A stretch of 64,000 nt of DNA from an uncultured Spirochaetota bacterium (GCA_963783575.1 CAWAOD010000015.1:128001-192000); one strand, 5' to 3'. Counted from the first letter of the stretch, positions 1 through 64,000 are shown. The notes: a model not told the origin generated them from the sequence alone. Program-made: numbers and translations.

Positions 1-92
1 AAAACGGATTGTTCCATCGATTGCCGGCAGGAATGAATTTCTGATTTCTATTCTGTCGATGCCGGTTATATAATAACTTATGGATGTGAATT

Positions 93-1487
93 ATGATTTT
101 ATATCAGCTTCATACGATAAATGACTTTATTATGTTTGTGTTGAAAATTTATTTATTTTTGTTTAGCCTGAGTGTTATAATATTCCTATTGATTATGACA
201 CCTGAATTCATACGGCGTCTGGTTACAAAAATGAATCCTATCGCCGCAATCCTTTTCATATTAATTCTTTTTTTCTGTTTTTTTAATAGAACAAGAAATG
301 CTGTTTTACTATTTATTCTGTTTATCTTATTTGTGAATAGTCTGGTTATGTTTGGATCCATATTCCAGGCAATATTTCTTAAGGTTATAAGGAGAAAATC
401 AAAAATACCCGATAAGATGGATTATTACCCTGAAATTACCATAATTTATCCAATCAAGAATGAAAGCAATATCATTTGTAATTCCATAGATAAGGCATTT
501 GAAGTAGATTATCCGCCCGAAAAGATAAAAATAATCGTTATTGATGATAATTCGACAGACAATACGCTTGATGTCCTAAACAATTATTCAAAAAAGAACA
601 AGATTACAGTATATAAAAATGATAAAGAGCCGGGAAAAGCCAGTGCGTTGAATAATATTTTAAATAATGTAAGTACTGAATTTCTGGTTATAATGGATGC
701 CGATCATTATATGTCAAAAGATTTTTTGAAAAAAGCCCTGCCCTATTTCAAAAATCCAAAAGTCGGCCTTGTCCAGGGCATGAATTGCATTCGTAACGGC
801 GATCAATCGATCATAGCAAAATTGGTTGAACTTGAATATCATGGGCTTTATCAAGTAATGTATTATTTAAAACCTTTGCCGGCATATCTTGGAACAGGAG
901 CGGTTTTCAAAACAGAGGTATTTAAAATGACCGGTATGTTTAAAAATGACATATCGACTGAAGACTTGGAATTTAGCTTCAGAATACATCAGAATAATTA
1001 TGAAGTAATATACAGCAACAAATTTTGTACATACGAACTGGCCACTGTAAAATTAAATGAATTTTTACGGCAAAGATACAGATGGCTTAGGGGAACATGG
1101 CAGGCCGTTAAAACTCAATTCTCCAATATGATCGTTTCAAAGAACATGAATTTTCTTAAAAAATTGGATTTCTTATCTACATGTTTTTTCCCTTGCATTC
1201 TTCTTTGCTCATTCTTAATTAATGTCTATTATTTTTTCGGCTTTATTAATGTTATCTCCTGGCCGGTAAGCATGCTCTGGTTATTTTTCATAAATATTCC
1301 ATATATTTTATATTATTTTCTTGGGGTAATATTTGCAAAAAAAACTAAAATGATTCCTGTTGTACTTTTAATACCCCTTTTTTACGCTTTATATTCGATA
1401 GCCGCCTTCGAAGCAATGTTTGATGAATGGGTAATAAACAGTAATTATAAGGGTATCAAAGCAGATAGATCGGGCAGTCATTATTAA
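93..1487 (+). CDS. Family 2 glycosyltransferase, membrane-bound (cellulose/PNAG synthase-like)
   Basis: DDNSTD, GKA, MDAD (DxD), TED and QRYRW (QxxRW) motifs; N- and C-terminal TM helices. Confidence 0.9.
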   Translation: MILYQLHTINDFIMFVLKIYLFLFSLSVIIFLLIMTPEFIRRLVTKMNPIAAILFILILFFCFFNRTRNAVLLFILFILFVNSLVMFGSIFQAIFLKVIRRKSKIPDKMDYYPEITIIYPIKNESNIICNSIDKAFEVDYPPEKIKIIVIDDNSTDNTLDVLNNYSKKNKITVYKNDKEPGKASALNNILNNVSTEFLVIMDADHYMSKDFLKKALPYFKNPKVGLVQGMNCIRNGDQSIIAKLVELEYHGLYQVMYYLKPLPAYLGTGAVFKTEVFKMTGMFKNDISTEDLEFSFRIHQNNYEVIYSNKFCTYELATVKLNEFLRQRYRWLRGTWQAVKTQFSNMIVSKNMNFLKKLDFLSTCFFPCILLCSFLINVYYFFGFINVISWPVSMLWLFFINIPYILYYFLGVIFAKKTKMIPVVLLIPLFYALYSIAAFEAMFDEWVINSNYKGIKADRSGSHY

Positions 1488-1512
1488 TTTTGATTATCAA
1501 AGGAGCTGATAA

Positions 1513-2860
1513 ATGAAAAAACTGATGTTAATTCAACCGGCTATAAAACATCAATCAAAAGGATCTGCTAAATCAAAAGTCTGGGGAATGCCACCGCTTG
1601 CGCTGGCTTATGTTGCGGCCTATACACCTGGCAATTGGGATATCAGGATAATTGATGAGCTTATAGAGGAGATACCGTATGATGATAATCCTGATTTGGT
1701 TGGAATAAGTGTTTCTTTTACAACAAGCGCTCCCAGGGCATACCAGATCGCTGAAGAATTCAGAAAGAAAGGCATTCCCGTCATATTAGGAGGCATTCAT
1801 GTTTCCATGATACCTGATGAAGCGCTTAATTATGCGGATGCAATTGTCATAGGAGAGGCGGAATCGAATCTGGAAAACCGTTATCTCTGATTTTGAGGAA
1901 GGAAAATTAGGGAAAAAATATTTCGGTCAAAGGCTTCCTCTGGACAATCTCCCCCTTCCCAGAAGAGATTTGCTGTCTGATAAATATGAACTGGACATTA
2001 TTCAGACCACACGGGGATGTCCTTTTAACTGTGAATTCTGTTGTGTCACCGCATTCAACGGATCTTCCTACCGGCAGAGACCAGTTGAAGATGTTTTAAA
2101 TGAGATATCTCTTATCAAAACAAATGTATTCCATATCATCGATGATAATATTCTGGGGTTCGGCAAAGAGGCGGAACAGCGGGCTATCAGACTGTTTAAA
2201 GGAATGATCGATAGAAAATTCAATAAGTTCTGGAACTCGATGGCATCCGTTAACATTGCCGATAATGAAGAGGTGTTAAGATATGCTTTTAAAAGCGGAT
2301 GCCGCAGTTTATATATCGGCTTCGAATCCATCAATCCAGACAGTTTGAAGGAAATGAGAAAAGGAATAAACCTTAAAGCCGGGATATCAGGCTTCAAAAC
2401 TGCCATAAATAAAATTCATCGGCATGGCATCAGTATAAATGGAGGATTCATTATCGGTAATGATAATGATAATCCCAAAATATTCAGGGAACTGAATGAA
2501 TTCATGAAAGAAACGGATAATTTTGCCATAAACTTCCTGACGCCTCATCCGGGTACACGATTGTTTGACCGGTTAAAAAAAGAAGATCGTATTATTTATA
2601 ACCGTTATCCTAATGATTGGCAACGATATACTAACGAACAAATTGTCATAAAACCTAAAAATATGTCCGTTGATGATCTGTCCCACGGATATTTGTATCT
2701 TGTCAATAAAAGATTTTCCAGGAAAGCCATTTATTTACAGTGTTTGAAAACTTTAATCAGGACAAGAAATTTGAAATCAGCTTTATTTTCCTATTTTACA
2801 AACAAAAGATCATGGAAAGATCTTATACATGATCGAGATTTTGAGAATATCGGCAGGTAA
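1513..2860 (+). CDS. B12-binding radical SAM protein (class B-like), split by a frameshift near 1867
   Basis: ORF 1513-1890 is a B12-binding domain (PPLALAYVAA, ILGGIH, IGEAE); ORF 1970-2860 has TRGCPFNCEFC. Removing one A near 1867 gives a continuous GEAESIWKTVISDFEEG...LPLPRRDLL read. Confidence 0.85.
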
Positions 2861-2867
2861 AAATGAT

Positions 2868-4184
2868 ATGGACAAAGAAAAAAAATACTATCCGTTGACT
2901 AGTTATCAAAAAATTATATATTATGGAGAGATGTCGCTGCCGGGTATTCCAACCCAAAACTTTTTATGCAGCATGAAATTGGGCAGTGAAATAGATTTAT
3001 CAATTCTGGAAAAAGTAATTAATTTAATTATTTTAAAGAACGATAGCTTTCGTTTAAGATTTAAAACAGATAAAGGAATAAAGTATTTATTCAAGAAGTT
3101 GAATTTTTTTAAAAGATGCACCTATGTAAAGCAGTATGTTTCAGAATACGAGGAAAAAAAATTTGAATTCTATGAATTGAGTTCAGAATATGCCGAATGG
3201 GTCAAACTCCAATCAATTAAGTTGTTTGATCTTTATGATTCGGACTTATACTCTTTTATTTTTCTGAAATTAAATACCGGAGAATATGTTGTCTTTCTTC
3301 GCATTCATCACATAATAACCGACGGATGGTCATTAAATCTTGTAATCAGCCAGATAGGCGAATATTATACAAAAATAAAAAATGGATTACTCATTGATTT
3401 GCATCCAAATCCTTCTTATATTGATTTGATATTAAAAGAAGAAAAATATCAGAAAACAGATAAGTTTCGCAATGATAAGAAATTGTTATTTGAAAAATTT
3501 AAAAATGCCCCTGAATCTGCACTATTTAAAAAGAAAATGAATCATAGAGGTAATTGTAATTATAAGACATTTATATTATCCCCTGATATAACAAAGATAA
3601 TATATAAACTCTGTGAAAATGTATTCATATATCCTTTAATTTTATTTACAGCGGCTATAGTCCGTTTGATTAAAAGTAAAACCAATATTAATGATATTAT
3701 ATTGATAATGCTTTATCATAACAGGGTTAGTAAACAGGAAATGGAAACTACCGGCATGTATAGCAAAGCAATACCCATGCGTATCAAATTGGGAGAAAAA
3801 ATGAATTTAAAAATGCTTAGCAATAAAATTTTTGCAGAATATAAATTTTCTATAAATCATGGGCAAGAAGCGGCCATTATGAATTTATTAGAAAACGGCA
3901 ATAAATTCTATCGAAACGCTATCTTGATTTCAAGTGAAAAATATCCTTCGGATAATACAGGCATTGTTAAATCCATTGAATTTCATGACCTCGGTTATGT
4001 GTCCAATCCATTGATCTTTCAGATTAATGATTACAATCAGGCAGGATTCAAACTGAAATATGAGTATCAAACAAATTATTTTTCAGATATAGAAATTGAT
4101 GATTTACAAAGGGAGATAGAAAATATTATTATTCAATTTGGGAAAGGAGAATTGGATATTTCTAATCGCATTAATCAAATTTAA
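2868..4184 (+). CDS. Stand-alone NRPS-type condensation domain protein
   Basis: YPLTSYQ (C1 motif), NDSFRLRF, catalytic HHIITDG (HHxxxDG); about 440 aa with no A or T domain. The ORF track starts at 2829; ATG 2868 avoids overlap with the upstream gene. Confidence 0.85.
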   Translation: MDKEKKYYPLTSYQKIIYYGEMSLPGIPTQNFLCSMKLGSEIDLSILEKVINLIILKNDSFRLRFKTDKGIKYLFKKLNFFKRCTYVKQYVSEYEEKKFEFYELSSEYAEWVKLQSIKLFDLYDSDLYSFIFLKLNTGEYVVFLRIHHIITDGWSLNLVISQIGEYYTKIKNGLLIDLHPNPSYIDLILKEEKYQKTDKFRNDKKLLFEKFKNAPESALFKKKMNHRGNCNYKTFILSPDITKIIYKLCENVFIYPLILFTAAIVRLIKSKTNINDIILIMLYHNRVSKQEMETTGMYSKAIPMRIKLGEKMNLKMLSNKIFAEYKFSINHGQEAAIMNLLENGNKFYRNAILISSEKYPSDNTGIVKSIEFHDLGYVSNPLIFQINDYNQAGFKLKYEYQTNYFSDIEIDDLQREIENIIIQFGKGELDISNRINQI

Positions 4185-4440
4185 TAAACTTTAAATTAAT
4201 TGCCTTTTATCAAACTTTTTCAAGCAATTTATTAATAATTTCGGTTTTTGTAAAAAGTTTTTCTTGAATATTAGATATTAATGTGGTAAAATTTTTTCTC
4301 GGTTATTATTTGTTGTTATACAAAAATCTTTTGATTTTTTTAATTAATATTAACCCAAATTTATATTAATTTGGAGATTAATTGGTGATTCAGATATACT
4401 CAAGGATTTGAAATTGGCTGCAAATATAAGAGGTATAGTT

Positions 4441-4692
4441 ATGGTTGAGAAGATCATCGATATTTTATGTGAGATAAAAGGTGATAACAGTCTGAAAGGG
4501 AACCTGAATGCAAGTTCCAGCATAATAAGCGATGTTGGCCTGGATTCTCTTCAAATGATTACTTTTATTCTTAGGCTGGAAGATGAGTTTAATGTTGTAT
4601 TAGACTTTAATGGACTTGATCTGGCAAATTTAAAGAGGATCGATAGTGTCTGTAAGATTATTGAAGAAGCTATGTCGGTTGGACAGGCATAA
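4441..4692 (+). CDS. Acyl/peptidyl carrier protein
   Basis: 83 aa, acidic, GLDSLQM phosphopantetheine motif, LEDEF; GAGG upstream of ATG 4441. Confidence 0.9.
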   Translation: MVEKIIDILCEIKGDNSLKGNLNASSSIISDVGLDSLQMITFILRLEDEFNVVLDFNGLDLANLKRIDSVCKIIEEAMSVGQA

Positions 4693-6047
4693 TGGCAAGC
4701 ATGAATAGAAAACTGGTAATGGGTGTATTCGATTCCGAAAAATTCTGGCGTGATAATAATGCGGCGTCATTGCCAGCGATCTTTGACAGCAGCAGTGCTA
4801 ATATAATAAATGCAATGGATGAATTACTGTTTCCCTTTTGCGCTGAAAACGGCGTACTGATAACAGGAAAGAAGATGAACAACTTCCATAAGAATTATTT
4901 AAATCAAATAGGTTTTGCCTTTACCTGTAATTCAGAAAATCTGGATGACTATGCCGAGAATAGCGGCGGTGTTAAAAACAATATTTTTGAAGCGGCGGCC
5001 TTAAAAAGCAATTTCTCCAAAATAGAAAAACTTATCGATGCCGATACCTATCTCTCTCCATATGCAGTAATTCCCTATACTCTTGAGATGTGCTATACTC
5101 AAAAAATAAAATATTCCCTGCCTGAACTTAAGCATGTAAAAGCTGTAAATTCAAAAATATATTCAAACACATTAAAAGCAAAACTTGGGTTGAACTCTGT
5201 TGGAGAGGTTGTATATGACTGCGGACAGCTTGTCGGTAAGGGTCTTGAAATGCTTAAGAACGGCGCTTTTCTTATAAAAGACGAATATGGGGTGTCTGGT
5301 AAAGGTAATATCTTAATTACATCGGAAAAACTTTTATTAAGGATAGCCGGGTATCTTAAAAAGCAGGAAGACAGTCAAATGCATATCAGGTTTGTGCTGG
5401 AACCTCTTTTAGATAAACAGCTTGATTTTTCATGCAATATCATTTCAACTGCCGATGGAAATATCTATATTGACAGTGTTCAAAAGATAATAAACATCAA
5501 TTTTAATTATGCAGGTACTTGCAGTATTGGAGAGGAATTATACGGATTTTTAGAAGAAAAGGGCTACTTTAAAACGATGGAAAAAATAGCGGGAGAATTG
5601 TATAAAGACGGATATTTCGGAGAAATAGGCATTGATTCGATGATGCTCAAAGATGGAAATATAGTACCTATAATTGAGATAAATGCAAGAAAAACAATGG
5701 GGATGGTGCACCAACGTATTAATATTTATCTTAAAAATTTCGGTTTGGAAGGGCAATTGACTTTTTATTCCCTTGGTTATACCCATACGTTTAAATTTGA
5801 ACAACTTCTTTCAAAAATGAAGGAATATAAAATCCTGTTTGATCCCGAAGCGGAAAAAGGAATTATTCCCCTGTCAGCCAATACTTTACTGATAAATAGC
5901 TATGTCGCTGATAATAATACAGGCGGCCAGGAGATATTTAAGGGAAGGTTCTATTATTTTGCCGTGGCGAAAACAGAGGAAGAGAGAGCTGAACTGATTC
6001 TAAAAACATGCGAATTATTCAAATCTTCAGGATTTAAAATATATTGA
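4692..6047 (+). CDS. ATP-grasp-like ligase
   Basis: LIKDEYGVSGKGN, LEPLL and GEIGIDSM...EINAR ATP-grasp motifs; start overlaps the ACP stop codon (TAATG). Confidence 0.75.
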   Translation: MASMNRKLVMGVFDSEKFWRDNNAASLPAIFDSSSANIINAMDELLFPFCAENGVLITGKKMNNFHKNYLNQIGFAFTCNSENLDDYAENSGGVKNNIFEAAALKSNFSKIEKLIDADTYLSPYAVIPYTLEMCYTQKIKYSLPELKHVKAVNSKIYSNTLKAKLGLNSVGEVVYDCGQLVGKGLEMLKNGAFLIKDEYGVSGKGNILITSEKLLLRIAGYLKKQEDSQMHIRFVLEPLLDKQLDFSCNIISTADGNIYIDSVQKIININFNYAGTCSIGEELYGFLEEKGYFKTMEKIAGELYKDGYFGEIGIDSMMLKDGNIVPIIEINARKTMGMVHQRINIYLKNFGLEGQLTFYSLGYTHTFKFEQLLSKMKEYKILFDPEAEKGIIPLSANTLLINSYVADNNTGGQEIFKGRFYYFAVAKTEEERAELILKTCELFKSSGFKIY

Positions 6048-6065
6048 AATCAAGGGAGAAATAAA

Positions 6066-7154
6066 ATGAAAGATCATACTGTTACTATATTAGCTTCAGG
6101 CGTGGCACTCGGGGTATATTTACCTGCATTAATACTGGAATATCAGCTGAAAAAAAGAGGGTTGAATACAGATATCGCGGTCATAGAAAATCTTGTCGAA
6201 GAGGAAAAGAAAAATAGAATTCTGGTCAATAAGAAGGCCTTTCATGAAAATTTCAGGCTGGCTTTGAAGGGAAGGAAGATGATGAAAGACATGTCGTCCA
6301 GCTTCGATAAAGCCTTGAAATCCGAATTGTTCGATACATGGAAAAAATCGGATAGAAGATATTTTATGACTTATTCGGGTTATTGGGTACCTATTCTGGA
6401 AGAATACAGAGAAATAAGCGGTATAAATATCAATGTTGACGTCATTAATATCGACGCCGATATCTGCCAATCGATGAGCCATTTTACCGACATAATATTC
6501 AGCAAATACAGACAAATCTGGCTGTGGAGCTGGAAAGACAGGCGGCTGGATTATGAAGTTCCGGTAACGGATCAAAAACCCGTAGAGTATTCAAAAAGGA
6601 ACGGCAGGCTGGTCATTCATGGCGGAGGATGGGGTATGGGTACGTATAAAATCAAAATATCCGAACTTGAAAGCAAAGGTTATAATCTTGATATAGTCGC
6701 TTATTACCCCGAAGAAATCGATTACGGAAATAAACGAAGGTATTTTATGATCGAGCCCGGTTGGTCGCCATGGATGAAAAACAAAAACGGCCGCCATGAA
6801 TTTCCGCCGATGTCGGAAATCAAGCAGGGCGAAAACCCTGTTTATAAAAACAAAGAATGCTATCACGAGCTGTTCGACACAATACGGGAGGCTGGAGCGA
6901 TCATAAGCAAGCCTGGCGGCAGCACATTGGCAGATTCGCTCGCTTCGGCAACGCCTCTTGTTACATTAGAACCGTTCGGCGAAGCTGAAGAAAAGAATTC
7001 CGGGATATGGGAATATCTCGGTTTTGGCATATCATATGAAAATTGGGAGAAATCGGGCTTTTCAGTGGATGTACTGGAAAAGCTTCATTTAAACCTCATC
7101 AACAAAGGCAAGACAATCGATTATCCTGAATTTTTCAGTAAAAATATTTCATAG
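6066..7154 (+). CDS. GT-B fold glycosyltransferase-like protein
   Basis: HGGGWGMG and IISKPGGSTLADSL resemble the C-terminal donor-binding motif of GT28/MGDG-synthase-like enzymes. Confidence 0.7.
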   Translation: MKDHTVTILASGVALGVYLPALILEYQLKKRGLNTDIAVIENLVEEEKKNRILVNKKAFHENFRLALKGRKMMKDMSSSFDKALKSELFDTWKKSDRRYFMTYSGYWVPILEEYREISGININVDVINIDADICQSMSHFTDIIFSKYRQIWLWSWKDRRLDYEVPVTDQKPVEYSKRNGRLVIHGGGWGMGTYKIKISELESKGYNLDIVAYYPEEIDYGNKRRYFMIEPGWSPWMKNKNGRHEFPPMSEIKQGENPVYKNKECYHELFDTIREAGAIISKPGGSTLADSLASATPLVTLEPFGEAEEKNSGIWEYLGFGISYENWEKSGFSVDVLEKLHLNLINKGKTIDYPEFFSKNIS

Positions 7155-7193
7155 GCATTTATCCGGATTTGCAAAATAAGGGAGAAGCATAAG

Positions 7194-8366
7194 ATGCAGC
7201 CAAAAACTAAAGTTGAATTTGATGAGAAAACATTCGATCGAATAAAGAGAACCATCAGAAATATGTCGACGGCGTCGCGGGAAAGACAATCAAAGCCTGA
7301 TTTCGCAACAAGGCTCCCCGACGAAGTGGGCATTCAGCTAACCAACCGGTGCAATCTGAGATGCAAACATTGCTACCAGTGGAGCGATGAGGGGCATCAT
7401 AAGAATATGGATTTGAGCAAACAAAAAATGGACCTGGATTTTGGAATTATTGAAAAAATATTTTCTGAAACAAAGGATGTAAAATCAAATTTATATGTAT
7501 GGGGAGGGGAGCCTCTCTGTTATGAAAACTGGGATAGATTCTGCGACCTTCTGGCAAGAGACCCGAGATGGACCGTTCTTTGTACAAATGCCACAGGAAT
7601 TGAGGACAACCTTGATTCATTATTGAAAGTATCCGAAAATCTTGCGGCTTTGATAAGCCTGGACGGATTTGAAGAGGAGAACGACGCCGTCAGGGGGAAA
7701 GGCGTGTTTAAAAAAGTGATAAACGGAATCGACGCATTGCTTGATTGCAAGGGGAAGGGCACTTTCAAGGGTGAGGTTTCTGTCAACTGTGTAATTACCG
7801 ATAGTATGGTAGGCAAGCTTTATGACTTTTTAGAGTATTTTGAGGAAAAAGGGGTAAATACTGTATATTTCTGCTTCACTTGGTATATTCCGGAAAATAT
7901 TTGTTTGGAAATGGATAAATATTTTGAAGAAAAGTTCAATTGGCTGCCAGGCTATAATAAGAACAGGAAAAACAGTTGGCATTCTTATACATATAACCTA
8001 AATCATGGACTGATTGAAAAGCTTAAAAGGGACATGCAAAAGATAAACAGCAGGGAATGGAATATAAGGGTCAGGTATCAGCCTGCCCTGGAAATGGATG
8101 AAGTTGAGAGTTTCATAACCGGGGGTGGAAAGGCGATACAGCATAGAAAATTATGCCTTGCGGCGTCAAATCGTATGAATGTCAGTGCCGACGGCACGGT
8201 TACTGTCTGTAAAATGTTCCCTGAATTCATTGTCGGTAACCTGAATGAACGCAGTGTATATGAATTATGGAACAGTGAGGAATTTAAAAAAGCAAGATTG
8301 ATTATAAGCCAGGGTTTGATGCCGATATGCACGAAGTGCATACTTTTATACCTGCATGGAAGGTAA
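7194..8366 (+). CDS. Radical SAM protein with SPASM/twitch C-terminal domain
   Basis: CNLRCKHC, GGEP, SLDG; C-terminal C...ADGTVTVC...GNL...CTKC. Confidence 0.9.
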   Translation: MQPKTKVEFDEKTFDRIKRTIRNMSTASRERQSKPDFATRLPDEVGIQLTNRCNLRCKHCYQWSDEGHHKNMDLSKQKMDLDFGIIEKIFSETKDVKSNLYVWGGEPLCYENWDRFCDLLARDPRWTVLCTNATGIEDNLDSLLKVSENLAALISLDGFEEENDAVRGKGVFKKVINGIDALLDCKGKGTFKGEVSVNCVITDSMVGKLYDFLEYFEEKGVNTVYFCFTWYIPENICLEMDKYFEEKFNWLPGYNKNRKNSWHSYTYNLNHGLIEKLKRDMQKINSREWNIRVRYQPALEMDEVESFITGGGKAIQHRKLCLAASNRMNVSADGTVTVCKMFPEFIVGNLNERSVYELWNSEEFKKARLIISQGLMPICTKCILLYLHGR

Positions 8367-8485
8367 AGTTCTAAAACTCACGCGGCGGAGTATTTTGTGC
8401 CGCAAGGAAGAAATTTTGCGCTCATCCCCGCAGTACACATTCGACAGGTTCAGTGCAAGAACAGCGGGGTATTTGCACAAGACGA
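8367..8485. repeat. GC-rich palindromic intergenic element (REP-like)
   Basis: gcggc...gccgc and ccccgc...gcgggg stems; contains ttcgacaggttcag, similar to the REP-like motif interrupted by the IS at 43870. Confidence 0.4.
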
Positions 8486-8501
8486 AATAAAAGGAGGAAG
8501 C

Positions 8502-10028
8502 ATGAAGAAAAAGAGTTTTCAGAGCTTCATGGTTTCGTATCCATTTATAATTTGGACAATCATCACTATTATTGCTTTTGTTTTTTTGTTCATCGGCATC
8601 AACCAAGAAAGCATTTGGACTGACGAGGCATTCACAGCTACGATAATTCAGCATAGTTTTACCGGAATCATTTATAATACTGGCGGAGATATGCATCCGC
8701 CACTGTATTATTTTCTTCTTAAATTGTTCACAATTATTTTCGGTACATCCGAGATTGCTCTTAGGTCTTTTTCAGTTATGGGAGCTGTCGCGACAATCTG
8801 GCTCGGTGCAGGTCCTATAAGAAGACTTTTCGGACTTAAAATAGCCCTTATCTTTACTGGATTCATAATTGTTTTACCAGTAACACTAGTGTATTCGCAT
8901 GAGGTTCGTATGTATTCATGGGCTGCTTTTTTCACACTTTCCGGCATTATATACGGTTATTCTTCGGTCATAACCAATAGAAAAAAAGACTGGGCCCTTT
9001 TTGCCGTTTTTACTCTTGCAGGAATGTATACACATAATTATTCTCTGTTAGCACTTTTTTTTGGGTTTGTTATCCTCTTTATATATATTCTTATAAAAGC
9101 GAAGGACAGGATATTGCCATACTTAGTAACCGCCGGATGCATATTTTTAATGTATCTACCCTGGTTTTTCGTATTATTGAATCAAACCGCCTCAGTTATT
9201 AAAGGTATCTGGATTCCTCCCGTCGGAATTCCGGATGTGCTGTATGCATTTATGGCACCCTTTGAAACCAAGTGGGAGTTCGGATTCTCTTTTATATTTA
9301 TGATATCCGCTTTTTTATTATGTTTATCCATAATCGCTTATGGTATCATAGAAAATATAAAGAGAAAAAATACAGAGAAAGCAAAGGCGACAATTTTTTT
9401 TATACTGATATATTTTCTTACTCTCTGTTTTGCAACGCTGTTTTCAATATTCATAGTTCCCATAATGTTTTACAGATATATGTCCATTTGTTCCGGATTG
9501 TTTCTATTGTCAGTTATTCTGGGCATTGATTCCCTGAAGCAGTTGAACGTCCAAACGGTTTTATGCATTATTCTTATCCTCCTCATCCTGCCGGTTGACA
9601 TATTAATTCAAACACAAAAGTTTAACGGACCGGCCCGGGAAATTGCCGAAGAAGTAAAGCAGAGGATGCGGCCGGATGACGCCTTGATTTATAATAGTTG
9701 TCATTCGGCCTTTCCTTTATGGTATTATATACCTAAAGCGACCCATGTCTTTCTTCTTCCCTCTAGCAATAGCCCCCCGGCTTTGGATCCGAAATTCTTT
9801 CAAGCGGATACGCTGGATATCACCGGTCTTTCCGAACTCATCGGTAAGAAAAAGAGGATATGGATTATCAACAGTATAAACAAATATAATAGCAGCGAAA
9901 GTCCCCGCATTAATCCCGATGTTCTTATACAGGCGGGTTACGAGAAAAAATACGTTATAAATGAATATGACTATCCGTTTTCATGGCTGAAGCTAAGCGG
10001 TGAGTATTTTGTTATGCCGGACAATTAA
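8502..10028 (+). CDS. GT-C fold membrane glycosyltransferase (ArnT/PMT-like)
   Basis: SIWTDE, DMHPPLYY, EVRMY and THNY motifs; many TM helices; AGGAGG upstream of ATG 8502. Confidence 0.85.
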   Translation: MKKKSFQSFMVSYPFIIWTIITIIAFVFLFIGINQESIWTDEAFTATIIQHSFTGIIYNTGGDMHPPLYYFLLKLFTIIFGTSEIALRSFSVMGAVATIWLGAGPIRRLFGLKIALIFTGFIIVLPVTLVYSHEVRMYSWAAFFTLSGIIYGYSSVITNRKKDWALFAVFTLAGMYTHNYSLLALFFGFVILFIYILIKAKDRILPYLVTAGCIFLMYLPWFFVLLNQTASVIKGIWIPPVGIPDVLYAFMAPFETKWEFGFSFIFMISAFLLCLSIIAYGIIENIKRKNTEKAKATIFFILIYFLTLCFATLFSIFIVPIMFYRYMSICSGLFLLSVILGIDSLKQLNVQTVLCIILILLILPVDILIQTQKFNGPAREIAEEVKQRMRPDDALIYNSCHSAFPLWYYIPKATHVFLLPSSNSPPALDPKFFQADTLDITGLSELIGKKKRIWIINSINKYNSSESPRINPDVLIQAGYEKKYVINEYDYPFSWLKLSGEYFVMPDN

Positions 10029-10105
10029 TGAAAATTGAAAACAATATAAATCGCCGTATTCAGTGGTTTAGGAGCAGCAATAAAATATTAGAGGAGGGAC
10101 AATCT

Positions 10106-11017
10106 ATGAACGATCCTGTGTATGATATCTGGCTTCATTGGATTGTAACATTACGCTGTAATCTGGATTGTAAATATTGTTTTTTTAATCCTGCTAAAAA
10201 AAAAGGCACCATACATGGCATAAAAATAGATATGGTGTTAAAAACACTCCGGGAAACAGGTAAAACATATAAAATATATTTTAGCGGCGGGGGAGAGCCT
10301 TTCCTGGTCCCGAATATCATTGATGCTTGCTTAGCATTATCCGGAGAGCATTATATTGCTTTTAATACCAATCTCATTTCAAGTCATATTAAAGAATTTT
10401 CAGAAAAAATAAGCCCTGAAAGAACCATTTTTATTCAGGCGGCATTTCACTATGAGCAGTTGAAAAAAAAGAACCTTGTAGAACTGTTTTTATCAAATTA
10501 CCAAATGCTTAAAGACAGGGGATTTAATGTTAATATTGTTATGGTAGCTTATCCGGAGCTTATGAGTTCTCTTGTTGAAATCTCTGATTTATTTCAATCC
10601 CGTAATCTTTCCTTTTCTTTTATTGAATTCATTGGAAATTATAATGGGAAGAAATACCCGAAAAGTTACACTATGGAAGAGCGGAAAATAATGAATCTTA
10701 GTGATGATTCACGGATTTATTTTCAAAAGAATAAAATCTGTAATGCGGGGTTTAATTGCGCTATGGTTTCTCCTTCCGGCAGTGTATGGCCATGTTCCAG
10801 TCTTGGTCCATCGCTTGGGAATGTCTACAATAAAATAAATTTCAATAAAAGCAATATACTCTGCCCCTTTCATTTCTGTTTATGCCCCATGAATGCTTAT
10901 GATGATTATCTATTTGAGAAAAGCATTAAGGAAGCTCGGTCAGAGCCCATAAAATACAATCAGTTATTTTGTAATCTTCGTAAGATAGGAACACGTTTCA
11001 ACATGCTGCCGAAATAA
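10106..11017 (+). CDS. Radical SAM protein with twitch-like C-terminus, paralog 1
   Basis: CNLDCKYC, GGGEP, CNAG...WPC...CPFHFCLC; GGAGG upstream of ATG 10106 (ORF track starts at 10028). Confidence 0.85.
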   Translation: MNDPVYDIWLHWIVTLRCNLDCKYCFFNPAKKKGTIHGIKIDMVLKTLRETGKTYKIYFSGGGEPFLVPNIIDACLALSGEHYIAFNTNLISSHIKEFSEKISPERTIFIQAAFHYEQLKKKNLVELFLSNYQMLKDRGFNVNIVMVAYPELMSSLVEISDLFQSRNLSFSFIEFIGNYNGKKYPKSYTMEERKIMNLSDDSRIYFQKNKICNAGFNCAMVSPSGSVWPCSSLGPSLGNVYNKINFNKSNILCPFHFCLCPMNAYDDYLFEKSIKEARSEPIKYNQLFCNLRKIGTRFNMLPK

Positions 11018-11024
11018 AAAACAA

Positions 11025-11960
11025 ATGCCGAACGTTATGAGAGGTAATGATACTATGTATGATATATGGCTCCATTGGTACGTAATAACTGACTGCTGCA
11101 ATCTGAAATGCAAATATTGCTTTTATGGTACCGCTAAAAAAAAGGGTCGGGTACAACCCATAAAAATTGAAATGCTGCTTAAAACGCTCCGGGCAACCGG
11201 TAAAACATTTAAAATATCTTTCACCGGGGGAGGAGAACCTTTCCTGGTGCCTAATATAGTTGAAGCTTGCGAAGCTTTATCAAGAGAGCATTATATCGCT
11301 TTCAATACCAATCTCACTCCCGGTAATATCAAAAATTTCGCAAAAAAGGTAAATCCTGAAAGAACAATTTTTATTGATGCGTCATTTCACTACGAGCAAT
11401 TAAAAAAAAGGAACCTGATACGGCAGTTTTTATCAAATTACCAAATACTCAAAGACAGAGGTTTTAATGTTATAATCAACATTGTGGCTTATCCGGAGGT
11501 CATGGATTATCTTGATGAAATCTCGGATTTATGCGCACGGCACCATCTGCCCTTCTTTTTTAATGAATTCACCGGAAAATATAAAGGAAAGAAATATCCT
11601 TTGGGCTACACTTCGGAAGAACGGATTAAATTGAATCTAAGTACTGATTCGCGAATTTTTTTCCAGAATAATAAAATCTGTAATGCAGGGTTTAACTGTG
11701 CCGTGGTATCACCTTCCGGCAGCATCTGGCCATGCAGCAGTCTTGGCCCGACACTTGGGAATATCTATCAAAAAATTAAATTCAATGAGAGTAATATACT
11801 CTGCCCTTTTCGTTTCTGTACATGTCCTATGAACATGTTTGACGGCTATCTATTTGAAAAAAGTAAAGAAATACAAACAAAGCCCATTAAATATAATCAG
11901 CTATCCTCTTTTTTTCATAAAATCCGAACACAAATGAACTTGATATCAAATAAAACATAA
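11025..11960 (+). CDS. Radical SAM protein with twitch-like C-terminus, paralog 2
   Basis: CNLKCKYC, GGGEP, CNAG...WPC...CPFRFCTC; colinear with the previous gene; alternative start at 11055. Confidence 0.85.
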   Translation: MPNVMRGNDTMYDIWLHWYVITDCCNLKCKYCFYGTAKKKGRVQPIKIEMLLKTLRATGKTFKISFTGGGEPFLVPNIVEACEALSREHYIAFNTNLTPGNIKNFAKKVNPERTIFIDASFHYEQLKKRNLIRQFLSNYQILKDRGFNVIINIVAYPEVMDYLDEISDLCARHHLPFFFNEFTGKYKGKKYPLGYTSEERIKLNLSTDSRIFFQNNKICNAGFNCAVVSPSGSIWPCSSLGPTLGNIYQKIKFNESNILCPFRFCTCPMNMFDGYLFEKSKEIQTKPIKYNQLSSFFHKIRTQMNLISNKT

Positions 11961-11969
11961 GAGGTTATT

Positions 11970-12953
11970 GTGAGTATTATTGAAATAGAGAATTTATCCA
12001 AGACCTTTCCCTATTATGAAAAGCAGCTAGGCTTCAGGAATTCAATTAAAAATTTATTTTACAGGAAAAAATTATATAAAGAGGCTGTGAAAAAGATTTC
12101 ATTTCAGATTGATGAAGGAGAAATTGTAGGATTTCTCGGGCCAAACGGAGCAGGAAAAACAACAACATTAAAAATGCTCTCAGGAATTCTGTTTCCAACA
12201 TCAGGTTCGATACTTGTTTCCGGATATATTCCTTGGGAAAGAAAAAAACAATATAAAATGCTAATATCCATAATAATGGGACAAAAAAGCCAGCTATGGT
12301 GGGATTTGCCTGCTATCGAATCCCTTTATCTTAATAAATGCATCTATGAAATGGATAATAAATGTTACAGGGTTTTTCTCGATGAATTAACCGACTTGCT
12401 TGATGTGAGACATCTATTGAATATCCAGGTAAGAAGGCTGTCCCTTGGTGAGAGAATGAAAATGGAACTGATCGCGTCATTGATACATAAACCAAAAATT
12501 CTATTTCTTGATGAACCTACGATAGGTCTTGATATAATTACTCAGAAGAAAATCAGGGAGTTTCTGAAATATTATAATGAACAGAATAAAACAACCGTAC
12601 TTCTGACCAGTCACTATATGAAAGATATCGTGGATTTGTGCAGGCGGTCGATCATAATTAATAACGGTGAGATAATTTTTGACGGAGATCTAAACAGGGT
12701 TAACGAATATTTCAGCGGGAGAAAATTAATTAAACTTCAACTTGGCAGAAATATCGAAGAAGGTGTTTTAAAGCAATTCGGACGGCTCAAGAAAATAGAG
12801 GGAATGACGGCTGTTTTTGAAGTTGATAAAAATGAAGTCGGCAAATTATCGGGCAAAATGATAGAATCCCTTCCTATAATCGATTATACAATCGAAGACA
12901 TACCGGTTGAAGAAGGTATAACAATTTTATATGAACAAGGGAAAAAGAGATGA
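11970..12953 (+). CDS. ABC transporter ATP-binding protein (ABC-2 exporter type)
   Basis: GPNGAGKT Walker A, LSLGERMK signature, LFLDEPT, TSH. Confidence 0.92.
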   Translation: MSIIEIENLSKTFPYYEKQLGFRNSIKNLFYRKKLYKEAVKKISFQIDEGEIVGFLGPNGAGKTTTLKMLSGILFPTSGSILVSGYIPWERKKQYKMLISIIMGQKSQLWWDLPAIESLYLNKCIYEMDNKCYRVFLDELTDLLDVRHLLNIQVRRLSLGERMKMELIASLIHKPKILFLDEPTIGLDIITQKKIREFLKYYNEQNKTTVLLTSHYMKDIVDLCRRSIIINNGEIIFDGDLNRVNEYFSGRKLIKLQLGRNIEEGVLKQFGRLKKIEGMTAVFEVDKNEVGKLSGKMIESLPIIDYTIEDIPVEEGITILYEQGKKR

Positions 12954-13759
12954 TTTCTTTGGAAAAATATTATCGATCGTTTCTAATCGGCATTCAAAAC
13001 GCAATGGAATACCGGGCTAATTTTTTGATAAGCATCTTTTCTGCAATTGTCCCTATATTTATCCAGACATTCTTCTGGTTATCAATATATAGATCTTCGG
13101 AACATTCGGTCATTTTCGGGTATACATTCTCACAGATTCTTAACTATACTATACTTGCACAGCTTGTATCAAGGTATGTGAGAACGGGGTTCGAGTATGA
13201 GATTAATGAAGATATAAAAAACGGCGGATTAAATAAATTCATTATAAGACCTATCGGATATTTTACTTATAAATTCTTTTGCTTTATTGGATCCAAGACA
13301 GTTAATTTTCTGATAATATCCATTTTGATAACTGTTTCGATCTTTCTATTAACAGTTAATGTCGGTACGTCCATAACATTACTTTCAATTACATATTTTG
13401 TTTACTCATTGATACTCGCTCTTAGTCTGAATTTCCTGATATTCTTTTGCATCAGCACATTGTGTTTCTGGCTTTCGGAAATAGGCTTTCTATTTGAGGC
13501 CGTCAGGATAATAATAATAACATTAAGCGGCGGTATTTTTCCTCTTGATATCTTCGGCCTGAAAATAGTTAGGGTTTTAAGTTGTATGCCGTTCAAATAT
13601 ACAATAAGTTTTCCTGTTGAATTACTGAATAATAAAATTACAGGTTTTCAGGTATTACAGGGTTTTTCCATTCAAATACTCTGGATAATATTTTTTTTGA
13701 TATTATCAGTTATTTTGTGGAAAATCGGCACTAAAAAATATACAGCCGTTGGAGGATAA
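12950..13759 (+). CDS. ABC-2 family permease
   Basis: MEYRANF start, about 6 TM helices, LSGGIFP, C-terminal YTAVGG. Confidence 0.85.
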   Translation: MISLEKYYRSFLIGIQNAMEYRANFLISIFSAIVPIFIQTFFWLSIYRSSEHSVIFGYTFSQILNYTILAQLVSRYVRTGFEYEINEDIKNGGLNKFIIRPIGYFTYKFFCFIGSKTVNFLIISILITVSIFLLTVNVGTSITLLSITYFVYSLILALSLNFLIFFCISTLCFWLSEIGFLFEAVRIIIITLSGGIFPLDIFGLKIVRVLSCMPFKYTISFPVELLNNKITGFQVLQGFSIQILWIIFFLILSVILWKIGTKKYTAVGG

Positions 13760-13763
13760 GTAT

Positions 13764-14576
13764 ATGTTGAATGTTTTGAAAGAAATCAAAAAACATTTCA
13801 TCATTTATTGTCTTTTCGTAAAAAACAATGTAATGTCTCAAATGGAATACAGGGTTAATTTTTTTACCGGTATCGCAATGGAATTGGGATATCTGATGGT
13901 AAAGATATTGTATCCAATAGTGATTTATCAGTCCGGTACGAAAATAAACGGATTTTCTCCCGACGAACTTTTGATTTTTATCGGTACATTTGTAATAATT
14001 ACCGCATTTTATGCCGGTCTCTTTATGATGAATTTTTTTCATTTCAGAGTTCTTATAAGAGACGGACATTTAGATATAATGATAACAAAGCCGGTATCGC
14101 TGCAATTTATCTCTACTTTAAGACAGTCTGACATAGGACTCTTTTTTATAGATGCTGCAGGCGGGATCGTAATGGTTATTATCGGGTTATTAAGAACCGG
14201 AATCTCAATCTCATTTTTTGATATAATAGGATATGCCGTTTTTATCTCGGCCGGCGCTATTATCGGGTATTCGATTTTTTTAATTCCAGAAATTTTAAAT
14301 TTCTGGTTTGTTAACGCCGGAGCTATTGCTGAAACGGCTGATTCATTCTGGGATTTCAATCTGGTTCCAATGGTGATTTATGATAAGGTCATTCAGCAAA
14401 TCGGTGTATTTGTTCTGCCTCTATTTGTAATTACAAATTTCCCAACGTTATTTATACTAAAAAAAATGAGCTTAATTTACTTTATTTGGGGGTTGCTGGC
14501 CCCGATTATTTTTTTGACATTAAGCCGTCTATTCTGGAAAGTCGCAGTTAAGAATTATTCCAGCGCTAGCAGTTGA
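13764..14576 (+). CDS. ABC-2 family permease
   Basis: MEYRVNF, GHLDIMITKP, C-terminal YSSASS; GGAGG upstream of ATG 13764. Confidence 0.85.
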   Translation: MLNVLKEIKKHFIIYCLFVKNNVMSQMEYRVNFFTGIAMELGYLMVKILYPIVIYQSGTKINGFSPDELLIFIGTFVIITAFYAGLFMMNFFHFRVLIRDGHLDIMITKPVSLQFISTLRQSDIGLFFIDAAGGIVMVIIGLLRTGISISFFDIIGYAVFISAGAIIGYSIFLIPEILNFWFVNAGAIAETADSFWDFNLVPMVIYDKVIQQIGVFVLPLFVITNFPTLFILKKMSLIYFIWGLLAPIIFLTLSRLFWKVAVKNYSSASS

Positions 14577-14597
14577 CAAATATTTATCTGTAATGTT

Positions 14598-14652
14598 TGT
14601 CAGTTTTCCTGATTTATGTCAGATTTCACTACATCTGTCAGATTTTACAACA
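14598..14652 (+). promoter_or_regulatory. Three TGTCAG boxes at 19-bp period; candidate enhancer (UAS) for a sigma54 activator
   Basis: TGTCAG at 14598, 14617 and 14636; the last two form TGT-N11-ACA; they lie about 110-165 bp upstream of a -24/-12 promoter. Confidence 0.55.
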
Positions 14653-14763
14653 CTCTTATCTCATCAATAGGAAGCATAAAAGGATATTTCGAAATTCTAT
14701 AATTAAAAGCTTCACATCAATTAAGAATAATCATCAGCTCTAAAACTCTCTCCGGTCTTTAAT

Positions 14764-14779
14764 TGGCATGCTATTTGCA
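14764..14779 (+). promoter_or_regulatory. Sigma54 (-24/-12) promoter
   Basis: TGGCATGCTATTTGCA = GG-N10-GC, upstream of the GT gene at 14894. Confidence 0.75.
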
Positions 14780-14893
14780 TATTTGAAGGACTGTACAGAT
14801 TATTTAGAAAAACAAAAATCATGGACCCAAGATAAATTATTTAATAAAACTTAAAATCTTCAATTATCATATTGGGTCAAGGAGTATATTGAT

Positions 14894-16006
14894 ATGCCTT
14901 TGTTTATATGGTTGGTTATTGTGCTTGCTGCTTTTTCATTAATAGTTTTTTTATCATCATTGAAGTATATAACATATATTATGAGCAAAACATTTCCAGA
15001 TATGAAGTTACGGGTTAATCTTTTCGTCCCCTGCAAGGGAATGGAACCGAACCTTCTTGAAAATCTCAAAGCTTATGCCAGTCAGGAATATTCTAATTAT
15101 CAAGTTATTTTTGTCACAGCAACGGATGATGATCCTGCAATAGAAGTCATTCGAGAAATTATCAGTTTGTATCCGCATTGCAAGCACATGGCCGCTGGTA
15201 TAAATAATAATTATAGTCAAAAGATCAATAATTTGATTATGGGAACAGAAAGATATAATGAATGCGATATTTTTGCTTTTGGAGACTCTGACATCGCTCC
15301 TGAGAAAAAATGGCTGAGCCGTTTGATTTCCCCGTTAAAGAATCCAAAAATCGGAGCTACAACCGGATACCGATGGTATTGGAAAAATAAAAGAAGTTTT
15401 TTCGAGAATATTGTTATTATGTGGAATGGCTTCATCATATTCTTTATGCTGCTTCCGTTCTATAGATTTATCTGGGGCGGCACTTACGCTGTCCGGAGAG
15501 ATCTGTTTAATAATATGGATGTCAGAAATGTCTGGAATAATGTCGTCACAGAAGACTTTACGCTTACCGCTGTAATCAGAAGCCATGGATATAAAATTCA
15601 CTTTGTTCCCAATTGTATATCTCTTTCTTATTTCGAGTTCAATTTTTTAAGCGGTGTGGAATGGACGACCCGGCAATTACTTCTCTCGAAATTCTATTTC
15701 CAAAGGCTTTTTATCGGGACTTTGATATTTGGGATTTTCGGGTTCCTGGCTTTCGTTTTATTGTTTCCGCTCTACTTAATTGCGTTTCTAATGTTCGGGT
15801 TGATTATTGTGGGAATAACACGGTTTATTTTCCGGCTTCTAAAAATCAATATCAAAATCAGCTATTTTATGTCTTTATATTTAATTGCATCTTGTGTACT
15901 GCTGTTTGTTAATATTGTAATGGCTTTGTTTTCGCATAAACTGAAATGGAGGAATGTAACCTACCATATTCTTTCGGCTAATAAAATGAGGGTGGAAACA
16001 GCTTAA
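14894..16006 (+). CDS. Glycosyltransferase (GT2/GT21, ceramide-glucosyltransferase/HpnI-like)
   Basis: VPCKG, QKINNL, FGDSD, TTGYRW, TED, WTTRQ and C-terminal WRNVTY. Confidence 0.85.
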   Translation: MPLFIWLVIVLAAFSLIVFLSSLKYITYIMSKTFPDMKLRVNLFVPCKGMEPNLLENLKAYASQEYSNYQVIFVTATDDDPAIEVIREIISLYPHCKHMAAGINNNYSQKINNLIMGTERYNECDIFAFGDSDIAPEKKWLSRLISPLKNPKIGATTGYRWYWKNKRSFFENIVIMWNGFIIFFMLLPFYRFIWGGTYAVRRDLFNNMDVRNVWNNVVTEDFTLTAVIRSHGYKIHFVPNCISLSYFEFNFLSGVEWTTRQLLLSKFYFQRLFIGTLIFGIFGFLAFVLLFPLYLIAFLMFGLIIVGITRFIFRLLKINIKISYFMSLYLIASCVLLFVNIVMALFSHKLKWRNVTYHILSANKMRVETA

Positions 16007-16132
16007 AGGTACATTTATATATTCTCACTTTTCATTAACATCCGGTCTTCAATAATAAATCAAAGCAGGCCTTAAAAATTCCCCTGCACGGAGGTTCGAT
16101 TTCTAATTCTATGAGATTCCTAAATCCTCGGA

Positions 16133-16510
16133 TTATTTTTCATTAGTTTTAAAAACTTCTTTGGCTGCTGAAATTCCATTAAGAGCTGCAGGAAAGCCTG
16201 CATAAACAGACATTTGAATTATTATCTCAAGAATTTCTTGTTGCGATAAACCTACATGTAAGCCTGCACTTATATGAACTTTAAGCTGGGGGCTAGCATT
16301 ACCCAAAGCAGTGAGAGCGGCAATTGTTGCAATCTCTCTCGATTTTAAATCAAGATTTTCCCTGGAATAAATATCACCAAATGGATATTCTACCAGGTAG
16401 CGTGCAAAATCTGGTGATATTTCAGCTAAGCCTTTAACTACTTCTGTTCCCTTATTACCATCAACTTCTTCAAGCTTCCTAAGCCCTCGTTCATACCTTG
16501 TTTCTTCCAT
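16133..16510 (-). CDS. Carboxymuconolactone decarboxylase family protein
   Basis: FGDIYSR, REIATIAALTALG, QLKVH, YAGFP; start MEETRY at 16510. Confidence 0.9.
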   Translation of the reverse strand: MEETRYERGLRKLEEVDGNKGTEVVKGLAEISPDFARYLVEYPFGDIYSRENLDLKSREIATIAALTALGNASPQLKVHISAGLHVGLSQQEILEIIIQMSVYAGFPAALNGISAAKEVFKTNEK

Positions 16511-16856
16511 TTTCCATCTCCTTATAAATTTGTATTTTCTTATCAAGAAAAATTAAGTGACTTTGAAGTAAGTCAATTTCTGTTTGAATTGACTGCCTTT
16601 GAGTTATAAGCATCTCTTTTCTTGTAGTAATAGTTGAATCACCTTGATATCGAAGGTCAGAATATATTTTTATATTTTTCAAAGGCATATTTGTTTTTTT
16701 TAAGCGTAGAATAAATTTTAACCAGGTTATGTCTTCTTCGGAATAATCTCTTTTTCCACCTCTTTGCTCTACTTCCCGTAATAATCCCAATTTTTCATAA
16801 TAGCGCAGTGTATGTGCTGTGACTTCTAATCTTTTTGCCGTTTGGGTAATTGTCAT
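16491..16856 (-). CDS. MerR family transcriptional regulator
   Basis: HTLRYYEKLGLL...KRDY HTH motif followed by a coiled coil. Confidence 0.92.
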   Translation of the reverse strand: MTITQTAKRLEVTAHTLRYYEKLGLLREVEQRGGKRDYSEEDITWLKFILRLKKTNMPLKNIKIYSDLRYQGDSTITTRKEMLITQRQSIQTEIDLLQSHLIFLDKKIQIYKEMENGRNKV

Positions 16857-16873
16857 ATTTATCTCCTGTCATA

Positions 16874-16904
16874 ATTGTAATACTTCGAGTAGACTCTTTG
16901 TCAA
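16874..16904 (-). promoter_or_regulatory. MerR-type promoter with 19-bp spacer and operator
   Basis: Minus strand reads TTGACA-aagagtctactcgaagtat(19)-TACAAT with a GAGT-nn-ACTC dyad in the spacer. Confidence 0.8.
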
Positions 16905-17051
16905 ATATTATTTTAAATATTATCAAATTTTTCTATTAGTATTGAGATCATATTTTTTCAAATTTTAGTGATTGTTGATGAAAAATCAAATCAGTAATTT
17001 ATATCAGTTCGAAAAACTCAGGGAGGGCGGTTGATTCCGGACAATGAATGT

Positions 17052-18317
17052 CTATAATTTCAATTCCAATTCTTTATAAATTAATTGTTCCGCTTCATCT
17101 GCGGTATGCTCGCGAATTTTACCTGAAAATTTATAATCGTATTCTTTTAACCCAAAATTATGACGCTTGGCAAAATCCATCAAATAACCGAAAGCTTGTG
17201 GAGTTATCATCGGACAAATCAAATTCTCTTTCTTCAAGATTGCATCTATATTAGCTGTGTCAAAATCCATTGTATCCGCTAATGTATATGGTGAGTAAAT
17301 TTTACCTAAAGTTCTGTAAAATAATTTTTCAATTTCATTCAGATTGGCGGGTCTGTCTTCAACATACTCAATACCGCTGACATTAATCGTATTCAGCATC
17401 ATCTCCATATAGAACTGATGGGACGTCTCTTTGCGGTTTACCACATGAATGCTCTTTTCTTTGCAAGCCAGTAGCGGATACTTAACCAGAACTTTCGCGA
17501 CATAGTCCGCTGGAACTATATTTAAACCGGCGGCCCTGTTGATGGTCATTCGCGCAGGAATGCTGAATTTTTCAGCATACCGATCCTCCCATTTACTGAT
17601 ATTTTTCAGTTTTAAGTGGAGGAAAAAACGAGCCCAATCATAAAAGACGTCAAACTTGTACATTACTCCGTAAGGTTTGGTAATCAATCTTCCGCAAACT
17701 ATTGATAACCTAAAATACAAACATCTAACATTGCTTTTTCTTTCAAAATCCCGTACCAGCATTTCCGATATTAGCTTTGTCTTTTCATAATGATTGCGAA
17801 ACACAACCTTGGGATTGATATAATCCGGCGGAATTTTACCGTAGGTTTTCCCGCAAGTATAAGCCGTTCCTACAAAACAGAAAGTATCAACCTTCAATTG
17901 TTTTACCAGTTCCAAAATTAAAGAGGTACCCCTTACATTAATATTCTCCAGGTTAGAAACCACAGCCGAATTGATCCTGAAATCGCTCAATGCAGCTACA
18001 TGATAAAATAGATCTATTTTTTTGGATTTTAACAGCTTCAAACCGGTCTTGGATATATCCAGATTATCTTTGCTTAAATCAATATCAATAAAAATCACCT
18101 TTTCCCCGATGAAACGGATAATGTCTTCCATAATACTTTCAAAAATGCCTTCATAATTCAGAATTCCAATGATCCTTTCCCGGAGTGAAACGTAATTTTG
18201 TTTTCTGCCCAGGATGATCAGATTCAGTTCATCAAGATTGTTTATGTGTCCCAGGATCAGTTCTATCAGCAAATTTCTGCCTACAAGACTTGTTGCGCCG
18301 TTGATAACGATAATCAT
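17052..18317 (-). CDS. Extended SDR oxidoreductase (fatty acyl-CoA/thioester reductase-like)
   Basis: NGATSLVG Rossmann-like motif, HVAA, NVRGT, YEKTK (YxxxK), RLSIV, NIVPADYVA. Confidence 0.8.
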   Translation of the reverse strand: MIIVINGATSLVGRNLLIELILGHINNLDELNLIILGRKQNYVSLRERIIGILNYEGIFESIMEDIIRFIGEKVIFIDIDLSKDNLDISKTGLKLLKSKKIDLFYHVAALSDFRINSAVVSNLENINVRGTSLILELVKQLKVDTFCFVGTAYTCGKTYGKIPPDYINPKVVFRNHYEKTKLISEMLVRDFERKSNVRCLYFRLSIVCGRLITKPYGVMYKFDVFYDWARFFLHLKLKNISKWEDRYAEKFSIPARMTINRAAGLNIVPADYVAKVLVKYPLLACKEKSIHVVNRKETSHQFYMEMMLNTINVSGIEYVEDRPANLNEIEKLFYRTLGKIYSPYTLADTMDFDTANIDAILKKENLICPMITPQAFGYLMDFAKRHNFGLKEYDYKFSGKIREHTADEAEQLIYKELELKL

Positions 18318-18468
18318 ACTTATTCTTTCCTTACTGTTATTGAAAGTTTATTAATATAAAATTATTACGAAAAAGGCTTTTATTTGCTTATTTTGCGGCC
18401 AGATAACAAACTGTCATAATTCTATACCACAGTCGTCAAATACTGCAATAAAAAAAATTCTAAAAAAA

Positions 18469-20025
18469 TTAAATTTTAATCTTGCCTACAGCAAGCGAAA
18501 GATTTCTAAAAAACTTCAAAGGTCTTACAAAAAAGTTCTTATAAATTATTTCGCTCACAAAAATGGGAAAATAAGCAAATAATGAAACATAAGTTATTAA
18601 AAAAGGATTTTTTTTAAATATTTTATTTTTCTTAACTAAACAAAGAATTTTGTGACCTACATATGTTGTTGTTAAATAAAATAAAAGAGAATAATAATCA
18701 AAAAGTTTATCCGACAATCTATCTTCAGCTTTATAAATATTAAGTGCGTCTTTTATTTTAGTTCCTTCTAATGAATAGAGGTGGTTAACATTCAGATAAT
18801 AAGGAACCGGCAAATTTGAAAGAACATCTAAAGTATCCCGCAAGTCTTTCTCTTTTTCTGCAGGATTATAAGTTATCACATCCACATAAAAATTTATATT
18901 TAATTTTTTAAGCATTCTCGCTACCTCAATATATACTTCTTTATTGAAAGCTCTGAAAAATATATCTTTATTTATTCTCTCACTGCCTGATTGCAAAGCC
19001 AGGCAAGTTGAAGTAAGTCCTGTTTCCTTTAGAATTTTAAGCTGGTTATTCAATCCTTTTAAAGGAAATATGAAGCAGAAAAAAGGAAAATTTATTTCTT
19101 TTATATAATATTCTTTAAATTCTTTAAGCCAATTAATATCTAAAGAAAAAACATCATCTTCAAATTGAATTTCTTTAAAATCAAGAATTTCCTTTGCTTT
19201 TTTCAATTCCATAATAACATTGAGAGGAGATCTTCTTCTTAAAAATCTTTCACCGGGATATTGCTTTTTTAAAAAATCTTCACAACAATAAGAACAATTA
19301 AAAGGGCAACCTCTGGCTGTAATAGTGTGATATTTCTTAGAATAACTAAATTCTTTAAAATCGCTAATTAAAGTATCTTTTTCAATCATATACTTGTTTT
19401 CTGATGAAATATCCTTAAAGGGCAATTCATCTAGATTATCAATTAAGCGATTTAGAGGATTTCTTATTAAATCATCATTTTTAAGATAGCATAAATTATT
19501 AATAGAATTCAACTCTTTTTTTATATCGATATTTTTTGCAATATCAACAATTGTTTTTTCACATTCTCCGATACAAACGAAGTCACAATAATTTAGAGAC
19601 TCTTTAGGATTTATAGTAGGATGCGGGCCGCCCCATATCAATGTTATTGACGGATAATTTTTTTTTAAAATATATGATACTTCTATCGCTCTCTTCTTGT
19701 TAGGAGAGGTTACACTAATGCCGATAAGATCAGGAGATATTTTTTTAACGAGATTAATCAGTGTATTTTTTTCATATTCAATTAATTCCGGTCCGGTGGC
19801 AAAAGAAAATTTTTTCCCATACTTATTCGTCCCCACCCAAGATTCGCTGTTAACAACCTTGCTTGGTTTTACATACATTTTTGTTTTTGTAGCTGGAAAA
19901 CCGTTTCGTTGAAGAAATAGAATGTGAGATTCATGTCCTTCTCTTTTTAATATTGCAGACATAAGTCTAATTCCTGTCGCATTTATGTCATTAAGAGATA
20001 TAAATAAAACTTTTGCCATATACAC
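18469..20025 (-). CDS. B12-binding radical SAM protein
   Basis: WGGPHPT, IGECE, ARGCPFNCSYC, FEDDVF, QSGSER. Confidence 0.88.
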   Translation of the reverse strand: MYMAKVLFISLNDINATGIRLMSAILKREGHESHILFLQRNGFPATKTKMYVKPSKVVNSESWVGTNKYGKKFSFATGPELIEYEKNTLINLVKKISPDLIGISVTSPNKKRAIEVSYILKKNYPSITLIWGGPHPTINPKESLNYCDFVCIGECEKTIVDIAKNIDIKKELNSINNLCYLKNDDLIRNPLNRLIDNLDELPFKDISSENKYMIEKDTLISDFKEFSYSKKYHTITARGCPFNCSYCCEDFLKKQYPGERFLRRRSPLNVIMELKKAKEILDFKEIQFEDDVFSLDINWLKEFKEYYIKEINFPFFCFIFPLKGLNNQLKILKETGLTSTCLALQSGSERINKDIFFRAFNKEVYIEVARMLKKLNINFYVDVITYNPAEKEKDLRDTLDVLSNLPVPYYLNVNHLYSLEGTKIKDALNIYKAEDRLSDKLFDYYSLLFYLTTTYVGHKILCLVKKNKIFKKNPFLITYVSLFAYFPIFVSEIIYKNFFVRPLKFFRNLSLAVGKIKI

Positions 20026-20275
20026 TTTTCCTTTTTTACCCAGTAAAAAAAGACTGCATTTTTTGGGTTAAAAAAATTTTAGCATTAGCATTTCCTGCAT
20101 ACCTTAAGGTTTCTTTCAAACTCTGCAAAGGCACTGAGGATTTGATTGATAGGACAAATTATAATCAGAGAAGGGTAAAAACGCAATAAAAAGTCGAAAA
20201 AAAAAGCCGGGCGTGGCTTATTGATTGAAACCATGGAAAAGCTAAGGATAGGCGGATGATCCTTACCAATGAATT

Positions 20276-21043
20276 TTATATCTTCAAATTCCATTCTTTA
20301 TTAATTAATTGTTTGGCTTTTTCTACTGTATACTCGCTAAATCTTTCATAGCTTTTATGAACCTTTATGATTTCAAACAAAGCCGATTTGACCAATTCCG
20401 TATTTTGCCAGCCATTCAAATGCAGAATTACTTCTTCCAGGCATCCTTTTTTGTAACTGATCTGCCCGATGACATGGATAACCATCTTCCTGATTTGCTT
20501 ATCCGGATCGTTCTGTAGCTCATATAAAATAGGCATGGCTTCTTCGGGATGAGTTCTTCCCCTTAGTTCGATGCCGTGGATCATTTCACGGCGGATCAAA
20601 GGATCATTATTGTGAATATGAGACTTAACAAATTCAAAAACCGGCCCCGTGTTTTTTTGTCCCATCTGTTTGAGCGCTCCAACTATGGAATTCCTGACGG
20701 AGTGATGCGGATCCTGAAGAGCTGACAACAAAAGTTTCTCAATCCTTTCAAAATCCATTTTTCCGATTTCCCCCAGCGCAAAAACGGCGGTTTGCCTGAT
20801 TTTTTCGTTTTGATCGTTTAAAAGGATTTCAAGGGATTCAATAATTTTATTACTTAATGCCCTATTCTGTCTGTATATTTTTCCAACAGCCAGATATGCG
20901 CATTTCCGGATATATGTATCCGGATCGGAAGCATACTTAATGATATTACCGTTTGATCCGGCCATAAAATCCGTTTGAATTTCAGAATATATATTATCAT
21001 TGATTATCAATCTTTCGGATTTCGGAAGATCGTAGAAATTCAT
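20276..21043 (-). CDS. HEAT-repeat protein
   Basis: Repeated D-x-x-x-x-I/VR-x-x-A/S-x-x-AL helical units. Confidence 0.75.
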   Translation of the reverse strand: MNFYDLPKSERLIINDNIYSEIQTDFMAGSNGNIIKYASDPDTYIRKCAYLAVGKIYRQNRALSNKIIESLEILLNDQNEKIRQTAVFALGEIGKMDFERIEKLLLSALQDPHHSVRNSIVGALKQMGQKNTGPVFEFVKSHIHNNDPLIRREMIHGIELRGRTHPEEAMPILYELQNDPDKQIRKMVIHVIGQISYKKGCLEEVILHLNGWQNTELVKSALFEIIKVHKSYERFSEYTVEKAKQLINKEWNLKI

Positions 21044-21105
21044 TATATATCCCCATTAATTATAACAAATAGCAAAAATTTATAATAACAATAAATATAA
21101 AATAT

Positions 21106-22692
21106 TCATTCTCTTGTTACTGACATTTTACCGATAGTGAGCCTGAATTTGCCGGCGCTTGAGTTATTGACTGCCGAATCCATTCCAAATACCAAACGTT
21201 TTAAAGGATAATGTTTGTTAATATCTGTTTTATTTTTAATCTTCGATGCACTGATTTTGAACGAATCCAGCGGGATAGAAATCTGCTTCCAACCGCTCCA
21301 GTCATCAGTAAGCCAATACGAATAAGACTCATTCAGTGCATCAATTATCCTGATAAAATACGATATCCGGGTCTTTTTGCCGTAAACCCAGATTTTAAAT
21401 GTATTCATCTCTGTCCAGTCGGATTTATTTTTTCCGGGCCGGAAACCTATTCCGGCATTACCGTGAAGATAGAAAGGTATCATAAAATATGCAGAGAAAG
21501 ATTTTCTGCCGTCAATCATAATATTTGTTAACGATGGTATGGTTAAGCTGCTCCCAAAGCTCTTAAAAGTAGAATAATGAATAACATTAGTATTAATGAA
21601 ATTATTCAAAGCTATTTTGTACTTTGGCAGAATAAGATTTTTGAATTCTCCATCAGATAAATAAACGGAATCTGTATAACTTTTTTTATTTTTATCAATC
21701 ACTTTTATTAAGTATCTCTTTTCTGCTCGCAGGTTAGATATAATTTCATTGATCTTGATCTCATTCTCATCAAGAAAGACCTGAAAGTTTTCATCAGGAG
21801 TTATATTTTTCATTGTACATTTGATAATCCCGAGAGTGGAATGACTGATATTGGTTGTTTCGCCCGGTCTTAGAAGTGCCGTTGTATTTAAAACAATTCT
21901 ATTATTTTTCAGGTTCTTCAGTCTGATCGAATACATTGCGTTTGGCAGTATTTTCAAATTCAGAGAGAAATTGTCATTTGTTATCATTGAAATTTTTTTA
22001 TTGTTGATAAAAAGAAAATAAGAGCCGTCCCCGACTTTGAAGTTACCGAAGTTGAGAAATGCGACTTTTATTTCTTTTTTTAATGTTATGTCAATAATAT
22101 TTGAAAGCATATCATCAATTGTGTCAAAAATATCCGCATCTGTTGGAGTATCGTATTCCCTGGCTTCAACATTTCCCGATGCTTTTTTCCATATATTAAG
22201 ATGAATTTGTGCCGCCGGATCGGTTTTGCTGCCATGGAGAATGTAATCCCCAAAGATAATAATATCAGCCTGATAGTTGCTGTATATTTCATTTGCCGTT
22301 ATATTTTTCCGGTTTAAAAATCCGGAATCCATAACTGCCAGTTCAGATTTCTCAGGAATATCGAACGTTGGTACGACATATAGAAAAGCATGCAGTTCAT
22401 TCTGTAAAATCGCATTTACTGTTTTTGCATTAGGATATTCGGAAAGGTCAGCTTTATTGTCAAATGGCAGGATGAGAACTTTTAATCTATTCGAGATTTC
22501 AACCGTTTCTTCCGTTGTAAAAATCTCATTTGTCTCTATATTTAGGTCCTCTTCACCGGTATCTTCACCATTTACTTCAGTTTCGCCAGGTATGGATAAT
22601 TCTTCTTTTACGATCTGATTTTGTTCACACGCAGTAACAAAAAATAAAAGAAACAGGCTTAAACAAATTCTTGTTAAAAGTTTATAATTCAT
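21106..22692 (-). CDS. Lipoprotein with TolB_N/FlgO-like domain and C-terminal CBM11-like domain
   Basis: Lipobox VTAC; ILPFDN...ADIIIFGDY; C-terminal DW...FKIWVYG...DDWSGWKQISIPL. Confidence 0.65.
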   Translation of the reverse strand: MNYKLLTRICLSLFLLFFVTACEQNQIVKEELSIPGETEVNGEDTGEEDLNIETNEIFTTEETVEISNRLKVLILPFDNKADLSEYPNAKTVNAILQNELHAFLYVVPTFDIPEKSELAVMDSGFLNRKNITANEIYSNYQADIIIFGDYILHGSKTDPAAQIHLNIWKKASGNVEAREYDTPTDADIFDTIDDMLSNIIDITLKKEIKVAFLNFGNFKVGDGSYFLFINNKKISMITNDNFSLNLKILPNAMYSIRLKNLKNNRIVLNTTALLRPGETTNISHSTLGIIKCTMKNITPDENFQVFLDENEIKINEIISNLRAEKRYLIKVIDKNKKSYTDSVYLSDGEFKNLILPKYKIALNNFINTNVIHYSTFKSFGSSLTIPSLTNIMIDGRKSFSAYFMIPFYLHGNAGIGFRPGKNKSDWTEMNTFKIWVYGKKTRISYFIRIIDALNESYSYWLTDDWSGWKQISIPLDSFKISASKIKNKTDINKHYPLKRLVFGMDSAVNNSSAGKFRLTIGKMSVTRE

Positions 22693-22915
22693 CTAATTCT
22701 CCTGTAAAATATTCATTTTATTTTTCTATTAAATTATAACAAATAAATAAAGTTTTTGATAATAATAAAATATTCTTATCATAATTATATCCTATTTTCT
22801 AATTTTCAGTTAAAATATTTCCTGGAATTATTCTGTTTTGTATTCTGGCAGATAAGTTTTGATATAAAAAGTTTCTTCCCTTATCAAGCAGAGTTATATT
22901 AAGCGAGGATTAATA

Positions 22916-23983
22916 ATGGCTGAAAAAATCAAGGTGCTTATTGTAGATGATTCGGCAATTGTCAGGGATTTACTTTCGGAAAGGCTGTCGCTTCAATCAG
23001 ATATTGAGGTCATTGGTACCGCTCCGGATCCTTTTATAGCAAGGGATAAGATTTTACGGTTAAATCCTGATGTGATTACACTGGATATAGAAATGCCGAA
23101 GATGGATGGTCTTACATTTCTTAAAAAATTAATGAGTTATTATCCCTATCCGGTGATTATTGTCAGTTCGATAACTGAAGGAGATAAATTTGCCTCTATT
23201 AAGGCACTTGAACTTGGGGCTTTTGATGTTGTGAACAAGCCGGGAGGAAGCATAACTATCGGTGAAGTGGTGGATGAAATAGTTTTTAAAATAAGGCAGG
23301 CATATTTATTAAAAGATTCTTATGCAGTTAAGAGAAACGAAATAGAAGGCAGAATCGGTAAAGGCGGTATTGTTAAGCAAGAAACCAATATTCTGTCCAG
23401 TATTAAAACCACGGATAAGATAATCGCAATCGGCGCTTCGACCGGCGGTACAACCGCGCTGGAATTTATTTTTAAATCGCTCCCGTCCGATCTTCCTCCG
23501 ATTCTTGTTGTCCAGCATATGCCCCCAAATTTTACCCGCCAGTTTGCAGAAAGATTGAACGAACTATCGGCCCTGATTATTAAAGAAGCCGAAGATGAAG
23601 AAATGATAGCCGCGGGTAATGTTTATGTTGCAAAGGGAGGGCTTCATCTCACGGTCGAGAGGAAAGGGGCATTTCTTTATACAAAACTGACAGACACAGA
23701 AAAAGTTAATTTTCAGAAGCCGGCGGTGGACGTTTTATTCCATTCAATTGCCCTTAAAACCGGGAAAAACGCGCTTGGCATATTATTAACCGGGATGGGG
23801 AAAGATGGTGCGGAAGGCCTCCTTCATATGAAGGAACTTGGGGCTGAAACAGTTGCCCAGGATGAAAAGAGTTCTATTGTCTGGGGCATGCCGAGAATGG
23901 CAGTTGACATGAACGCTGCGAACCATGTTCTAACGCTTGATGCAATACCCGGTAAAATAATCCGTTATTCTCAATCGGACTGA
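22916..23983 (+). CDS. cheB: Chemotaxis methylesterase CheB
   Basis: Receiver domain (VDDS, LDIEMP) plus GASTGG, VQHMP, LTGMGKDG. Confidence 0.97.
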   Translation: MAEKIKVLIVDDSAIVRDLLSERLSLQSDIEVIGTAPDPFIARDKILRLNPDVITLDIEMPKMDGLTFLKKLMSYYPYPVIIVSSITEGDKFASIKALELGAFDVVNKPGGSITIGEVVDEIVFKIRQAYLLKDSYAVKRNEIEGRIGKGGIVKQETNILSSIKTTDKIIAIGASTGGTTALEFIFKSLPSDLPPILVVQHMPPNFTRQFAERLNELSALIIKEAEDEEMIAAGNVYVAKGGLHLTVERKGAFLYTKLTDTEKVNFQKPAVDVLFHSIALKTGKNALGILLTGMGKDGAEGLLHMKELGAETVAQDEKSSIVWGMPRMAVDMNAANHVLTLDAIPGKIIRYSQSD

Positions 23984-24480
23984 CTTACCGAGAATTCATA
24001 ATTATATAAATCGTCCAGGTTTTTCTGCTGGAATTCCCTTACAATGAGCTGGTTTGTCAATGTGTTAAAAACAACACGCTTACCACGCTCTCCACCGGTA
24101 TCGGCTGATTTAATATGTATTTTATTACGATTAATTATATTCGTTGCGACTTCTATATTCCTGTCGCCTATGAAAAAAATCTCCTTCTCGCCGAATATTA
24201 TGAACGCTCCGCCCACAATAGATGCTTCAAGAAACTTTTTTTCCGATCCGGCTTTTAAAAATTTGTTTATAAGAAGCTTTATTGCGATATTTCCATATTT
24301 TGTCGTTAATCCGTTTTCCATGGATTCCGGGAGTAAAAAATGACACATTCCACCGTACCCGTTTAACTTATCGTAAATACAGACAGCAACACAGGATCCG
24401 AGTACGGTTTTTATAATTACCGGTTTTTTTGAAAAAATCAACTCTCCGGGATTCAGGTAATATTCCTTTAAAATCATCAA
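23971..24480 (-). CDS. cheD: Chemoreceptor glutamine deamidase CheD
   Basis: TVLGSCVAV, GMCHFLLP, VGGA, IGDRN, DTGG. Confidence 0.95.
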   Translation of the reverse strand: MMILKEYYLNPGELIFSKKPVIIKTVLGSCVAVCIYDKLNGYGGMCHFLLPESMENGLTTKYGNIAIKLLINKFLKAGSEKKFLEASIVGGAFIIFGEKEIFFIGDRNIEVATNIINRNKIHIKSADTGGERGKRVVFNTLTNQLIVREFQQKNLDDLYNYEFSVSQSD

Positions 24481-25313
24481 ACTACGCCATCCTTTTTTTT
24501 AAAAATTGAGTTCTTCATCGATTCGAATTTATGCGGAATACCGACCATACTTTCGGATAGTCCCAGGACCAGGAAACCCCCTAGTTTTATATGGTCATAT
24601 ATTTTATTTAGAATAATCTCCTTCTCCCTATTGTCAAAATATATCAATACATTCCTCAGAAAAACCATATCAAAATCTTTTTTAAATGGATACCGCTCCA
24701 TTATATTAAGATAACGAAAAGCGATAAGCTCTTTTATTTGTTTTTTTACTTTACAATTATCATTATTTCTATCGATGTTAAAAAAAACCTTCAGATCTTT
24801 TTCATCGATTATATCTTTGATTTTTGACAATTTGTAAATGCCCTCTTCAGCGAATTTCAGGACCTTTGTCGATATATCTGTGGCAAGAATTTTTATGTCG
24901 GTATTCTGATAATCCGGTATTGACCTCGCGCAAACCATAGCCATGCTGTAAGGCTCCTCCCCGGTTGAACATCCGGCGCTCCATAGCCGTATATAAGATT
25001 CCTTGAGGTAATGATTTATCAGATAATTCTTTAAAAGATTAAAATGTAACTCTTCCCTGAAAAAATAACTGTAATTTGTTGTCAGCATATTTATAAAATC
25101 AGAAACCATTCTGCCGGAATAATCATGAACCAAAGCCTGGTAATATTCCTCGAAGTTTTTGAATTCCTTATCATCTCCAACAAACCTGGAAAGCCGGTTA
25201 ATAAAGAGATATTTTTTATGTTCCCTGAGAGTTATGCCGCTCTCTTTAAACAACAGGAGAGTCATTTTTTTGAACAGGTTGTCAGGCAGGTTGATATAGC
25301 TCATTTCATCCAT
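24477..25313 (-). CDS. cheR: Chemotaxis methyltransferase CheR
   Basis: TTNYSYFFRE, WSAGCSTGEEPYS, ATDIS, RNVLIYF. Confidence 0.97.
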   Translation of the reverse strand: MDEMSYINLPDNLFKKMTLLLFKESGITLREHKKYLFINRLSRFVGDDKEFKNFEEYYQALVHDYSGRMVSDFINMLTTNYSYFFREELHFNLLKNYLINHYLKESYIRLWSAGCSTGEEPYSMAMVCARSIPDYQNTDIKILATDISTKVLKFAEEGIYKLSKIKDIIDEKDLKVFFNIDRNNDNCKVKKQIKELIAFRYLNIMERYPFKKDFDMVFLRNVLIYFDNREKEIILNKIYDHIKLGGFLVLGLSESMVGIPHKFESMKNSIFKKKDGVV

Positions 25314-25322
25314 GCTAAAATC

Positions 25323-26945
25323 CTAAAAAATAATAATTGAGTCTTCATCATCTTTGATGTCCTGTGAAGCTTTGTTTTCTATTTTTATATCTTTCTTCAT
25401 TTTGATACCGAATTCAACTTCATATTTTTCAAGAACCTTTCTTTCATCGGCAGTTGTTATGATCCCGCTCAATATTGTTAAAATATTCCTTTTAATCTGG
25501 CTTTTCTCATCCTCCCGCATTGTTTCAATTTTATTGACATCAACTCCTTTCATTTCAATGACCTTATAAAAAACTTTTTCAATGAATAGCTTTAAATGGT
25601 CTATTTCCTGGCTGGTAATATCATAATACTGAAGTTTCCAAATAACTTCTTTTATACCTGAATCTATATATTCTGCGAATTTCTTGATATCCAGGATTAT
25701 TTCCTCTATCCTGTCGAAAGAGATCTTAATAATTCCCTCAAACGAAGAAATGGATGTTTTAATATTTTCGATATAACCGTAAACTTTGTCCATACTTTGA
25801 ACATAATCGCTCTTGAGTTTGTCGGTCGTGTTGAGGGCATCTTTTACCCGGATATTAACTTCATTGGCAAATTTCATTGTTTTGGCCGTGAATTCCCTTA
25901 AGTCTTTTGCCAATACCTGGAATCCTTTGCCGAATTCTCCAACATTTACGGCCTCAATGCTTACATTCAACGACAATACCCTTATGGTTTCAGCTATATC
26001 CTCGATTGAATACGAGATACTCTGTATATTTTTCAGTTTTTCGGTGCTTTTATTCGTATAGTTTTCCGATGAATTCTTTAAGTCTTCCATATTTTTATAA
26101 AAATTCTCAAAATCCTGGGCAAGATTTTTCGCTTTTTTCAATATAAACGCAAGGCTGTTTTCAATTTCAATATTCATTAGGCTTGTCATACTTGCTTCGA
26201 TTTCATCGGCGATTTTATGGCTTGATACGCTTATATCCTCAAACTTATTTATCAGTTCAAGTATAACATCTTTCGAAAATTCGTTAAACATGCCTGTGAG
26301 ATCATAAAGTATAGGTATGGATAACCCGGTATAAAATATGATTGTCGTAATATTATTTTCATTAATATCATCGGATTCTTTTTTAACCGAATACATTTTC
26401 AATACATTATCCAGATATTGAAGAACTTCATTTCTTAATTCTTCTGATACGGTAGTTAGCTCATCTATTTTTTTTTCAAAAGACACTGAAATTTGTTTTA
26501 AAGGCCTTTTAAAGTAATTCTCAAAGTTATTTAGTTCTTCCATTATTGAATCGATAAGTCTCAGCTTTTCATTTATTGAATTATTAATTTGAACTGGCTT
26601 ATCATTATTATTTTTGTTCTGCATATTACCTGCATTATAAAAAGATTGAACGACATCCATCAAATTTCTATATATGATTTGACTGGATGTTATATTTTTC
26701 AAATAGCTATTCCGAAGATTATTTCTTATTTTTACCGTTAATAAAATAAACAATACCAATATGGGAATATAAAAACAAATAATGGAAATAATAAAATAAT
26801 ATAATGGGATCTTTATTAAAAATGCTGCCAGGCAGCCGACGCAAAAAAGTATGATTATCAATGCATTGGAAATTTTTATTAACGGAAGACGCGTTTCAAT
26901 GCCAGTATTTTTATCAAAGATATTGCCAGACATCTTGTCCCCCAT
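25323..26945 (-). CDS. Atypical MCP-like membrane protein
   Basis: Two adjacent N-terminal TM helices, degenerate hairpin tip LSLNVSIEAVNVGEFGKGF, C-terminal LQYYDITSQ. Confidence 0.75.
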   Translation of the reverse strand: MGDKMSGNIFDKNTGIETRLPLIKISNALIIILFCVGCLAAFLIKIPLYYFIISIICFYIPILVLFILLTVKIRNNLRNSYLKNITSSQIIYRNLMDVVQSFYNAGNMQNKNNNDKPVQINNSINEKLRLIDSIMEELNNFENYFKRPLKQISVSFEKKIDELTTVSEELRNEVLQYLDNVLKMYSVKKESDDINENNITTIIFYTGLSIPILYDLTGMFNEFSKDVILELINKFEDISVSSHKIADEIEASMTSLMNIEIENSLAFILKKAKNLAQDFENFYKNMEDLKNSSENYTNKSTEKLKNIQSISYSIEDIAETIRVLSLNVSIEAVNVGEFGKGFQVLAKDLREFTAKTMKFANEVNIRVKDALNTTDKLKSDYVQSMDKVYGYIENIKTSISSFEGIIKISFDRIEEIILDIKKFAEYIDSGIKEVIWKLQYYDITSQEIDHLKLFIEKVFYKVIEMKGVDVNKIETMREDEKSQIKRNILTILSGIITTADERKVLEKYEVEFGIKMKKDIKIENKASQDIKDDEDSIIIF

Positions 26946-27067
26946 ATTTGCCCCGTAAAATATTTATTAAAATAAAAAAAGGCTTGTAATAAAATATAAT
27001 TCAATATATAGTATATATCAATTTATTAACAATAAATTTAATAATTTCTTATGAAGGATTAACACTA

Positions 27068-27198
27068 GGGCAGCTTCAAAAACTCCACATAAGTCACCCT
27101 GAGCTTGACAAATGGGTGACAAGTTTTGATGTAATTATAGTCATACTTCGTCAAGCTAGTATGACGCTTATTGCATAAATTAGTTTTTAGAACTGCAC
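27068..27198. repeat. Small MITE/REPIN-like element with an inverted pair of REP-like hairpins
   Basis: gtcaccc...gggtgac (27093-27120) and gtcatac...gtatgac (27140-27165), flanked by imperfect inverted ends gggcagcttcaaaaact / agtttttagaactgcac. Confidence 0.55.
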
Positions 27199-27331
27199 AT
27201 TATTAATTATTTGTTGTGCTGATATAAAGAAAATTTTCAAGTTAAAATTATTTTATCAAAATTATATTAAATTATAGTCATTATAATAGTTTATTGCAAT
27301 AAAAAAAATGTTTTGCTTAGAGGATAATATT

Positions 27332-29506
27332 ATGGAATTTCAGGATATTATCGAAATTTTAAACGGTGTAATTGCAAAAGTTAATAACTATGAAAGCGGC
27401 AATCTAATCGGCGTTATGGAAATTAGAAAATCTTATGAGGAATTACAAAAAAAACTTTCGGAATTTGAATCTTTAAAAAATGTAGGGAAATTTGCAGGGC
27501 TCCTTGCCGGGTTGAGTGAAAAGTTAATGGATGAAGAAACCGAGGGAGCTGTTCTTGAAATATTTAAAAGTTCCAATGAAAACCTTGTTGATCTATTCAG
27601 CAGGAAAAAGAGCGGACAGTCAGCCGCAGTTGAAATTAACAGGCTGATAAATAAGGTGCATGAAATAATTAATATAGATATTGAAAAAGAAAAAGCCGAT
27701 GGTGAAATCTATCCGGATACTTATTTTTCAAACATAATCAATGATACAAAAATGCTAAGCCAGTTCTGCGATGAAGCTGAGGAACATATTGATACGGCAC
27801 AATATACCCTTATTGAACTTGAATATGATGATAAAAACCAGGATAACATCAACAAAGTATTCAGGAGTTTCCACACTATAAAAGGTTCGTCCGCATTCCT
27901 GGGATTGAAAAATATCGAGGATGTAGGGCATGAGATGGAAAATCTGCTTGTGCTGGTTCGTGACGGTAAACTTCAGATTACAAGAGAATTGATAGATGTA
28001 ATATTTTACGGAATTGAACTTTTAAGGAGCCTGATTTCCGTGATCAGGACAAACGCATACGAGGCGACAAAAATAACTGTAAGTTTTAGAACTATAAATA
28101 TCTATAATTATATTAATCTGATCAAAAAAATCCTTGCCCAATATCCGGTCAAAAAAATAGGCGAAATACTTCAGGAAGACGGGAAAATAAAAGAGATTGA
28201 TATTGACAGAATCCTTGAGAAGCAAACCTCTATAGAAAAAAAGTTCGGAGAGATCGCGCTTGAGGAAATGATGATTACCAGAGACGATCTTTCTGAAGCG
28301 ATCAAAAAACAGCAAACACCTGTCAGGAAAAAATCGTCATATGTTAAAGTTTCAAATGACAGGCTTAACAGCCTGATCGATATTGTCGGGGAGCTTGTGA
28401 TAAACCAGTCAATGCTGAGGCAGGTCATCAAAAATAATGAAGAAGCCGTTGATAACTCCGAGAGGATTATCATCCAGCTTGAAACCATTACAACCGGAAT
28501 TAAAAATCTGGTACTGTCTATGGGAATGGTTCCGATTGCTGAAATTTTTAATAAAATCAGGGTTGTTATAAGGAATACGGCACAGGAATTGAAAAAAACG
28601 ATAGTGTTTGAAACAAGGGGGGATGATACCGAACTTGACAGAAACGTGATTGAGTCAATTTACGATCCTCTTGTGCATATGGTTAGAAACGCGATTGACC
28701 ATGGGATTGAATCGCCGGAGGAAAGGGAATCGTTGAAGAAAGACAGGGTTGGGAAGATCATTGTTTCCGCCGAGCATAAAGGAAACGGCATAGAAATCTC
28801 CGTTTTCGACGATGGTAAGGGGATAGATAAAGAAAATATACTAACCAAAGCAAAAAGTATGGGCCTGGTTGATGACGAGAAGGCAGTATTATTAACTGAT
28901 AAGGAAATATACGGATTCATGTTTATACCCGGCTTTACAACGGCTCAAAAAGTCACTGAGCTGTCCGGGAGGGGCGTTGGTTTGGATGTGGTAAAGAAAA
29001 ACATTGAGGAGATTCATGGAAGAATTGAAATATTAACACAAAAGGGTGAATTTACAAGGTTTGTCATAAAACTTCCCCTGACTCTTGCCATAATAGAGGG
29101 ATTTGTTACAGTCATAGGCAGGAATAAATATGTTTTTCCTTTTAATCTGATTGATGAAATAGTGGTACCGGACAACGGAAATATCATGATCATGGAAGAT
29201 ATGAGCAGAATGCTTTACAGCCGGGATTTATATATCCCGATTATAGAAGCGGGAAATGTTTTTAAGGAAGAGGTAATAAATACTGATCTGGATAAAGCCC
29301 TGCTGATTGTCATCAATTTTGAAAATAAAAAATACTGTCTTGCAGTGAATAAAGTGCTTGGGAAGCAGGAAATTGTAATAAAAAGTCTGGGTGAAGCCCT
29401 GACAAGCCTTAGTATATTTTCAGGCGGAACTATATTCGGCGACGGTACGATAGGCTTTGTTGTTGACATAGAAGGTTTTCTTGAGGCGGTGAGGAGAATG
29501 CAGTAA
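27332..29506 (+). CDS. cheA: Chemotaxis histidine kinase CheA
   Basis: HPt FHTIKG, LVHMVRNAIDHGIE, DDGKG, SGRGVGLDVV and a CheW-like C-terminal domain. Confidence 0.97.
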   Translation: MEFQDIIEILNGVIAKVNNYESGNLIGVMEIRKSYEELQKKLSEFESLKNVGKFAGLLAGLSEKLMDEETEGAVLEIFKSSNENLVDLFSRKKSGQSAAVEINRLINKVHEIINIDIEKEKADGEIYPDTYFSNIINDTKMLSQFCDEAEEHIDTAQYTLIELEYDDKNQDNINKVFRSFHTIKGSSAFLGLKNIEDVGHEMENLLVLVRDGKLQITRELIDVIFYGIELLRSLISVIRTNAYEATKITVSFRTINIYNYINLIKKILAQYPVKKIGEILQEDGKIKEIDIDRILEKQTSIEKKFGEIALEEMMITRDDLSEAIKKQQTPVRKKSSYVKVSNDRLNSLIDIVGELVINQSMLRQVIKNNEEAVDNSERIIIQLETITTGIKNLVLSMGMVPIAEIFNKIRVVIRNTAQELKKTIVFETRGDDTELDRNVIESIYDPLVHMVRNAIDHGIESPEERESLKKDRVGKIIVSAEHKGNGIEISVFDDGKGIDKENILTKAKSMGLVDDEKAVLLTDKEIYGFMFIPGFTTAQKVTELSGRGVGLDVVKKNIEEIHGRIEILTQKGEFTRFVIKLPLTLAIIEGFVTVIGRNKYVFPFNLIDEIVVPDNGNIMIMEDMSRMLYSRDLYIPIIEAGNVFKEEVINTDLDKALLIVINFENKKYCLAVNKVLGKQEIVIKSLGEALTSLSIFSGGTIFGDGTIGFVVDIEGFLEAVRRMQ

Positions 29507-29551
29507 ATTTTAGCTGAATAATTTAATTTATTAATAATTCAGGGGGTAAAC

Positions 29552-29920
29552 TTGTCAATAATTATTGTTGATGATTCCGATGTTGTAAGAAGCGTAATTA
29601 AAAAAGTTCTTTTTATTTACGGTTATCATGAAATCATCGAAGCGGAAGACGGAGTTTCAGCACTTGAAAAAATCAAACAATCCTTTAAAAAAATCGATCT
29701 GTATATTTTTGATGTAAATATGCCCAGGATGGACGGTATAACCCTTGTGGGAGAAGTCAGAAAACTTGATATTTCAAAGCCGATCATTATGCTGACTACC
29801 GAAACCGATAAGGAAAAAATGCTTCGGGCAAAGAAATTGGGCGCTACGGGCTGGGTTGTTAAACCTTTTGATTCGCATAAGTTCATGCAGGTTGTCGATA
29901 TGTTTTTAAAGAAAAAATAA
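29552..29920 (+). CDS. cheY: CheY-like response regulator
   Basis: VDDS, DVNMP, MLTT, KPF; located between cheA and cheW; TTG start. Confidence 0.88.
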   Translation: MSIIIVDDSDVVRSVIKKVLFIYGYHEIIEAEDGVSALEKIKQSFKKIDLYIFDVNMPRMDGITLVGEVRKLDISKPIIMLTTETDKEKMLRAKKLGATGWVVKPFDSHKFMQVVDMFLKKK

Positions 29921-29939
29921 TCCAACGGAGGATATTCAT

Positions 29940-30455
29940 ATGGCTGACATATCCAATAAATATCTGATATTTTCCATCAATAAAGAGGATTATGGAGTGC
30001 CGATATCCAAAGTTCGCGAAGTGATCCGTTTTGTTGAAATTACTCCGATTCATGAGGTTTCAAGATTTTTAAAGGGAGTAATAAATCTTAGGGGAAAGAT
30101 TATACCAATTATAGATATGAGGGCAAAATTCGGGATACAGGAGATGGAATACAGTGACAGAACCCTTTTTGTCATTGTTGACATTATGGGCGCAAAAGAC
30201 ATTATAAATATCGGAATGGCCGTAGATGCTGTATATGATGTTGCAGACATAAAAGATGAAGCAATGGAAAAGACACCGGATATCGGACTGAAATTAAAAA
30301 GCCAATATCTATATGGAATTGCGAATATACTTGGGAAAATGCTTATGATTCTTAATATCGATAAGATCCTGGCGTCAGACGAAATTATAGATCTCTCTTC
30401 AATTGAAGACAGGTCCTACAATGATGTTAAAACTCCTGCGGAAGCAAGGCAATAG
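29940..30455 (+). CDS. cheW: Chemotaxis coupling protein CheW
   Basis: YGVPISKVREV, GVINLRGKIIPIIDMR, GMAVDAV. Confidence 0.95.
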   Translation: MADISNKYLIFSINKEDYGVPISKVREVIRFVEITPIHEVSRFLKGVINLRGKIIPIIDMRAKFGIQEMEYSDRTLFVIVDIMGAKDIINIGMAVDAVYDVADIKDEAMEKTPDIGLKLKSQYLYGIANILGKMLMILNIDKILASDEIIDLSSIEDRSYNDVKTPAEARQ

Positions 30456-30470
30456 TTATAAAAAAGAAAC

Positions 30471-32537
30471 ATGGAGGATACTATGACCGGAAAAATCAGT
30501 TTAAGATTGAAATTATTGGGTGTATTCCTGTTCGGGACATTCATATCCATCCTTGGCATAGGATTGATAGCCTATTTTATATCTCATAATATAGTGACAT
30601 CTATGGCAAATGCCGAAATTGATGATTTAACCCAATCATTTTTCGGCTCAGCCAAGGCTGCGTACTCAATCAGCCAGAATATGCTGTCGAATAATATAAT
30701 TATAGCGGAATCCTTGATTAAAAATAGAATTGAGCTGGACGCAAAAAAAACCGTGACCATCCAGGTTGTGAACCAGGCCAGTATGGAAGAAAAAAAGGAG
30801 ACAATCCCGCTAATGCTGATTAACGGAGATCCCGTAATTAGAGATACTTCGACTGTTGATGAAATAACTAAAACCTATGCTGAAATGGCTACGATTTTCC
30901 AGATTATACCTGAGGGTATGTTAAGGATCTCCACAACCGTTAGAAAACCCGACGGCTCAAGGGCGGTTGGAACCTATATTCCTTATGATTCACCCGTTTT
31001 TCAGTCTATTATTAAAGGGAATAGTTATATTGGAAGGGCTTTTATAGCTAATGACTGGTACAATACGGCATATAAACCCATATTTGATGATGATAATAAG
31101 GTAATTGGTGCGATGTTTATCGGGATTAAGATATCACAGACCGGCGTTCTGGCGTCCTTGAAGAAGGAATTGGGCTCTATCCGCATCGGGAAAAGCGGTT
31201 ATATGTATATAATAGATCCGAAAGGGACACTTCTGCTCCACCCTACTCAGGAAGGGAAAAATATTTACGATTCTGTGGATGCTAAAGGAAATTATTTTAT
31301 CAGGGAAATCTGCAGCAATAAAAACGGGACTATCATCTATCCATGGATGAATCCCGGTGAAAAAAAGCCCAGGGATAAGATTGTCATTTATAAATACTTT
31401 GAAGAAAATGATTGGATTATAGCATCAGGAGCTTATATCGATGAAATTTATTCTCCGATATATGTTCTTCAAAGAACAATGATCGTTGTCGGCATTATAG
31501 CCCTGATAATTGTGACAATCCTGGCAATTTTGCTTGCCAACTCGATAAGTAAACCGATAAATAAAATGACCGAGGACCTGTTTTCGTCTTCGAATAGCCT
31601 CGAATCGGCAGCAAATCAGGTTTCTTCATCCAGCCAGGAATTGTCCAGCGGCGCAAGCGAACTGGCCTCATCCGTTGAGGAAATGACTTCCTCGCTTGAG
31701 GAACTTCAGTCCATAATCGAATCAACCACAAAGAATATAAACGAAGCCGAACTTATGATGAAGAATACAATGGAAGGTTCCAGGGATGTTACTGCTAAAA
31801 TGAATGGTATGCAGAATGCTATGACAGATATAAGTGATAACAGCAGGAAAATAGCCAAGATTATTAAGGTAATTGATGACATAGCTTTTCAGACAAACAT
31901 TCTGGCACTCAACGCGGCAGTGGAAGCGGCGAGGGCGGGTGATGCCGGCAGGGGGTTCGCAGTAGTTGCCGAGCAGGTTAAAAACCTCGCGCAGAAGAGC
32001 GCGGATGCCGCAAAAGAAACCGCAGATCTTATCGACAAGGCCGGGATAAGCGTCAACCATGGCGAAAAAATCGGCAAAGAAGTTCAGGATGTTCAATTAA
32101 AAGCCGGCGAAATGGCGCAGAAGGTAGGAAATCTGCTTGACGAGGTGAACAGGGCGGCCAAAGAGGAATTAAAAGGGGCAAATCAGATAACAAAGGCCGT
32201 AAGCCAGATCAATACAGTTGTCCAGGGAACCGCCGCCACTTCCGAAGAAAGCGCTTCCGCCGGAGAGGAACTTCTATCCCAGGCGGAAATGCTCAAGGGG
32301 GTTGTTGTAAATCTTAATGAACTTGTTATGGGAAGCGAATCACAAAAAAAGGCTTTTGAAAAAAGGGAAATTAAAGATAATGAAAAAAAGGCTCCCGGGA
32401 AAAGGGTTGAATTGATCAGCCGGAATACCGCGCCCAAACAGGAAGTACGGTCCATCCAGTTATCACATAAAGATGATGATGTGGAAATAATTAAGCCTGA
32501 AGATAAAATACCTCTGCAGGATTTTAAGGACTTTTAG
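30471..32537 (+). CDS. Methyl-accepting chemotaxis protein with Cache sensor domains
   Basis: TM-Cache-TM layout, [20 protein letters not shown] tip, C-terminal pentapeptide DFKDF (CheR tether-like). Confidence 0.95.
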
Positions 32538-32544
32538 TAAGCTT

Positions 32545-32592
32545 TTCGACCTGTCTGCCGTCTACCTGCCGGAGATCCCGGCGTAGGCAGGC
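32545..32592. repeat. 48-bp dispersed GC-rich palindromic repeat, copy 1
   Basis: 47 of 48 bases identical to 45579-45626. Confidence 0.85.
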
Positions 32593-32603
32593 TTTGACGA
32601 ATG

Positions 32604-32667
32604 GGCAGCATTAAGCTGCCTCAGGCGGAGACGGGTATCCCTGCCTTTGCCTGAGGTTTTTGCTGCC
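32604..32667 (+). terminator. Large stem-loop after the che operon; probable terminator
   Basis: cctcaggc (32619-26) pairs with gcctgagg (32649-56), followed by ttttt; outer ggcagca/tgctgcc pair. Confidence 0.5.
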
Positions 32668-32672
32668 GAACT

Positions 32673-32701
32673 TTGACAATTCTTCAGAAAAAATGTAAAA
32701 T
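32673..32701 (+). promoter_or_regulatory. Sigma70 promoter of the ABC-F gene
   Basis: TTGACA-17-TAAAAT. Confidence 0.7.
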
Positions 32702-32720
32702 AAAATAACTTTTCAAGAAC

Positions 32721-32850
32721 AGGAGAGAAACAAGCGATGCAACAATAAACCTTTGTATACCTGGTTTAAAGGCATTTAAATGCCTTCTTATGTTATTTAA
32801 GCCCGTATAATAAATTTTATCACGGGCATCGCCAGAGTATGGAGGATTGT
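32721..32850 (+). promoter_or_regulatory. Candidate translational attenuator with uORF MQQ*
   Basis: AGGAG (32721-25), ATG CAA CAA TAA (32737-48), anti-SD segment 32750-64 complementary to 32832-45, plus alternative hairpins. Confidence 0.6.
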
Positions 32851-34470
32851 ATGCCGCTTATTACGCTCCGATCAGTTTATTTTCATTATGATTCGACTTT
32901 TAAAGAAATCTTTACGGGACTTGACCTGGCTATTGATACGTCCTGGAAAACCGGAATAGTAGGCAGAAACGGGTGCGGGAAAACTACGCTTCTTCGCCTG
33001 ATTTCGGGAAGCCTGGAGCCGGTTAATGGAAGCATAAATGTTCCTGTGAAGACCGCTTATTTTCCTTATTCTTTGCCTGATGAGTCGCTTTTTGTGTTTT
33101 CTGTCATAAAAAACTCGATTGCACCATATTCAGCCTGGGAAAAAGAAATGAATAGTTTACTTGAAAACGGAGATGGTGCAAGCATCGAACGCTACAATGA
33201 AGTTCTGGACATCTATTCTGAATCCGGGGGATATGAAATTGACGGCCTGATCGAAAAAGAAGGCAGAAAAATGGGGCTTGACCGTGATTTTATGGAAAGG
33301 GATTTCAGTAACTTAAACAGCGGAGAAAAAACCCGCTGCATGATTGTGGCTTTGTTTCTGAAGAGTAATTCCCTTCCTCTGCTGGATGAACCTGCCAACC
33401 ACCTGGATATGAAAGGCAGGGAAAAGCTTGGGGAATATTTAGCAAAACAGAAAGGATTCATCCTGGTTTCCCATGACCGTTATTTTCTGGATATCTGCCT
33501 GGACCATACCATTGCTATTGAGAAAGCCGGCGTCAGTATCTGCAAAGGGAATTATAGCCGGTGGAAAGAGAACCGTGATAGAATTGAAGCTTATGAAATT
33601 CGCAGGAATAAGAATATTAAAAGCGAATTGGTTCACCTGAAAGAATCCGCGGAAAAGAGGAGGAATTGGTCCCATGCCTCAGAAAAGGAAAAGACCGGCA
33701 AAGCCGGTCACAGTGGTTCAATAGACAAAGGCTACCTCAGCGCGGTATCATCAAGGATTATGAAACGTGCCGTTGTGATGGAAAACAGAATGGACAGGAT
33801 GATCGGTGAGAAAAAAAAACTCCTTAAAAATCTGGAGAAAAAAAGACATCTTAAATTGGACAGGATTGAATCCTGTCCGGATCTTCTTCTTCTGGCCGAT
33901 CATATCTCTGCCGGGTACGGAGAGAAACCGGTAATCCGGGACATTTCTTTGACAATCCGTCAAAATGACCGTCTGGCAGTCATCGGCGGCAACGGATCGG
34001 GTAAAACAACATTATTGAAATCCATGATGGGTAAAATACCGGTTTTATCTGGAAACGTTTACATTCCAGGACATATTAAGCTGGAAATACTTTCTCAAAA
34101 TCCCGAATGGACTGATAGCTATCTCGCGGACCGGCTGGAAATGGAAGGGATTGATCCCGTTAAATTCAGGAATATTGCCGCGTCGATGGGAATTTCCGGG
34201 GATATTTCCGGCAAGAAAATAGATGATTTCAGCGACGGTGAAAGAAAAAAAATTGAGCTCTGCCATTCTTTCTTAAAGCCTTTCCACCTGCTATTATGGG
34301 ATGAACCCCTAAACGGCATTGATCTTGCGGGGAGGGAACAGCTTGAGGAAGTGATTCTATTATATCGGCCGACGATGCTTTTCATTGAACACGACCGTTA
34401 TTTTGTCGAGAAAATCGCGACTGGTATTATTGAACTTGAAAATAATAAATATTTGAATTTCATTGCGTAA
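32851..34470 (+). CDS. ABC-F ATPase, Lsa-like ribosomal protection family
   Basis: Two NBDs and no TM segments (GRNGCGKT; GGNGSGKT); IDTSWKTG and LWDEPLN resemble Lsa-family sequences; long inter-NBD linker. Confidence 0.8.
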   Translation: MPLITLRSVYFHYDSTFKEIFTGLDLAIDTSWKTGIVGRNGCGKTTLLRLISGSLEPVNGSINVPVKTAYFPYSLPDESLFVFSVIKNSIAPYSAWEKEMNSLLENGDGASIERYNEVLDIYSESGGYEIDGLIEKEGRKMGLDRDFMERDFSNLNSGEKTRCMIVALFLKSNSLPLLDEPANHLDMKGREKLGEYLAKQKGFILVSHDRYFLDICLDHTIAIEKAGVSICKGNYSRWKENRDRIEAYEIRRNKNIKSELVHLKESAEKRRNWSHASEKEKTGKAGHSGSIDKGYLSAVSSRIMKRAVVMENRMDRMIGEKKKLLKNLEKKRHLKLDRIESCPDLLLLADHISAGYGEKPVIRDISLTIRQNDRLAVIGGNGSGKTTLLKSMMGKIPVLSGNVYIPGHIKLEILSQNPEWTDSYLADRLEMEGIDPVKFRNIAASMGISGDISGKKIDDFSDGERKKIELCHSFLKPFHLLLWDEPLNGIDLAGREQLEEVILLYRPTMLFIEHDRYFVEKIATGIIELENNKYLNFIA

Positions 34471-34756
34471 TAATGAGCTGAAGTATTATATATACTGTAT
34501 ATAGAAATCTAATTACAAAATAAAATCAGCTTCAAATGATATTCAATTAAAAACTGGTCAATAATTTCCCCTCCAGCGGAGGGGCTAGGAAATAACTTTT
34601 AGCAAGGAATCGCTCAAAAGATTCACCATGTGCCTGCCTTTGTCGATATTATAGAATAAAAAATAGTCTAAAGTCAGGTTGCCGGTTTACCGGTTAGTAG
34701 CTATTATTGATTTGTACCAAGCTTAATGACCGGCTTTTGTCAAAAGGGAGGATTTC

Positions 34757-35392
34757 ATGAAAATAATGGAAAATGTTTATGCGCTGGATTCTACCGGAGG
34801 TTCTTACTGCTATATTATCAGGAATGGCGAAACAATCCTTATCGATACCTGCTTCCCGGGAAAAGGTAAAGCCATTCTGGCCGAACTCAAATCTATGGGA
34901 ATTGAACCGGCTGATGTTAAACATATTTTTATTACTCACAATGACATCGATCATATCGGCAACGCCTCGATGCTTCAGAAGGCGACAAACGCGCTTCTAT
35001 GGGCTTCGAAGGAAGATATTCCTTATATAAATGGAGAAATAAAGCGGCCGGGAACAAAGAAAATTTTATCAACCCTGATAAAAATTGAGGTACCCGAGAA
35101 ACTTAATCCTTATCCTGAAAATCAAAAAATCGGCGATATTCAAATAATTCCGACACCGGGGCATACTCCGGGGCATGTGTGCCTTCTTTACAGGAATGTG
35201 CTTTTTGCCGGCGATCTTGTTGTCGGATCAAAAGGGAAATTGATGCCTTCTCCGTGGTTTATGACCTGGAATAAAAATATCTTAAGGGAATCAATAGAAA
35301 AAATGGCCGGTTATTCTTTCAAATGGGTTTGCCCCGCGCATGGCAAGCCCATCGAAAGAGGCGATTTATGGGAAAAAATATATAAACAATAA
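34757..35392 (+). CDS. MBL-fold metallo-hydrolase (cytoplasmic)
   Basis: LIDT, THNDIDH, PGHTPGH, AGD, PAHG; no signal peptide. Confidence 0.88.
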   Translation: MKIMENVYALDSTGGSYCYIIRNGETILIDTCFPGKGKAILAELKSMGIEPADVKHIFITHNDIDHIGNASMLQKATNALLWASKEDIPYINGEIKRPGTKKILSTLIKIEVPEKLNPYPENQKIGDIQIIPTPGHTPGHVCLLYRNVLFAGDLVVGSKGKLMPSPWFMTWNKNILRESIEKMAGYSFKWVCPAHGKPIERGDLWEKIYKQ

Positions 35393-35431
35393 AGGGAATT
35401 ACAAAATACATCCTCGCCGGTTATGTTTTCT

Positions 35432-36979
35432 TTACTTTTCCATTGTTCCGGTAAGCTCCTGCCGCCATTCTCCAATCGTCGATTCTACCGTCATTCTGAG
35501 TATGTCTTGATCAAATTGGAATGTCAACCGAATTTTACTGCTGTCAACCCAGGGTCTGTAAAATTCCATTTCAAAAGTATTTTCACCGGTCCATTTACCG
35601 CGATAAAACTCCTTATTATTTAAATCATTTTCTAATCTATTTTCACGGTATTTCCCATCCAATCCGACTTGAAATTTGTACTCGCTATATGAATATTCTT
35701 CTTTACATATACATTCACTGGAACCATTGAAATTCATGATGATGGTTTTCATATTCCAAGGATTTGAATCAAGAATATATTTTTTACCGGAAATTTTATT
35801 CGCCATTTCAGGAACAGTAAAATTCATATCATTTGTTGGATTCTCAAAATTTCGGATATTAGCTGCAAGTTCCGCATTTTGTGAAATGTTTTCAGGAATA
35901 CTGCCGCTTGAAACAATAGATTTGTTTATATATTCTTCAGTCAGATTACTCAAAATCTGCCAATGAATTTTATTATCAATAGAGGCAGTAATTACGACCA
36001 CCATATCCCTTTCAGGCACCACCATTATTTGCTGGCCGCAATAGCCATCCGCCGTAAATCCGCCAAAAGGCAGCCCCCACCACAGGAATCCATAACCCTG
36101 GTCCGGTATAGCTCCCATTGATACTTTAATATGCTCGGTCATGGATTTTAAAACCCAATCGGAGGGTACAACCTGTTTCCCATTCCAATTTCCTTTTTTT
36201 AAATATAGATAACCGAACCTGGCCATTTCCATTGGAGTCATCGCCAGTCCCCATCCTCCGATATAAACTCCCTGCGAATCCATCTGCCAATAGTAATTGG
36301 TAATACCGATCGGTTTGAAGAGAAATTTATCGGCAAACCACCTATTTTCTATGCCGCTGGTTTTTTGTATAATAGCCATAAGAAGGTTTACTCCTCCGGA
36401 ATTATAATTAAAAAATTCACCTGGCTGCTTTTTCACAGGGAGGTCAAGGAAATATTGCGTCCAGCTGATGGATTTCATATAATCATCAATATTCGAGTCC
36501 CAGATACCCCATTCGATACCCGAACTCATTGTAAGCAGGTGTTCAATTGTTATCTGCCGTTTATTATCATCCATATTTTTTATTTTCTGATCGGAAAAGA
36601 TATCAACGACCTTTTGATCCAGACTTTTAATATAGCCTTCTCTTATCGCGATTCCGACAAGGGATGATGTGAAGCTCTTTGTGCCTGAATGAAGGGTATG
36701 CAAAACATCCTTTCCGAAAGGTTCCGCGTAAGCTTCCATAACGACATAGCCATGCCGGATAATAATTATGCTGTGTACATTCATATCATTCGATTGAATA
36801 TCATTCAAAAGCTTAACAAGATACCCCGAATCCATACCCTGCGCTTCCAGAGTGGAAGTCCGCCAGGTTTCGGCAGGCCAGTATTCACTTGTATCGGTAG
36901 CATGGATAGGCATAACAAAAAAAACGAAAAAACCTAATATCAGAATTATTTTCGGGGTCTTACTTCTGAATGTTTTCAT
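35432..36979 (-). CDS. Secreted serine hydrolase (beta-lactamase class C/AmpC-like fold)
   Basis: Signal peptide, SGTKS (SxxK), HLLTMSSG, YNS, YGFLWW; extra C-terminal domain. Confidence 0.85.
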   Translation of the reverse strand: MKTFRSKTPKIILILGFFVFFVMPIHATDTSEYWPAETWRTSTLEAQGMDSGYLVKLLNDIQSNDMNVHSIIIIRHGYVVMEAYAEPFGKDVLHTLHSGTKSFTSSLVGIAIREGYIKSLDQKVVDIFSDQKIKNMDDNKRQITIEHLLTMSSGIEWGIWDSNIDDYMKSISWTQYFLDLPVKKQPGEFFNYNSGGVNLLMAIIQKTSGIENRWFADKFLFKPIGITNYYWQMDSQGVYIGGWGLAMTPMEMARFGYLYLKKGNWNGKQVVPSDWVLKSMTEHIKVSMGAIPDQGYGFLWWGLPFGGFTADGYCGQQIMVVPERDMVVVITASIDNKIHWQILSNLTEEYINKSIVSSGSIPENISQNAELAANIRNFENPTNDMNFTVPEMANKISGKKYILDSNPWNMKTIIMNFNGSSECICKEEYSYSEYKFQVGLDGKYRENRLENDLNNKEFYRGKWTGENTFEMEFYRPWVDSSKIRLTFQFDQDILRMTVESTIGEWRQELTGTMEK

Positions 36980-37109
36980 GTTTTTATCCCTCCAATCAGG
37001 TGAACTGGAGCGTTGCGCAAATACAGCTTTTAACCCGGCAAACCAACTAACAATGGGAACAAGGATGTTCCATGAGAGCTGCTGTTTAAGTCATATAGAC
37101 TGCCGAGCA

Positions 37110-38606
37110 TCAGCTATGCGGCGCAAGGATTGCGCTAAGTACTACTTTTACCTTCATATTGACGCCCTTCGGAAGAGTAATATAGCATTCCTTTGCATTG
37201 AAATTCTTCCATTCTTTACCATCGATTTCAACCTTTTTCAGGATCACATTCCGGTCTTCTACAGGTTTGACATAGTGCTTTTCTCCTGCACGATCCGTAC
37301 TTAACCTGAAATAAATCTCCGCATCCGTCTTCCGGACATAAAAACTCAGGTAAAGATAATTGAACGGGGCATGTTCCATTGTATGGTATGCTGATTTATA
37401 GAGGTTGCCTTTCGGCTGAGTAGCGCTGCTTTCACCGTCTCTGGCTGTTGAATTAACATCTTTATATTTATGATCCAGCATATATGTATCCCAGAAATAA
37501 GCGGTTTCCTTGAATTTCTGCAGGTATTCCTGATTTGCGGTTAAATGGTAAAGGTTCAGCATCAAAAAGTTGCCTTCGGTCTGGGTCCACCAGTCCTTAT
37601 AATCCCAGGTGAACTCGGGTCTTGTTGAAATAAACTGGTATATCCATCCCCAATACCTCTTATCCCAAAATCTTTTCAATTGTACATCCGCTATTCCAAG
37701 GGCTGCATTAGCATAATTTGTATTCCCTGTAAGCCAGTAAATGCGCATTAAAACCCAGCCGGTTTTAAGGTTATGCCCGACTATCAAATTCGATTCAACG
37801 GAGAACCAGTTTTCACCGAATCTCTCCCCGACAAAACCGGTTTCGGGATCTATCATATGATTTATAACAACATTAGCAACATTTGTCAGGTCTATTAAAA
37901 GTCTGTTGTCCCTTGTCGCAAGGTAATAATAAATAAGATAAGCGGTACAAGTGTCGATTTGGGAATTGAAAGATTTCTCGAAACTGGTCTTCATCCAGTT
38001 TGTGCTGACCATGGCGTAATAACCTCCGCGATTTGTATCCCATGCCCTGTTATCAATCAAATAATGAGTTTTTTCCACATAGGATAGCGCATTTTTGTCG
38101 CCTGTAACGAAATAATAAATAGTAGGGCCGAGATTCCCGTATGTTTCATCGAAAAGATTCTTATTTAAAACATTGCTAATTGTGTTATTGGTATGAATAT
38201 ATTCATGCCAGCCTCCGTTTACCCTGTCCCATCCGTAATTCGTTAGATAATCCAGTCCGTATCCGGCATATTCAAGATATTTATCGTCTCCGGATAAAAG
38301 ATAAGCCGTGCTGAAGCCGTAAACAATCCTGGACAGCATCCTTGGATACTTCCCGATTTCCGGGTCAACGGTACCGTCGAACATAACATCGGTAAAATAT
38401 CCCCCGTTTTTTTTATCCCTTGTTTTCTCCCAGAATGGTATGATATCATTGAGCGCCTGCTGTTTCCAGTAATTCGGGTTTAAATAAATATCCAGGTCGG
38501 CGTTTTTCCTTTTATTAAAATCATAGCCGTAAGTTTCAAATGAGCATGAAGAGATATTACCAAAAAAGATAACTGCTGTGATAATCAGAAAACATTTTCT
38601 TTTCAT
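37110..38606 (-). CDS. AGE/cellobiose 2-epimerase family protein, predicted lipoprotein
   Basis: IIPFW, RMLSR, WDRVNGGW, GHNLK, WWTQTE, YH; N-terminal signal ending ISSC. Confidence 0.8.
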   Translation of the reverse strand: MKRKCFLIITAVIFFGNISSCSFETYGYDFNKRKNADLDIYLNPNYWKQQALNDIIPFWEKTRDKKNGGYFTDVMFDGTVDPEIGKYPRMLSRIVYGFSTAYLLSGDDKYLEYAGYGLDYLTNYGWDRVNGGWHEYIHTNNTISNVLNKNLFDETYGNLGPTIYYFVTGDKNALSYVEKTHYLIDNRAWDTNRGGYYAMVSTNWMKTSFEKSFNSQIDTCTAYLIYYYLATRDNRLLIDLTNVANVVINHMIDPETGFVGERFGENWFSVESNLIVGHNLKTGWVLMRIYWLTGNTNYANAALGIADVQLKRFWDKRYWGWIYQFISTRPEFTWDYKDWWTQTEGNFLMLNLYHLTANQEYLQKFKETAYFWDTYMLDHKYKDVNSTARDGESSATQPKGNLYKSAYHTMEHAPFNYLYLSFYVRKTDAEIYFRLSTDRAGEKHYVKPVEDRNVILKKVEIDGKEWKNFNAKECYITLPKGVNMKVKVVLSAILAPHS

Positions 38607-38618
38607 AATGAGCCCTCC

Positions 38619-40740
38619 TCAACTTTTTAAGCCTGATGTTAAGCTTTCGATAAACTGGCGCTGAAATTTTATAAAAAATGCTAAAGGCACAATAATGGTA
38701 ATAAAACCCGCTGCCAGAAGTGTGCTGGCATTCCCGTAGATACCCCCTCCAATTATCATTATCTTAAGCGGTAGTGTGAATAATTTTTCGTTTCTTAAAA
38801 TAACAATCGGCAATAAGAAGTCATTCCATACGGCCCGGAATTGTATAATTGCGAGTGTAGCCATGGCGGGTTTTGCCAGAGGCAAAACCACATGCCACCA
38901 TGTTTGAAAGTGGCTGGCCCCATCCATCCTGGCCGATTCGATAAATGAAGTTGGTATTTTGATAAAATACTGGCGCAGGAGAAAAATACCGAGCCCTGAT
39001 ATTGAGCTGTACAAAATCAAACCAAACCAGTTATTTAAAAGGTTTAAGTTACTCATTACTTTATAAATAGAAACAATCAGTGTATTTGTCGGGATCATCA
39101 TAGTGCCGATTGCCAAAAAAAAGAAAAAGTTTTTGCCCGGATACTTGATAAATGCAAAGGCATAGGCGCATAGTGAGCATATTGCCAGTGTTAATAAAAT
39201 TGTGGAGACGGTAATAAAAAGTGAATTCATCATTGCCCGGCCTATATTCCAATAAAGGAAAATTGAAAGATAAGCGTCTCTTGTATATGTTCTCACAGCC
39301 TCCCATATTGGTTTTTGAAACATTATTGGAGGAGTCTGCAATACTTCCAGTGAAGGCCTTAAGGAAGCGTCAAAAAGCCAGACTAAAGGATATAGAAATA
39401 TCACCGCCAAGATACTTAACAGGGCGGCGGTTATGACAGGCCTTAACCTGATTCTATTCCTTACTTTTACTATTTTTGCCGTTAATATTGAATGTACCTT
39501 TTCCAGAGACGGTTTTTCCAGGAAATAATATGATATGGTCGCTACGATATATGAAACAACCACAAGAACTGTTGACGCCTCAAACCATTCTTTCCAATCT
39601 TTTAGGTAAAATGAATAGGCATAGTTGTTAAACCAAAACAAGCTGATAAGTTGCAGCACCAGCCAATGCCATATATAAAGCCCGAATGATATTTTGGCGG
39701 TAAATCTAAAGAACCGGTTGTCCATAAACTTCCCCGTCCATTTTGAGTGGGCGAGCGATACAAGAAGGCCGGCTATTAAGATTGTCAGAAACGGGAAATA
39801 ATAAGGCTGATGCTGAAGACTGAAGCCGAATTCTTTAACATACTTCATATTCCATAAAAGAAGGATGATTGAGATAATGAAAATAATTGAAAGTATGTCA
39901 AAACCGTTTTTTTTATAAAATCTTTCTTTAATTTCCGAAGGCTGTATTAAGCGTAAAGTAAATCCGGCGGCCATAATCCCTAAGGCGAATTGCCCGAAAA
40001 ATCCTATTGGATTGTAATTCGGCATCCAGCTTTTACTTCCCCCGGCAAGCCCGAATTCCCATCCCTTCCTGATATTGTCAGGTGTTAAAAACTGATGAAT
40101 TAATCCGTTTACCCCGATCACAAAGATTTCAACACCAACCCAGAAAAAGAATCGCTTTCAGGAAAGACCTTTTTTTTCCGGTGAAAAAGAATAATACGGC
40201 CATAAACAAAGGGAGAAGGAAATAACAAAAAACTTCAAAGCTAATAGACCATAACGGGCTGTCAAGTATTGACGGGAAAAGTGTCGTATAGTGAAATCCT
40301 GATGTAAAGGTAAGACCGGTTAAGAGCTTTCGCCAGAAATATTCCATTTTTGGTACTGGTGCATTAATCATATATGAATTGGGCAACAGCACGAATGACA
40401 GCACTAAAGCGGTAAAAAAAGCTGCATAATAACCCGGCATTATTCTGGCCGCCCTTCTTAAAAAGAAATTCTTCAGGCTTGGGAAAGTGCCGTTATAAAG
40501 ATATTGTTTCCAGAATGGATAAGCCAGAAGATACCCGCTCAATACGAAAAAGAAGCTTACACCGCTATTGCCGAGTAAAAAAAATGCAATGATATTCTGT
40601 AAAAAATCCGGCTGGGGCATTCTATCTATACGCTGAGCCATATGGTGGCATATGACAAGCAAACATGCTATAGCTCTAACGCCATCAGCTCCTGCAAGAG
40701 TATTTGTTTGTTTTACTGCCGAAATATTCTGATTATTCAC
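38619..40740 (-). CDS. Acyltransferase-3 domain fused to a carbohydrate ABC permease (MalG-type), frameshift near 40145
   Basis: AT3 N-part (DGVRAIA, GVSFFFVLSGY, RRAARI, LWSISFE) in 40129-40740; AT3 C-part (SFGLYIWH, SYYFLEKP) and permease (ESARMDGA, WNDF) lie in one uninterrupted ORF 38619-40121; AGGAGG-GTG start at 40740. Confidence 0.8.
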
Positions 40741-40760
40741 TTTTTTCCTCCTTAATATTC

Positions 40761-40855
40761 TCCCCTCCAGTAGGAGGGGATTGGGGGTCGTCTCGTTCCC
40801 GAGTTTACAGCACACTATCGAGGGAACCCACCCCTATCCCCTCCGAGGAAGGGGA
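40761..40855. repeat. Pair of REP-like hairpins (tcccctcc...agggga)
   Basis: tcccctccagtaggagggga at 40761-80 and tcccctccgaggaagggga ending at 40855; a related hairpin lies near 34567-34585. Confidence 0.55.
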
Positions 40856-40869
40856 AATAATAGCCGTAT

Positions 40870-41805
40870 TTATTCTTCACCGGTTTTACCCAGGCCGAGA
40901 AAACGGATTTGTAATATACTAACGGCAAATATGAGCAGGAAAGCTACCCATCCTGCCGCCGATCCCCAAGCCAGGTTAAAATTATAGGTTAAAGATGAAC
41001 TGACTATATAAACCATCATTGACAGAGTATGTTTTGAATAGAGGCCGAGCACTACAACCAGGTCGAACAGCATTAAAAAGCTGATCGCTGAAATTACGAT
41101 GATAAAAGTGAACGCAGGACGCATTAAGGGAATTGTTATTTTAAAAAAAATCTGTCTGGGTGAAGCTCCGTCCATTCTTGCCGCTTCGTATAGCGATTGA
41201 TCGATTGTCTGAAGACTGGCCAGAAAATAAACGGATTGAAACCCGATCCACTGCCAGAATGTAATAATAACAATCATTGGGAAATGGAGTTCTTTGTTTC
41301 TAAACCATAGAAATTGATGCGGCAGGTGTAATAATTTCAGGAACCAGTTTACCATCCCCGGGTCTCCACCAAAAAGAGATCCGAAAAGCACGCCCGCTAC
41401 TACGGAAGCAATCAAATATGGTATAAAGAAAGCTGCTCTAAGCCACATCCTCCATCTTTTAAAAGGAATATTGTTTAAAATGTTTGCTAAAATAAATGCT
41501 ATGGGAATCTGTGTTATAATGCAGATTGCAGCATACTTAAAAGTTATGTATACAGTATACCAAAATTCCTTATTTGTTAAAACCCCCACAAAGTTTGTTA
41601 AGCCGATAAATTTTGCCGGGTTAACCCCATAAGCATCCGTGAGGCTGATCAGGAAATTGTTGATAAAAACCCAGACAATGAAAACGATCATCAATATAAA
41701 AAAAGGAGCCATAAAAGCGTAACCGATTATCAAATCTTCTCTTTTTGTCTTTGGAATGATAAGGAATGAACTTTTGATTTTTGTTATCAAGTTTTGGCCA
41801 GCCAT
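40870..41805 (-). CDS. Carbohydrate ABC transporter permease (MalF-type)
   Basis: GYAFMAP, FIGLTNF, LYEAARMDGA EAA loop. Confidence 0.92.
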   Translation of the reverse strand: MAGQNLITKIKSSFLIIPKTKREDLIIGYAFMAPFFILMIVFIVWVFINNFLISLTDAYGVNPAKFIGLTNFVGVLTNKEFWYTVYITFKYAAICIITQIPIAFILANILNNIPFKRWRMWLRAAFFIPYLIASVVAGVLFGSLFGGDPGMVNWFLKLLHLPHQFLWFRNKELHFPMIVIITFWQWIGFQSVYFLASLQTIDQSLYEAARMDGASPRQIFFKITIPLMRPAFTFIIVISAISFLMLFDLVVVLGLYSKHTLSMMVYIVSSSLTYNFNLAWGSAAGWVAFLLIFAVSILQIRFLGLGKTGEE

Positions 41806-42352
41806 TTATTTTCTCCTTCTCTTTAAATTTCAGACTAATATCTTTTCAATATTTGAATAAGATTGCAGATATTTTAATGTGCATAATATTTAGGATCAAT
41901 AGTCCAATAAGCTCATTTTTTAAAATATTAGGGATAGGAATAACAGACTACTATAACCTTCAAGAAATAACATATTAATAAATAATTTTCCTGATAATAA
42001 AGCTATTGTTCAAACTGATACTTCCTCACAGATTTACCGCGGGATAGTTTTTTAACCAAATTTTTAATATTAATCAGACAAAATTATGATATTTTATAAT
42101 GTATTATAACAGAAATCAATAAATTATAATAATTTATTATATTATAAATAATTTATCAAATAAAATTATTTTATGGTTAATTAATAAAATATTATTTTGA
42201 ATTTTATTTGGAAAAACATTGATATTTGTTTTATTGAAGAAATCTTAATTTATGTAAGATTTATAAAGGCTGAATCCCTTGCAAAATGTTTTCAATATAT
42301 ATAAAATATTTACAGTAATGTTGTTATATTTCAAAAGAAAGGAGGAAATATT

Positions 42353-43858
42353 ATGATTAACTTAAATGATCTTGAATTATGGTTTATAACCGGAAGCCAG
42401 CATCTTTACGGAGAGGAAACATTGAAGCAAGTTGCAGAACATTCAAAGAAAATTGTAGATGGATTGTCTAAGTCAAAGGCTATTCCCATTAAAATAATAT
42501 ATAAACCCATATTAACAACACCTTCGGCGATCACTGAATTATGCCTTCAGGTAAATAGTGAAAAAAATTGCGCGGGAATTATTATCTGGATGCATACCTT
42601 TTCCCCGGCAAAAATGTGGATAGCTGGCCTGAATGTTCTTAATAAGCCTTTTTTACATCTTCATACGCAGTTTAACAGAGATATTCCCTGGTCTGAAATT
42701 GATATGGATTTTATGAATCTCAACCAGTCTGCCCATGGCGACCGGGAATTCGGATTCATATGTTCACGGATGCGGTTAAACAGGAAAGTGATTGTGGGAT
42801 TCTGGCAGAATGCGGATGTACTGGAAAAACTGGGAATCTGGGCCCGTGCGGCCGCAGCATGGCATGATATGCAGGGAATGAAGGTTGCCCGGTTCGGAGA
42901 CAATATGCGGGAAGTCGCGGTTACCGAAGGCGACAAGGTTGAAGCCCAGATAAGGCTTGGTATATCGGTAAACGGTTATGGAGTCGGCGAACTTGTAAAA
43001 TATATAAATAAGGTGAGCGATACCAATATAAATGAAATATTAAAGGAGTATGACGGAAAGTATAAAGTAGACAGGCCTCTGCAGGCAGGCGGTGAAAAAA
43101 GAAAATCACTGATTGAAGCGGCAAGGATTGAACTGGGAATGAAAAACTTTCTTGAAGACGGCAATTTTAAAGCATTTACAACAACATTCGAGGACCTATA
43201 CGGACTTGCCCAGCTTCCCGGCCTGGCTGTACAGAGGCTGATGGCACAGGGCTACGGATTCGGCGCAGAAGGAGACTGGAAGACATCCGCCCTCATCAGG
43301 GCTATGAAAGTAATGGGAGCTGGTCTTGAAGGCGGTACTTCTTTTATGGAGGATTATACATATCATTTTAATGAAAAAGGAATGAAAGTTCTAGGGGCGC
43401 ATATGCTTGAGGTTTGCTCATCAATAGCCGAAGGCATGCCTTCCCTCGAAATTCACCCGCTTTCCATCGGCGGAAAGGACGATCCGGCCAGGCTCGTATT
43501 TAATGTTCCGAAAGGCCCTGCTTTAAACGCTTCCCTGATAGATCTAGGCAACAGGTTTCGTATGATCGTAAATAAGGTTGAGGTTGTTGAACCGGATGCC
43601 CCCCTTATGAAACTCCCTGTTGCCCGGGCGGTCTGGGTTCCCGAACCGGATTTGAAAACAGCCGCTCACTCATGGATACTTGCGGGCGGGGCGCATCACA
43701 CAGGATTCAGCCAGGCTGTTAAAGCGGAGCACCTTGAAGATTTTACAGAAATGGCAGGATTGGAATTATTATTGATTGATAAAAATATAAAAATATCAGA
43801 TCTTAAAAAGGAATTGAGATGGAATGAAGTATATTACCATCTTGCCCGGGGAATTTAA
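42353..43858 (+). CDS. araA: L-arabinose isomerase
   Basis: [49 protein letters not shown]. Confidence 0.98.
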
Positions 43859-43869
43859 CCCTTCGACAG

Positions 43870-45560
43870 CAGACTGTGTGAAAACTCAGTAAAATTTTAT
43901 AGTAAAATCGATTAATTATACAAAAACTCCATTTTTTGATATATTTTTCAAGCTAAAAAAATCTTAGTTTAAAAAATCTATCCGAATACGATAAACGATG
44001 GTTTATTAGCATCAAACCAGAGTCATAAGTCTCTTTATTCCCAATATATTCAATACTTTTATTAAATTATGAATGAATCCTGCCAAACTGGATTCCGTCA
44101 GAACGCCATCCTTTCCCTTCATTAAAAAATAACTGTAACCCATATTCCTTTTTATCGATCCAAATGGATGTTCACATATCTCTTTCCTTTTCTCTATGAT
44201 CTTTTTCCCGGCTTCAGAACGAATTTTCCTCTTGAAGTTCTCAATTTCTTCTTTTCTAACTGGTACTTTGATACTTCGTCCTTCCACGCTTTCAGTACAC
44301 TTATTTCTTACTTCACATTGGCTGCATAAGCCGCACTTGTACCTGACTATCTCTTTTCCTCCATTGACCTTCTCTACTTTTTTCCCATTTCTCACTAATG
44401 GGTTTCCCTCCGGACAATAATAAACATTTTGTCCCGGATCATATTTGAATTTATCAACCTGGTATTCTTCAGCAGGTACTCCTTTATTATCTTCTTTGCC
44501 TCGAATCCTTGCCTTATGTCCGTCATCCGGATTCGGCATATATACGTTATGTCCCTTATCTATACATTCCAGTATCTGCGGTTCGCTGTAATAACCGGCA
44601 TCCGATACTTTGACCGTTTCAGTCTCTACCTTAAGCTCGTCCTTTATTTCTTCTACTCGGTCACACATTCCTGCCATCTGTTTGATATCATTGTTTTCAT
44701 TCGTCACATCAATCACCACAATCAGTTTATTCGCATCATCTACTGCCATCTGCAGATTATATGCAATGTCGGATTTCCCTTTATCATTCATAAACCGGCT
44801 TTCCGGGTCATTTGAATAATATTTCTCCATTTCAGGATTTCCCTCAAAAATCTTTTTAATAGCCTCAACTTTATCCTTTTTTGTTTTCATTTTCTTTAAA
44901 CGTTCCGCTATCTTTCCGGAAAGAAATTCAAATTCATTCTTTTCTTCCTTATCGTTCTTATCCATCTCGTTCAAATATTCTTCGATCTTTTGATCTATTC
45001 TATGTATGATTTCTTCTATGTTTTTCCTATGATAAACATTGTTATTGTGGTTTTGCGCACTGATCTTGGTTCCATCAATTCCAACAACGTCAAATGATAA
45101 AAGCCCGGCTTTATGACATATCTTCAAAAATTCTCTGAATATCGACTGTATTCCCTTCTTATTATCTTTCCTGAAGTCGGCAATCGTCTTGAAATCCGGC
45201 GCTAGTCGTCCAGTCAGCCACATCAACTCTGTGTTTCTTCGGCACTCTCTCTCTAATTTCCTGCTTGTCCTGATTTTATTCAAATATCCGTAAATATAGA
45301 TTTTTAAAAGTATTTCGGATTTATATGAACTTCTGCCGGTTGATGCTTCTTTTACTTTAAAACCAACTCCTTTCATATTTAGCTTATCAACAAAAATATC
45401 TATAAACCTTACCGGATCTTCTTCTCCTAACAGATCTTCCAGTGTTTCATTGAACAGAACTATCTGATCCCTTGATTCTCCCTCAATATGCTTCATCTTT
45501 TACTCCGATTATTTTTGTTCTAATAATTATAGCATATTTACTGTGTTTTCACACAGTCTG
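43870..45560 (-). mobile_element. IS1182-family insertion sequence, 1691 bp, intact
   Basis: Terminal inverted repeats CAGACTGTGTGAAAAC (16 bp perfect, 23/24 when extended) at 43870-85 and 45545-60; CAG duplicated on both flanks (43867-69, 45561-63). Confidence 0.92.
44012..45496 (-). CDS. IS1182-family DDE transposase
   Basis: IYGYLN..TSRKLE, PDFKTIADFRK, IDGTK, DAGY, Cys-rich insert, EHPFGSIK. Confidence 0.95.
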   Translation of the reverse strand: MKHIEGESRDQIVLFNETLEDLLGEEDPVRFIDIFVDKLNMKGVGFKVKEASTGRSSYKSEILLKIYIYGYLNKIRTSRKLERECRRNTELMWLTGRLAPDFKTIADFRKDNKKGIQSIFREFLKICHKAGLLSFDVVGIDGTKISAQNHNNNVYHRKNIEEIIHRIDQKIEEYLNEMDKNDKEEKNEFEFLSGKIAERLKKMKTKKDKVEAIKKIFEGNPEMEKYYSNDPESRFMNDKGKSDIAYNLQMAVDDANKLIVVIDVTNENNDIKQMAGMCDRVEEIKDELKVETETVKVSDAGYYSEPQILECIDKGHNVYMPNPDDGHKARIRGKEDNKGVPAEEYQVDKFKYDPGQNVYYCPEGNPLVRNGKKVEKVNGGKEIVRYKCGLCSQCEVRNKCTESVEGRSIKVPVRKEEIENFKRKIRSEAGKKIIEKRKEICEHPFGSIKRNMGYSYFLMKGKDGVLTESSLAGFIHNLIKVLNILGIKRLMTLV

Positions 45561-45578
45561 CAGGCTCAGGGCAGGCTC

Positions 45579-45626
45579 TTCGACCTGTCTGCCGTCTACC
45601 TGCCGGAGATTCCGGCGTAGGCAGGC
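45579..45626. repeat. 48-bp dispersed GC-rich palindromic repeat, copy 2
   Basis: 47 of 48 bases identical to 32545-32592. Confidence 0.85.
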
Positions 45627-45699
45627 CAGGCAGGCAAGTTTGACGCTGAGCTGGATTACATGATCCTGCGAAAGTTAGGATACTACTTTGGAGGTTGGT

Positions 45700-47303
45700 A
45701 TGTTTGCTCAGAATTTTTTAAGAATTCTTATTTTTTTATCTGTTTTGTTTTCTATTTTTAATTTCTCAATGGCAGCGGAGGATAAACAAACGCTTGCCGT
45801 GATCGGTTTTATAAATCTTGGCAATAAGCCTGACAATGATATAAACTTGTCATCAGCAAGTCCATGAATATTTTTCTATCAAAATTGCCAGGTGTGGAGA
45901 TTAAGGAATTTAATGAGGTTGAAAAATTAGCCGGGCAAAACAATTTCTGGGAATCAAAAAAGCTTGATATCAATACAGCGCTTGACATGGGACTTATGAT
46001 GAAAGCCAAGCATATTATAACGGGGGATTATAAGGTCAATAAAGAAAAGGATACCATCCTGATCAATGTTTATGTATATGATGTAACCACCGGGGATCTT
46101 ATACTGAAAAGACAATACGAAGACAGGGCCGGTGCAGATATTTTCGACACAATCGATAAAATAATAAAAAATATAAGTTCCCTGATTATTGGGAGAACAA
46201 TAACAGAAGGGAAGCTGAAGGTTGATGTTGAGGCCGAAAATAAGGTTTATAAGCTCTTTATTAACGGGAATTATCAGAAAGATATCAATAAAGGCGAAGG
46301 TTATATGGAGAATATCGTTGCTGAAGTACCCAATGAAATATCATTGAGAATTCCGGGACAGGGAATTGAGAAGGAAGTTTACCGAAATTTTATAACAGTT
46401 AAGGAAGGTGAGGTTTATTCCCTGGATTATTTTCCTTCGGGTTCCGTTACAATTAAAACAAAACCTTTTTCTGAAATATTTATTAATAATGTATCTTTTG
46501 GAAAAGCCGGAACTAACGGTGAGCTTAACCTCTAGAATATCAGGGCCGAAGTTTCGAACCTGATCAGAATCGAAAATAACGGGAAAGTTCTTGATACAAG
46601 AATGATAAATATTGAAGAGGGTAAAAATTATGAGATTGTGTTCAATGCTGATAAAGAGCCCGTCACAAATGTTATAACAATCAATAATGAAACGGCTTTT
46701 TTGATTAAAAACATTGTTAAAACTAATTTGACATTGATCAATGATTTTGAAGACGGAAAGAGCATTACACCTTTCGGGGGAAACTGGTTTTGTGCCAATG
46801 ATGCCGCAAACGGCGGCAATTCGGTTGCTATGCCCGATCCTTTTGAAATCGTTACAAATGACAATGGAGCGCATGGCTCTTCAAATTATGTCAGGTTAAC
46901 CGGGAAAGTAACAACCAAATTTCAATACGGTTTTATCCTGATTTCCTTCAATTTGATTGATGAAAACACTACAATGGACCTTAGAAAATACAGCGGAATT
47001 AAGTTTTCATACCGCGGAGACGGTAAGAGCTATACGGTTCAAATAAAAGCGAAGAATAACACCGATTATAATTATTATACTTATACAATCACACCGACAG
47101 ATAAATGGCAGGATATTGCAATCCCTTTTACTTCTTTCAAACAACAGGCATGGGGCCAGAAAAAATCTCTTGAAGATTCGCTGAAAGCGGCATTCGGATT
47201 TCAGTGGGAGACCATTGGACAACCAATTTCTTCGGTAAAGCTTGAGCTGGATGATTTAAATTTTTATTCTTCCGGGGATGAAGCGTTTCGCAGAAGAAGA
47301 TAA
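45700..47303 (+). pseudogene. Interrupted secreted protein: TolB_N/FlgO-like, PEGA-like and CIA30/CBM11-like domains
   Basis: GGAGG-ATG 45700 encodes a signal peptide and LAVIGFIN; frameshift near 45846; in-frame TAG at 46533-35; ORFs 45864 and 46602 share one frame; architecture parallels 21106-22692. May be intact in vivo. Confidence 0.65.
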
Positions 47304-47541
47304 ACCATCCATATTATAATATAACAGCTAGAAAAGAATTGCCTGTGCTGAGTAAACCTGAAATCTGCCATAGAATTCCTTGAAGAAGTTTATTCATGGC
47401 TCGTATCAGCATTTTATTAAAATTTGAATTTCCTTTCAAGCACTAATTAATATAATAATTGATACATCAATATTGATATAAAATTCATTTTTTATACTAA
47501 TTGTTGTTGTATAGTACTGCTGATTCAAGGACTATTATAAC

Positions 47542-47557
47542 TGGTATGGTTATTGCA
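47542..47557 (+). promoter_or_regulatory. Sigma54 (-24/-12) promoter
   Basis: TGGTATGGTTATTGCA = GG-N10-GC, about 40 bp upstream of ATG 47598. Confidence 0.6.
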
Positions 47558-47597
47558 ATATTATTTAGAACAAATTTATTTATGAATAGGAGACGTT

Positions 47598-48251
47598 ATG
47601 TTAAAAATTTACTTATTATCGGCAATTTTTTTCAATACAATTTGTTATGGCGGAACATTTACTTATATGGGCAGTATAAAAGATATGGTCTATACAAATG
47701 AGATAACTGTCAGCAGTACTTCCGACGGTTATTTAATTAAAACTAAATCCGTGAGTAATGCAGTTATGGAAATTGAAACAGATCATGGATTTGCTCAAAC
47801 GGCATGGATTCTGCATGATGGTGTAAACAATATCGAAATTACCGCAAAAAGAACGGGAAATATTATAGCTATAAGCGGTATTTTCAAAGGTAAACAATAT
47901 AATAAAGAAGTTAAAATAGATAAAAGCCCATGGTACGAAGCATGGGGTAACGGTTTAACGGCATTTGCGATATCAAAGGAAAAGACTGAGGATTTCTGGT
48001 CGATCAATCCTTCGGATATAAATATGACGGCAAAGTTTAAAGCAAATAAGATTGGTGCAGAAAAAATTAATGTAAACGGTTCACAAATAGAAGCAGTTCA
48101 TATTAAAGTATCCCTGACAGGATTGCTGGAATCATTTTTCAGTTGTGATTATTGGTTCAGGGCTTCTGACGGCAGGGAGGTCCTGAGTAAAATTCCCGGA
48201 GGACCGGGTAAATCTCCTGTAATAACTGAATTGATTGGAGAGGAATTATGA
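47598..48251 (+). CDS. Hypothetical exported beta-rich protein
   Basis: AGGAG RBS, signal peptide, beta-strand-like pattern. Confidence 0.7.
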   Translation: MLKIYLLSAIFFNTICYGGTFTYMGSIKDMVYTNEITVSSTSDGYLIKTKSVSNAVMEIETDHGFAQTAWILHDGVNNIEITAKRTGNIIAISGIFKGKQYNKEVKIDKSPWYEAWGNGLTAFAISKEKTEDFWSINPSDINMTAKFKANKIGAEKINVNGSQIEAVHIKVSLTGLLESFFSCDYWFRASDGREVLSKIPGGPGKSPVITELIGEEL

Positions 48252-48495
48252 AAATCGACTCAATCCGGCAAAACAAAATGATTTTACTGAAAATTTACAC
48301 GGTATTTATTAAATTCTGTCATATTCAGGTATCCGTCTGGTTTCCCTTGGGATCTTATTTTTTGATGCGCATATTTTATCTTTGGATTTTTCCTCTAGCC
48401 GTATTAATTTGTAATAAGCAAATGAGAATAATGAACTGACAGTCATTTTGAAAAATTTATCGATACGAATACCATAAATAGCATGCTTAATTCGA

Positions 48496-49336
48496 TTATT
48501 TTTTAACCCAGGTTGATATAGGAATCCAATTCTCATTGTCTAAAGCTGGAGCGCCTTTCTTCCATAAACCTGAAAGTCCAAGTTCTATCGCCGCAAGATT
48601 AAAGTTCGCCATTGCGATTCCAATATCCAGGTTTTGAATTTTAATGCCTTTAAATGCGCTGTTGTAATTCTTATCTTCATCCATGTAAAATCGATATTCA
48701 TAATCGGAACATATGATACGCCATGGCTGCTTATTCGAAGCGGAAGGTCCTGACCGGACAGCCTGAAGAATTTTGTAAAAAATATCATTGGGATTTTCCG
48801 GGTATTGTCCGGCATCATTATCCGAGAAAAACAAACTGCCGAAGGGTTTCCTGTTTTTCGCTCCTATGATAATGCGGACTGCACTTTCCAAGAGTCTTGG
48901 ATTATCAGCCTCATAGCCGAGCGGCGTTACCGCCGGGATAACTTCCCCTGGTCGAATTCCAGATTTATCGGCGAATACGTTCCGGTTTAAATTACCCCCG
49001 AGCCAGCATGTTCCCAATCCGAGACTCCGTCGCTTTAAGAATAACAGTTTGCATGCAGTAGCCAAAATCTTCCATTGCATAATCTCCCGGGTTAACCGAA
49101 CCGGTAAGGTAGATATTAGCTCCCCGGATAATTCCATACGTACCCAAAGACTTAATGTCCTCAAGATCATCTTCCTTTATTTCAATAATGGAAAAACTGA
49201 TTTTATTCCCAAAAGGACCGGTATTATTTTTCCGTGTAAAATCAGCCACTTCTTTTATTATGCCCTCTTCAACTTTCTTTTCACTGTAAGTCCTCACGGA
49301 ATGCCTTTTTTCAATTACTTCGAGCATAGTTCCCAT
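48496..49336 (-). CDS. Nitroreductase family protein, frameshift near 49024
   Basis: RHSVRTY start; removing one base restores KATELGLGTCWLGG; PSASNKQPW and DIGIAMANF. Confidence 0.85.
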
Positions 49337-49375
49337 AAATTTCTCCTGATTATAATTTTATACTTCAGAGGCGGA

Positions 49376-50410
49376 TTAATTTGTCGTCTTATTTCCCCAG
49401 GGATTAAAATCCTCCCAGCCATCCGCCGGCGGATTTATACCTTTCCGGTATGATTCGATTAAAATATCTTCACATTTTTGCTTTTCAATGGAAAGGATTT
49501 TCTTATTTTCCTCCATCCACACAATCTGTCTTTTAAAAGTTTCCACAAGGGGTACTGTTGTTTTAAATCCAAGATCATTTTTTGCTTTTGAGTTATCAAA
49601 AATCGAATCGTATTGGTAGATATATTTCACTCCGACGCTCCTTCGCGGAGCTACTTTATAAAGCCAGTCCGTAGGGATGTGAATGATTTCAGGAATCGCA
49701 CCTGCGGCTTTTCCCAGGGCTTCGTAAACCTCATCCCAGGTGGTATGCTCATCGCTTGTCAGATGATATGCCTGTCCGAATGCTTTCGGGTTAAGGAGGA
49801 CATTGACGAATCCAGCTGCGACATCGTTAACATGGCATATCGCCCATTTTGTCCGCCCGGAATCATGCACAATCACAGGCAGGCCTTTACGGATGCGTTC
49901 GACAAGGCTATCGTCAAAAAGGATTCCACTAGCTGTCACACCTTCACCGGTTGTAAACGACGGGCGAAGAACTGTTGTATAAAGGCCGTCTTTGCCGTTC
50001 TCATTTAGCAGAATGGATTCAATCTGTGATTTGTTTCTTCCATAATCCGAAACAAAGCGGTGAGGTTCGTCATCATCGGCAGGAAGCTTTGTCAGCGGGC
50101 CGCCATACACGCATACCGTGGAACATACAACAATCTGTTTAACCCTTCCCTTGAAAGCCCGCAGAACAGACCTTGCGTTTTCCGGATCGTATGCGACCAT
50201 ATCTATCACAGCGTCAAAACTGTGATCCTTCATCCGGTTTTCAAATTCCTTATAATTCCACCTGTCGCCAATTATTGTTTTAACTTTGGAAGAAATTCTT
50301 TTTTCCGTAACACCGCGGTTGAAAACAGTAACATCATCACCGCGAATTGCAAGCCGGTTAACGATTGCTGTGGAAATGAGCCCTGTGCCGCCGATAATCA
50401 ATATCTTCAT
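49376..50410 (-). CDS. NAD-dependent epimerase/dehydratase family protein
   Basis: GGTGLIS, FNRG, YGRNK (YxxxK), LRP. Confidence 0.88.
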   Translation of the reverse strand: MKILIIGGTGLISTAIVNRLAIRGDDVTVFNRGVTEKRISSKVKTIIGDRWNYKEFENRMKDHSFDAVIDMVAYDPENARSVLRAFKGRVKQIVVCSTVCVYGGPLTKLPADDDEPHRFVSDYGRNKSQIESILLNENGKDGLYTTVLRPSFTTGEGVTASGILFDDSLVERIRKGLPVIVHDSGRTKWAICHVNDVAAGFVNVLLNPKAFGQAYHLTSDEHTTWDEVYEALGKAAGAIPEIIHIPTDWLYKVAPRRSVGVKYIYQYDSIFDNSKAKNDLGFKTTVPLVETFKRQIVWMEENKKILSIEKQKCEDILIESYRKGINPPADGWEDFNPWGNKTTN

Positions 50411-50538
50411 GAATTTTCTCCTGAATCAGACAGATTTCTTTAATAATATTTTATTCGATAGGCCGGCATATTGCAAATAAAAGATGTCAAAGTATTGAGG
50501 TCAAAGGAATGATCTCATTGTCTTCAATCCCGTATACT

Positions 50539-52326
50539 TTAAGGGAACGGTCTTTGCACCAGTATCTTCGGAATGCCGAGGTCGTGGGGTTTTATTATCC
50601 TAAAGCTGGAAACCGAACCGATTCCCGAAGAAACCACATTGTATCCGATGTAAAAAGGGCCGTAATTGCCGGTACTGTTGGTAGCCATCCAGACGTATAG
50701 CACATTACCAAATCCGGAAGGCGGGTCAGTCACCATCGCTGTAAAATTATATGCACCGCCCTGTGAAGGAGCTTCTATCGCTCCGACATTGGAACACGCG
50801 TTATTATTCGAATCCCAGTAATAAAGTGTGGAAGTGGTTTCATTCGAAGCTGAGTATATGAAATTGTAAGAGGCACCAGCCGTTAGATCACCCTGAAGAG
50901 GAAATGACATGGAAAAATCCCCTGAATAAACAGGCTCATATTCATAGGGGTATGGATCCGGTGTAGCCGAATAATCGCTTGTATAAACAAGGAAATCTGC
51001 CAGCACGTTCATAGGAGTCAAACAATTGTCCATCAATATAACTGTAGCATAACCCGGAACTGCCGGAAGCATTTGTACGGCCGCAAGCAAGCCCTTCCTG
51101 GTGAAAAAAGTCCAGTTATTATACCAGGTTCCATATACTGTAATAGCACCGGTTAAGGGCGCCGTTCCAGCCGGAAGATTGATTTGAAGCGAAGCCCCGC
51201 TTGAACCTGTCTGATAAACAGGGGTTACTGTGCCTGAAAAAGTATACCCATCCTCAAAAAAGATGCTTGTCATAGTTGAAAGGCCGTGAAATGTCCAGGG
51301 CGTATTGGTAAAGGCGGAAAGGCTCTCGGGAGTATTGAGAAACTGGTACTGCTGGTTGGTCGGATAACGAGCAAGGATGTAATATTGCGGAGGAACGAAA
51401 AGCCAACCCGAACAGTAAGGACCCGGCGTATATGTGGAATTCTGATAGAGATTACCCCTGTCATATGTAACGTCGATGAAAAGGTAGTTACTGTTTATCT
51501 GGACAACGTTCCAGTAATGCGGCATAAGCGGTGTTGTTGTTACCACTGCGTTCGTACCCAGGCAGTAACCGAAAACATTGCAGGCATTCATGCCAGCAAG
51601 CACGCACATCGTTGAAAAAAGGAATGCCAAACCGTTGCACTCGGTCTTCCTTGTCGTTAATGTTACATACGGCGAGGGATCGAAGTCCTTCTGCGCCAAG
51701 TAGTTGTCCCAATCGTAGTATATATTTGAAACAATCCAGTCATGGATGTACTTCATTCTGAGTACGGGATCCGAAGCCGATGAAACGAGGCAGTTTACTA
51801 GCTGCGGCAGGTAGTCGGCAGGGTCGGTAAATACGCCGCTCTGGATCGATGCTGGTACGGAAGCAAGTACTGACCGGGTATCCATATTTCTTACAGCGTC
51901 AATATTGCAGGAACTCTGGAAATTGCCGGGAAGTATTGACCATTGCGCATACAGCTTTACGTTTTGAGCCCCCATGGAGAATGTGGAACCCACTGTGTAC
52001 GGCTTGCCGCTTCCGTTCGCCGACGTATTCCAACCTGCGAATGAACCCTCTTCGCTGCCTGGAGGAAACAGATCCTCCGGATACTTGACGCTGACTGTCT
52101 GACCTGCTGAGTAGTAATTCGTATCCGTAGGCGCAATTCCGCCGCCCACATTTGCGTTATAAGCTACATAAACAGAGTTGGAAGTGGCTGAATTGGCTTT
52201 ACTTGATCCGCCTGCGCCTCCGTCCCCGCTACTCGAAAGCAGGGGTGCGCATGAGAACAAGGTAAAAAAAGTCAGGCCTGTCACGATAGAACACGAAGGT
52301 ATTACAAACTCTTTCATAAATCCCAC
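50539..52326 (-). CDS. Lipoprotein with InlB B-repeat-like domain and transglutaminase-like core
   Basis: LFSC lipobox, Ser/Gly linker, YNAN...FAGWN...LYAQW, IHDWI, TECNG / HYWN / IDVT triad. Confidence 0.8.
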   Translation of the reverse strand: MGFMKEFVIPSCSIVTGLTFFTLFSCAPLLSSSGDGGAGGSSKANSATSNSVYVAYNANVGGGIAPTDTNYYSAGQTVSVKYPEDLFPPGSEEGSFAGWNTSANGSGKPYTVGSTFSMGAQNVKLYAQWSILPGNFQSSCNIDAVRNMDTRSVLASVPASIQSGVFTDPADYLPQLVNCLVSSASDPVLRMKYIHDWIVSNIYYDWDNYLAQKDFDPSPYVTLTTRKTECNGLAFLFSTMCVLAGMNACNVFGYCLGTNAVVTTTPLMPHYWNVVQINSNYLFIDVTYDRGNLYQNSTYTPGPYCSGWLFVPPQYYILARYPTNQQYQFLNTPESLSAFTNTPWTFHGLSTMTSIFFEDGYTFSGTVTPVYQTGSSGASLQINLPAGTAPLTGAITVYGTWYNNWTFFTRKGLLAAVQMLPAVPGYATVILMDNCLTPMNVLADFLVYTSDYSATPDPYPYEYEPVYSGDFSMSFPLQGDLTAGASYNFIYSASNETTSTLYYWDSNNNACSNVGAIEAPSQGGAYNFTAMVTDPPSGFGNVLYVWMATNSTGNYGPFYIGYNVVSSGIGSVSSFRIIKPHDLGIPKILVQRPFP

Positions 52327-52602
52327 CTTGACAATTTACTGACCTCTCGGACTATAGTCGAAAAATCCTTGGTCAATAATTACATGCATTTTGATACTTT
52401 TATACCGCTATCGATCCCGCTAAATTTATGCCGGGAATACACATTTACCGCCTCCCACACCGGAAAGTTGCCGGACAATTTGAAATTTACCAATAAAAAA
52501 GCCGGATAAGCATAGGAATTATTGACTCCATACCCCAATTTAACCTGGGTTGTACTACTGTTTGTCCAGCAGCGGGCATTATAAAACCGCCGCTTAAAAA
52601 AA

Positions 52603-53691
52603 CTAAGGAGCCCTGCAGATATTGACACATTCCATCGGAGAAAAAACGTTAAGGTAACTTAAGTTTGTCACTGTCCCGCTCAAATCGCCATATACCAATA
52701 TGTCGCCCGTCTGGTCCCAAATGACCACATCGTTTTGATTGACGCTTAATCTCCATGGAGCAAAAGCGTTATTTGTAGAATAGACGGTCTTTTTATTTCC
52801 AAGCAAGTCATATCTTCTCAACTCAAGAAGGTTGTTGGAATCGCACCGGAGCACGAAAAGATAACTATTGTTCATTCCGAAAAACCATGACTTATTGTTC
52901 GGGTAAACCGATTCGTCTTCCGTTATCAAATTGCTTATCGAATTGCAGGACGACGGGTCGAGTTGTTGAAGGAGAAGGATGTTGCTCACGACATTCGCGG
53001 TGTAAAGATTTCCTCCGCTCTGAAGGATAGGCCCTTTTTGACTCCACCATAAATTTGTAGAATGTGTAATAACTCCGCTGGATATATCCATATATGAAAG
53101 ATAACCGCCCTCATTCTTTAATTTTAAAGGATTCCACCAGTAGTATTCGGAATAATATAAGAAATTGCCGATAAGAACAAAACCTTTGGAAAAATCCATA
53201 CTATCATTGACTGTCGGGAAATTCCCGCTCATAAGCGTCACCGGATTATAGGTATTGAACGACCAGCTGCCCGAACTGTTGGCCGGGTTACTCCCTGAAG
53301 CCAGAATAAGGATATTGCTCGACAAGCCTGTTATCACCGATAGTTCTTCGTCATAACCGGGAGCCCAGCTGTCGGCAGTATAGTACGTAAATTGAGTTAA
53401 AACACTCTGCATAAGCAGATAACGGAGGAATGAATAGGCTTGAGAATGTACCACGACATCGTAGCCTGGATAGGTTGTGCTGCTTCCGGTGGAAATTTTG
53501 AAAAATAACATAAGGTCGCCAGAGTTAATTGTTACCTGCTGGCTTGAAATACTTGATGCTGAAGAAGACGAATCTGCAATACTGCTTGATATGCTCGTTA
53601 CTGAATCTGTAAGCCCCGGTTTGTTCTGACATGCGGAAATCATTAATACTATAGAAAAAGCGATAAATATCATGATACTTCTGTCTATCAT
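52603..53691 (-). CDS. Hypothetical lipoprotein (possible beta-propeller)
   Basis: ISAC lipobox, Ser-rich linker, beta-rich body. Confidence 0.75.
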   Translation of the reverse strand: MIDRSIMIFIAFSIVLMISACQNKPGLTDSVTSISSSIADSSSSASSISSQQVTINSGDLMLFFKISTGSSTTYPGYDVVVHSQAYSFLRYLLMQSVLTQFTYYTADSWAPGYDEELSVITGLSSNILILASGSNPANSSGSWSFNTYNPVTLMSGNFPTVNDSMDFSKGFVLIGNFLYYSEYYWWNPLKLKNEGGYLSYMDISSGVITHSTNLWWSQKGPILQSGGNLYTANVVSNILLLQQLDPSSCNSISNLITEDESVYPNNKSWFFGMNNSYLFVLRCDSNNLLELRRYDLLGNKKTVYSTNNAFAPWRLSVNQNDVVIWDQTGDILVYGDLSGTVTNLSYLNVFSPMECVNICRAP

Positions 53692-53757
53692 TTTTCACCT
53701 CCGATTTACAACATTACCCAATAAAGTGTTGTATAGGAATAATATACTTCTTGAAGA

Positions 53758-55575
53758 TTAAAACCGCAATATGCTTCTTTTTTCTCCCAGAAATTCAACT
53801 TTGCTCGCCGGCAGACTGATAATGTAGTTTTCCCAATCAGTGATTAAAGAATTGAAATCCTTCCCAAAGGCGAAATTGAATTCACCGGAGAATTGACTTG
53901 AATCGTTGTTGTTAGTAAAAGCCTGTATAAAATCGACAATTTTTGCCCTTCCGTAACACAAATAAATGTAGTTCATGAAAGAAAAAGATTGATCATAAGC
54001 GACATCAGCCTCTGAGGCGGTAAGAACACCGAATGAATTCGTAGCTATGTATACCCAGTCAAGAAGCGAATTATTGGCAATATAGTTTTTCACATTATTA
54101 TTAGCATTCGTAACCTGGACGCAATTACTGATGAAATTGGCGCCGGCTATCTGCGCTATGCCTTCATTAATCCAGGACGGAAAACATCCTCCGCAGAGAA
54201 TATTTAAAATTTCGTTATGCATAAACTCATGCTGTAAATCGTAAACAAACTCTGTCATTGACCAATTGGTAAAATACGGCGAGATGGCAATCAAATTGTC
54301 ACCAGTTGCAAATCCTCCAGGCATCCATAAATTTGTTCCAAAAAATTGCATAAACTCGTTGGAAGTGGAGAAAAATACAATTATGGGTTTATTTAACCGG
54401 CTATAGTCATTCAGGAAACCATGATCCGCTATATATACTGTGCTATCAATATCAGCAGTATAAGTGCTAACAAAAGAAGCATACTCCGGCCTGTAATTAA
54501 TCTGAAAATACGTGCTCTGGAAGGATTCGGAAGAGTACGGCCAGCCGGAAGTTAAACAGGTATTGGTTATCCGGTTAAGGCTATCGTAACAATTTACAAC
54601 CGTACAGCCCCGTGTGGTATTGACATGGCTTCCGTCAGGCAAGTAATCACAAATGTCGCCATTGGAAAGAATGTAAATCTTATGCCCTCCCCCTTCAACC
54701 TCCTTATAACCGTTTTCAAATATTGCATTAGTCATTCCCGATGACTGCGCAATCCAAAGCTCTTTCCATGTATTCAGTATACATACATTCATTCCGTTGG
54801 AAAAGATCAAATTTTTATTGGAATTAACATTCCAGTAGCTGATGCCCCATGAATCAAACCCGGCTCTATAATCAGTGATTCCGAATGTCTCAAAAGTAAT
54901 ACCTTCCGGATAGATTAGTTTATAATAATCCGAGCCGTCGCTATTTGTCCAGCGGCAATAGTAAAAACCCGAGAAGGCATGGTAATCGATCAGGCCGCTG
55001 CTATATGCTGTCAGATAATAAGAAGACTGCCAGTTGCTGATATAGGTGTAATTGCGGGAAGCCGGTTCCCAGTAATAAGCGGAAGCCGTATTCATAGACC
55101 GTCCGCCGTCGGTATAGAGGCATTTCTGCCCACCGGAAGCATTTGTATAATAATTATAATTAGTAGCGGTATATGAAAGATACCATGTGTATGCGGCATC
55201 TGCCTGGTCAAAAGATTCCCATACGGGTTTCCGGTTTGTAATATCCGTCATTAAAGGAGGAATAACGGCCTGCCGCAGTGTCTCATAATTTGTAAAGAAA
55301 TAATTGTAAACGTTCCGGTCTTGTTCACAGTTCCAGTAATTAAAATTGGTGCAGTTATAGCCCGACATTGTCTGTATGACAGACAGGACAGCCGGAGGAA
55401 CGGAAAATGCCGAAGAGGAAGAACCGGAACCGGCCGACGATAAACCTGACGAAGTAGAACTGGAATGGGTTGTTGATGAAGATTCGGTCTCATTCGGTCC
55501 GGGAGTGGTCATATAACAGGAATTTTCAAGAATAATGCAGACAGTTAATAGAAATAATAAAATAATTTCTTTCAT
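53758..55575 (-). CDS. Putative lipoprotein with gluzincin/MA-like metallopeptidase domain
   Basis: Signal ending NSC, Ser-rich linker, HEFMH...PSWINEGIA...AYDQS. Confidence 0.75.
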   Translation of the reverse strand: MKEIILLFLLTVCIILENSCYMTTPGPNETESSSTTHSSSTSSGLSSAGSGSSSSAFSVPPAVLSVIQTMSGYNCTNFNYWNCEQDRNVYNYFFTNYETLRQAVIPPLMTDITNRKPVWESFDQADAAYTWYLSYTATNYNYYTNASGGQKCLYTDGGRSMNTASAYYWEPASRNYTYISNWQSSYYLTAYSSGLIDYHAFSGFYYCRWTNSDGSDYYKLIYPEGITFETFGITDYRAGFDSWGISYWNVNSNKNLIFSNGMNVCILNTWKELWIAQSSGMTNAIFENGYKEVEGGGHKIYILSNGDICDYLPDGSHVNTTRGCTVVNCYDSLNRITNTCLTSGWPYSSESFQSTYFQINYRPEYASFVSTYTADIDSTVYIADHGFLNDYSRLNKPIIVFFSTSNEFMQFFGTNLWMPGGFATGDNLIAISPYFTNWSMTEFVYDLQHEFMHNEILNILCGGCFPSWINEGIAQIAGANFISNCVQVTNANNNVKNYIANNSLLDWVYIATNSFGVLTASEADVAYDQSFSFMNYIYLCYGRAKIVDFIQAFTNNNDSSQFSGEFNFAFGKDFNSLITDWENYIISLPASKVEFLGEKRSILRF

Positions 55576-55628
55576 ATTACCCTGCTTAATTCTTAATGTA
55601 GAAACAGTTAATAACCTTCAATATTTTT

Positions 55629-55657
55629 ATTCTAACTATCCCATTATGAATTGTCAA
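55629..55657 (-). promoter_or_regulatory. Sigma70 promoter
   Basis: Minus strand TTGACA-17-TAGAAT, upstream of the start at 55575. Confidence 0.65.
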
Positions 55658-55860
55658 GAGAAATTCTAACTGATTTATCGGTTAAACCACCGGATTTCAA
55701 CCCTTCAAAATTTATTTATGATTTAGATGTGCTTTTTAAAACTGAATGATCGAGTGGGCTTGCCGTTCCAGGAGAATTCGAGGCAGCCTGTTACGAGTGC
55801 GCCTGTGATATTTTCCTGGAACTGATTAGGGAATTTAACATACAATTTATTTGATAGAAA

Positions 55861-55944
55861 ATTTTATAATTTCCAGCCTTGGTAAGTATATTCAAATTCA
55901 AAATTATTGTCAAAATAAATCGAATTTTTCACCGCCAAAGTTTT
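55861..55944 (-). repeat. Duplicated promoter cassette of about 84 bp, copy 1
   Basis: Highly similar to 59697-59779; contains TTGACA-17-TATACT (55913-55885). Confidence 0.8.
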
Positions 55945-56001
55945 GCACACTCTTCATTGTAATAACATGCCACAAAATGTAAAGGTAATATACTTTAGGG
56001 G

Positions 56002-57566
56002 CTATTTTAACGTTGGTAGTACATAATTCCTGAAGAACGGTTTTATCCCCATTTTTGAAGTTCCGCTTCCGCATACCGGCCAGATGATTTGTCCGTATAA
56101 TTGATATACGTTATTATTATCATAATATCCTATGCATAAATTAACGTCACTGATTCCGGGATTTACTGTCACGGAGCCTGAGTAAAGGCCTTCATTATTA
56201 TTCGAAAACCAATTAACATATGTATTTGAGATATTATTACCCTGGCTGACACAAACACCATAGGCCGCTGTCATGCCGGGACGAGTACTGAAAAGCTGTA
56301 GCTACTTCCAACTTGAAGCTGACTCACTGTAGGATAGGCCTGAAGCTGGATAGTGTTGGTTCCGTCATACCAAACTGAAGGCACGCAGTCCTGTTTCAGA
56401 TAACTTAACATGTCTGACTTGTTACCGCCCATCTGGACGAACCATAGCGCATACCAGCTGAAGCTCTCGGGCAAAGGCAGGTAAGGACACATTCCCAGGA
56501 TCTGATCAGGCGTATAACCAACCAATACCAATAATGTCGGTAAGTCGCCATTAAACTGCGGAGCGCTTGCCCAGCTGACAAGTGTCATGTTTGACGGCAT
56601 AAGCAGCCAGTTTGTATCAAGGGGGAAATGATTGAATACAAACAGGCGGGGATCCATATCAAAAAATGCTGACCAGCAATTGGTTAAAATAGTTGTATAG
56701 GCCCCATGAAAATTCACTTCTGCCCAAGTAGTTTCCATGAAATGCCATGAACCATCAATCAGTACGGCATTCCAGGCATGTGAGCCTATGGCCAGGCCGC
56801 CGATATTCGTGGTGCAATATATACTGTTAGAGTAGCTTCCATATTGATCGGAACCTGCTATAACTTGAGCTTTCAGGCCCAACCCCGCAATAATATTCGA
56901 ATAAAGCGCAGAGTGACCGCCGCAATCTCCTAAACGGTTCTCGAATACAAGATTTGGATCATGGTCTGCTTCTGATATCGTACCGTTTGAAAATGCGGCC
57001 CAATCGTAGGTTATATTGTACACAATCCAGTCGTATGCCCCGCGCGCACGGTCCCAATCATTATAGGATATGGACTGGATATAGTTAATTAAGCCCTGGA
57101 TACTGCCCGGTGAAGCCATATTTCTTATAGCAGAATCAATTCCGGGAAAATCGTTTGTATTTTCAGTGTTAACAGTCGTATAGACCGGAACCCAGTCCGC
57201 AAAAAGAGTAATATCAGACGATCCCATCGAAAATGTTGTTCCTGCGCAATAAACTGTCCCGGAAGCATTGGTCCAGCCAGCAAAGTTGTAGCCACTTATC
57301 GACATACCTCCTGTGTTTCCGAGAATTGTAACCTGTTGCCCATTTAAATATTTATTAGCGTCGATTGGAACGTTGCCCGCGGTTGCTCCATCAGCGTTGT
57401 ATGTTACCATAAAGGTATTTGTATTAGTGCTATTATTAGAACTAAAAGAAGATAATGATGAACTAGAACTCGATGATGTAGGGCTTGTTAGCGCAGAACA
57501 AGCAGCGATAAAAACTCCCAGAGTGATAATTATACTGGAAAATAACGTAATATTTTTCAAATTCAT
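56002..57566 (-). CDS. Lipoprotein with InlB B-repeat-like domain and transglutaminase-like core, frameshift near 56277
   Basis: IAAC lipobox, FAGW...LFADW, ARGAYDWI, GDCGG / HAWN / METTW; ORF 56002-56274 matches the C-terminus of the paralog 57864-59693. Confidence 0.8.
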
Positions 57567-57863
57567 AATAGGCTCCGTGTTTTATCCTTTATAAACATTA
57601 TGAATAATTATACTGAACTTTATATAATACCTCAATAAAAGGGAAATACGATAAATTCCATGAAACTCGAAAATATTCTATTTTCGATACTATATTTAAT
57701 ATATAAACAATACTATTAGTGGAGAATTATCATACCAGACCGTTTAAGAGTACCTTAGAGGTCATGAGCGGAAAAAATTATTACCCCTCGAAAACCAATA
57801 CATCCACCAGGAATGAACGAGAATCCGGGGGACGTTAAATCCTACCATTTTAACAAATAAAAC

Positions 57864-59693
57864 TTATTTTTTCTGTTTTGAAACAGTGAACTTCGGAAGT
57901 GATTTGAGCATCGGCAGAATATAATTCTTGGTAACCGGCTTGAACCAGAATTTTGATGCTCCAGCTCCGCTGCCACTGACCGTCCATTGCATTATTGGCA
58001 TTGCCCCGGTTCCATTCGTGAGGCATATGAATAAACCCACATTGCTGATCCCGGAATTTATCGTCACTGCACCCGAGTAAAGTACTCCATCGTTTGTCAG
58101 GCTTATCCAGTTGCCATCTTCGATTATCCAGGCGCCGCTTTCAGTTGAAAGGTCAATAACAAAGTCGTAAGTCTTGCCTGGTATCAACTCTCCATCGGAA
58201 GGATATTGCAAAAGCCGGATAGTGTAACCTGGGGGATAATATGCCATAGGCACTTGAGCCTGAATTAACCAGGTGATCATGTCAAGTTTATTCCCTCCCA
58301 TCTCAGCGAATTCGCTGGCATACCAGCTGTAACCATCAGGCAGCGGAAGGTGCTGTGACATTTCAAGGATCTCATCGGCGGTATAACCGGCTGATAATAA
58401 TTCACCAACGTCGCCGTTAAATACCGGTGCATTTAAATAATCGTTAAGAGTCATACCGTTATAAAATAACAGCATATTTGTGTCAGCAGGATAATGGTTA
58501 AATGCGAAAAGTCTAGGGTCCAAGTCGAACAGAGAAGGCACGAAATAAGGACAGAAAACATTGCTAGAACTTACTCCTCCCGCTCCCCAGCAGCTATCCA
58601 GGAGGTGCCCTGCGCCGTCAATAAGTACGGCATTCCATACATGGGTGACATTCGGCGACTGCCCGCCATGCCCTCCTATAACCGTGGCCTGCAGACCAAG
58701 ATCTTCGGCCATTGCCATAAACAGCTCGGAATAACCCTCGCAAACTGCCTTCCTGTTGCTGAACACACCCTGAGGATCAACCTCTGTCGCCGCACCGTTA
58801 TTATATGCCACATCATAGGCTATATTGTAAGCAATCCAGTCATAAGCACCTCTTGCGCGGTCCCAGTCGTCCTGTGATACAGACTGGATATAGTTGACTA
58901 CATCCTGAATGCTGTCCTCGTAAGCCGCGGGAATGTTGCTTATTGCAATATCAAGGGCGGAAAAATTTCTAGATGTGCCTTCATTAGTTATAGTACCGCT
59001 ATTACACCAAGATGAGTAAGTGATTATTTCATTTGAAAAAATACTCCATCCGGCGGCCGATCGGTAGACTGCAGAACAACTGGAAGGAACGAAGAACAGT
59101 GTCCCCGGAACATTAGGCCCCCCATACCATCCGTCACAATCGTTAAAAGCCTCGGATCCTAGAGCAGGGGGAGTAATCGCCTGTAATGTAACGCTGTTAA
59201 GACAACAATACGTAAATGCGAAATTGCCGATACTCATAATGCTGGCTGGAATTGTAACAGTCGGAATGCTGCAGGCCCAGAATGCATATCGGCCAATGCT
59301 TGTAACACTGGAGGGAATGGTTACACCTGTAATGCCAGGCAAGCCACAGAATGCATCATAACCGATAGAAGTAACAGGAAGCCCATTATAAGTTGAGGGT
59401 ATAATAATATTCCCGTTTGTCGCTGTCCCCGCCGTTACGATGTAACCTCCGTTAGTGAGGGTGAAAGCAAGACCCGGTGTTCCGTTATAGGAATTATTTG
59501 TACTTGAACTGGAAAAGCTGCCGGTTGAGTCTGAACTGCTGCCGCCTGATGCTGAAGGTGTAACCGCGCAGCCTTGCAAAAAAATTAATAAAATTATTCC
59601 TGAAAGAATCACAGAGATGAAAAGGATGTTTAATCTGAAACTTACAAAACACCCCCACAATAATTTTATTGTTAATATAATACTAAATGACAT
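57864..59693 (-). CDS. Lipoprotein with BspA-type LRR and transglutaminase-like core
   Basis: LQGC lipobox, VTIPSSVTSIGRYAF repeats, AVCEGY / HVWN / LDSCW triad; exact start uncertain. Confidence 0.82.
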   Translation of the reverse strand: MSFSIILTIKLLWGCFVSFRLNILFISVILSGIILLIFLQGCAVTPSASGGSSSDSTGSFSSSSTNNSYNGTPGLAFTLTNGGYIVTAGTATNGNIIIPSTYNGLPVTSIGYDAFCGLPGITGVTIPSSVTSIGRYAFWACSIPTVTIPASIMSIGNFAFTYCCLNSVTLQAITPPALGSEAFNDCDGWYGGPNVPGTLFFVPSSCSAVYRSAAGWSIFSNEIITYSSWCNSGTITNEGTSRNFSALDIAISNIPAAYEDSIQDVVNYIQSVSQDDWDRARGAYDWIAYNIAYDVAYNNGAATEVDPQGVFSNRKAVCEGYSELFMAMAEDLGLQATVIGGHGGQSPNVTHVWNAVLIDGAGHLLDSCWGAGGVSSSNVFCPYFVPSLFDLDPRLFAFNHYPADTNMLLFYNGMTLNDYLNAPVFNGDVGELLSAGYTADEILEMSQHLPLPDGYSWYASEFAEMGGNKLDMITWLIQAQVPMAYYPPGYTIRLLQYPSDGELIPGKTYDFVIDLSTESGAWIIEDGNWISLTNDGVLYSGAVTINSGISNVGLFICLTNGTGAMPIMQWTVSGSGAGASKFWFKPVTKNYILPMLKSLPKFTVSKQKK

Positions 59694-59696
59694 GAT

Positions 59697-59779
59697 ATTT
59701 TATAATTTCCACTCTTGGTAATTATATTTAAATTAAAAATTATTGTCAAAATAAGTCGAATTTTCACTGACAAAGTTTT
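59697..59779 (-). repeat. Duplicated promoter cassette of about 84 bp, copy 2
   Basis: Contains consensus TTGACA-17-TATAAT (59749-59721). Confidence 0.8.
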
Positions 59780-59929
59780 ACTGGATTACAATGCCTGAAT
59801 AACAGGCAGCTTCACACCGAGAAAGGCGGCTTACACCATAAAGATTCCCTGTAATGGAAGCCTGAAAAATTTTCCCGAAAATATTTTCTTAAAGTTCACT
59901 ATCAGGATTGGGCTTAAAAGACAGACTCC

Positions 59930-61576
59930 TTATTTATTCAGTTCCTTTTCATCGGATAATACACAGTTTAAAGCCCTGTCCCATAGGACTATCCTGTATT
60001 TGAGAATGTTTACGGGGAATAATCCCAAATTTGCGGTTATTTCACCGGTAGTTCCGGGATTGGAATTTCTGCAAGCTATAATCTGTCCGTTTATCAATAA
60101 ATCCGCCCTCACGGGTTTAATTGTTGAGGCAGTATCACTTTCAAGCGAATATTTGAAAGAGAATAAATTATCCTTAATTTTGAAAGGTTCTGAAATTATT
60201 AAACTGATTTTTCCGTTAAAAGGATTGAAGAGTCCTTTCATACTGATAGCCCTTGCATCTCCCCAGCCATCCTGGAAAGGATGTTTTCCAATCCGGGCAT
60301 ATGTATTGTATAAAAATTTTTTTGTTCCATAAAGTTTGTCAGCCTTTCGATCAAAATAAAACCAGGGTTGCTGTTTCCAAGTCCGGAACGATTGCCGGTC
60401 TCCAGAAGCCCTATTGAATCGGGATCATATCCTGCCAGCAAAGCCTCAGCCGTATCGATAGAAACCGGGTCTCTAGATGAAAGAATGGCATGCGTCATAA
60501 TATAGTCAACAGGCTGCGCATAATCAAGGCTGGTTATGCCCCCGGTCGGGTTTGTCGGCCCCCTCCTGTTCCCGGTTAAACAATCCATAAGGATAAAATC
60601 ATATTCACGGACTTTGTGCTGTGCACAGAGATAATCCAGAAGATTCTGTTTTTTATGCATTCCGGTCATATCCCAGTAAAGGCCGCTATGCCCCCAGCGT
60701 CCGGTATCACCTTCCGAAGCCTGAAAAGGCCTGAAACCGTAATGCAGCTTCAGCGCTCCCGTTATACCGGTAATCCCATGGCTTTTAAAAACAGGCAAGC
60801 CGATCAGTATATCGCAGTATTCGTTTGTATCCGACCCGGATTTTACGGCCTGTTCCTTTGTACGCATAAATTTCGGCATCCAGACATTAATATAATTATT
60901 CTCGTTGTCTTTAACCTGGACAAGATAACGATCCTTAAAGTATACAGAATCAAGGTTCACTAATTGAGCTTTTGACGGACCGTCCAGATAGCCGTTGCCG
61001 TTTTCGTCATAGTCAACATTAACGCCATGATCCTCTTTCCAGGCGCGACCAATAAAAACTCTGCAGGTTATCTCTTGCCGAAGGGTTTTTATCCATGGAA
61101 TAGCAGGCATCCGCAACCTTCAAGCCGGCTGTTCCTTCAAAACCAATTATATCCCTGATTTTTTCAGCCATATACCGGGCAATCCTGGGGTCAGTTATCA
61201 CACCCCGGCCTTTATCACCGTTTTTTCCGACATACGGCCCGACATTGTTCACCTTTATAACTACTTTATCACCCTTTTTTATGATAACCGAAAGGCCGTC
61301 CGGGCCGAGAACCTGCGAGACGGCATCATCGATTATTTTTTTCAGTTCTTCATCATCCGGTTCCGCCCGCCTGGATACAAAACCCACCCTGGAAAGGGCT
61401 GAGGGTTTGTCATACTCCGATTGCACTTTTATTGAGCCGGCTTCCAGTATGAATGCCGCTTTGTCCGATCTTTGAACTGATTTATTGCCGCAAGCCATCG
61501 TAATTATCCAGATAACTGTCATTACCGCCAATAAAATTATAAGCCTCCATCTGATTTTAAAAGATGTTTTTATCAT
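59930..61576 (-). CDS. DUF362-like lipoprotein, split by frameshifts near 61037 and 60320
   Basis: TMAC lipobox, IKKGDKVVIKVN, TDPR, LPVFKSH..TGALK, SRDPVSID; the three ORFs join with single-base corrections in A-runs. Confidence 0.75.
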
Positions 61577-61594
61577 AATCTTACTCCCTTTTAA

Positions 61595-62631
61595 TTATTT
61601 CGGCGAAGCTTCGCCACAGAAGTATTTATACTCCGACCATCCGGAATTCGATACCCTGACCGTCTTTTTTGAATTGATGTCATAGCAGTAAAATTGAAAA
61701 ATACCGCTCCTGTTTGAGAAAAAAACAATACCTTTCTCATCCTTTGTAAACGCCGGGTAAAGTTCGCAGATCGAACCCGAAGGCTTTGAAATTACAACGG
61801 CATTGGATACTACCAAAGTCTTGATATCTATTTCTGCAGTAACAAGCGGATGCCCCGTATAGGAAAAATTTCCCATGACGTATCATATTCATAAGTTATA
61901 CGGGTTTCACTCGGGGATAAGTTCAGACGGGAAGGAAGCGCGTCAAGCAGGTAATAAAAATTCATCGGTTCATATTTTCCTATTTGACCGGGGCTTGCTG
62001 TTAAAAGATACATAAATGGTGGATGATAAAAACCTTTACTGTCCGGTCCGCTATTCTCAGTCCCTCCCCTTCCGCTTGTTGTTATTATTCTTCCGTCCCT
62101 GGTGCAGGTGCATCCGAACTCGCTGTATTCCGGGTCGCTTATCAAAAGTTCATCGCCAGGTTTGGAGTTAGGCGTTGTACGATAGATATGACAGCGCTGC
62201 AATTTGTTATCATAGCGGTTGATAATAATATAATTGGATTCCTCCCTCGACCAGGTAGGGTTATAATCGGTAAATTTGCCGCTTGTCAGCTGGCAGAAGT
62301 CCGTCCCATCGGGCCGGACAATACAGATGGCGGTTTTCCAGCGGCTTATATCAGGCCCGTTGTTTCCCGTTATCCTGAAAAAAACAATCCACTTCCCGTC
62401 CGCCGACCATGATGGTTTGTAATCGGGATGCCCACTTGTAATGGGCTTTCCTTCAGGCTTTCCAAGGACATTTACGTAAATTTCGTCATTCATTGAATAA
62501 GTCCCGGTTAAATCCGGCAAACCGGGGTTTGACACAGCGTTATCAGGGACAATTGCGGCATTTCTGCCGGCGCATCCTGTAAGCAGGATAGTTCCTAAAA
62601 TAACTATCAATCTTAAATAAAATAATTTCAT
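61595..62631 (-). CDS. TolB-like (PD40) beta-propeller lipoprotein, frameshift near 61873
   Basis: GGAGG-ATG 62631, LTGC lipobox, PSWSADGKWIVF, PTWS; has TGGGA where the paralog has TGGGGA (W-G-N). Confidence 0.82.
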
Positions 62632-62650
62632 AAATCCTCCTCTTTCCTGT

Positions 62651-63676
62651 TTACTTGGGCGTTGCTTCACCGCAGAAATACCGGTAATCGGCGTATTTAT
62701 TAAAAGAAATTCTTGCCGTCTTTTTTGTTTTAAATTCAAAACAATAGAACTGATGCCTTCCTTCCCGGTTTGAGAAATAAACGATTGCATTTTCATCGCA
62801 GGTAAATGCGGGGTAGAGTTCCTCAACATCTGCTCTGGAACGAGAGAAAACCAGTGCATTTGATATTATAAGTTTTTTTATATCAATTTCCGCGGTTACA
62901 AGAGGATGCCCCTCGTATGAGAAATTTCCCCAGGATTGATCGTATTCATAGGCTATCCGTGTTTCTCCCGGTGATAAAGTCAAACGTGAAGGTAACGCAT
63001 CCAGTTTGTATTGAAAGTTCAACCGCTCGTATTTCCCAATTTTTCCAGGTTCAGTGGTCAGAATATATATGAAGGGCGGGTGATAATACCCGTCATTATC
63101 CGGGCTGAAAGAAAACATATAGCTGTAATTGTTCCCGCCTCCTCTTCCGCTGGATACAATCATACGCCCGTCTTTCAGGCAGGAAAAACCAAATTCACTG
63201 TATTCCGGGTCGCTTAGAAGAACCTCATCCCCCGGGTGGGAATCTATTGCTGTCCTGTATATAAAATTTCTGTTCTTTTCGGGATCAAAACGGTTTATAA
63301 TGATGAAGTTTGATCCTTCCCGCGACCATGTCGGATTGAAATCGGCAAACTTACCGCTTGTTAAGGTACGTAAATCGGAACCGTCAGGCTTTATTACACA
63401 AATGGCTGTTTTCCATTTCTTTATTTCCATACCGTTGTTAGCTGCAATACGGAAAAATACAATCCATTTTCCGTCCTGCGACCATGACGGTTTATGATCG
63501 GGGAAACCGCTCGTTACCGGTTTTCCTTCCGGATTACCGAGGCTGTTGACATAAATTTCATAATTAACGGTATATGCCCCCCGTAAATTTACATTATTAG
63601 CGGCGGTTGAATTTTCATCAGCGAAAATCATGCGGAAAATAATTAATGAAAATATAAAGAAAAGTATAGGCTTCAT
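62651..63676 (-). CDS. TolB-like (PD40) beta-propeller secreted protein
   Basis: Signal peptide, PSWSQDGKWIVF, PTWS, PAF..D...YFSNR; colinear paralog of the downstream gene. Confidence 0.85.
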   Translation of the reverse strand: MKPILFFIFSLIIFRMIFADENSTAANNVNLRGAYTVNYEIYVNSLGNPEGKPVTSGFPDHKPSWSQDGKWIVFFRIAANNGMEIKKWKTAICVIKPDGSDLRTLTSGKFADFNPTWSREGSNFIIINRFDPEKNRNFIYRTAIDSHPGDEVLLSDPEYSEFGFSCLKDGRMIVSSGRGGGNNYSYMFSFSPDNDGYYHPPFIYILTTEPGKIGKYERLNFQYKLDALPSRLTLSPGETRIAYEYDQSWGNFSYEGHPLVTAEIDIKKLIISNALVFSRSRADVEELYPAFTCDENAIVYFSNREGRHQFYCFEFKTKKTARISFNKYADYRYFCGEATPK

Positions 63677-64000
63677 AATTTCCTCCCAAATTTTTTAATA
63701 ATTAATATTATAATTCAAGAATATAGTTATTCAATAGGAATTTTGGACTAGTATCTGTTAATTTTTGAATAGGAAATATGGCTCATTAATTTAAATACTT
63801 TTAATTTATTTTGATTAATTCAAATTCCTCATTATAATAAATGAAATTTAAGTTCAGGCTTTGCAGAATGAGATATTTATTATTCATTTTTTATCTTCTT
63901 TCCTATACAACTGGATTTGCGGCTTTGACCCTGACGATTCTTTTGTTTTTAAAGTTCAGGATTCAGGCGGTGCTTTATTATGTCATCTGGCTTGTCGCGT

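Follow-up and report, generated by a model that had tools for sequence, protein, structure and literature searches.

Genes between positions 93 and 20,025

The window, i.e., the whole 64,000-nucleotide stretch of DNA that was analyzed, originates from an uncultured Spirochaetota bacterium. All genes named in the original prediction lie between positions 93 and 20,025 in the place and orientation given there: four glycosyltransferase (GT) genes, five radical SAM genes, a condensation (C) domain, an ACP, an ATP-grasp protein, an ABC-2 trio, and an SDR. The plus-strand run opens with a membrane GT2 gene (93-1487), which is not conserved alongside the cassette described below and has a paralog 2.5 kb upstream of the window. 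The following B12-dependent radical SAM gene (1513-2860) is split by a +1 frameshift near position 1867, with homolog residues 1-117 in one frame and residues 118-448 in the next; a search for a full-length protein identical to its product found none. Downstream of it, a stand-alone C domain with the motif HHIITDG is encoded (2868..4184; PF00668, E 7e-36).

The next four genes form the core of the locus. They encode a stand-alone ACP with Ser36 in a GLDSL motif (4441-4692; PF00550, E 4e-7), an ATP-grasp ligase of the PGM1/BesA fold group (4692-6047), a soluble GT-B glycosyltransferase resembling GT1/GT28 (6066-7154), and a twitch-type radical SAM enzyme (7194-8366). The ACP stop codon overlaps the ATP-grasp start codon (TAATG) with one base shared. 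Neither the ATP-grasp nor the GT-B protein matched any Pfam or NCBIfam family; their predicted folds confirm both assignments.

Profile matches identified a GT-C (PMT_2) membrane protein gene further along the same run (8502-10028), followed by two tandem radical SAM paralogs (10028-11017 and 11025-11960; 68% identical to each other), an ABC ATPase with two ABC-2 (PF06182) permeases (11970..14576), and a membrane GT2 resembling HpnI (14894-16006). Between the plus-strand run and two minus-strand genes lie a CMD-family gene and a MerR regulator (16133-16856). The minus-strand genes, also recognized by profile, encode an NAD_binding_4 SDR (17052..18317) and a second B12-dependent radical SAM protein (18469-20025). 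A scan for promoters and terminators remained near shuffle levels (101 vs 88.3 +/- 8.4 and 13 vs 12.8 +/- 4.0). The reported lack of adenylation (A) and KS domains extends beyond the window, as there were zero AMP-binding or KS matches on its whole 238-kb contig. Other contigs of the genome carry 17 AMP-binding matches and several PKS/NRPS regions, and two PPTases are encoded elsewhere in the genome.

A four-gene cassette in a mosaic locus

The 20-kb span is a mosaic. Its conserved unit consists of four genes (ACP, ATP-grasp, GT-B, and twitch radical SAM), often accompanied by the ABC-2 trio, and is common to bacteria of six phyla. The ACP, the GT, and the radical SAM gene were each found beside the ATP-grasp gene in 103 of 104 long loci (17 kb or more), a sample dominated by Paenibacillaceae from which the profile seeds were also drawn. 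Outside the Paenibacillaceae, the GT was present in 28 and the radical SAM gene in 24 of 29 loci, with four of the five misses on short contigs, and 31 metagenome loci with 5 kb on each side contained the radical SAM gene in 31, the GT in 30, and the ACP in 29 cases. In most loci, the ATP-grasp gene is the direct neighbor of the ACP gene. The core enzymes, three in number, have correlated tree distances (Spearman 0.64-0.71 over 48 rows, where kin are not independent). A scan of GTDB with the single ATP-grasp protein gave no matches, whereas an alignment scan succeeded, revealing 556 stretches that encode relatives of this ligase. Homologs of the ABC trio occur in 51-53 of 83 loci, with the ATPase up to 66% identical. 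A and KS domains are absent from 76 of the 104 long loci; in the 28 loci with an A enzyme, a second carrier lies beside it in 16, and otherwise the A enzyme is usually part of an NRPS.

A compact version of seven genes, without an A domain, is found on pSOL1 of Clostridium acetobutylicum ATCC 824. In the available text of PMC4845359, CA_P0135 and CA_P0136 appear in an expression table only. Relatives of the cassette also have genes for Gfo/Idh/MocA, kinase, and PIG-L deacetylase proteins in their loci, and those in Nostoc additionally encode a polysaccharide pyruvyl-transferase, a sulfotransferase, and a carbamoyltransferase.

The original prediction had joined all four GTs, all five radical SAM proteins, and the SDR into a single pathway leading to a modified surface glycolipid or glycan. 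The plus-strand genes do share one orientation and are separated by short gaps, and the GT-C and twin radical SAM genes lie between the core radical SAM gene and the usual ABC trio. However, the flanking genes are missing from cassette loci. The GT-C, the twin radical SAM genes, and the SDR were found in 0 of 162 loci. Among 83 GTDB/plasmid loci, neither of the two GT2s had a match covering half its length, and among 79 metagenome loci neither had one covering 40%; the HpnI-like GT2 had no match in the cassette loci searched, and the second B12-dependent radical SAM protein had none over half its length in the 83 loci. Conversely, the GT2 pair and the twins occur together without the cassette in a genome of the same family (G206). 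Tandem homologs of the twins also lie near GT2s in another such genome (G139) as well as in G206, and GT-C homologs are present in four of five same-family genomes, far from the cassette in two of them (G139 and G186). An SDR homolog was found in 1 of 34 other genomes of the same order, at 25% identity. Furthermore, the cassette is closest not to those of same-family genomes (GT 46-49% and radical SAM 56-58% identical) but to a locus in a Bacillota MAG (66-80% identity; each of three trees gives support 1.0). In addition, one of the B12 genes carries a frameshift, and the CMD and MerR genes cut off the SDR. A single pathway across the span is thus decidedly unlikely, and it would be a mistake to treat the long GT/radical SAM run as such.

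The glycan part of that prediction fares somewhat better. GT2/GT4 genes other than those of the window neighbor the cassette in 15 of the 29 non-Paenibacillaceae loci, and together with the Nostoc genes mentioned above they agree with a surface glycan as a possible acceptor. The apparently mobile cassette has here landed within a distinct island of GT2 and radical SAM genes, which may, at rather less than even odds, supply the acceptor.

The suggested analogy with HpnI and HpnJ, which form the hopanoid cyclitol ether, was rejected. The HpnI- and HpnJ-like genes of the window lie outside the cassette and share only the GT2 and B12-dependent radical SAM superfamilies with the hopanoid enzymes. 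They scored far below the curated cut-offs (102 bits against 310 for TIGR03472, and 82 and 99 against 578), and squalene-hopene cyclase was not found in the genome, which is 89.85% complete.

Probable carrier loading and the two putative tailoring enzymes

The ACP residues G33, S36, and E47 are invariant in 40 rows. The AlphaFold model of the ATP-grasp protein (pLDDT 93) gave 8YND, BesA (8YI6), and 3WVQ/3WVR as best Foldseek matches. Its ATP and metal motifs are intact, with K196, G200-G205, E237, D315, and E329-x-N331 invariant. Aligned by hhalign with the BtrJ/CtaD-type clade (not with BtrJ or CtaD themselves), it matched at 100% probability over its whole length (413 columns, 22-24% identity). 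A butirosin cluster was sought for direct comparison with BtrJ, and none was recognizable among 7 genomes. These sequence comparisons place the cassette enzyme in a separate clade, sister to the BtrJ/CtaD-type carrier-loading enzymes. Carrier loading by both BtrJ and CtaD is described in the available part of PMC7183216. The alignment and the near-universal core support the view, put forward originally, of a carrier-dependent pathway without A or KS domains.

Alternatively, an acyl-ACP ligase or an assembly line encoded elsewhere could load the ACP in trans, with the ATP-grasp protein acting only as an amide ligase whose amine substrates are free or tethered. In structure, this protein best matches peptide ligases, and the other contigs with their AMP-binding matches and PKS/NRPS regions could provide such a loader. 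We regard this as very unlikely, because the ACP gene shares one base with the ATP-grasp gene here, the two lie side by side in most loci, and the pSOL1 run lacks an A domain.

The model of the GT-B protein (pLDDT 92) aligned with UGTs, MGD1, and MurG (VIA Z 18-20, rmsd 3.5-4.3 A, 260-300 aligned residues). Its N-terminal G-x-Y-x-P motif lacks His, as positions 17 and 18 are His in 0 of 50 rows. Since the profile alignment of the GT with GT28 covers the C-terminal domain only, the missing His was placed by reference to the G-H-x-x-P motif and to G-x-G-H in four GT28-like proteins. Absence of this catalytic His would suit an amine acceptor, i.e., formation of an N-glycoside.

In the radical SAM enzyme at 7194, the CX3CX2C motif and the auxiliary C321, C339, C379, and C382 are invariant (38 of 38 rows). 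It had been described as a SPASM enzyme; the radical SAM assignment holds, but four auxiliary cysteines make it twitch-type rather than a two-cluster SPASM protein. The C-terminal domain matched BtrN best (E 1e-9). Like BtrN and BlsE (blasticidin S), the enzyme has one auxiliary cluster with four Cys, and it differs from both in an extra conserved basic N-terminal segment of ~40 residues. Its match to BlsE is weak (E 0.0035 over 76 positions), and neither an aminocyclitol synthase nor a nucleotide hydrolase was present among 47 annotated representatives of recurrent neighbors. A complex of this enzyme with the ACP was predicted with a score of 0.58, compared to 0.07 for the best control; the runs agreed in at least 91% of contacts, with a partner pLDDT of at least 81. 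Of 157 solved pairs, 116 reached the mark used, as did 2 of 215 mismatched pairs; only 18 of the solved pairs, but both mismatches, did so with a score of 0.60 or under. The predicted contact is hence a weak pass, in a score band that is more often wrong than right unless the pairing was likely beforehand.

Genome-mining tools labeled the Paenibacillus version of the cassette a sactipeptide cluster, and the "sactipeptide-2" of PMC7829367 is this ACP/ATP-grasp/GT-B/radical SAM cassette. The top PDB sequence match of the radical SAM enzyme is indeed SkfB. A role as RiPP maturase is nevertheless largely refuted, and we rejected it because neither a conserved precursor peptide nor an RRE domain was found. 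Among 172 small ORFs in window positions 1-17000, the 20 that match other loci all lie inside larger genes, and the window contains no match to the PqqD/RRE family. The radical SAM core begins at about residue 40, compared to 105 in SkfB, and the precursor in PMC7829367 overlapped an ACP gene and was missed by BAGEL4.

Proposed tailoring of a carrier-bound unit

Butirosin (BtrI/BtrJ/BtrK/BtrH) and closthioamide (CtaE/CtaD/CtaF/CtaG) biosynthesis likewise use a stand-alone carrier beside an ATP-grasp protein of the same fold group and no A domain, and in the available text of PMC7183216 they were the only known sources of carrier-loading ATP-grasp enzymes when it was written. In contrast, the cassette has its own ATP-grasp clade, no PLP decarboxylase in its core, and GT-B and twitch radical SAM enzymes as fixed partners; neither known system pairs the loading enzyme with a dedicated GT and radical SAM protein as a fixed core. 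The strict butirosin/closthioamide module is missing here, as both the PLP decarboxylase and the BtrH/CtaG transacylase are absent from the window genes at 93-20025. Related loci contain a decarboxylase in 17 and a BtrH-like protein in 68 of 104 cases. These 17 loci add a second module of ATP-grasp, decarboxylase, and BtrH-like protein with butirosin/closthioamide architecture, in some listed loci with a second ACP beside it.

A candidate off-loading enzyme was found in 85 of the 104 loci (BtrH-like in 68, KAS III-like in 13, a C domain in 10, and a hydrolase in 2), and no transfer enzyme was seen in the retrieved flanks of the other 19. Off-loading by BtrH-like, KAS III-like, or NRPS proteins recalls butirosin and closthioamide. 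Cys and His are retained in 15 of 15 KAS III-like proteins. In the closest relative (L006), a C domain directly follows the radical SAM gene. A protein search with the C domain of the window yielded only two full-length relatives besides itself, at 56-58% identity and without context, and a metagenome scan with the C-domain alignment yielded none. The off-loading enzyme is likely swappable among cassette loci, with the C domain of the window as its local version and putative off-loader.

By analogy with these systems, we propose that the ATP-grasp protein loads the ACP as BtrJ and CtaD do, that the GT and the radical SAM enzyme tailor the tethered unit, and that the C domain transfers it (probability roughly 0.55). 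In the first step, the ATP-grasp protein would quite probably load a small carboxylic acid onto the ACP via an acyl phosphate, as BtrJ does with Glu and CtaD with Asp; the most plausible substrate, at even odds, is an acidic amino acid. The GT-B enzyme would then move a sugar from an NDP-sugar to the tethered unit, a step that we favor with some reserve. The radical SAM enzyme may next abstract a hydrogen from the sugar, leading to oxidation, dehydration, C-C bond formation, or ring contraction, for which the balance tips only slightly in favor. Finally, the C domain would form an amide or ester on the acceptor, and the ABC-2 system would export the product.

There are precedents for such tailoring. 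In pactamycin biosynthesis (PtmJ/PtmI/PtmC), a carrier-bound unit is glycosylated ahead of a proposed radical SAM step. PtmJ and the mitomycin enzyme MitB have a GT-A fold, and the cassette GT is a predicted GT-B. In the mitomycin pathway (MitE/MmcB/MitB/MitD), MitB glycosylates an ACP-bound substrate, likewise before a proposed radical SAM step (PMC8621148, available text). The mitomycin and pactamycin carriers are loaded with aminobenzoates via AMP/CoA ligases, whereas the likely loader in the cassette is the ATP-grasp protein; no AMP-binding match was found on the contig.

Several observations speak against the proposed tailoring on the carrier. The ATP-grasp protein shares only 22-24% identity with the BtrJ/CtaD-type clade, and 19 of the 104 loci have no transfer enzyme in the retrieved flanks. 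Both precedents have a PLP decarboxylase, which the window and 87 of the 104 loci lack, and the same gene list fits the logic of butirosin, where the GT and BtrN act on free sugars and only the side chain is carrier-bound. Accordingly, the ATP-grasp protein and the ACP might make an aminoacyl side chain only, while the GT and the radical SAM enzyme build a free glycoside and a transfer enzyme joins both. Butirosin itself is made in this way, the closest match of the twitch domain, BtrN, has a free aminocyclitol as its substrate, and BtrH-like proteins are frequent among the loci. This alternative appears unlikely, as a conserved gene for making an aglycone does not accompany the GT across loci, the joining enzyme varies or is missing next to a constant core of four genes, and the weak predicted contact between the radical SAM enzyme and the ACP points away from it.

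If true, the tethered-tailoring model would add radical sugar chemistry on a carrier protein and explain a cryptic locus. The original prediction called the pathway new. A literature search, which had most subscription journals outside its reach, found no characterization of the cassette, and PMC6273380, PMC7996765, and PMC8842026 deal with other clusters in the parts available. The claim needs tempering, however, because the available text of PMC7183216 flagged such loci in 2020: it describes ~400 uncharacterized ATP-grasp/PCP loci, one large group of which has a GT family 1 gene (PF13528 was used). None of 50 rows of the cassette GT family matched PF13528 at E 0.01, and PF13528 is present in Atlas neighbors at 0.90-0.91.

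More broadly, and with considerable doubt, the cassette could be a widespread plug-in module, present in hundreds of species from six or more phyla, whose carrier serves to make a single new acyl building block derived from a sugar. It would combine loading by the ATP-grasp protein, N-glycosylation by the His-less GT-B, and radical rearrangement by the ACP-docking twitch enzyme, and the block would end up on NRPS products (Paenibacillus), small molecules (Clostridium acetobutylicum, Streptomyces), or surface glycans (spirochaetes, cyanobacteria, methanotrophs). Of note, transcription placed the Paenibacillus cassette among the top two clusters of two cave strains (PMC7829367).

Gene content of the window and extent of the conserved unit

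The gene list of the original prediction, which had read positions 93-20025 as one glycoconjugate pathway, was confirmed by an ORF map and family scans. The plus-strand run comprises a membrane GT2 and then a B12 radical SAM gene, a stand-alone condensation (C) domain with the motif HHIITDG (2868-4184), an ACP with GLDSL (4441-4692), a 451-aa protein (4692-6047), a 362-aa protein (6066-7154), a radical SAM enzyme with an auxiliary-cluster domain (7194-8366), a PMT_2/GT-C protein (8502-10028), two tandem radical SAM paralogues that are 68% identical to each other (10028-11960), an ABC ATPase with two PF06182 permeases (11970-14576) and, at its end, an HpnI-like GT2. Genes on the minus strand encode a CMD-family protein and a MerR regulator (16133-16856), which separate the HpnI-like GT from an NAD_binding_4 SDR (17052-18317), as well as this SDR and the second B12 radical SAM enzyme. 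The first B12 radical SAM gene is interrupted near position 1867 by a single additional base: against full-length homologues, residues 1-117 align in one frame, and residues 118-448 align in the following one. The family scan also returned a weak FlaA match, in keeping with a host that is probably a spirochaete.

An alignment scan of GTDB yielded 556 stretches that code for relatives of the ATP-grasp protein (the 451-aa protein, identified below), and the best 80 of these 556 were combined with three plasmid loci. In this 83-locus set, tblastn detected the ACP and the GT (the 362-aa protein) in 82 loci each and radical SAM homologues in 79, of which one has a 28% paralogue alone; the four misses were short contigs. 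ABC genes were present in 51-53 of these loci and the C domain in two, and homologues of the window GT2s, GT-C, twin radical SAMs, SDR and B12 genes covering more than half their length in none of the 83. A metagenome scan produced 169 matches and 79 loci; where 5 kb was available on each side (31 loci), the radical SAM gene was found in 31, the GT in 30 and the ACP in 29. Profile searches covered 162 loci, 104 of them at least 17 kb long. The expected co-occurrence held for the ATP-grasp together with the GT, radical SAM and core-type ACP (103/104 long loci each), but not for the GT-C, twin and SDR genes, whose profiles matched 0/162 loci. Record titles place the cassette in Bacillota, Spirochaetota, cyanobacteria (Nostoc), Anaerolineales, Streptomyces and gammaproteobacteria (Methylococcaceae, Thiothrix). 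The sample is rich in Paenibacillaceae; among the 29 of 83 loci from elsewhere, 28 have the GT and 24 the radical SAM gene. The carrier-based pathway is real and uncharacterised, but its borders had been set too wide; the conserved unit consists of four genes. This four-gene cassette is a new form among ATP-grasp thiotemplated pathways, for which we propose a mechanism.

Core enzymes and proposed carrier-bound chemistry

The 451-aa and 362-aa proteins were folded because neither had a match in Pfam or NCBIfam. The 451-aa model (pLDDT 93) resembles ATP-grasp peptide ligases (8YND, TM 0.69; BesA; 3WVQ), and its ATP-loop, metal and E-x-N residues are invariant in 56 rows, which bears out the ATP-grasp identity. 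Likewise, the GT-B identity of the 362-aa protein is borne out by its predicted fold of the GT1/GT28 type (pLDDT 92; VIA Z 18-20, rmsd 3.5-4.3 A). PF13528 was matched by none of 50 cassette GT rows. The site that we take to correspond to the catalytic His motif of GT1/MurG enzymes is occupied by F, V, A or T, followed by Y, with His in 0/50 rows. Since the catalytic His is missing, the site would suit an amine acceptor; alternatively, conserved H60, D130 or H185 could act as the base. In the cassette radical SAM enzyme, four auxiliary cysteines are invariant. Its C-terminal domain is nearest to BtrN (E 1e-9), and its N-terminal segment is basic and conserved (K18 in 38/38, R19 in 35/38, K or R at R29 in 33/38).

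According to the accessible text of PMC7183216, CtaD places Asp on its carrier via an acyl phosphate, the butirosin enzyme loads Glu, and off-loading is performed by transacylases of the BtrH/CtaG type. Homology and the coupling of the two genes make it likely that the ACP is loaded by the core ATP-grasp. Mitomycin, as described in the accessible part of PMC8621148, offers a precedent for glycosylation of an ACP-bound substrate with a proposed radical step. The predicted radical SAM-ACP complex scored 0.58 vs 0.07 for the best control, which weakly supports this contact, as at scores of 0.60 or below the mark for complexes was reached by just 18 of 157 solved pairs plus both of the mismatched pairs that reached it (overall, 116/157 solved and 2/215 mismatched pairs). 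Contact agreement between runs was at least 91%, and the pLDDT of the partners was at least 81. A convergent route, in which the glycoside is made free rather than on the carrier, is considered unlikely. We favor tailoring of the ACP-tethered unit by the GT and the radical SAM enzyme, with a probability of about 0.55.

Variable partners and earlier labels

Profiles seeded from the same loci that were searched detected a candidate off-loading enzyme in 85 of the 104 long loci: BtrH-like in 68 (a label based on weak PF14399 matches, above the cut-off in one of seven tested), KAS III-like in 13, C domain in 10 and alpha/beta-hydrolase in two. The 19 long loci without such a candidate include 13 with GT2/GT4 genes and six with neither. 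An A domain occurs in 28/104 long loci, beside a second carrier match in 16 of these and within NRPS in several; profile searches found KS in 0/104. In 17/104, the cassette is accompanied by a second ATP-grasp gene together with PLP decarboxylase and BtrH-like genes, an architecture that is the same as that of butirosin and closthioamide. The clade of this second ATP-grasp is 22-24% identical to the core clade over 413 aligned columns. Other neighbors in the long loci are Gfo/Idh/MocA (49), NDP-sugar epimerase/decarboxylase (29) and kinases (6). On C. acetobutylicum pSOL1, a single run encodes ACP, ATP-grasp, GT, radical SAM, Gfo/Idh/MocA, KAS III-like protein and hydrolase, the first four under the locus tags CA_RS19905, CA_RS19900, CA_RS19895 and CA_RS19890, and on a Streptomyces plasmid the core has a C domain immediately 3' of the GT. 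In spirochaete cassette loci (L035:11388-15128, L073:11341-15115, L100:1595-5902), proteins of 550-1250 aa with weak methyltransferase matches only lie between the ATP-grasp and the GT, adjoining a distinctive multi-copy soluble GT2 family.

No study of the chemistry of this cassette was found in the literature covered, which leaves out most subscription journals. The accessible text of PMC7183216 flags ~400 uncharacterised ATP-grasp/carrier loci, including a large glycosyltransferase-encoding group to which this cassette may belong. In the accessible part of PMC7829367, the predicted precursor of a 'sactipeptide-2' cluster overlaps an ACP gene, and this cluster is among the two most transcribed in two cave Paenibacillus strains. 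The primers given there fall within the cassette radical SAM gene at the published 192-bp spacing in 7/208 loci and span the ACP gene at 160 bp in 3/208, the matching loci being relatives other than that paper's own strains. The cassette (L049:2863-3777 and related Paenibacillus loci) is the 'sactipeptide-2' cluster. In one source, its radical SAM enzyme goes by the name 'subtilosin biosynthesis protein AlbA'. Because of these two labels, the cassette has probably been mis-called in other genome papers too. A RiPP role of its radical SAM enzyme is unlikely.

The flank and the host genome

Among 400 genomes sampled from the host phylum, just three others had a full-length GT match. G206, a 96% complete genome of the same family, has neither the cassette GT nor the ATP-grasp; it carries both membrane GT2 homologues (53% and 40%) and the twin radical SAMs inside one 20-kb stretch. 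GT-C homologues are present in four of five same-family genomes tested, two of these without the cassette, and those of G139 and G186, also of this family, lie far from it. The window flank is thus a module separate from the cassette. The surface-glycan product had been argued from neighbors that do not show it; for this organism, we keep such an outcome as a tentative option and lean somewhat against it. The GT-C and twins are positioned between the core and its customary ABC trio, so they may cooperate locally with the core.

In three single-protein trees (48 rows), the window cassette groups with support of 1.0 as sister to L006, a locus from a Bacillota MAG (ACP 64%, ATP-grasp 66%, GT 71%, radical SAM 80%). 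It is less close to the cassettes of G139 and G186 (GT 46-49%, radical SAM 56-58%), and this pattern would fit a separate acquisition. Another locus in the L006 genome (L189:343-9969) encodes ACPs and an ATP-grasp of the BtrJ/CtaD type, along with BtrH-like and thioesterase-like proteins, a decarboxylase and a GT homologue (42%).

An A or KS gene upstream of the window was sought, and, as anticipated, no AMP-binding or KS match occurs anywhere on its 238-kb contig (genome 4.9 Mb, 89.85% complete). PKS genes, NRPS genes and two PPTases are located on other contigs of this genome (G000), with large modular PKS/NRPS regions on C4, C9, C10 and C11 (25 KS, 35 carrier and 8 condensation matches). 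Elsewhere in the genome, L101:10902-12236 (contig C13) encodes another stand-alone condensation-like protein. On C4, C5, C6, C10 and C11, several matches to AMP-binding, NRPS and B12 or twitch radical SAM proteins change frame or contain a stop, and such apparently split genes may point to assembly indel errors. The second radical SAM paralogue (~28% identity), a frequent companion of the cassette in other genomes, has a frame-split homologue at C6:156119-157138.

Directly upstream of the window (L001:15022-19985, contig C15), the GT/radical SAM island continues with genes for a second membrane GT2 (44% to that at 93-1487), a radical SAM/SPASM protein and a small GT2; it also has one more B12 radical SAM gene, likewise split, into two overlapping ORFs. 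Within the window, translations alone indicate a transposase-like ORF (44012-45496) and a run of Ser-rich secreted lipoprotein-like ORFs (50539-59693), three with apparent transglutaminase-like segments.
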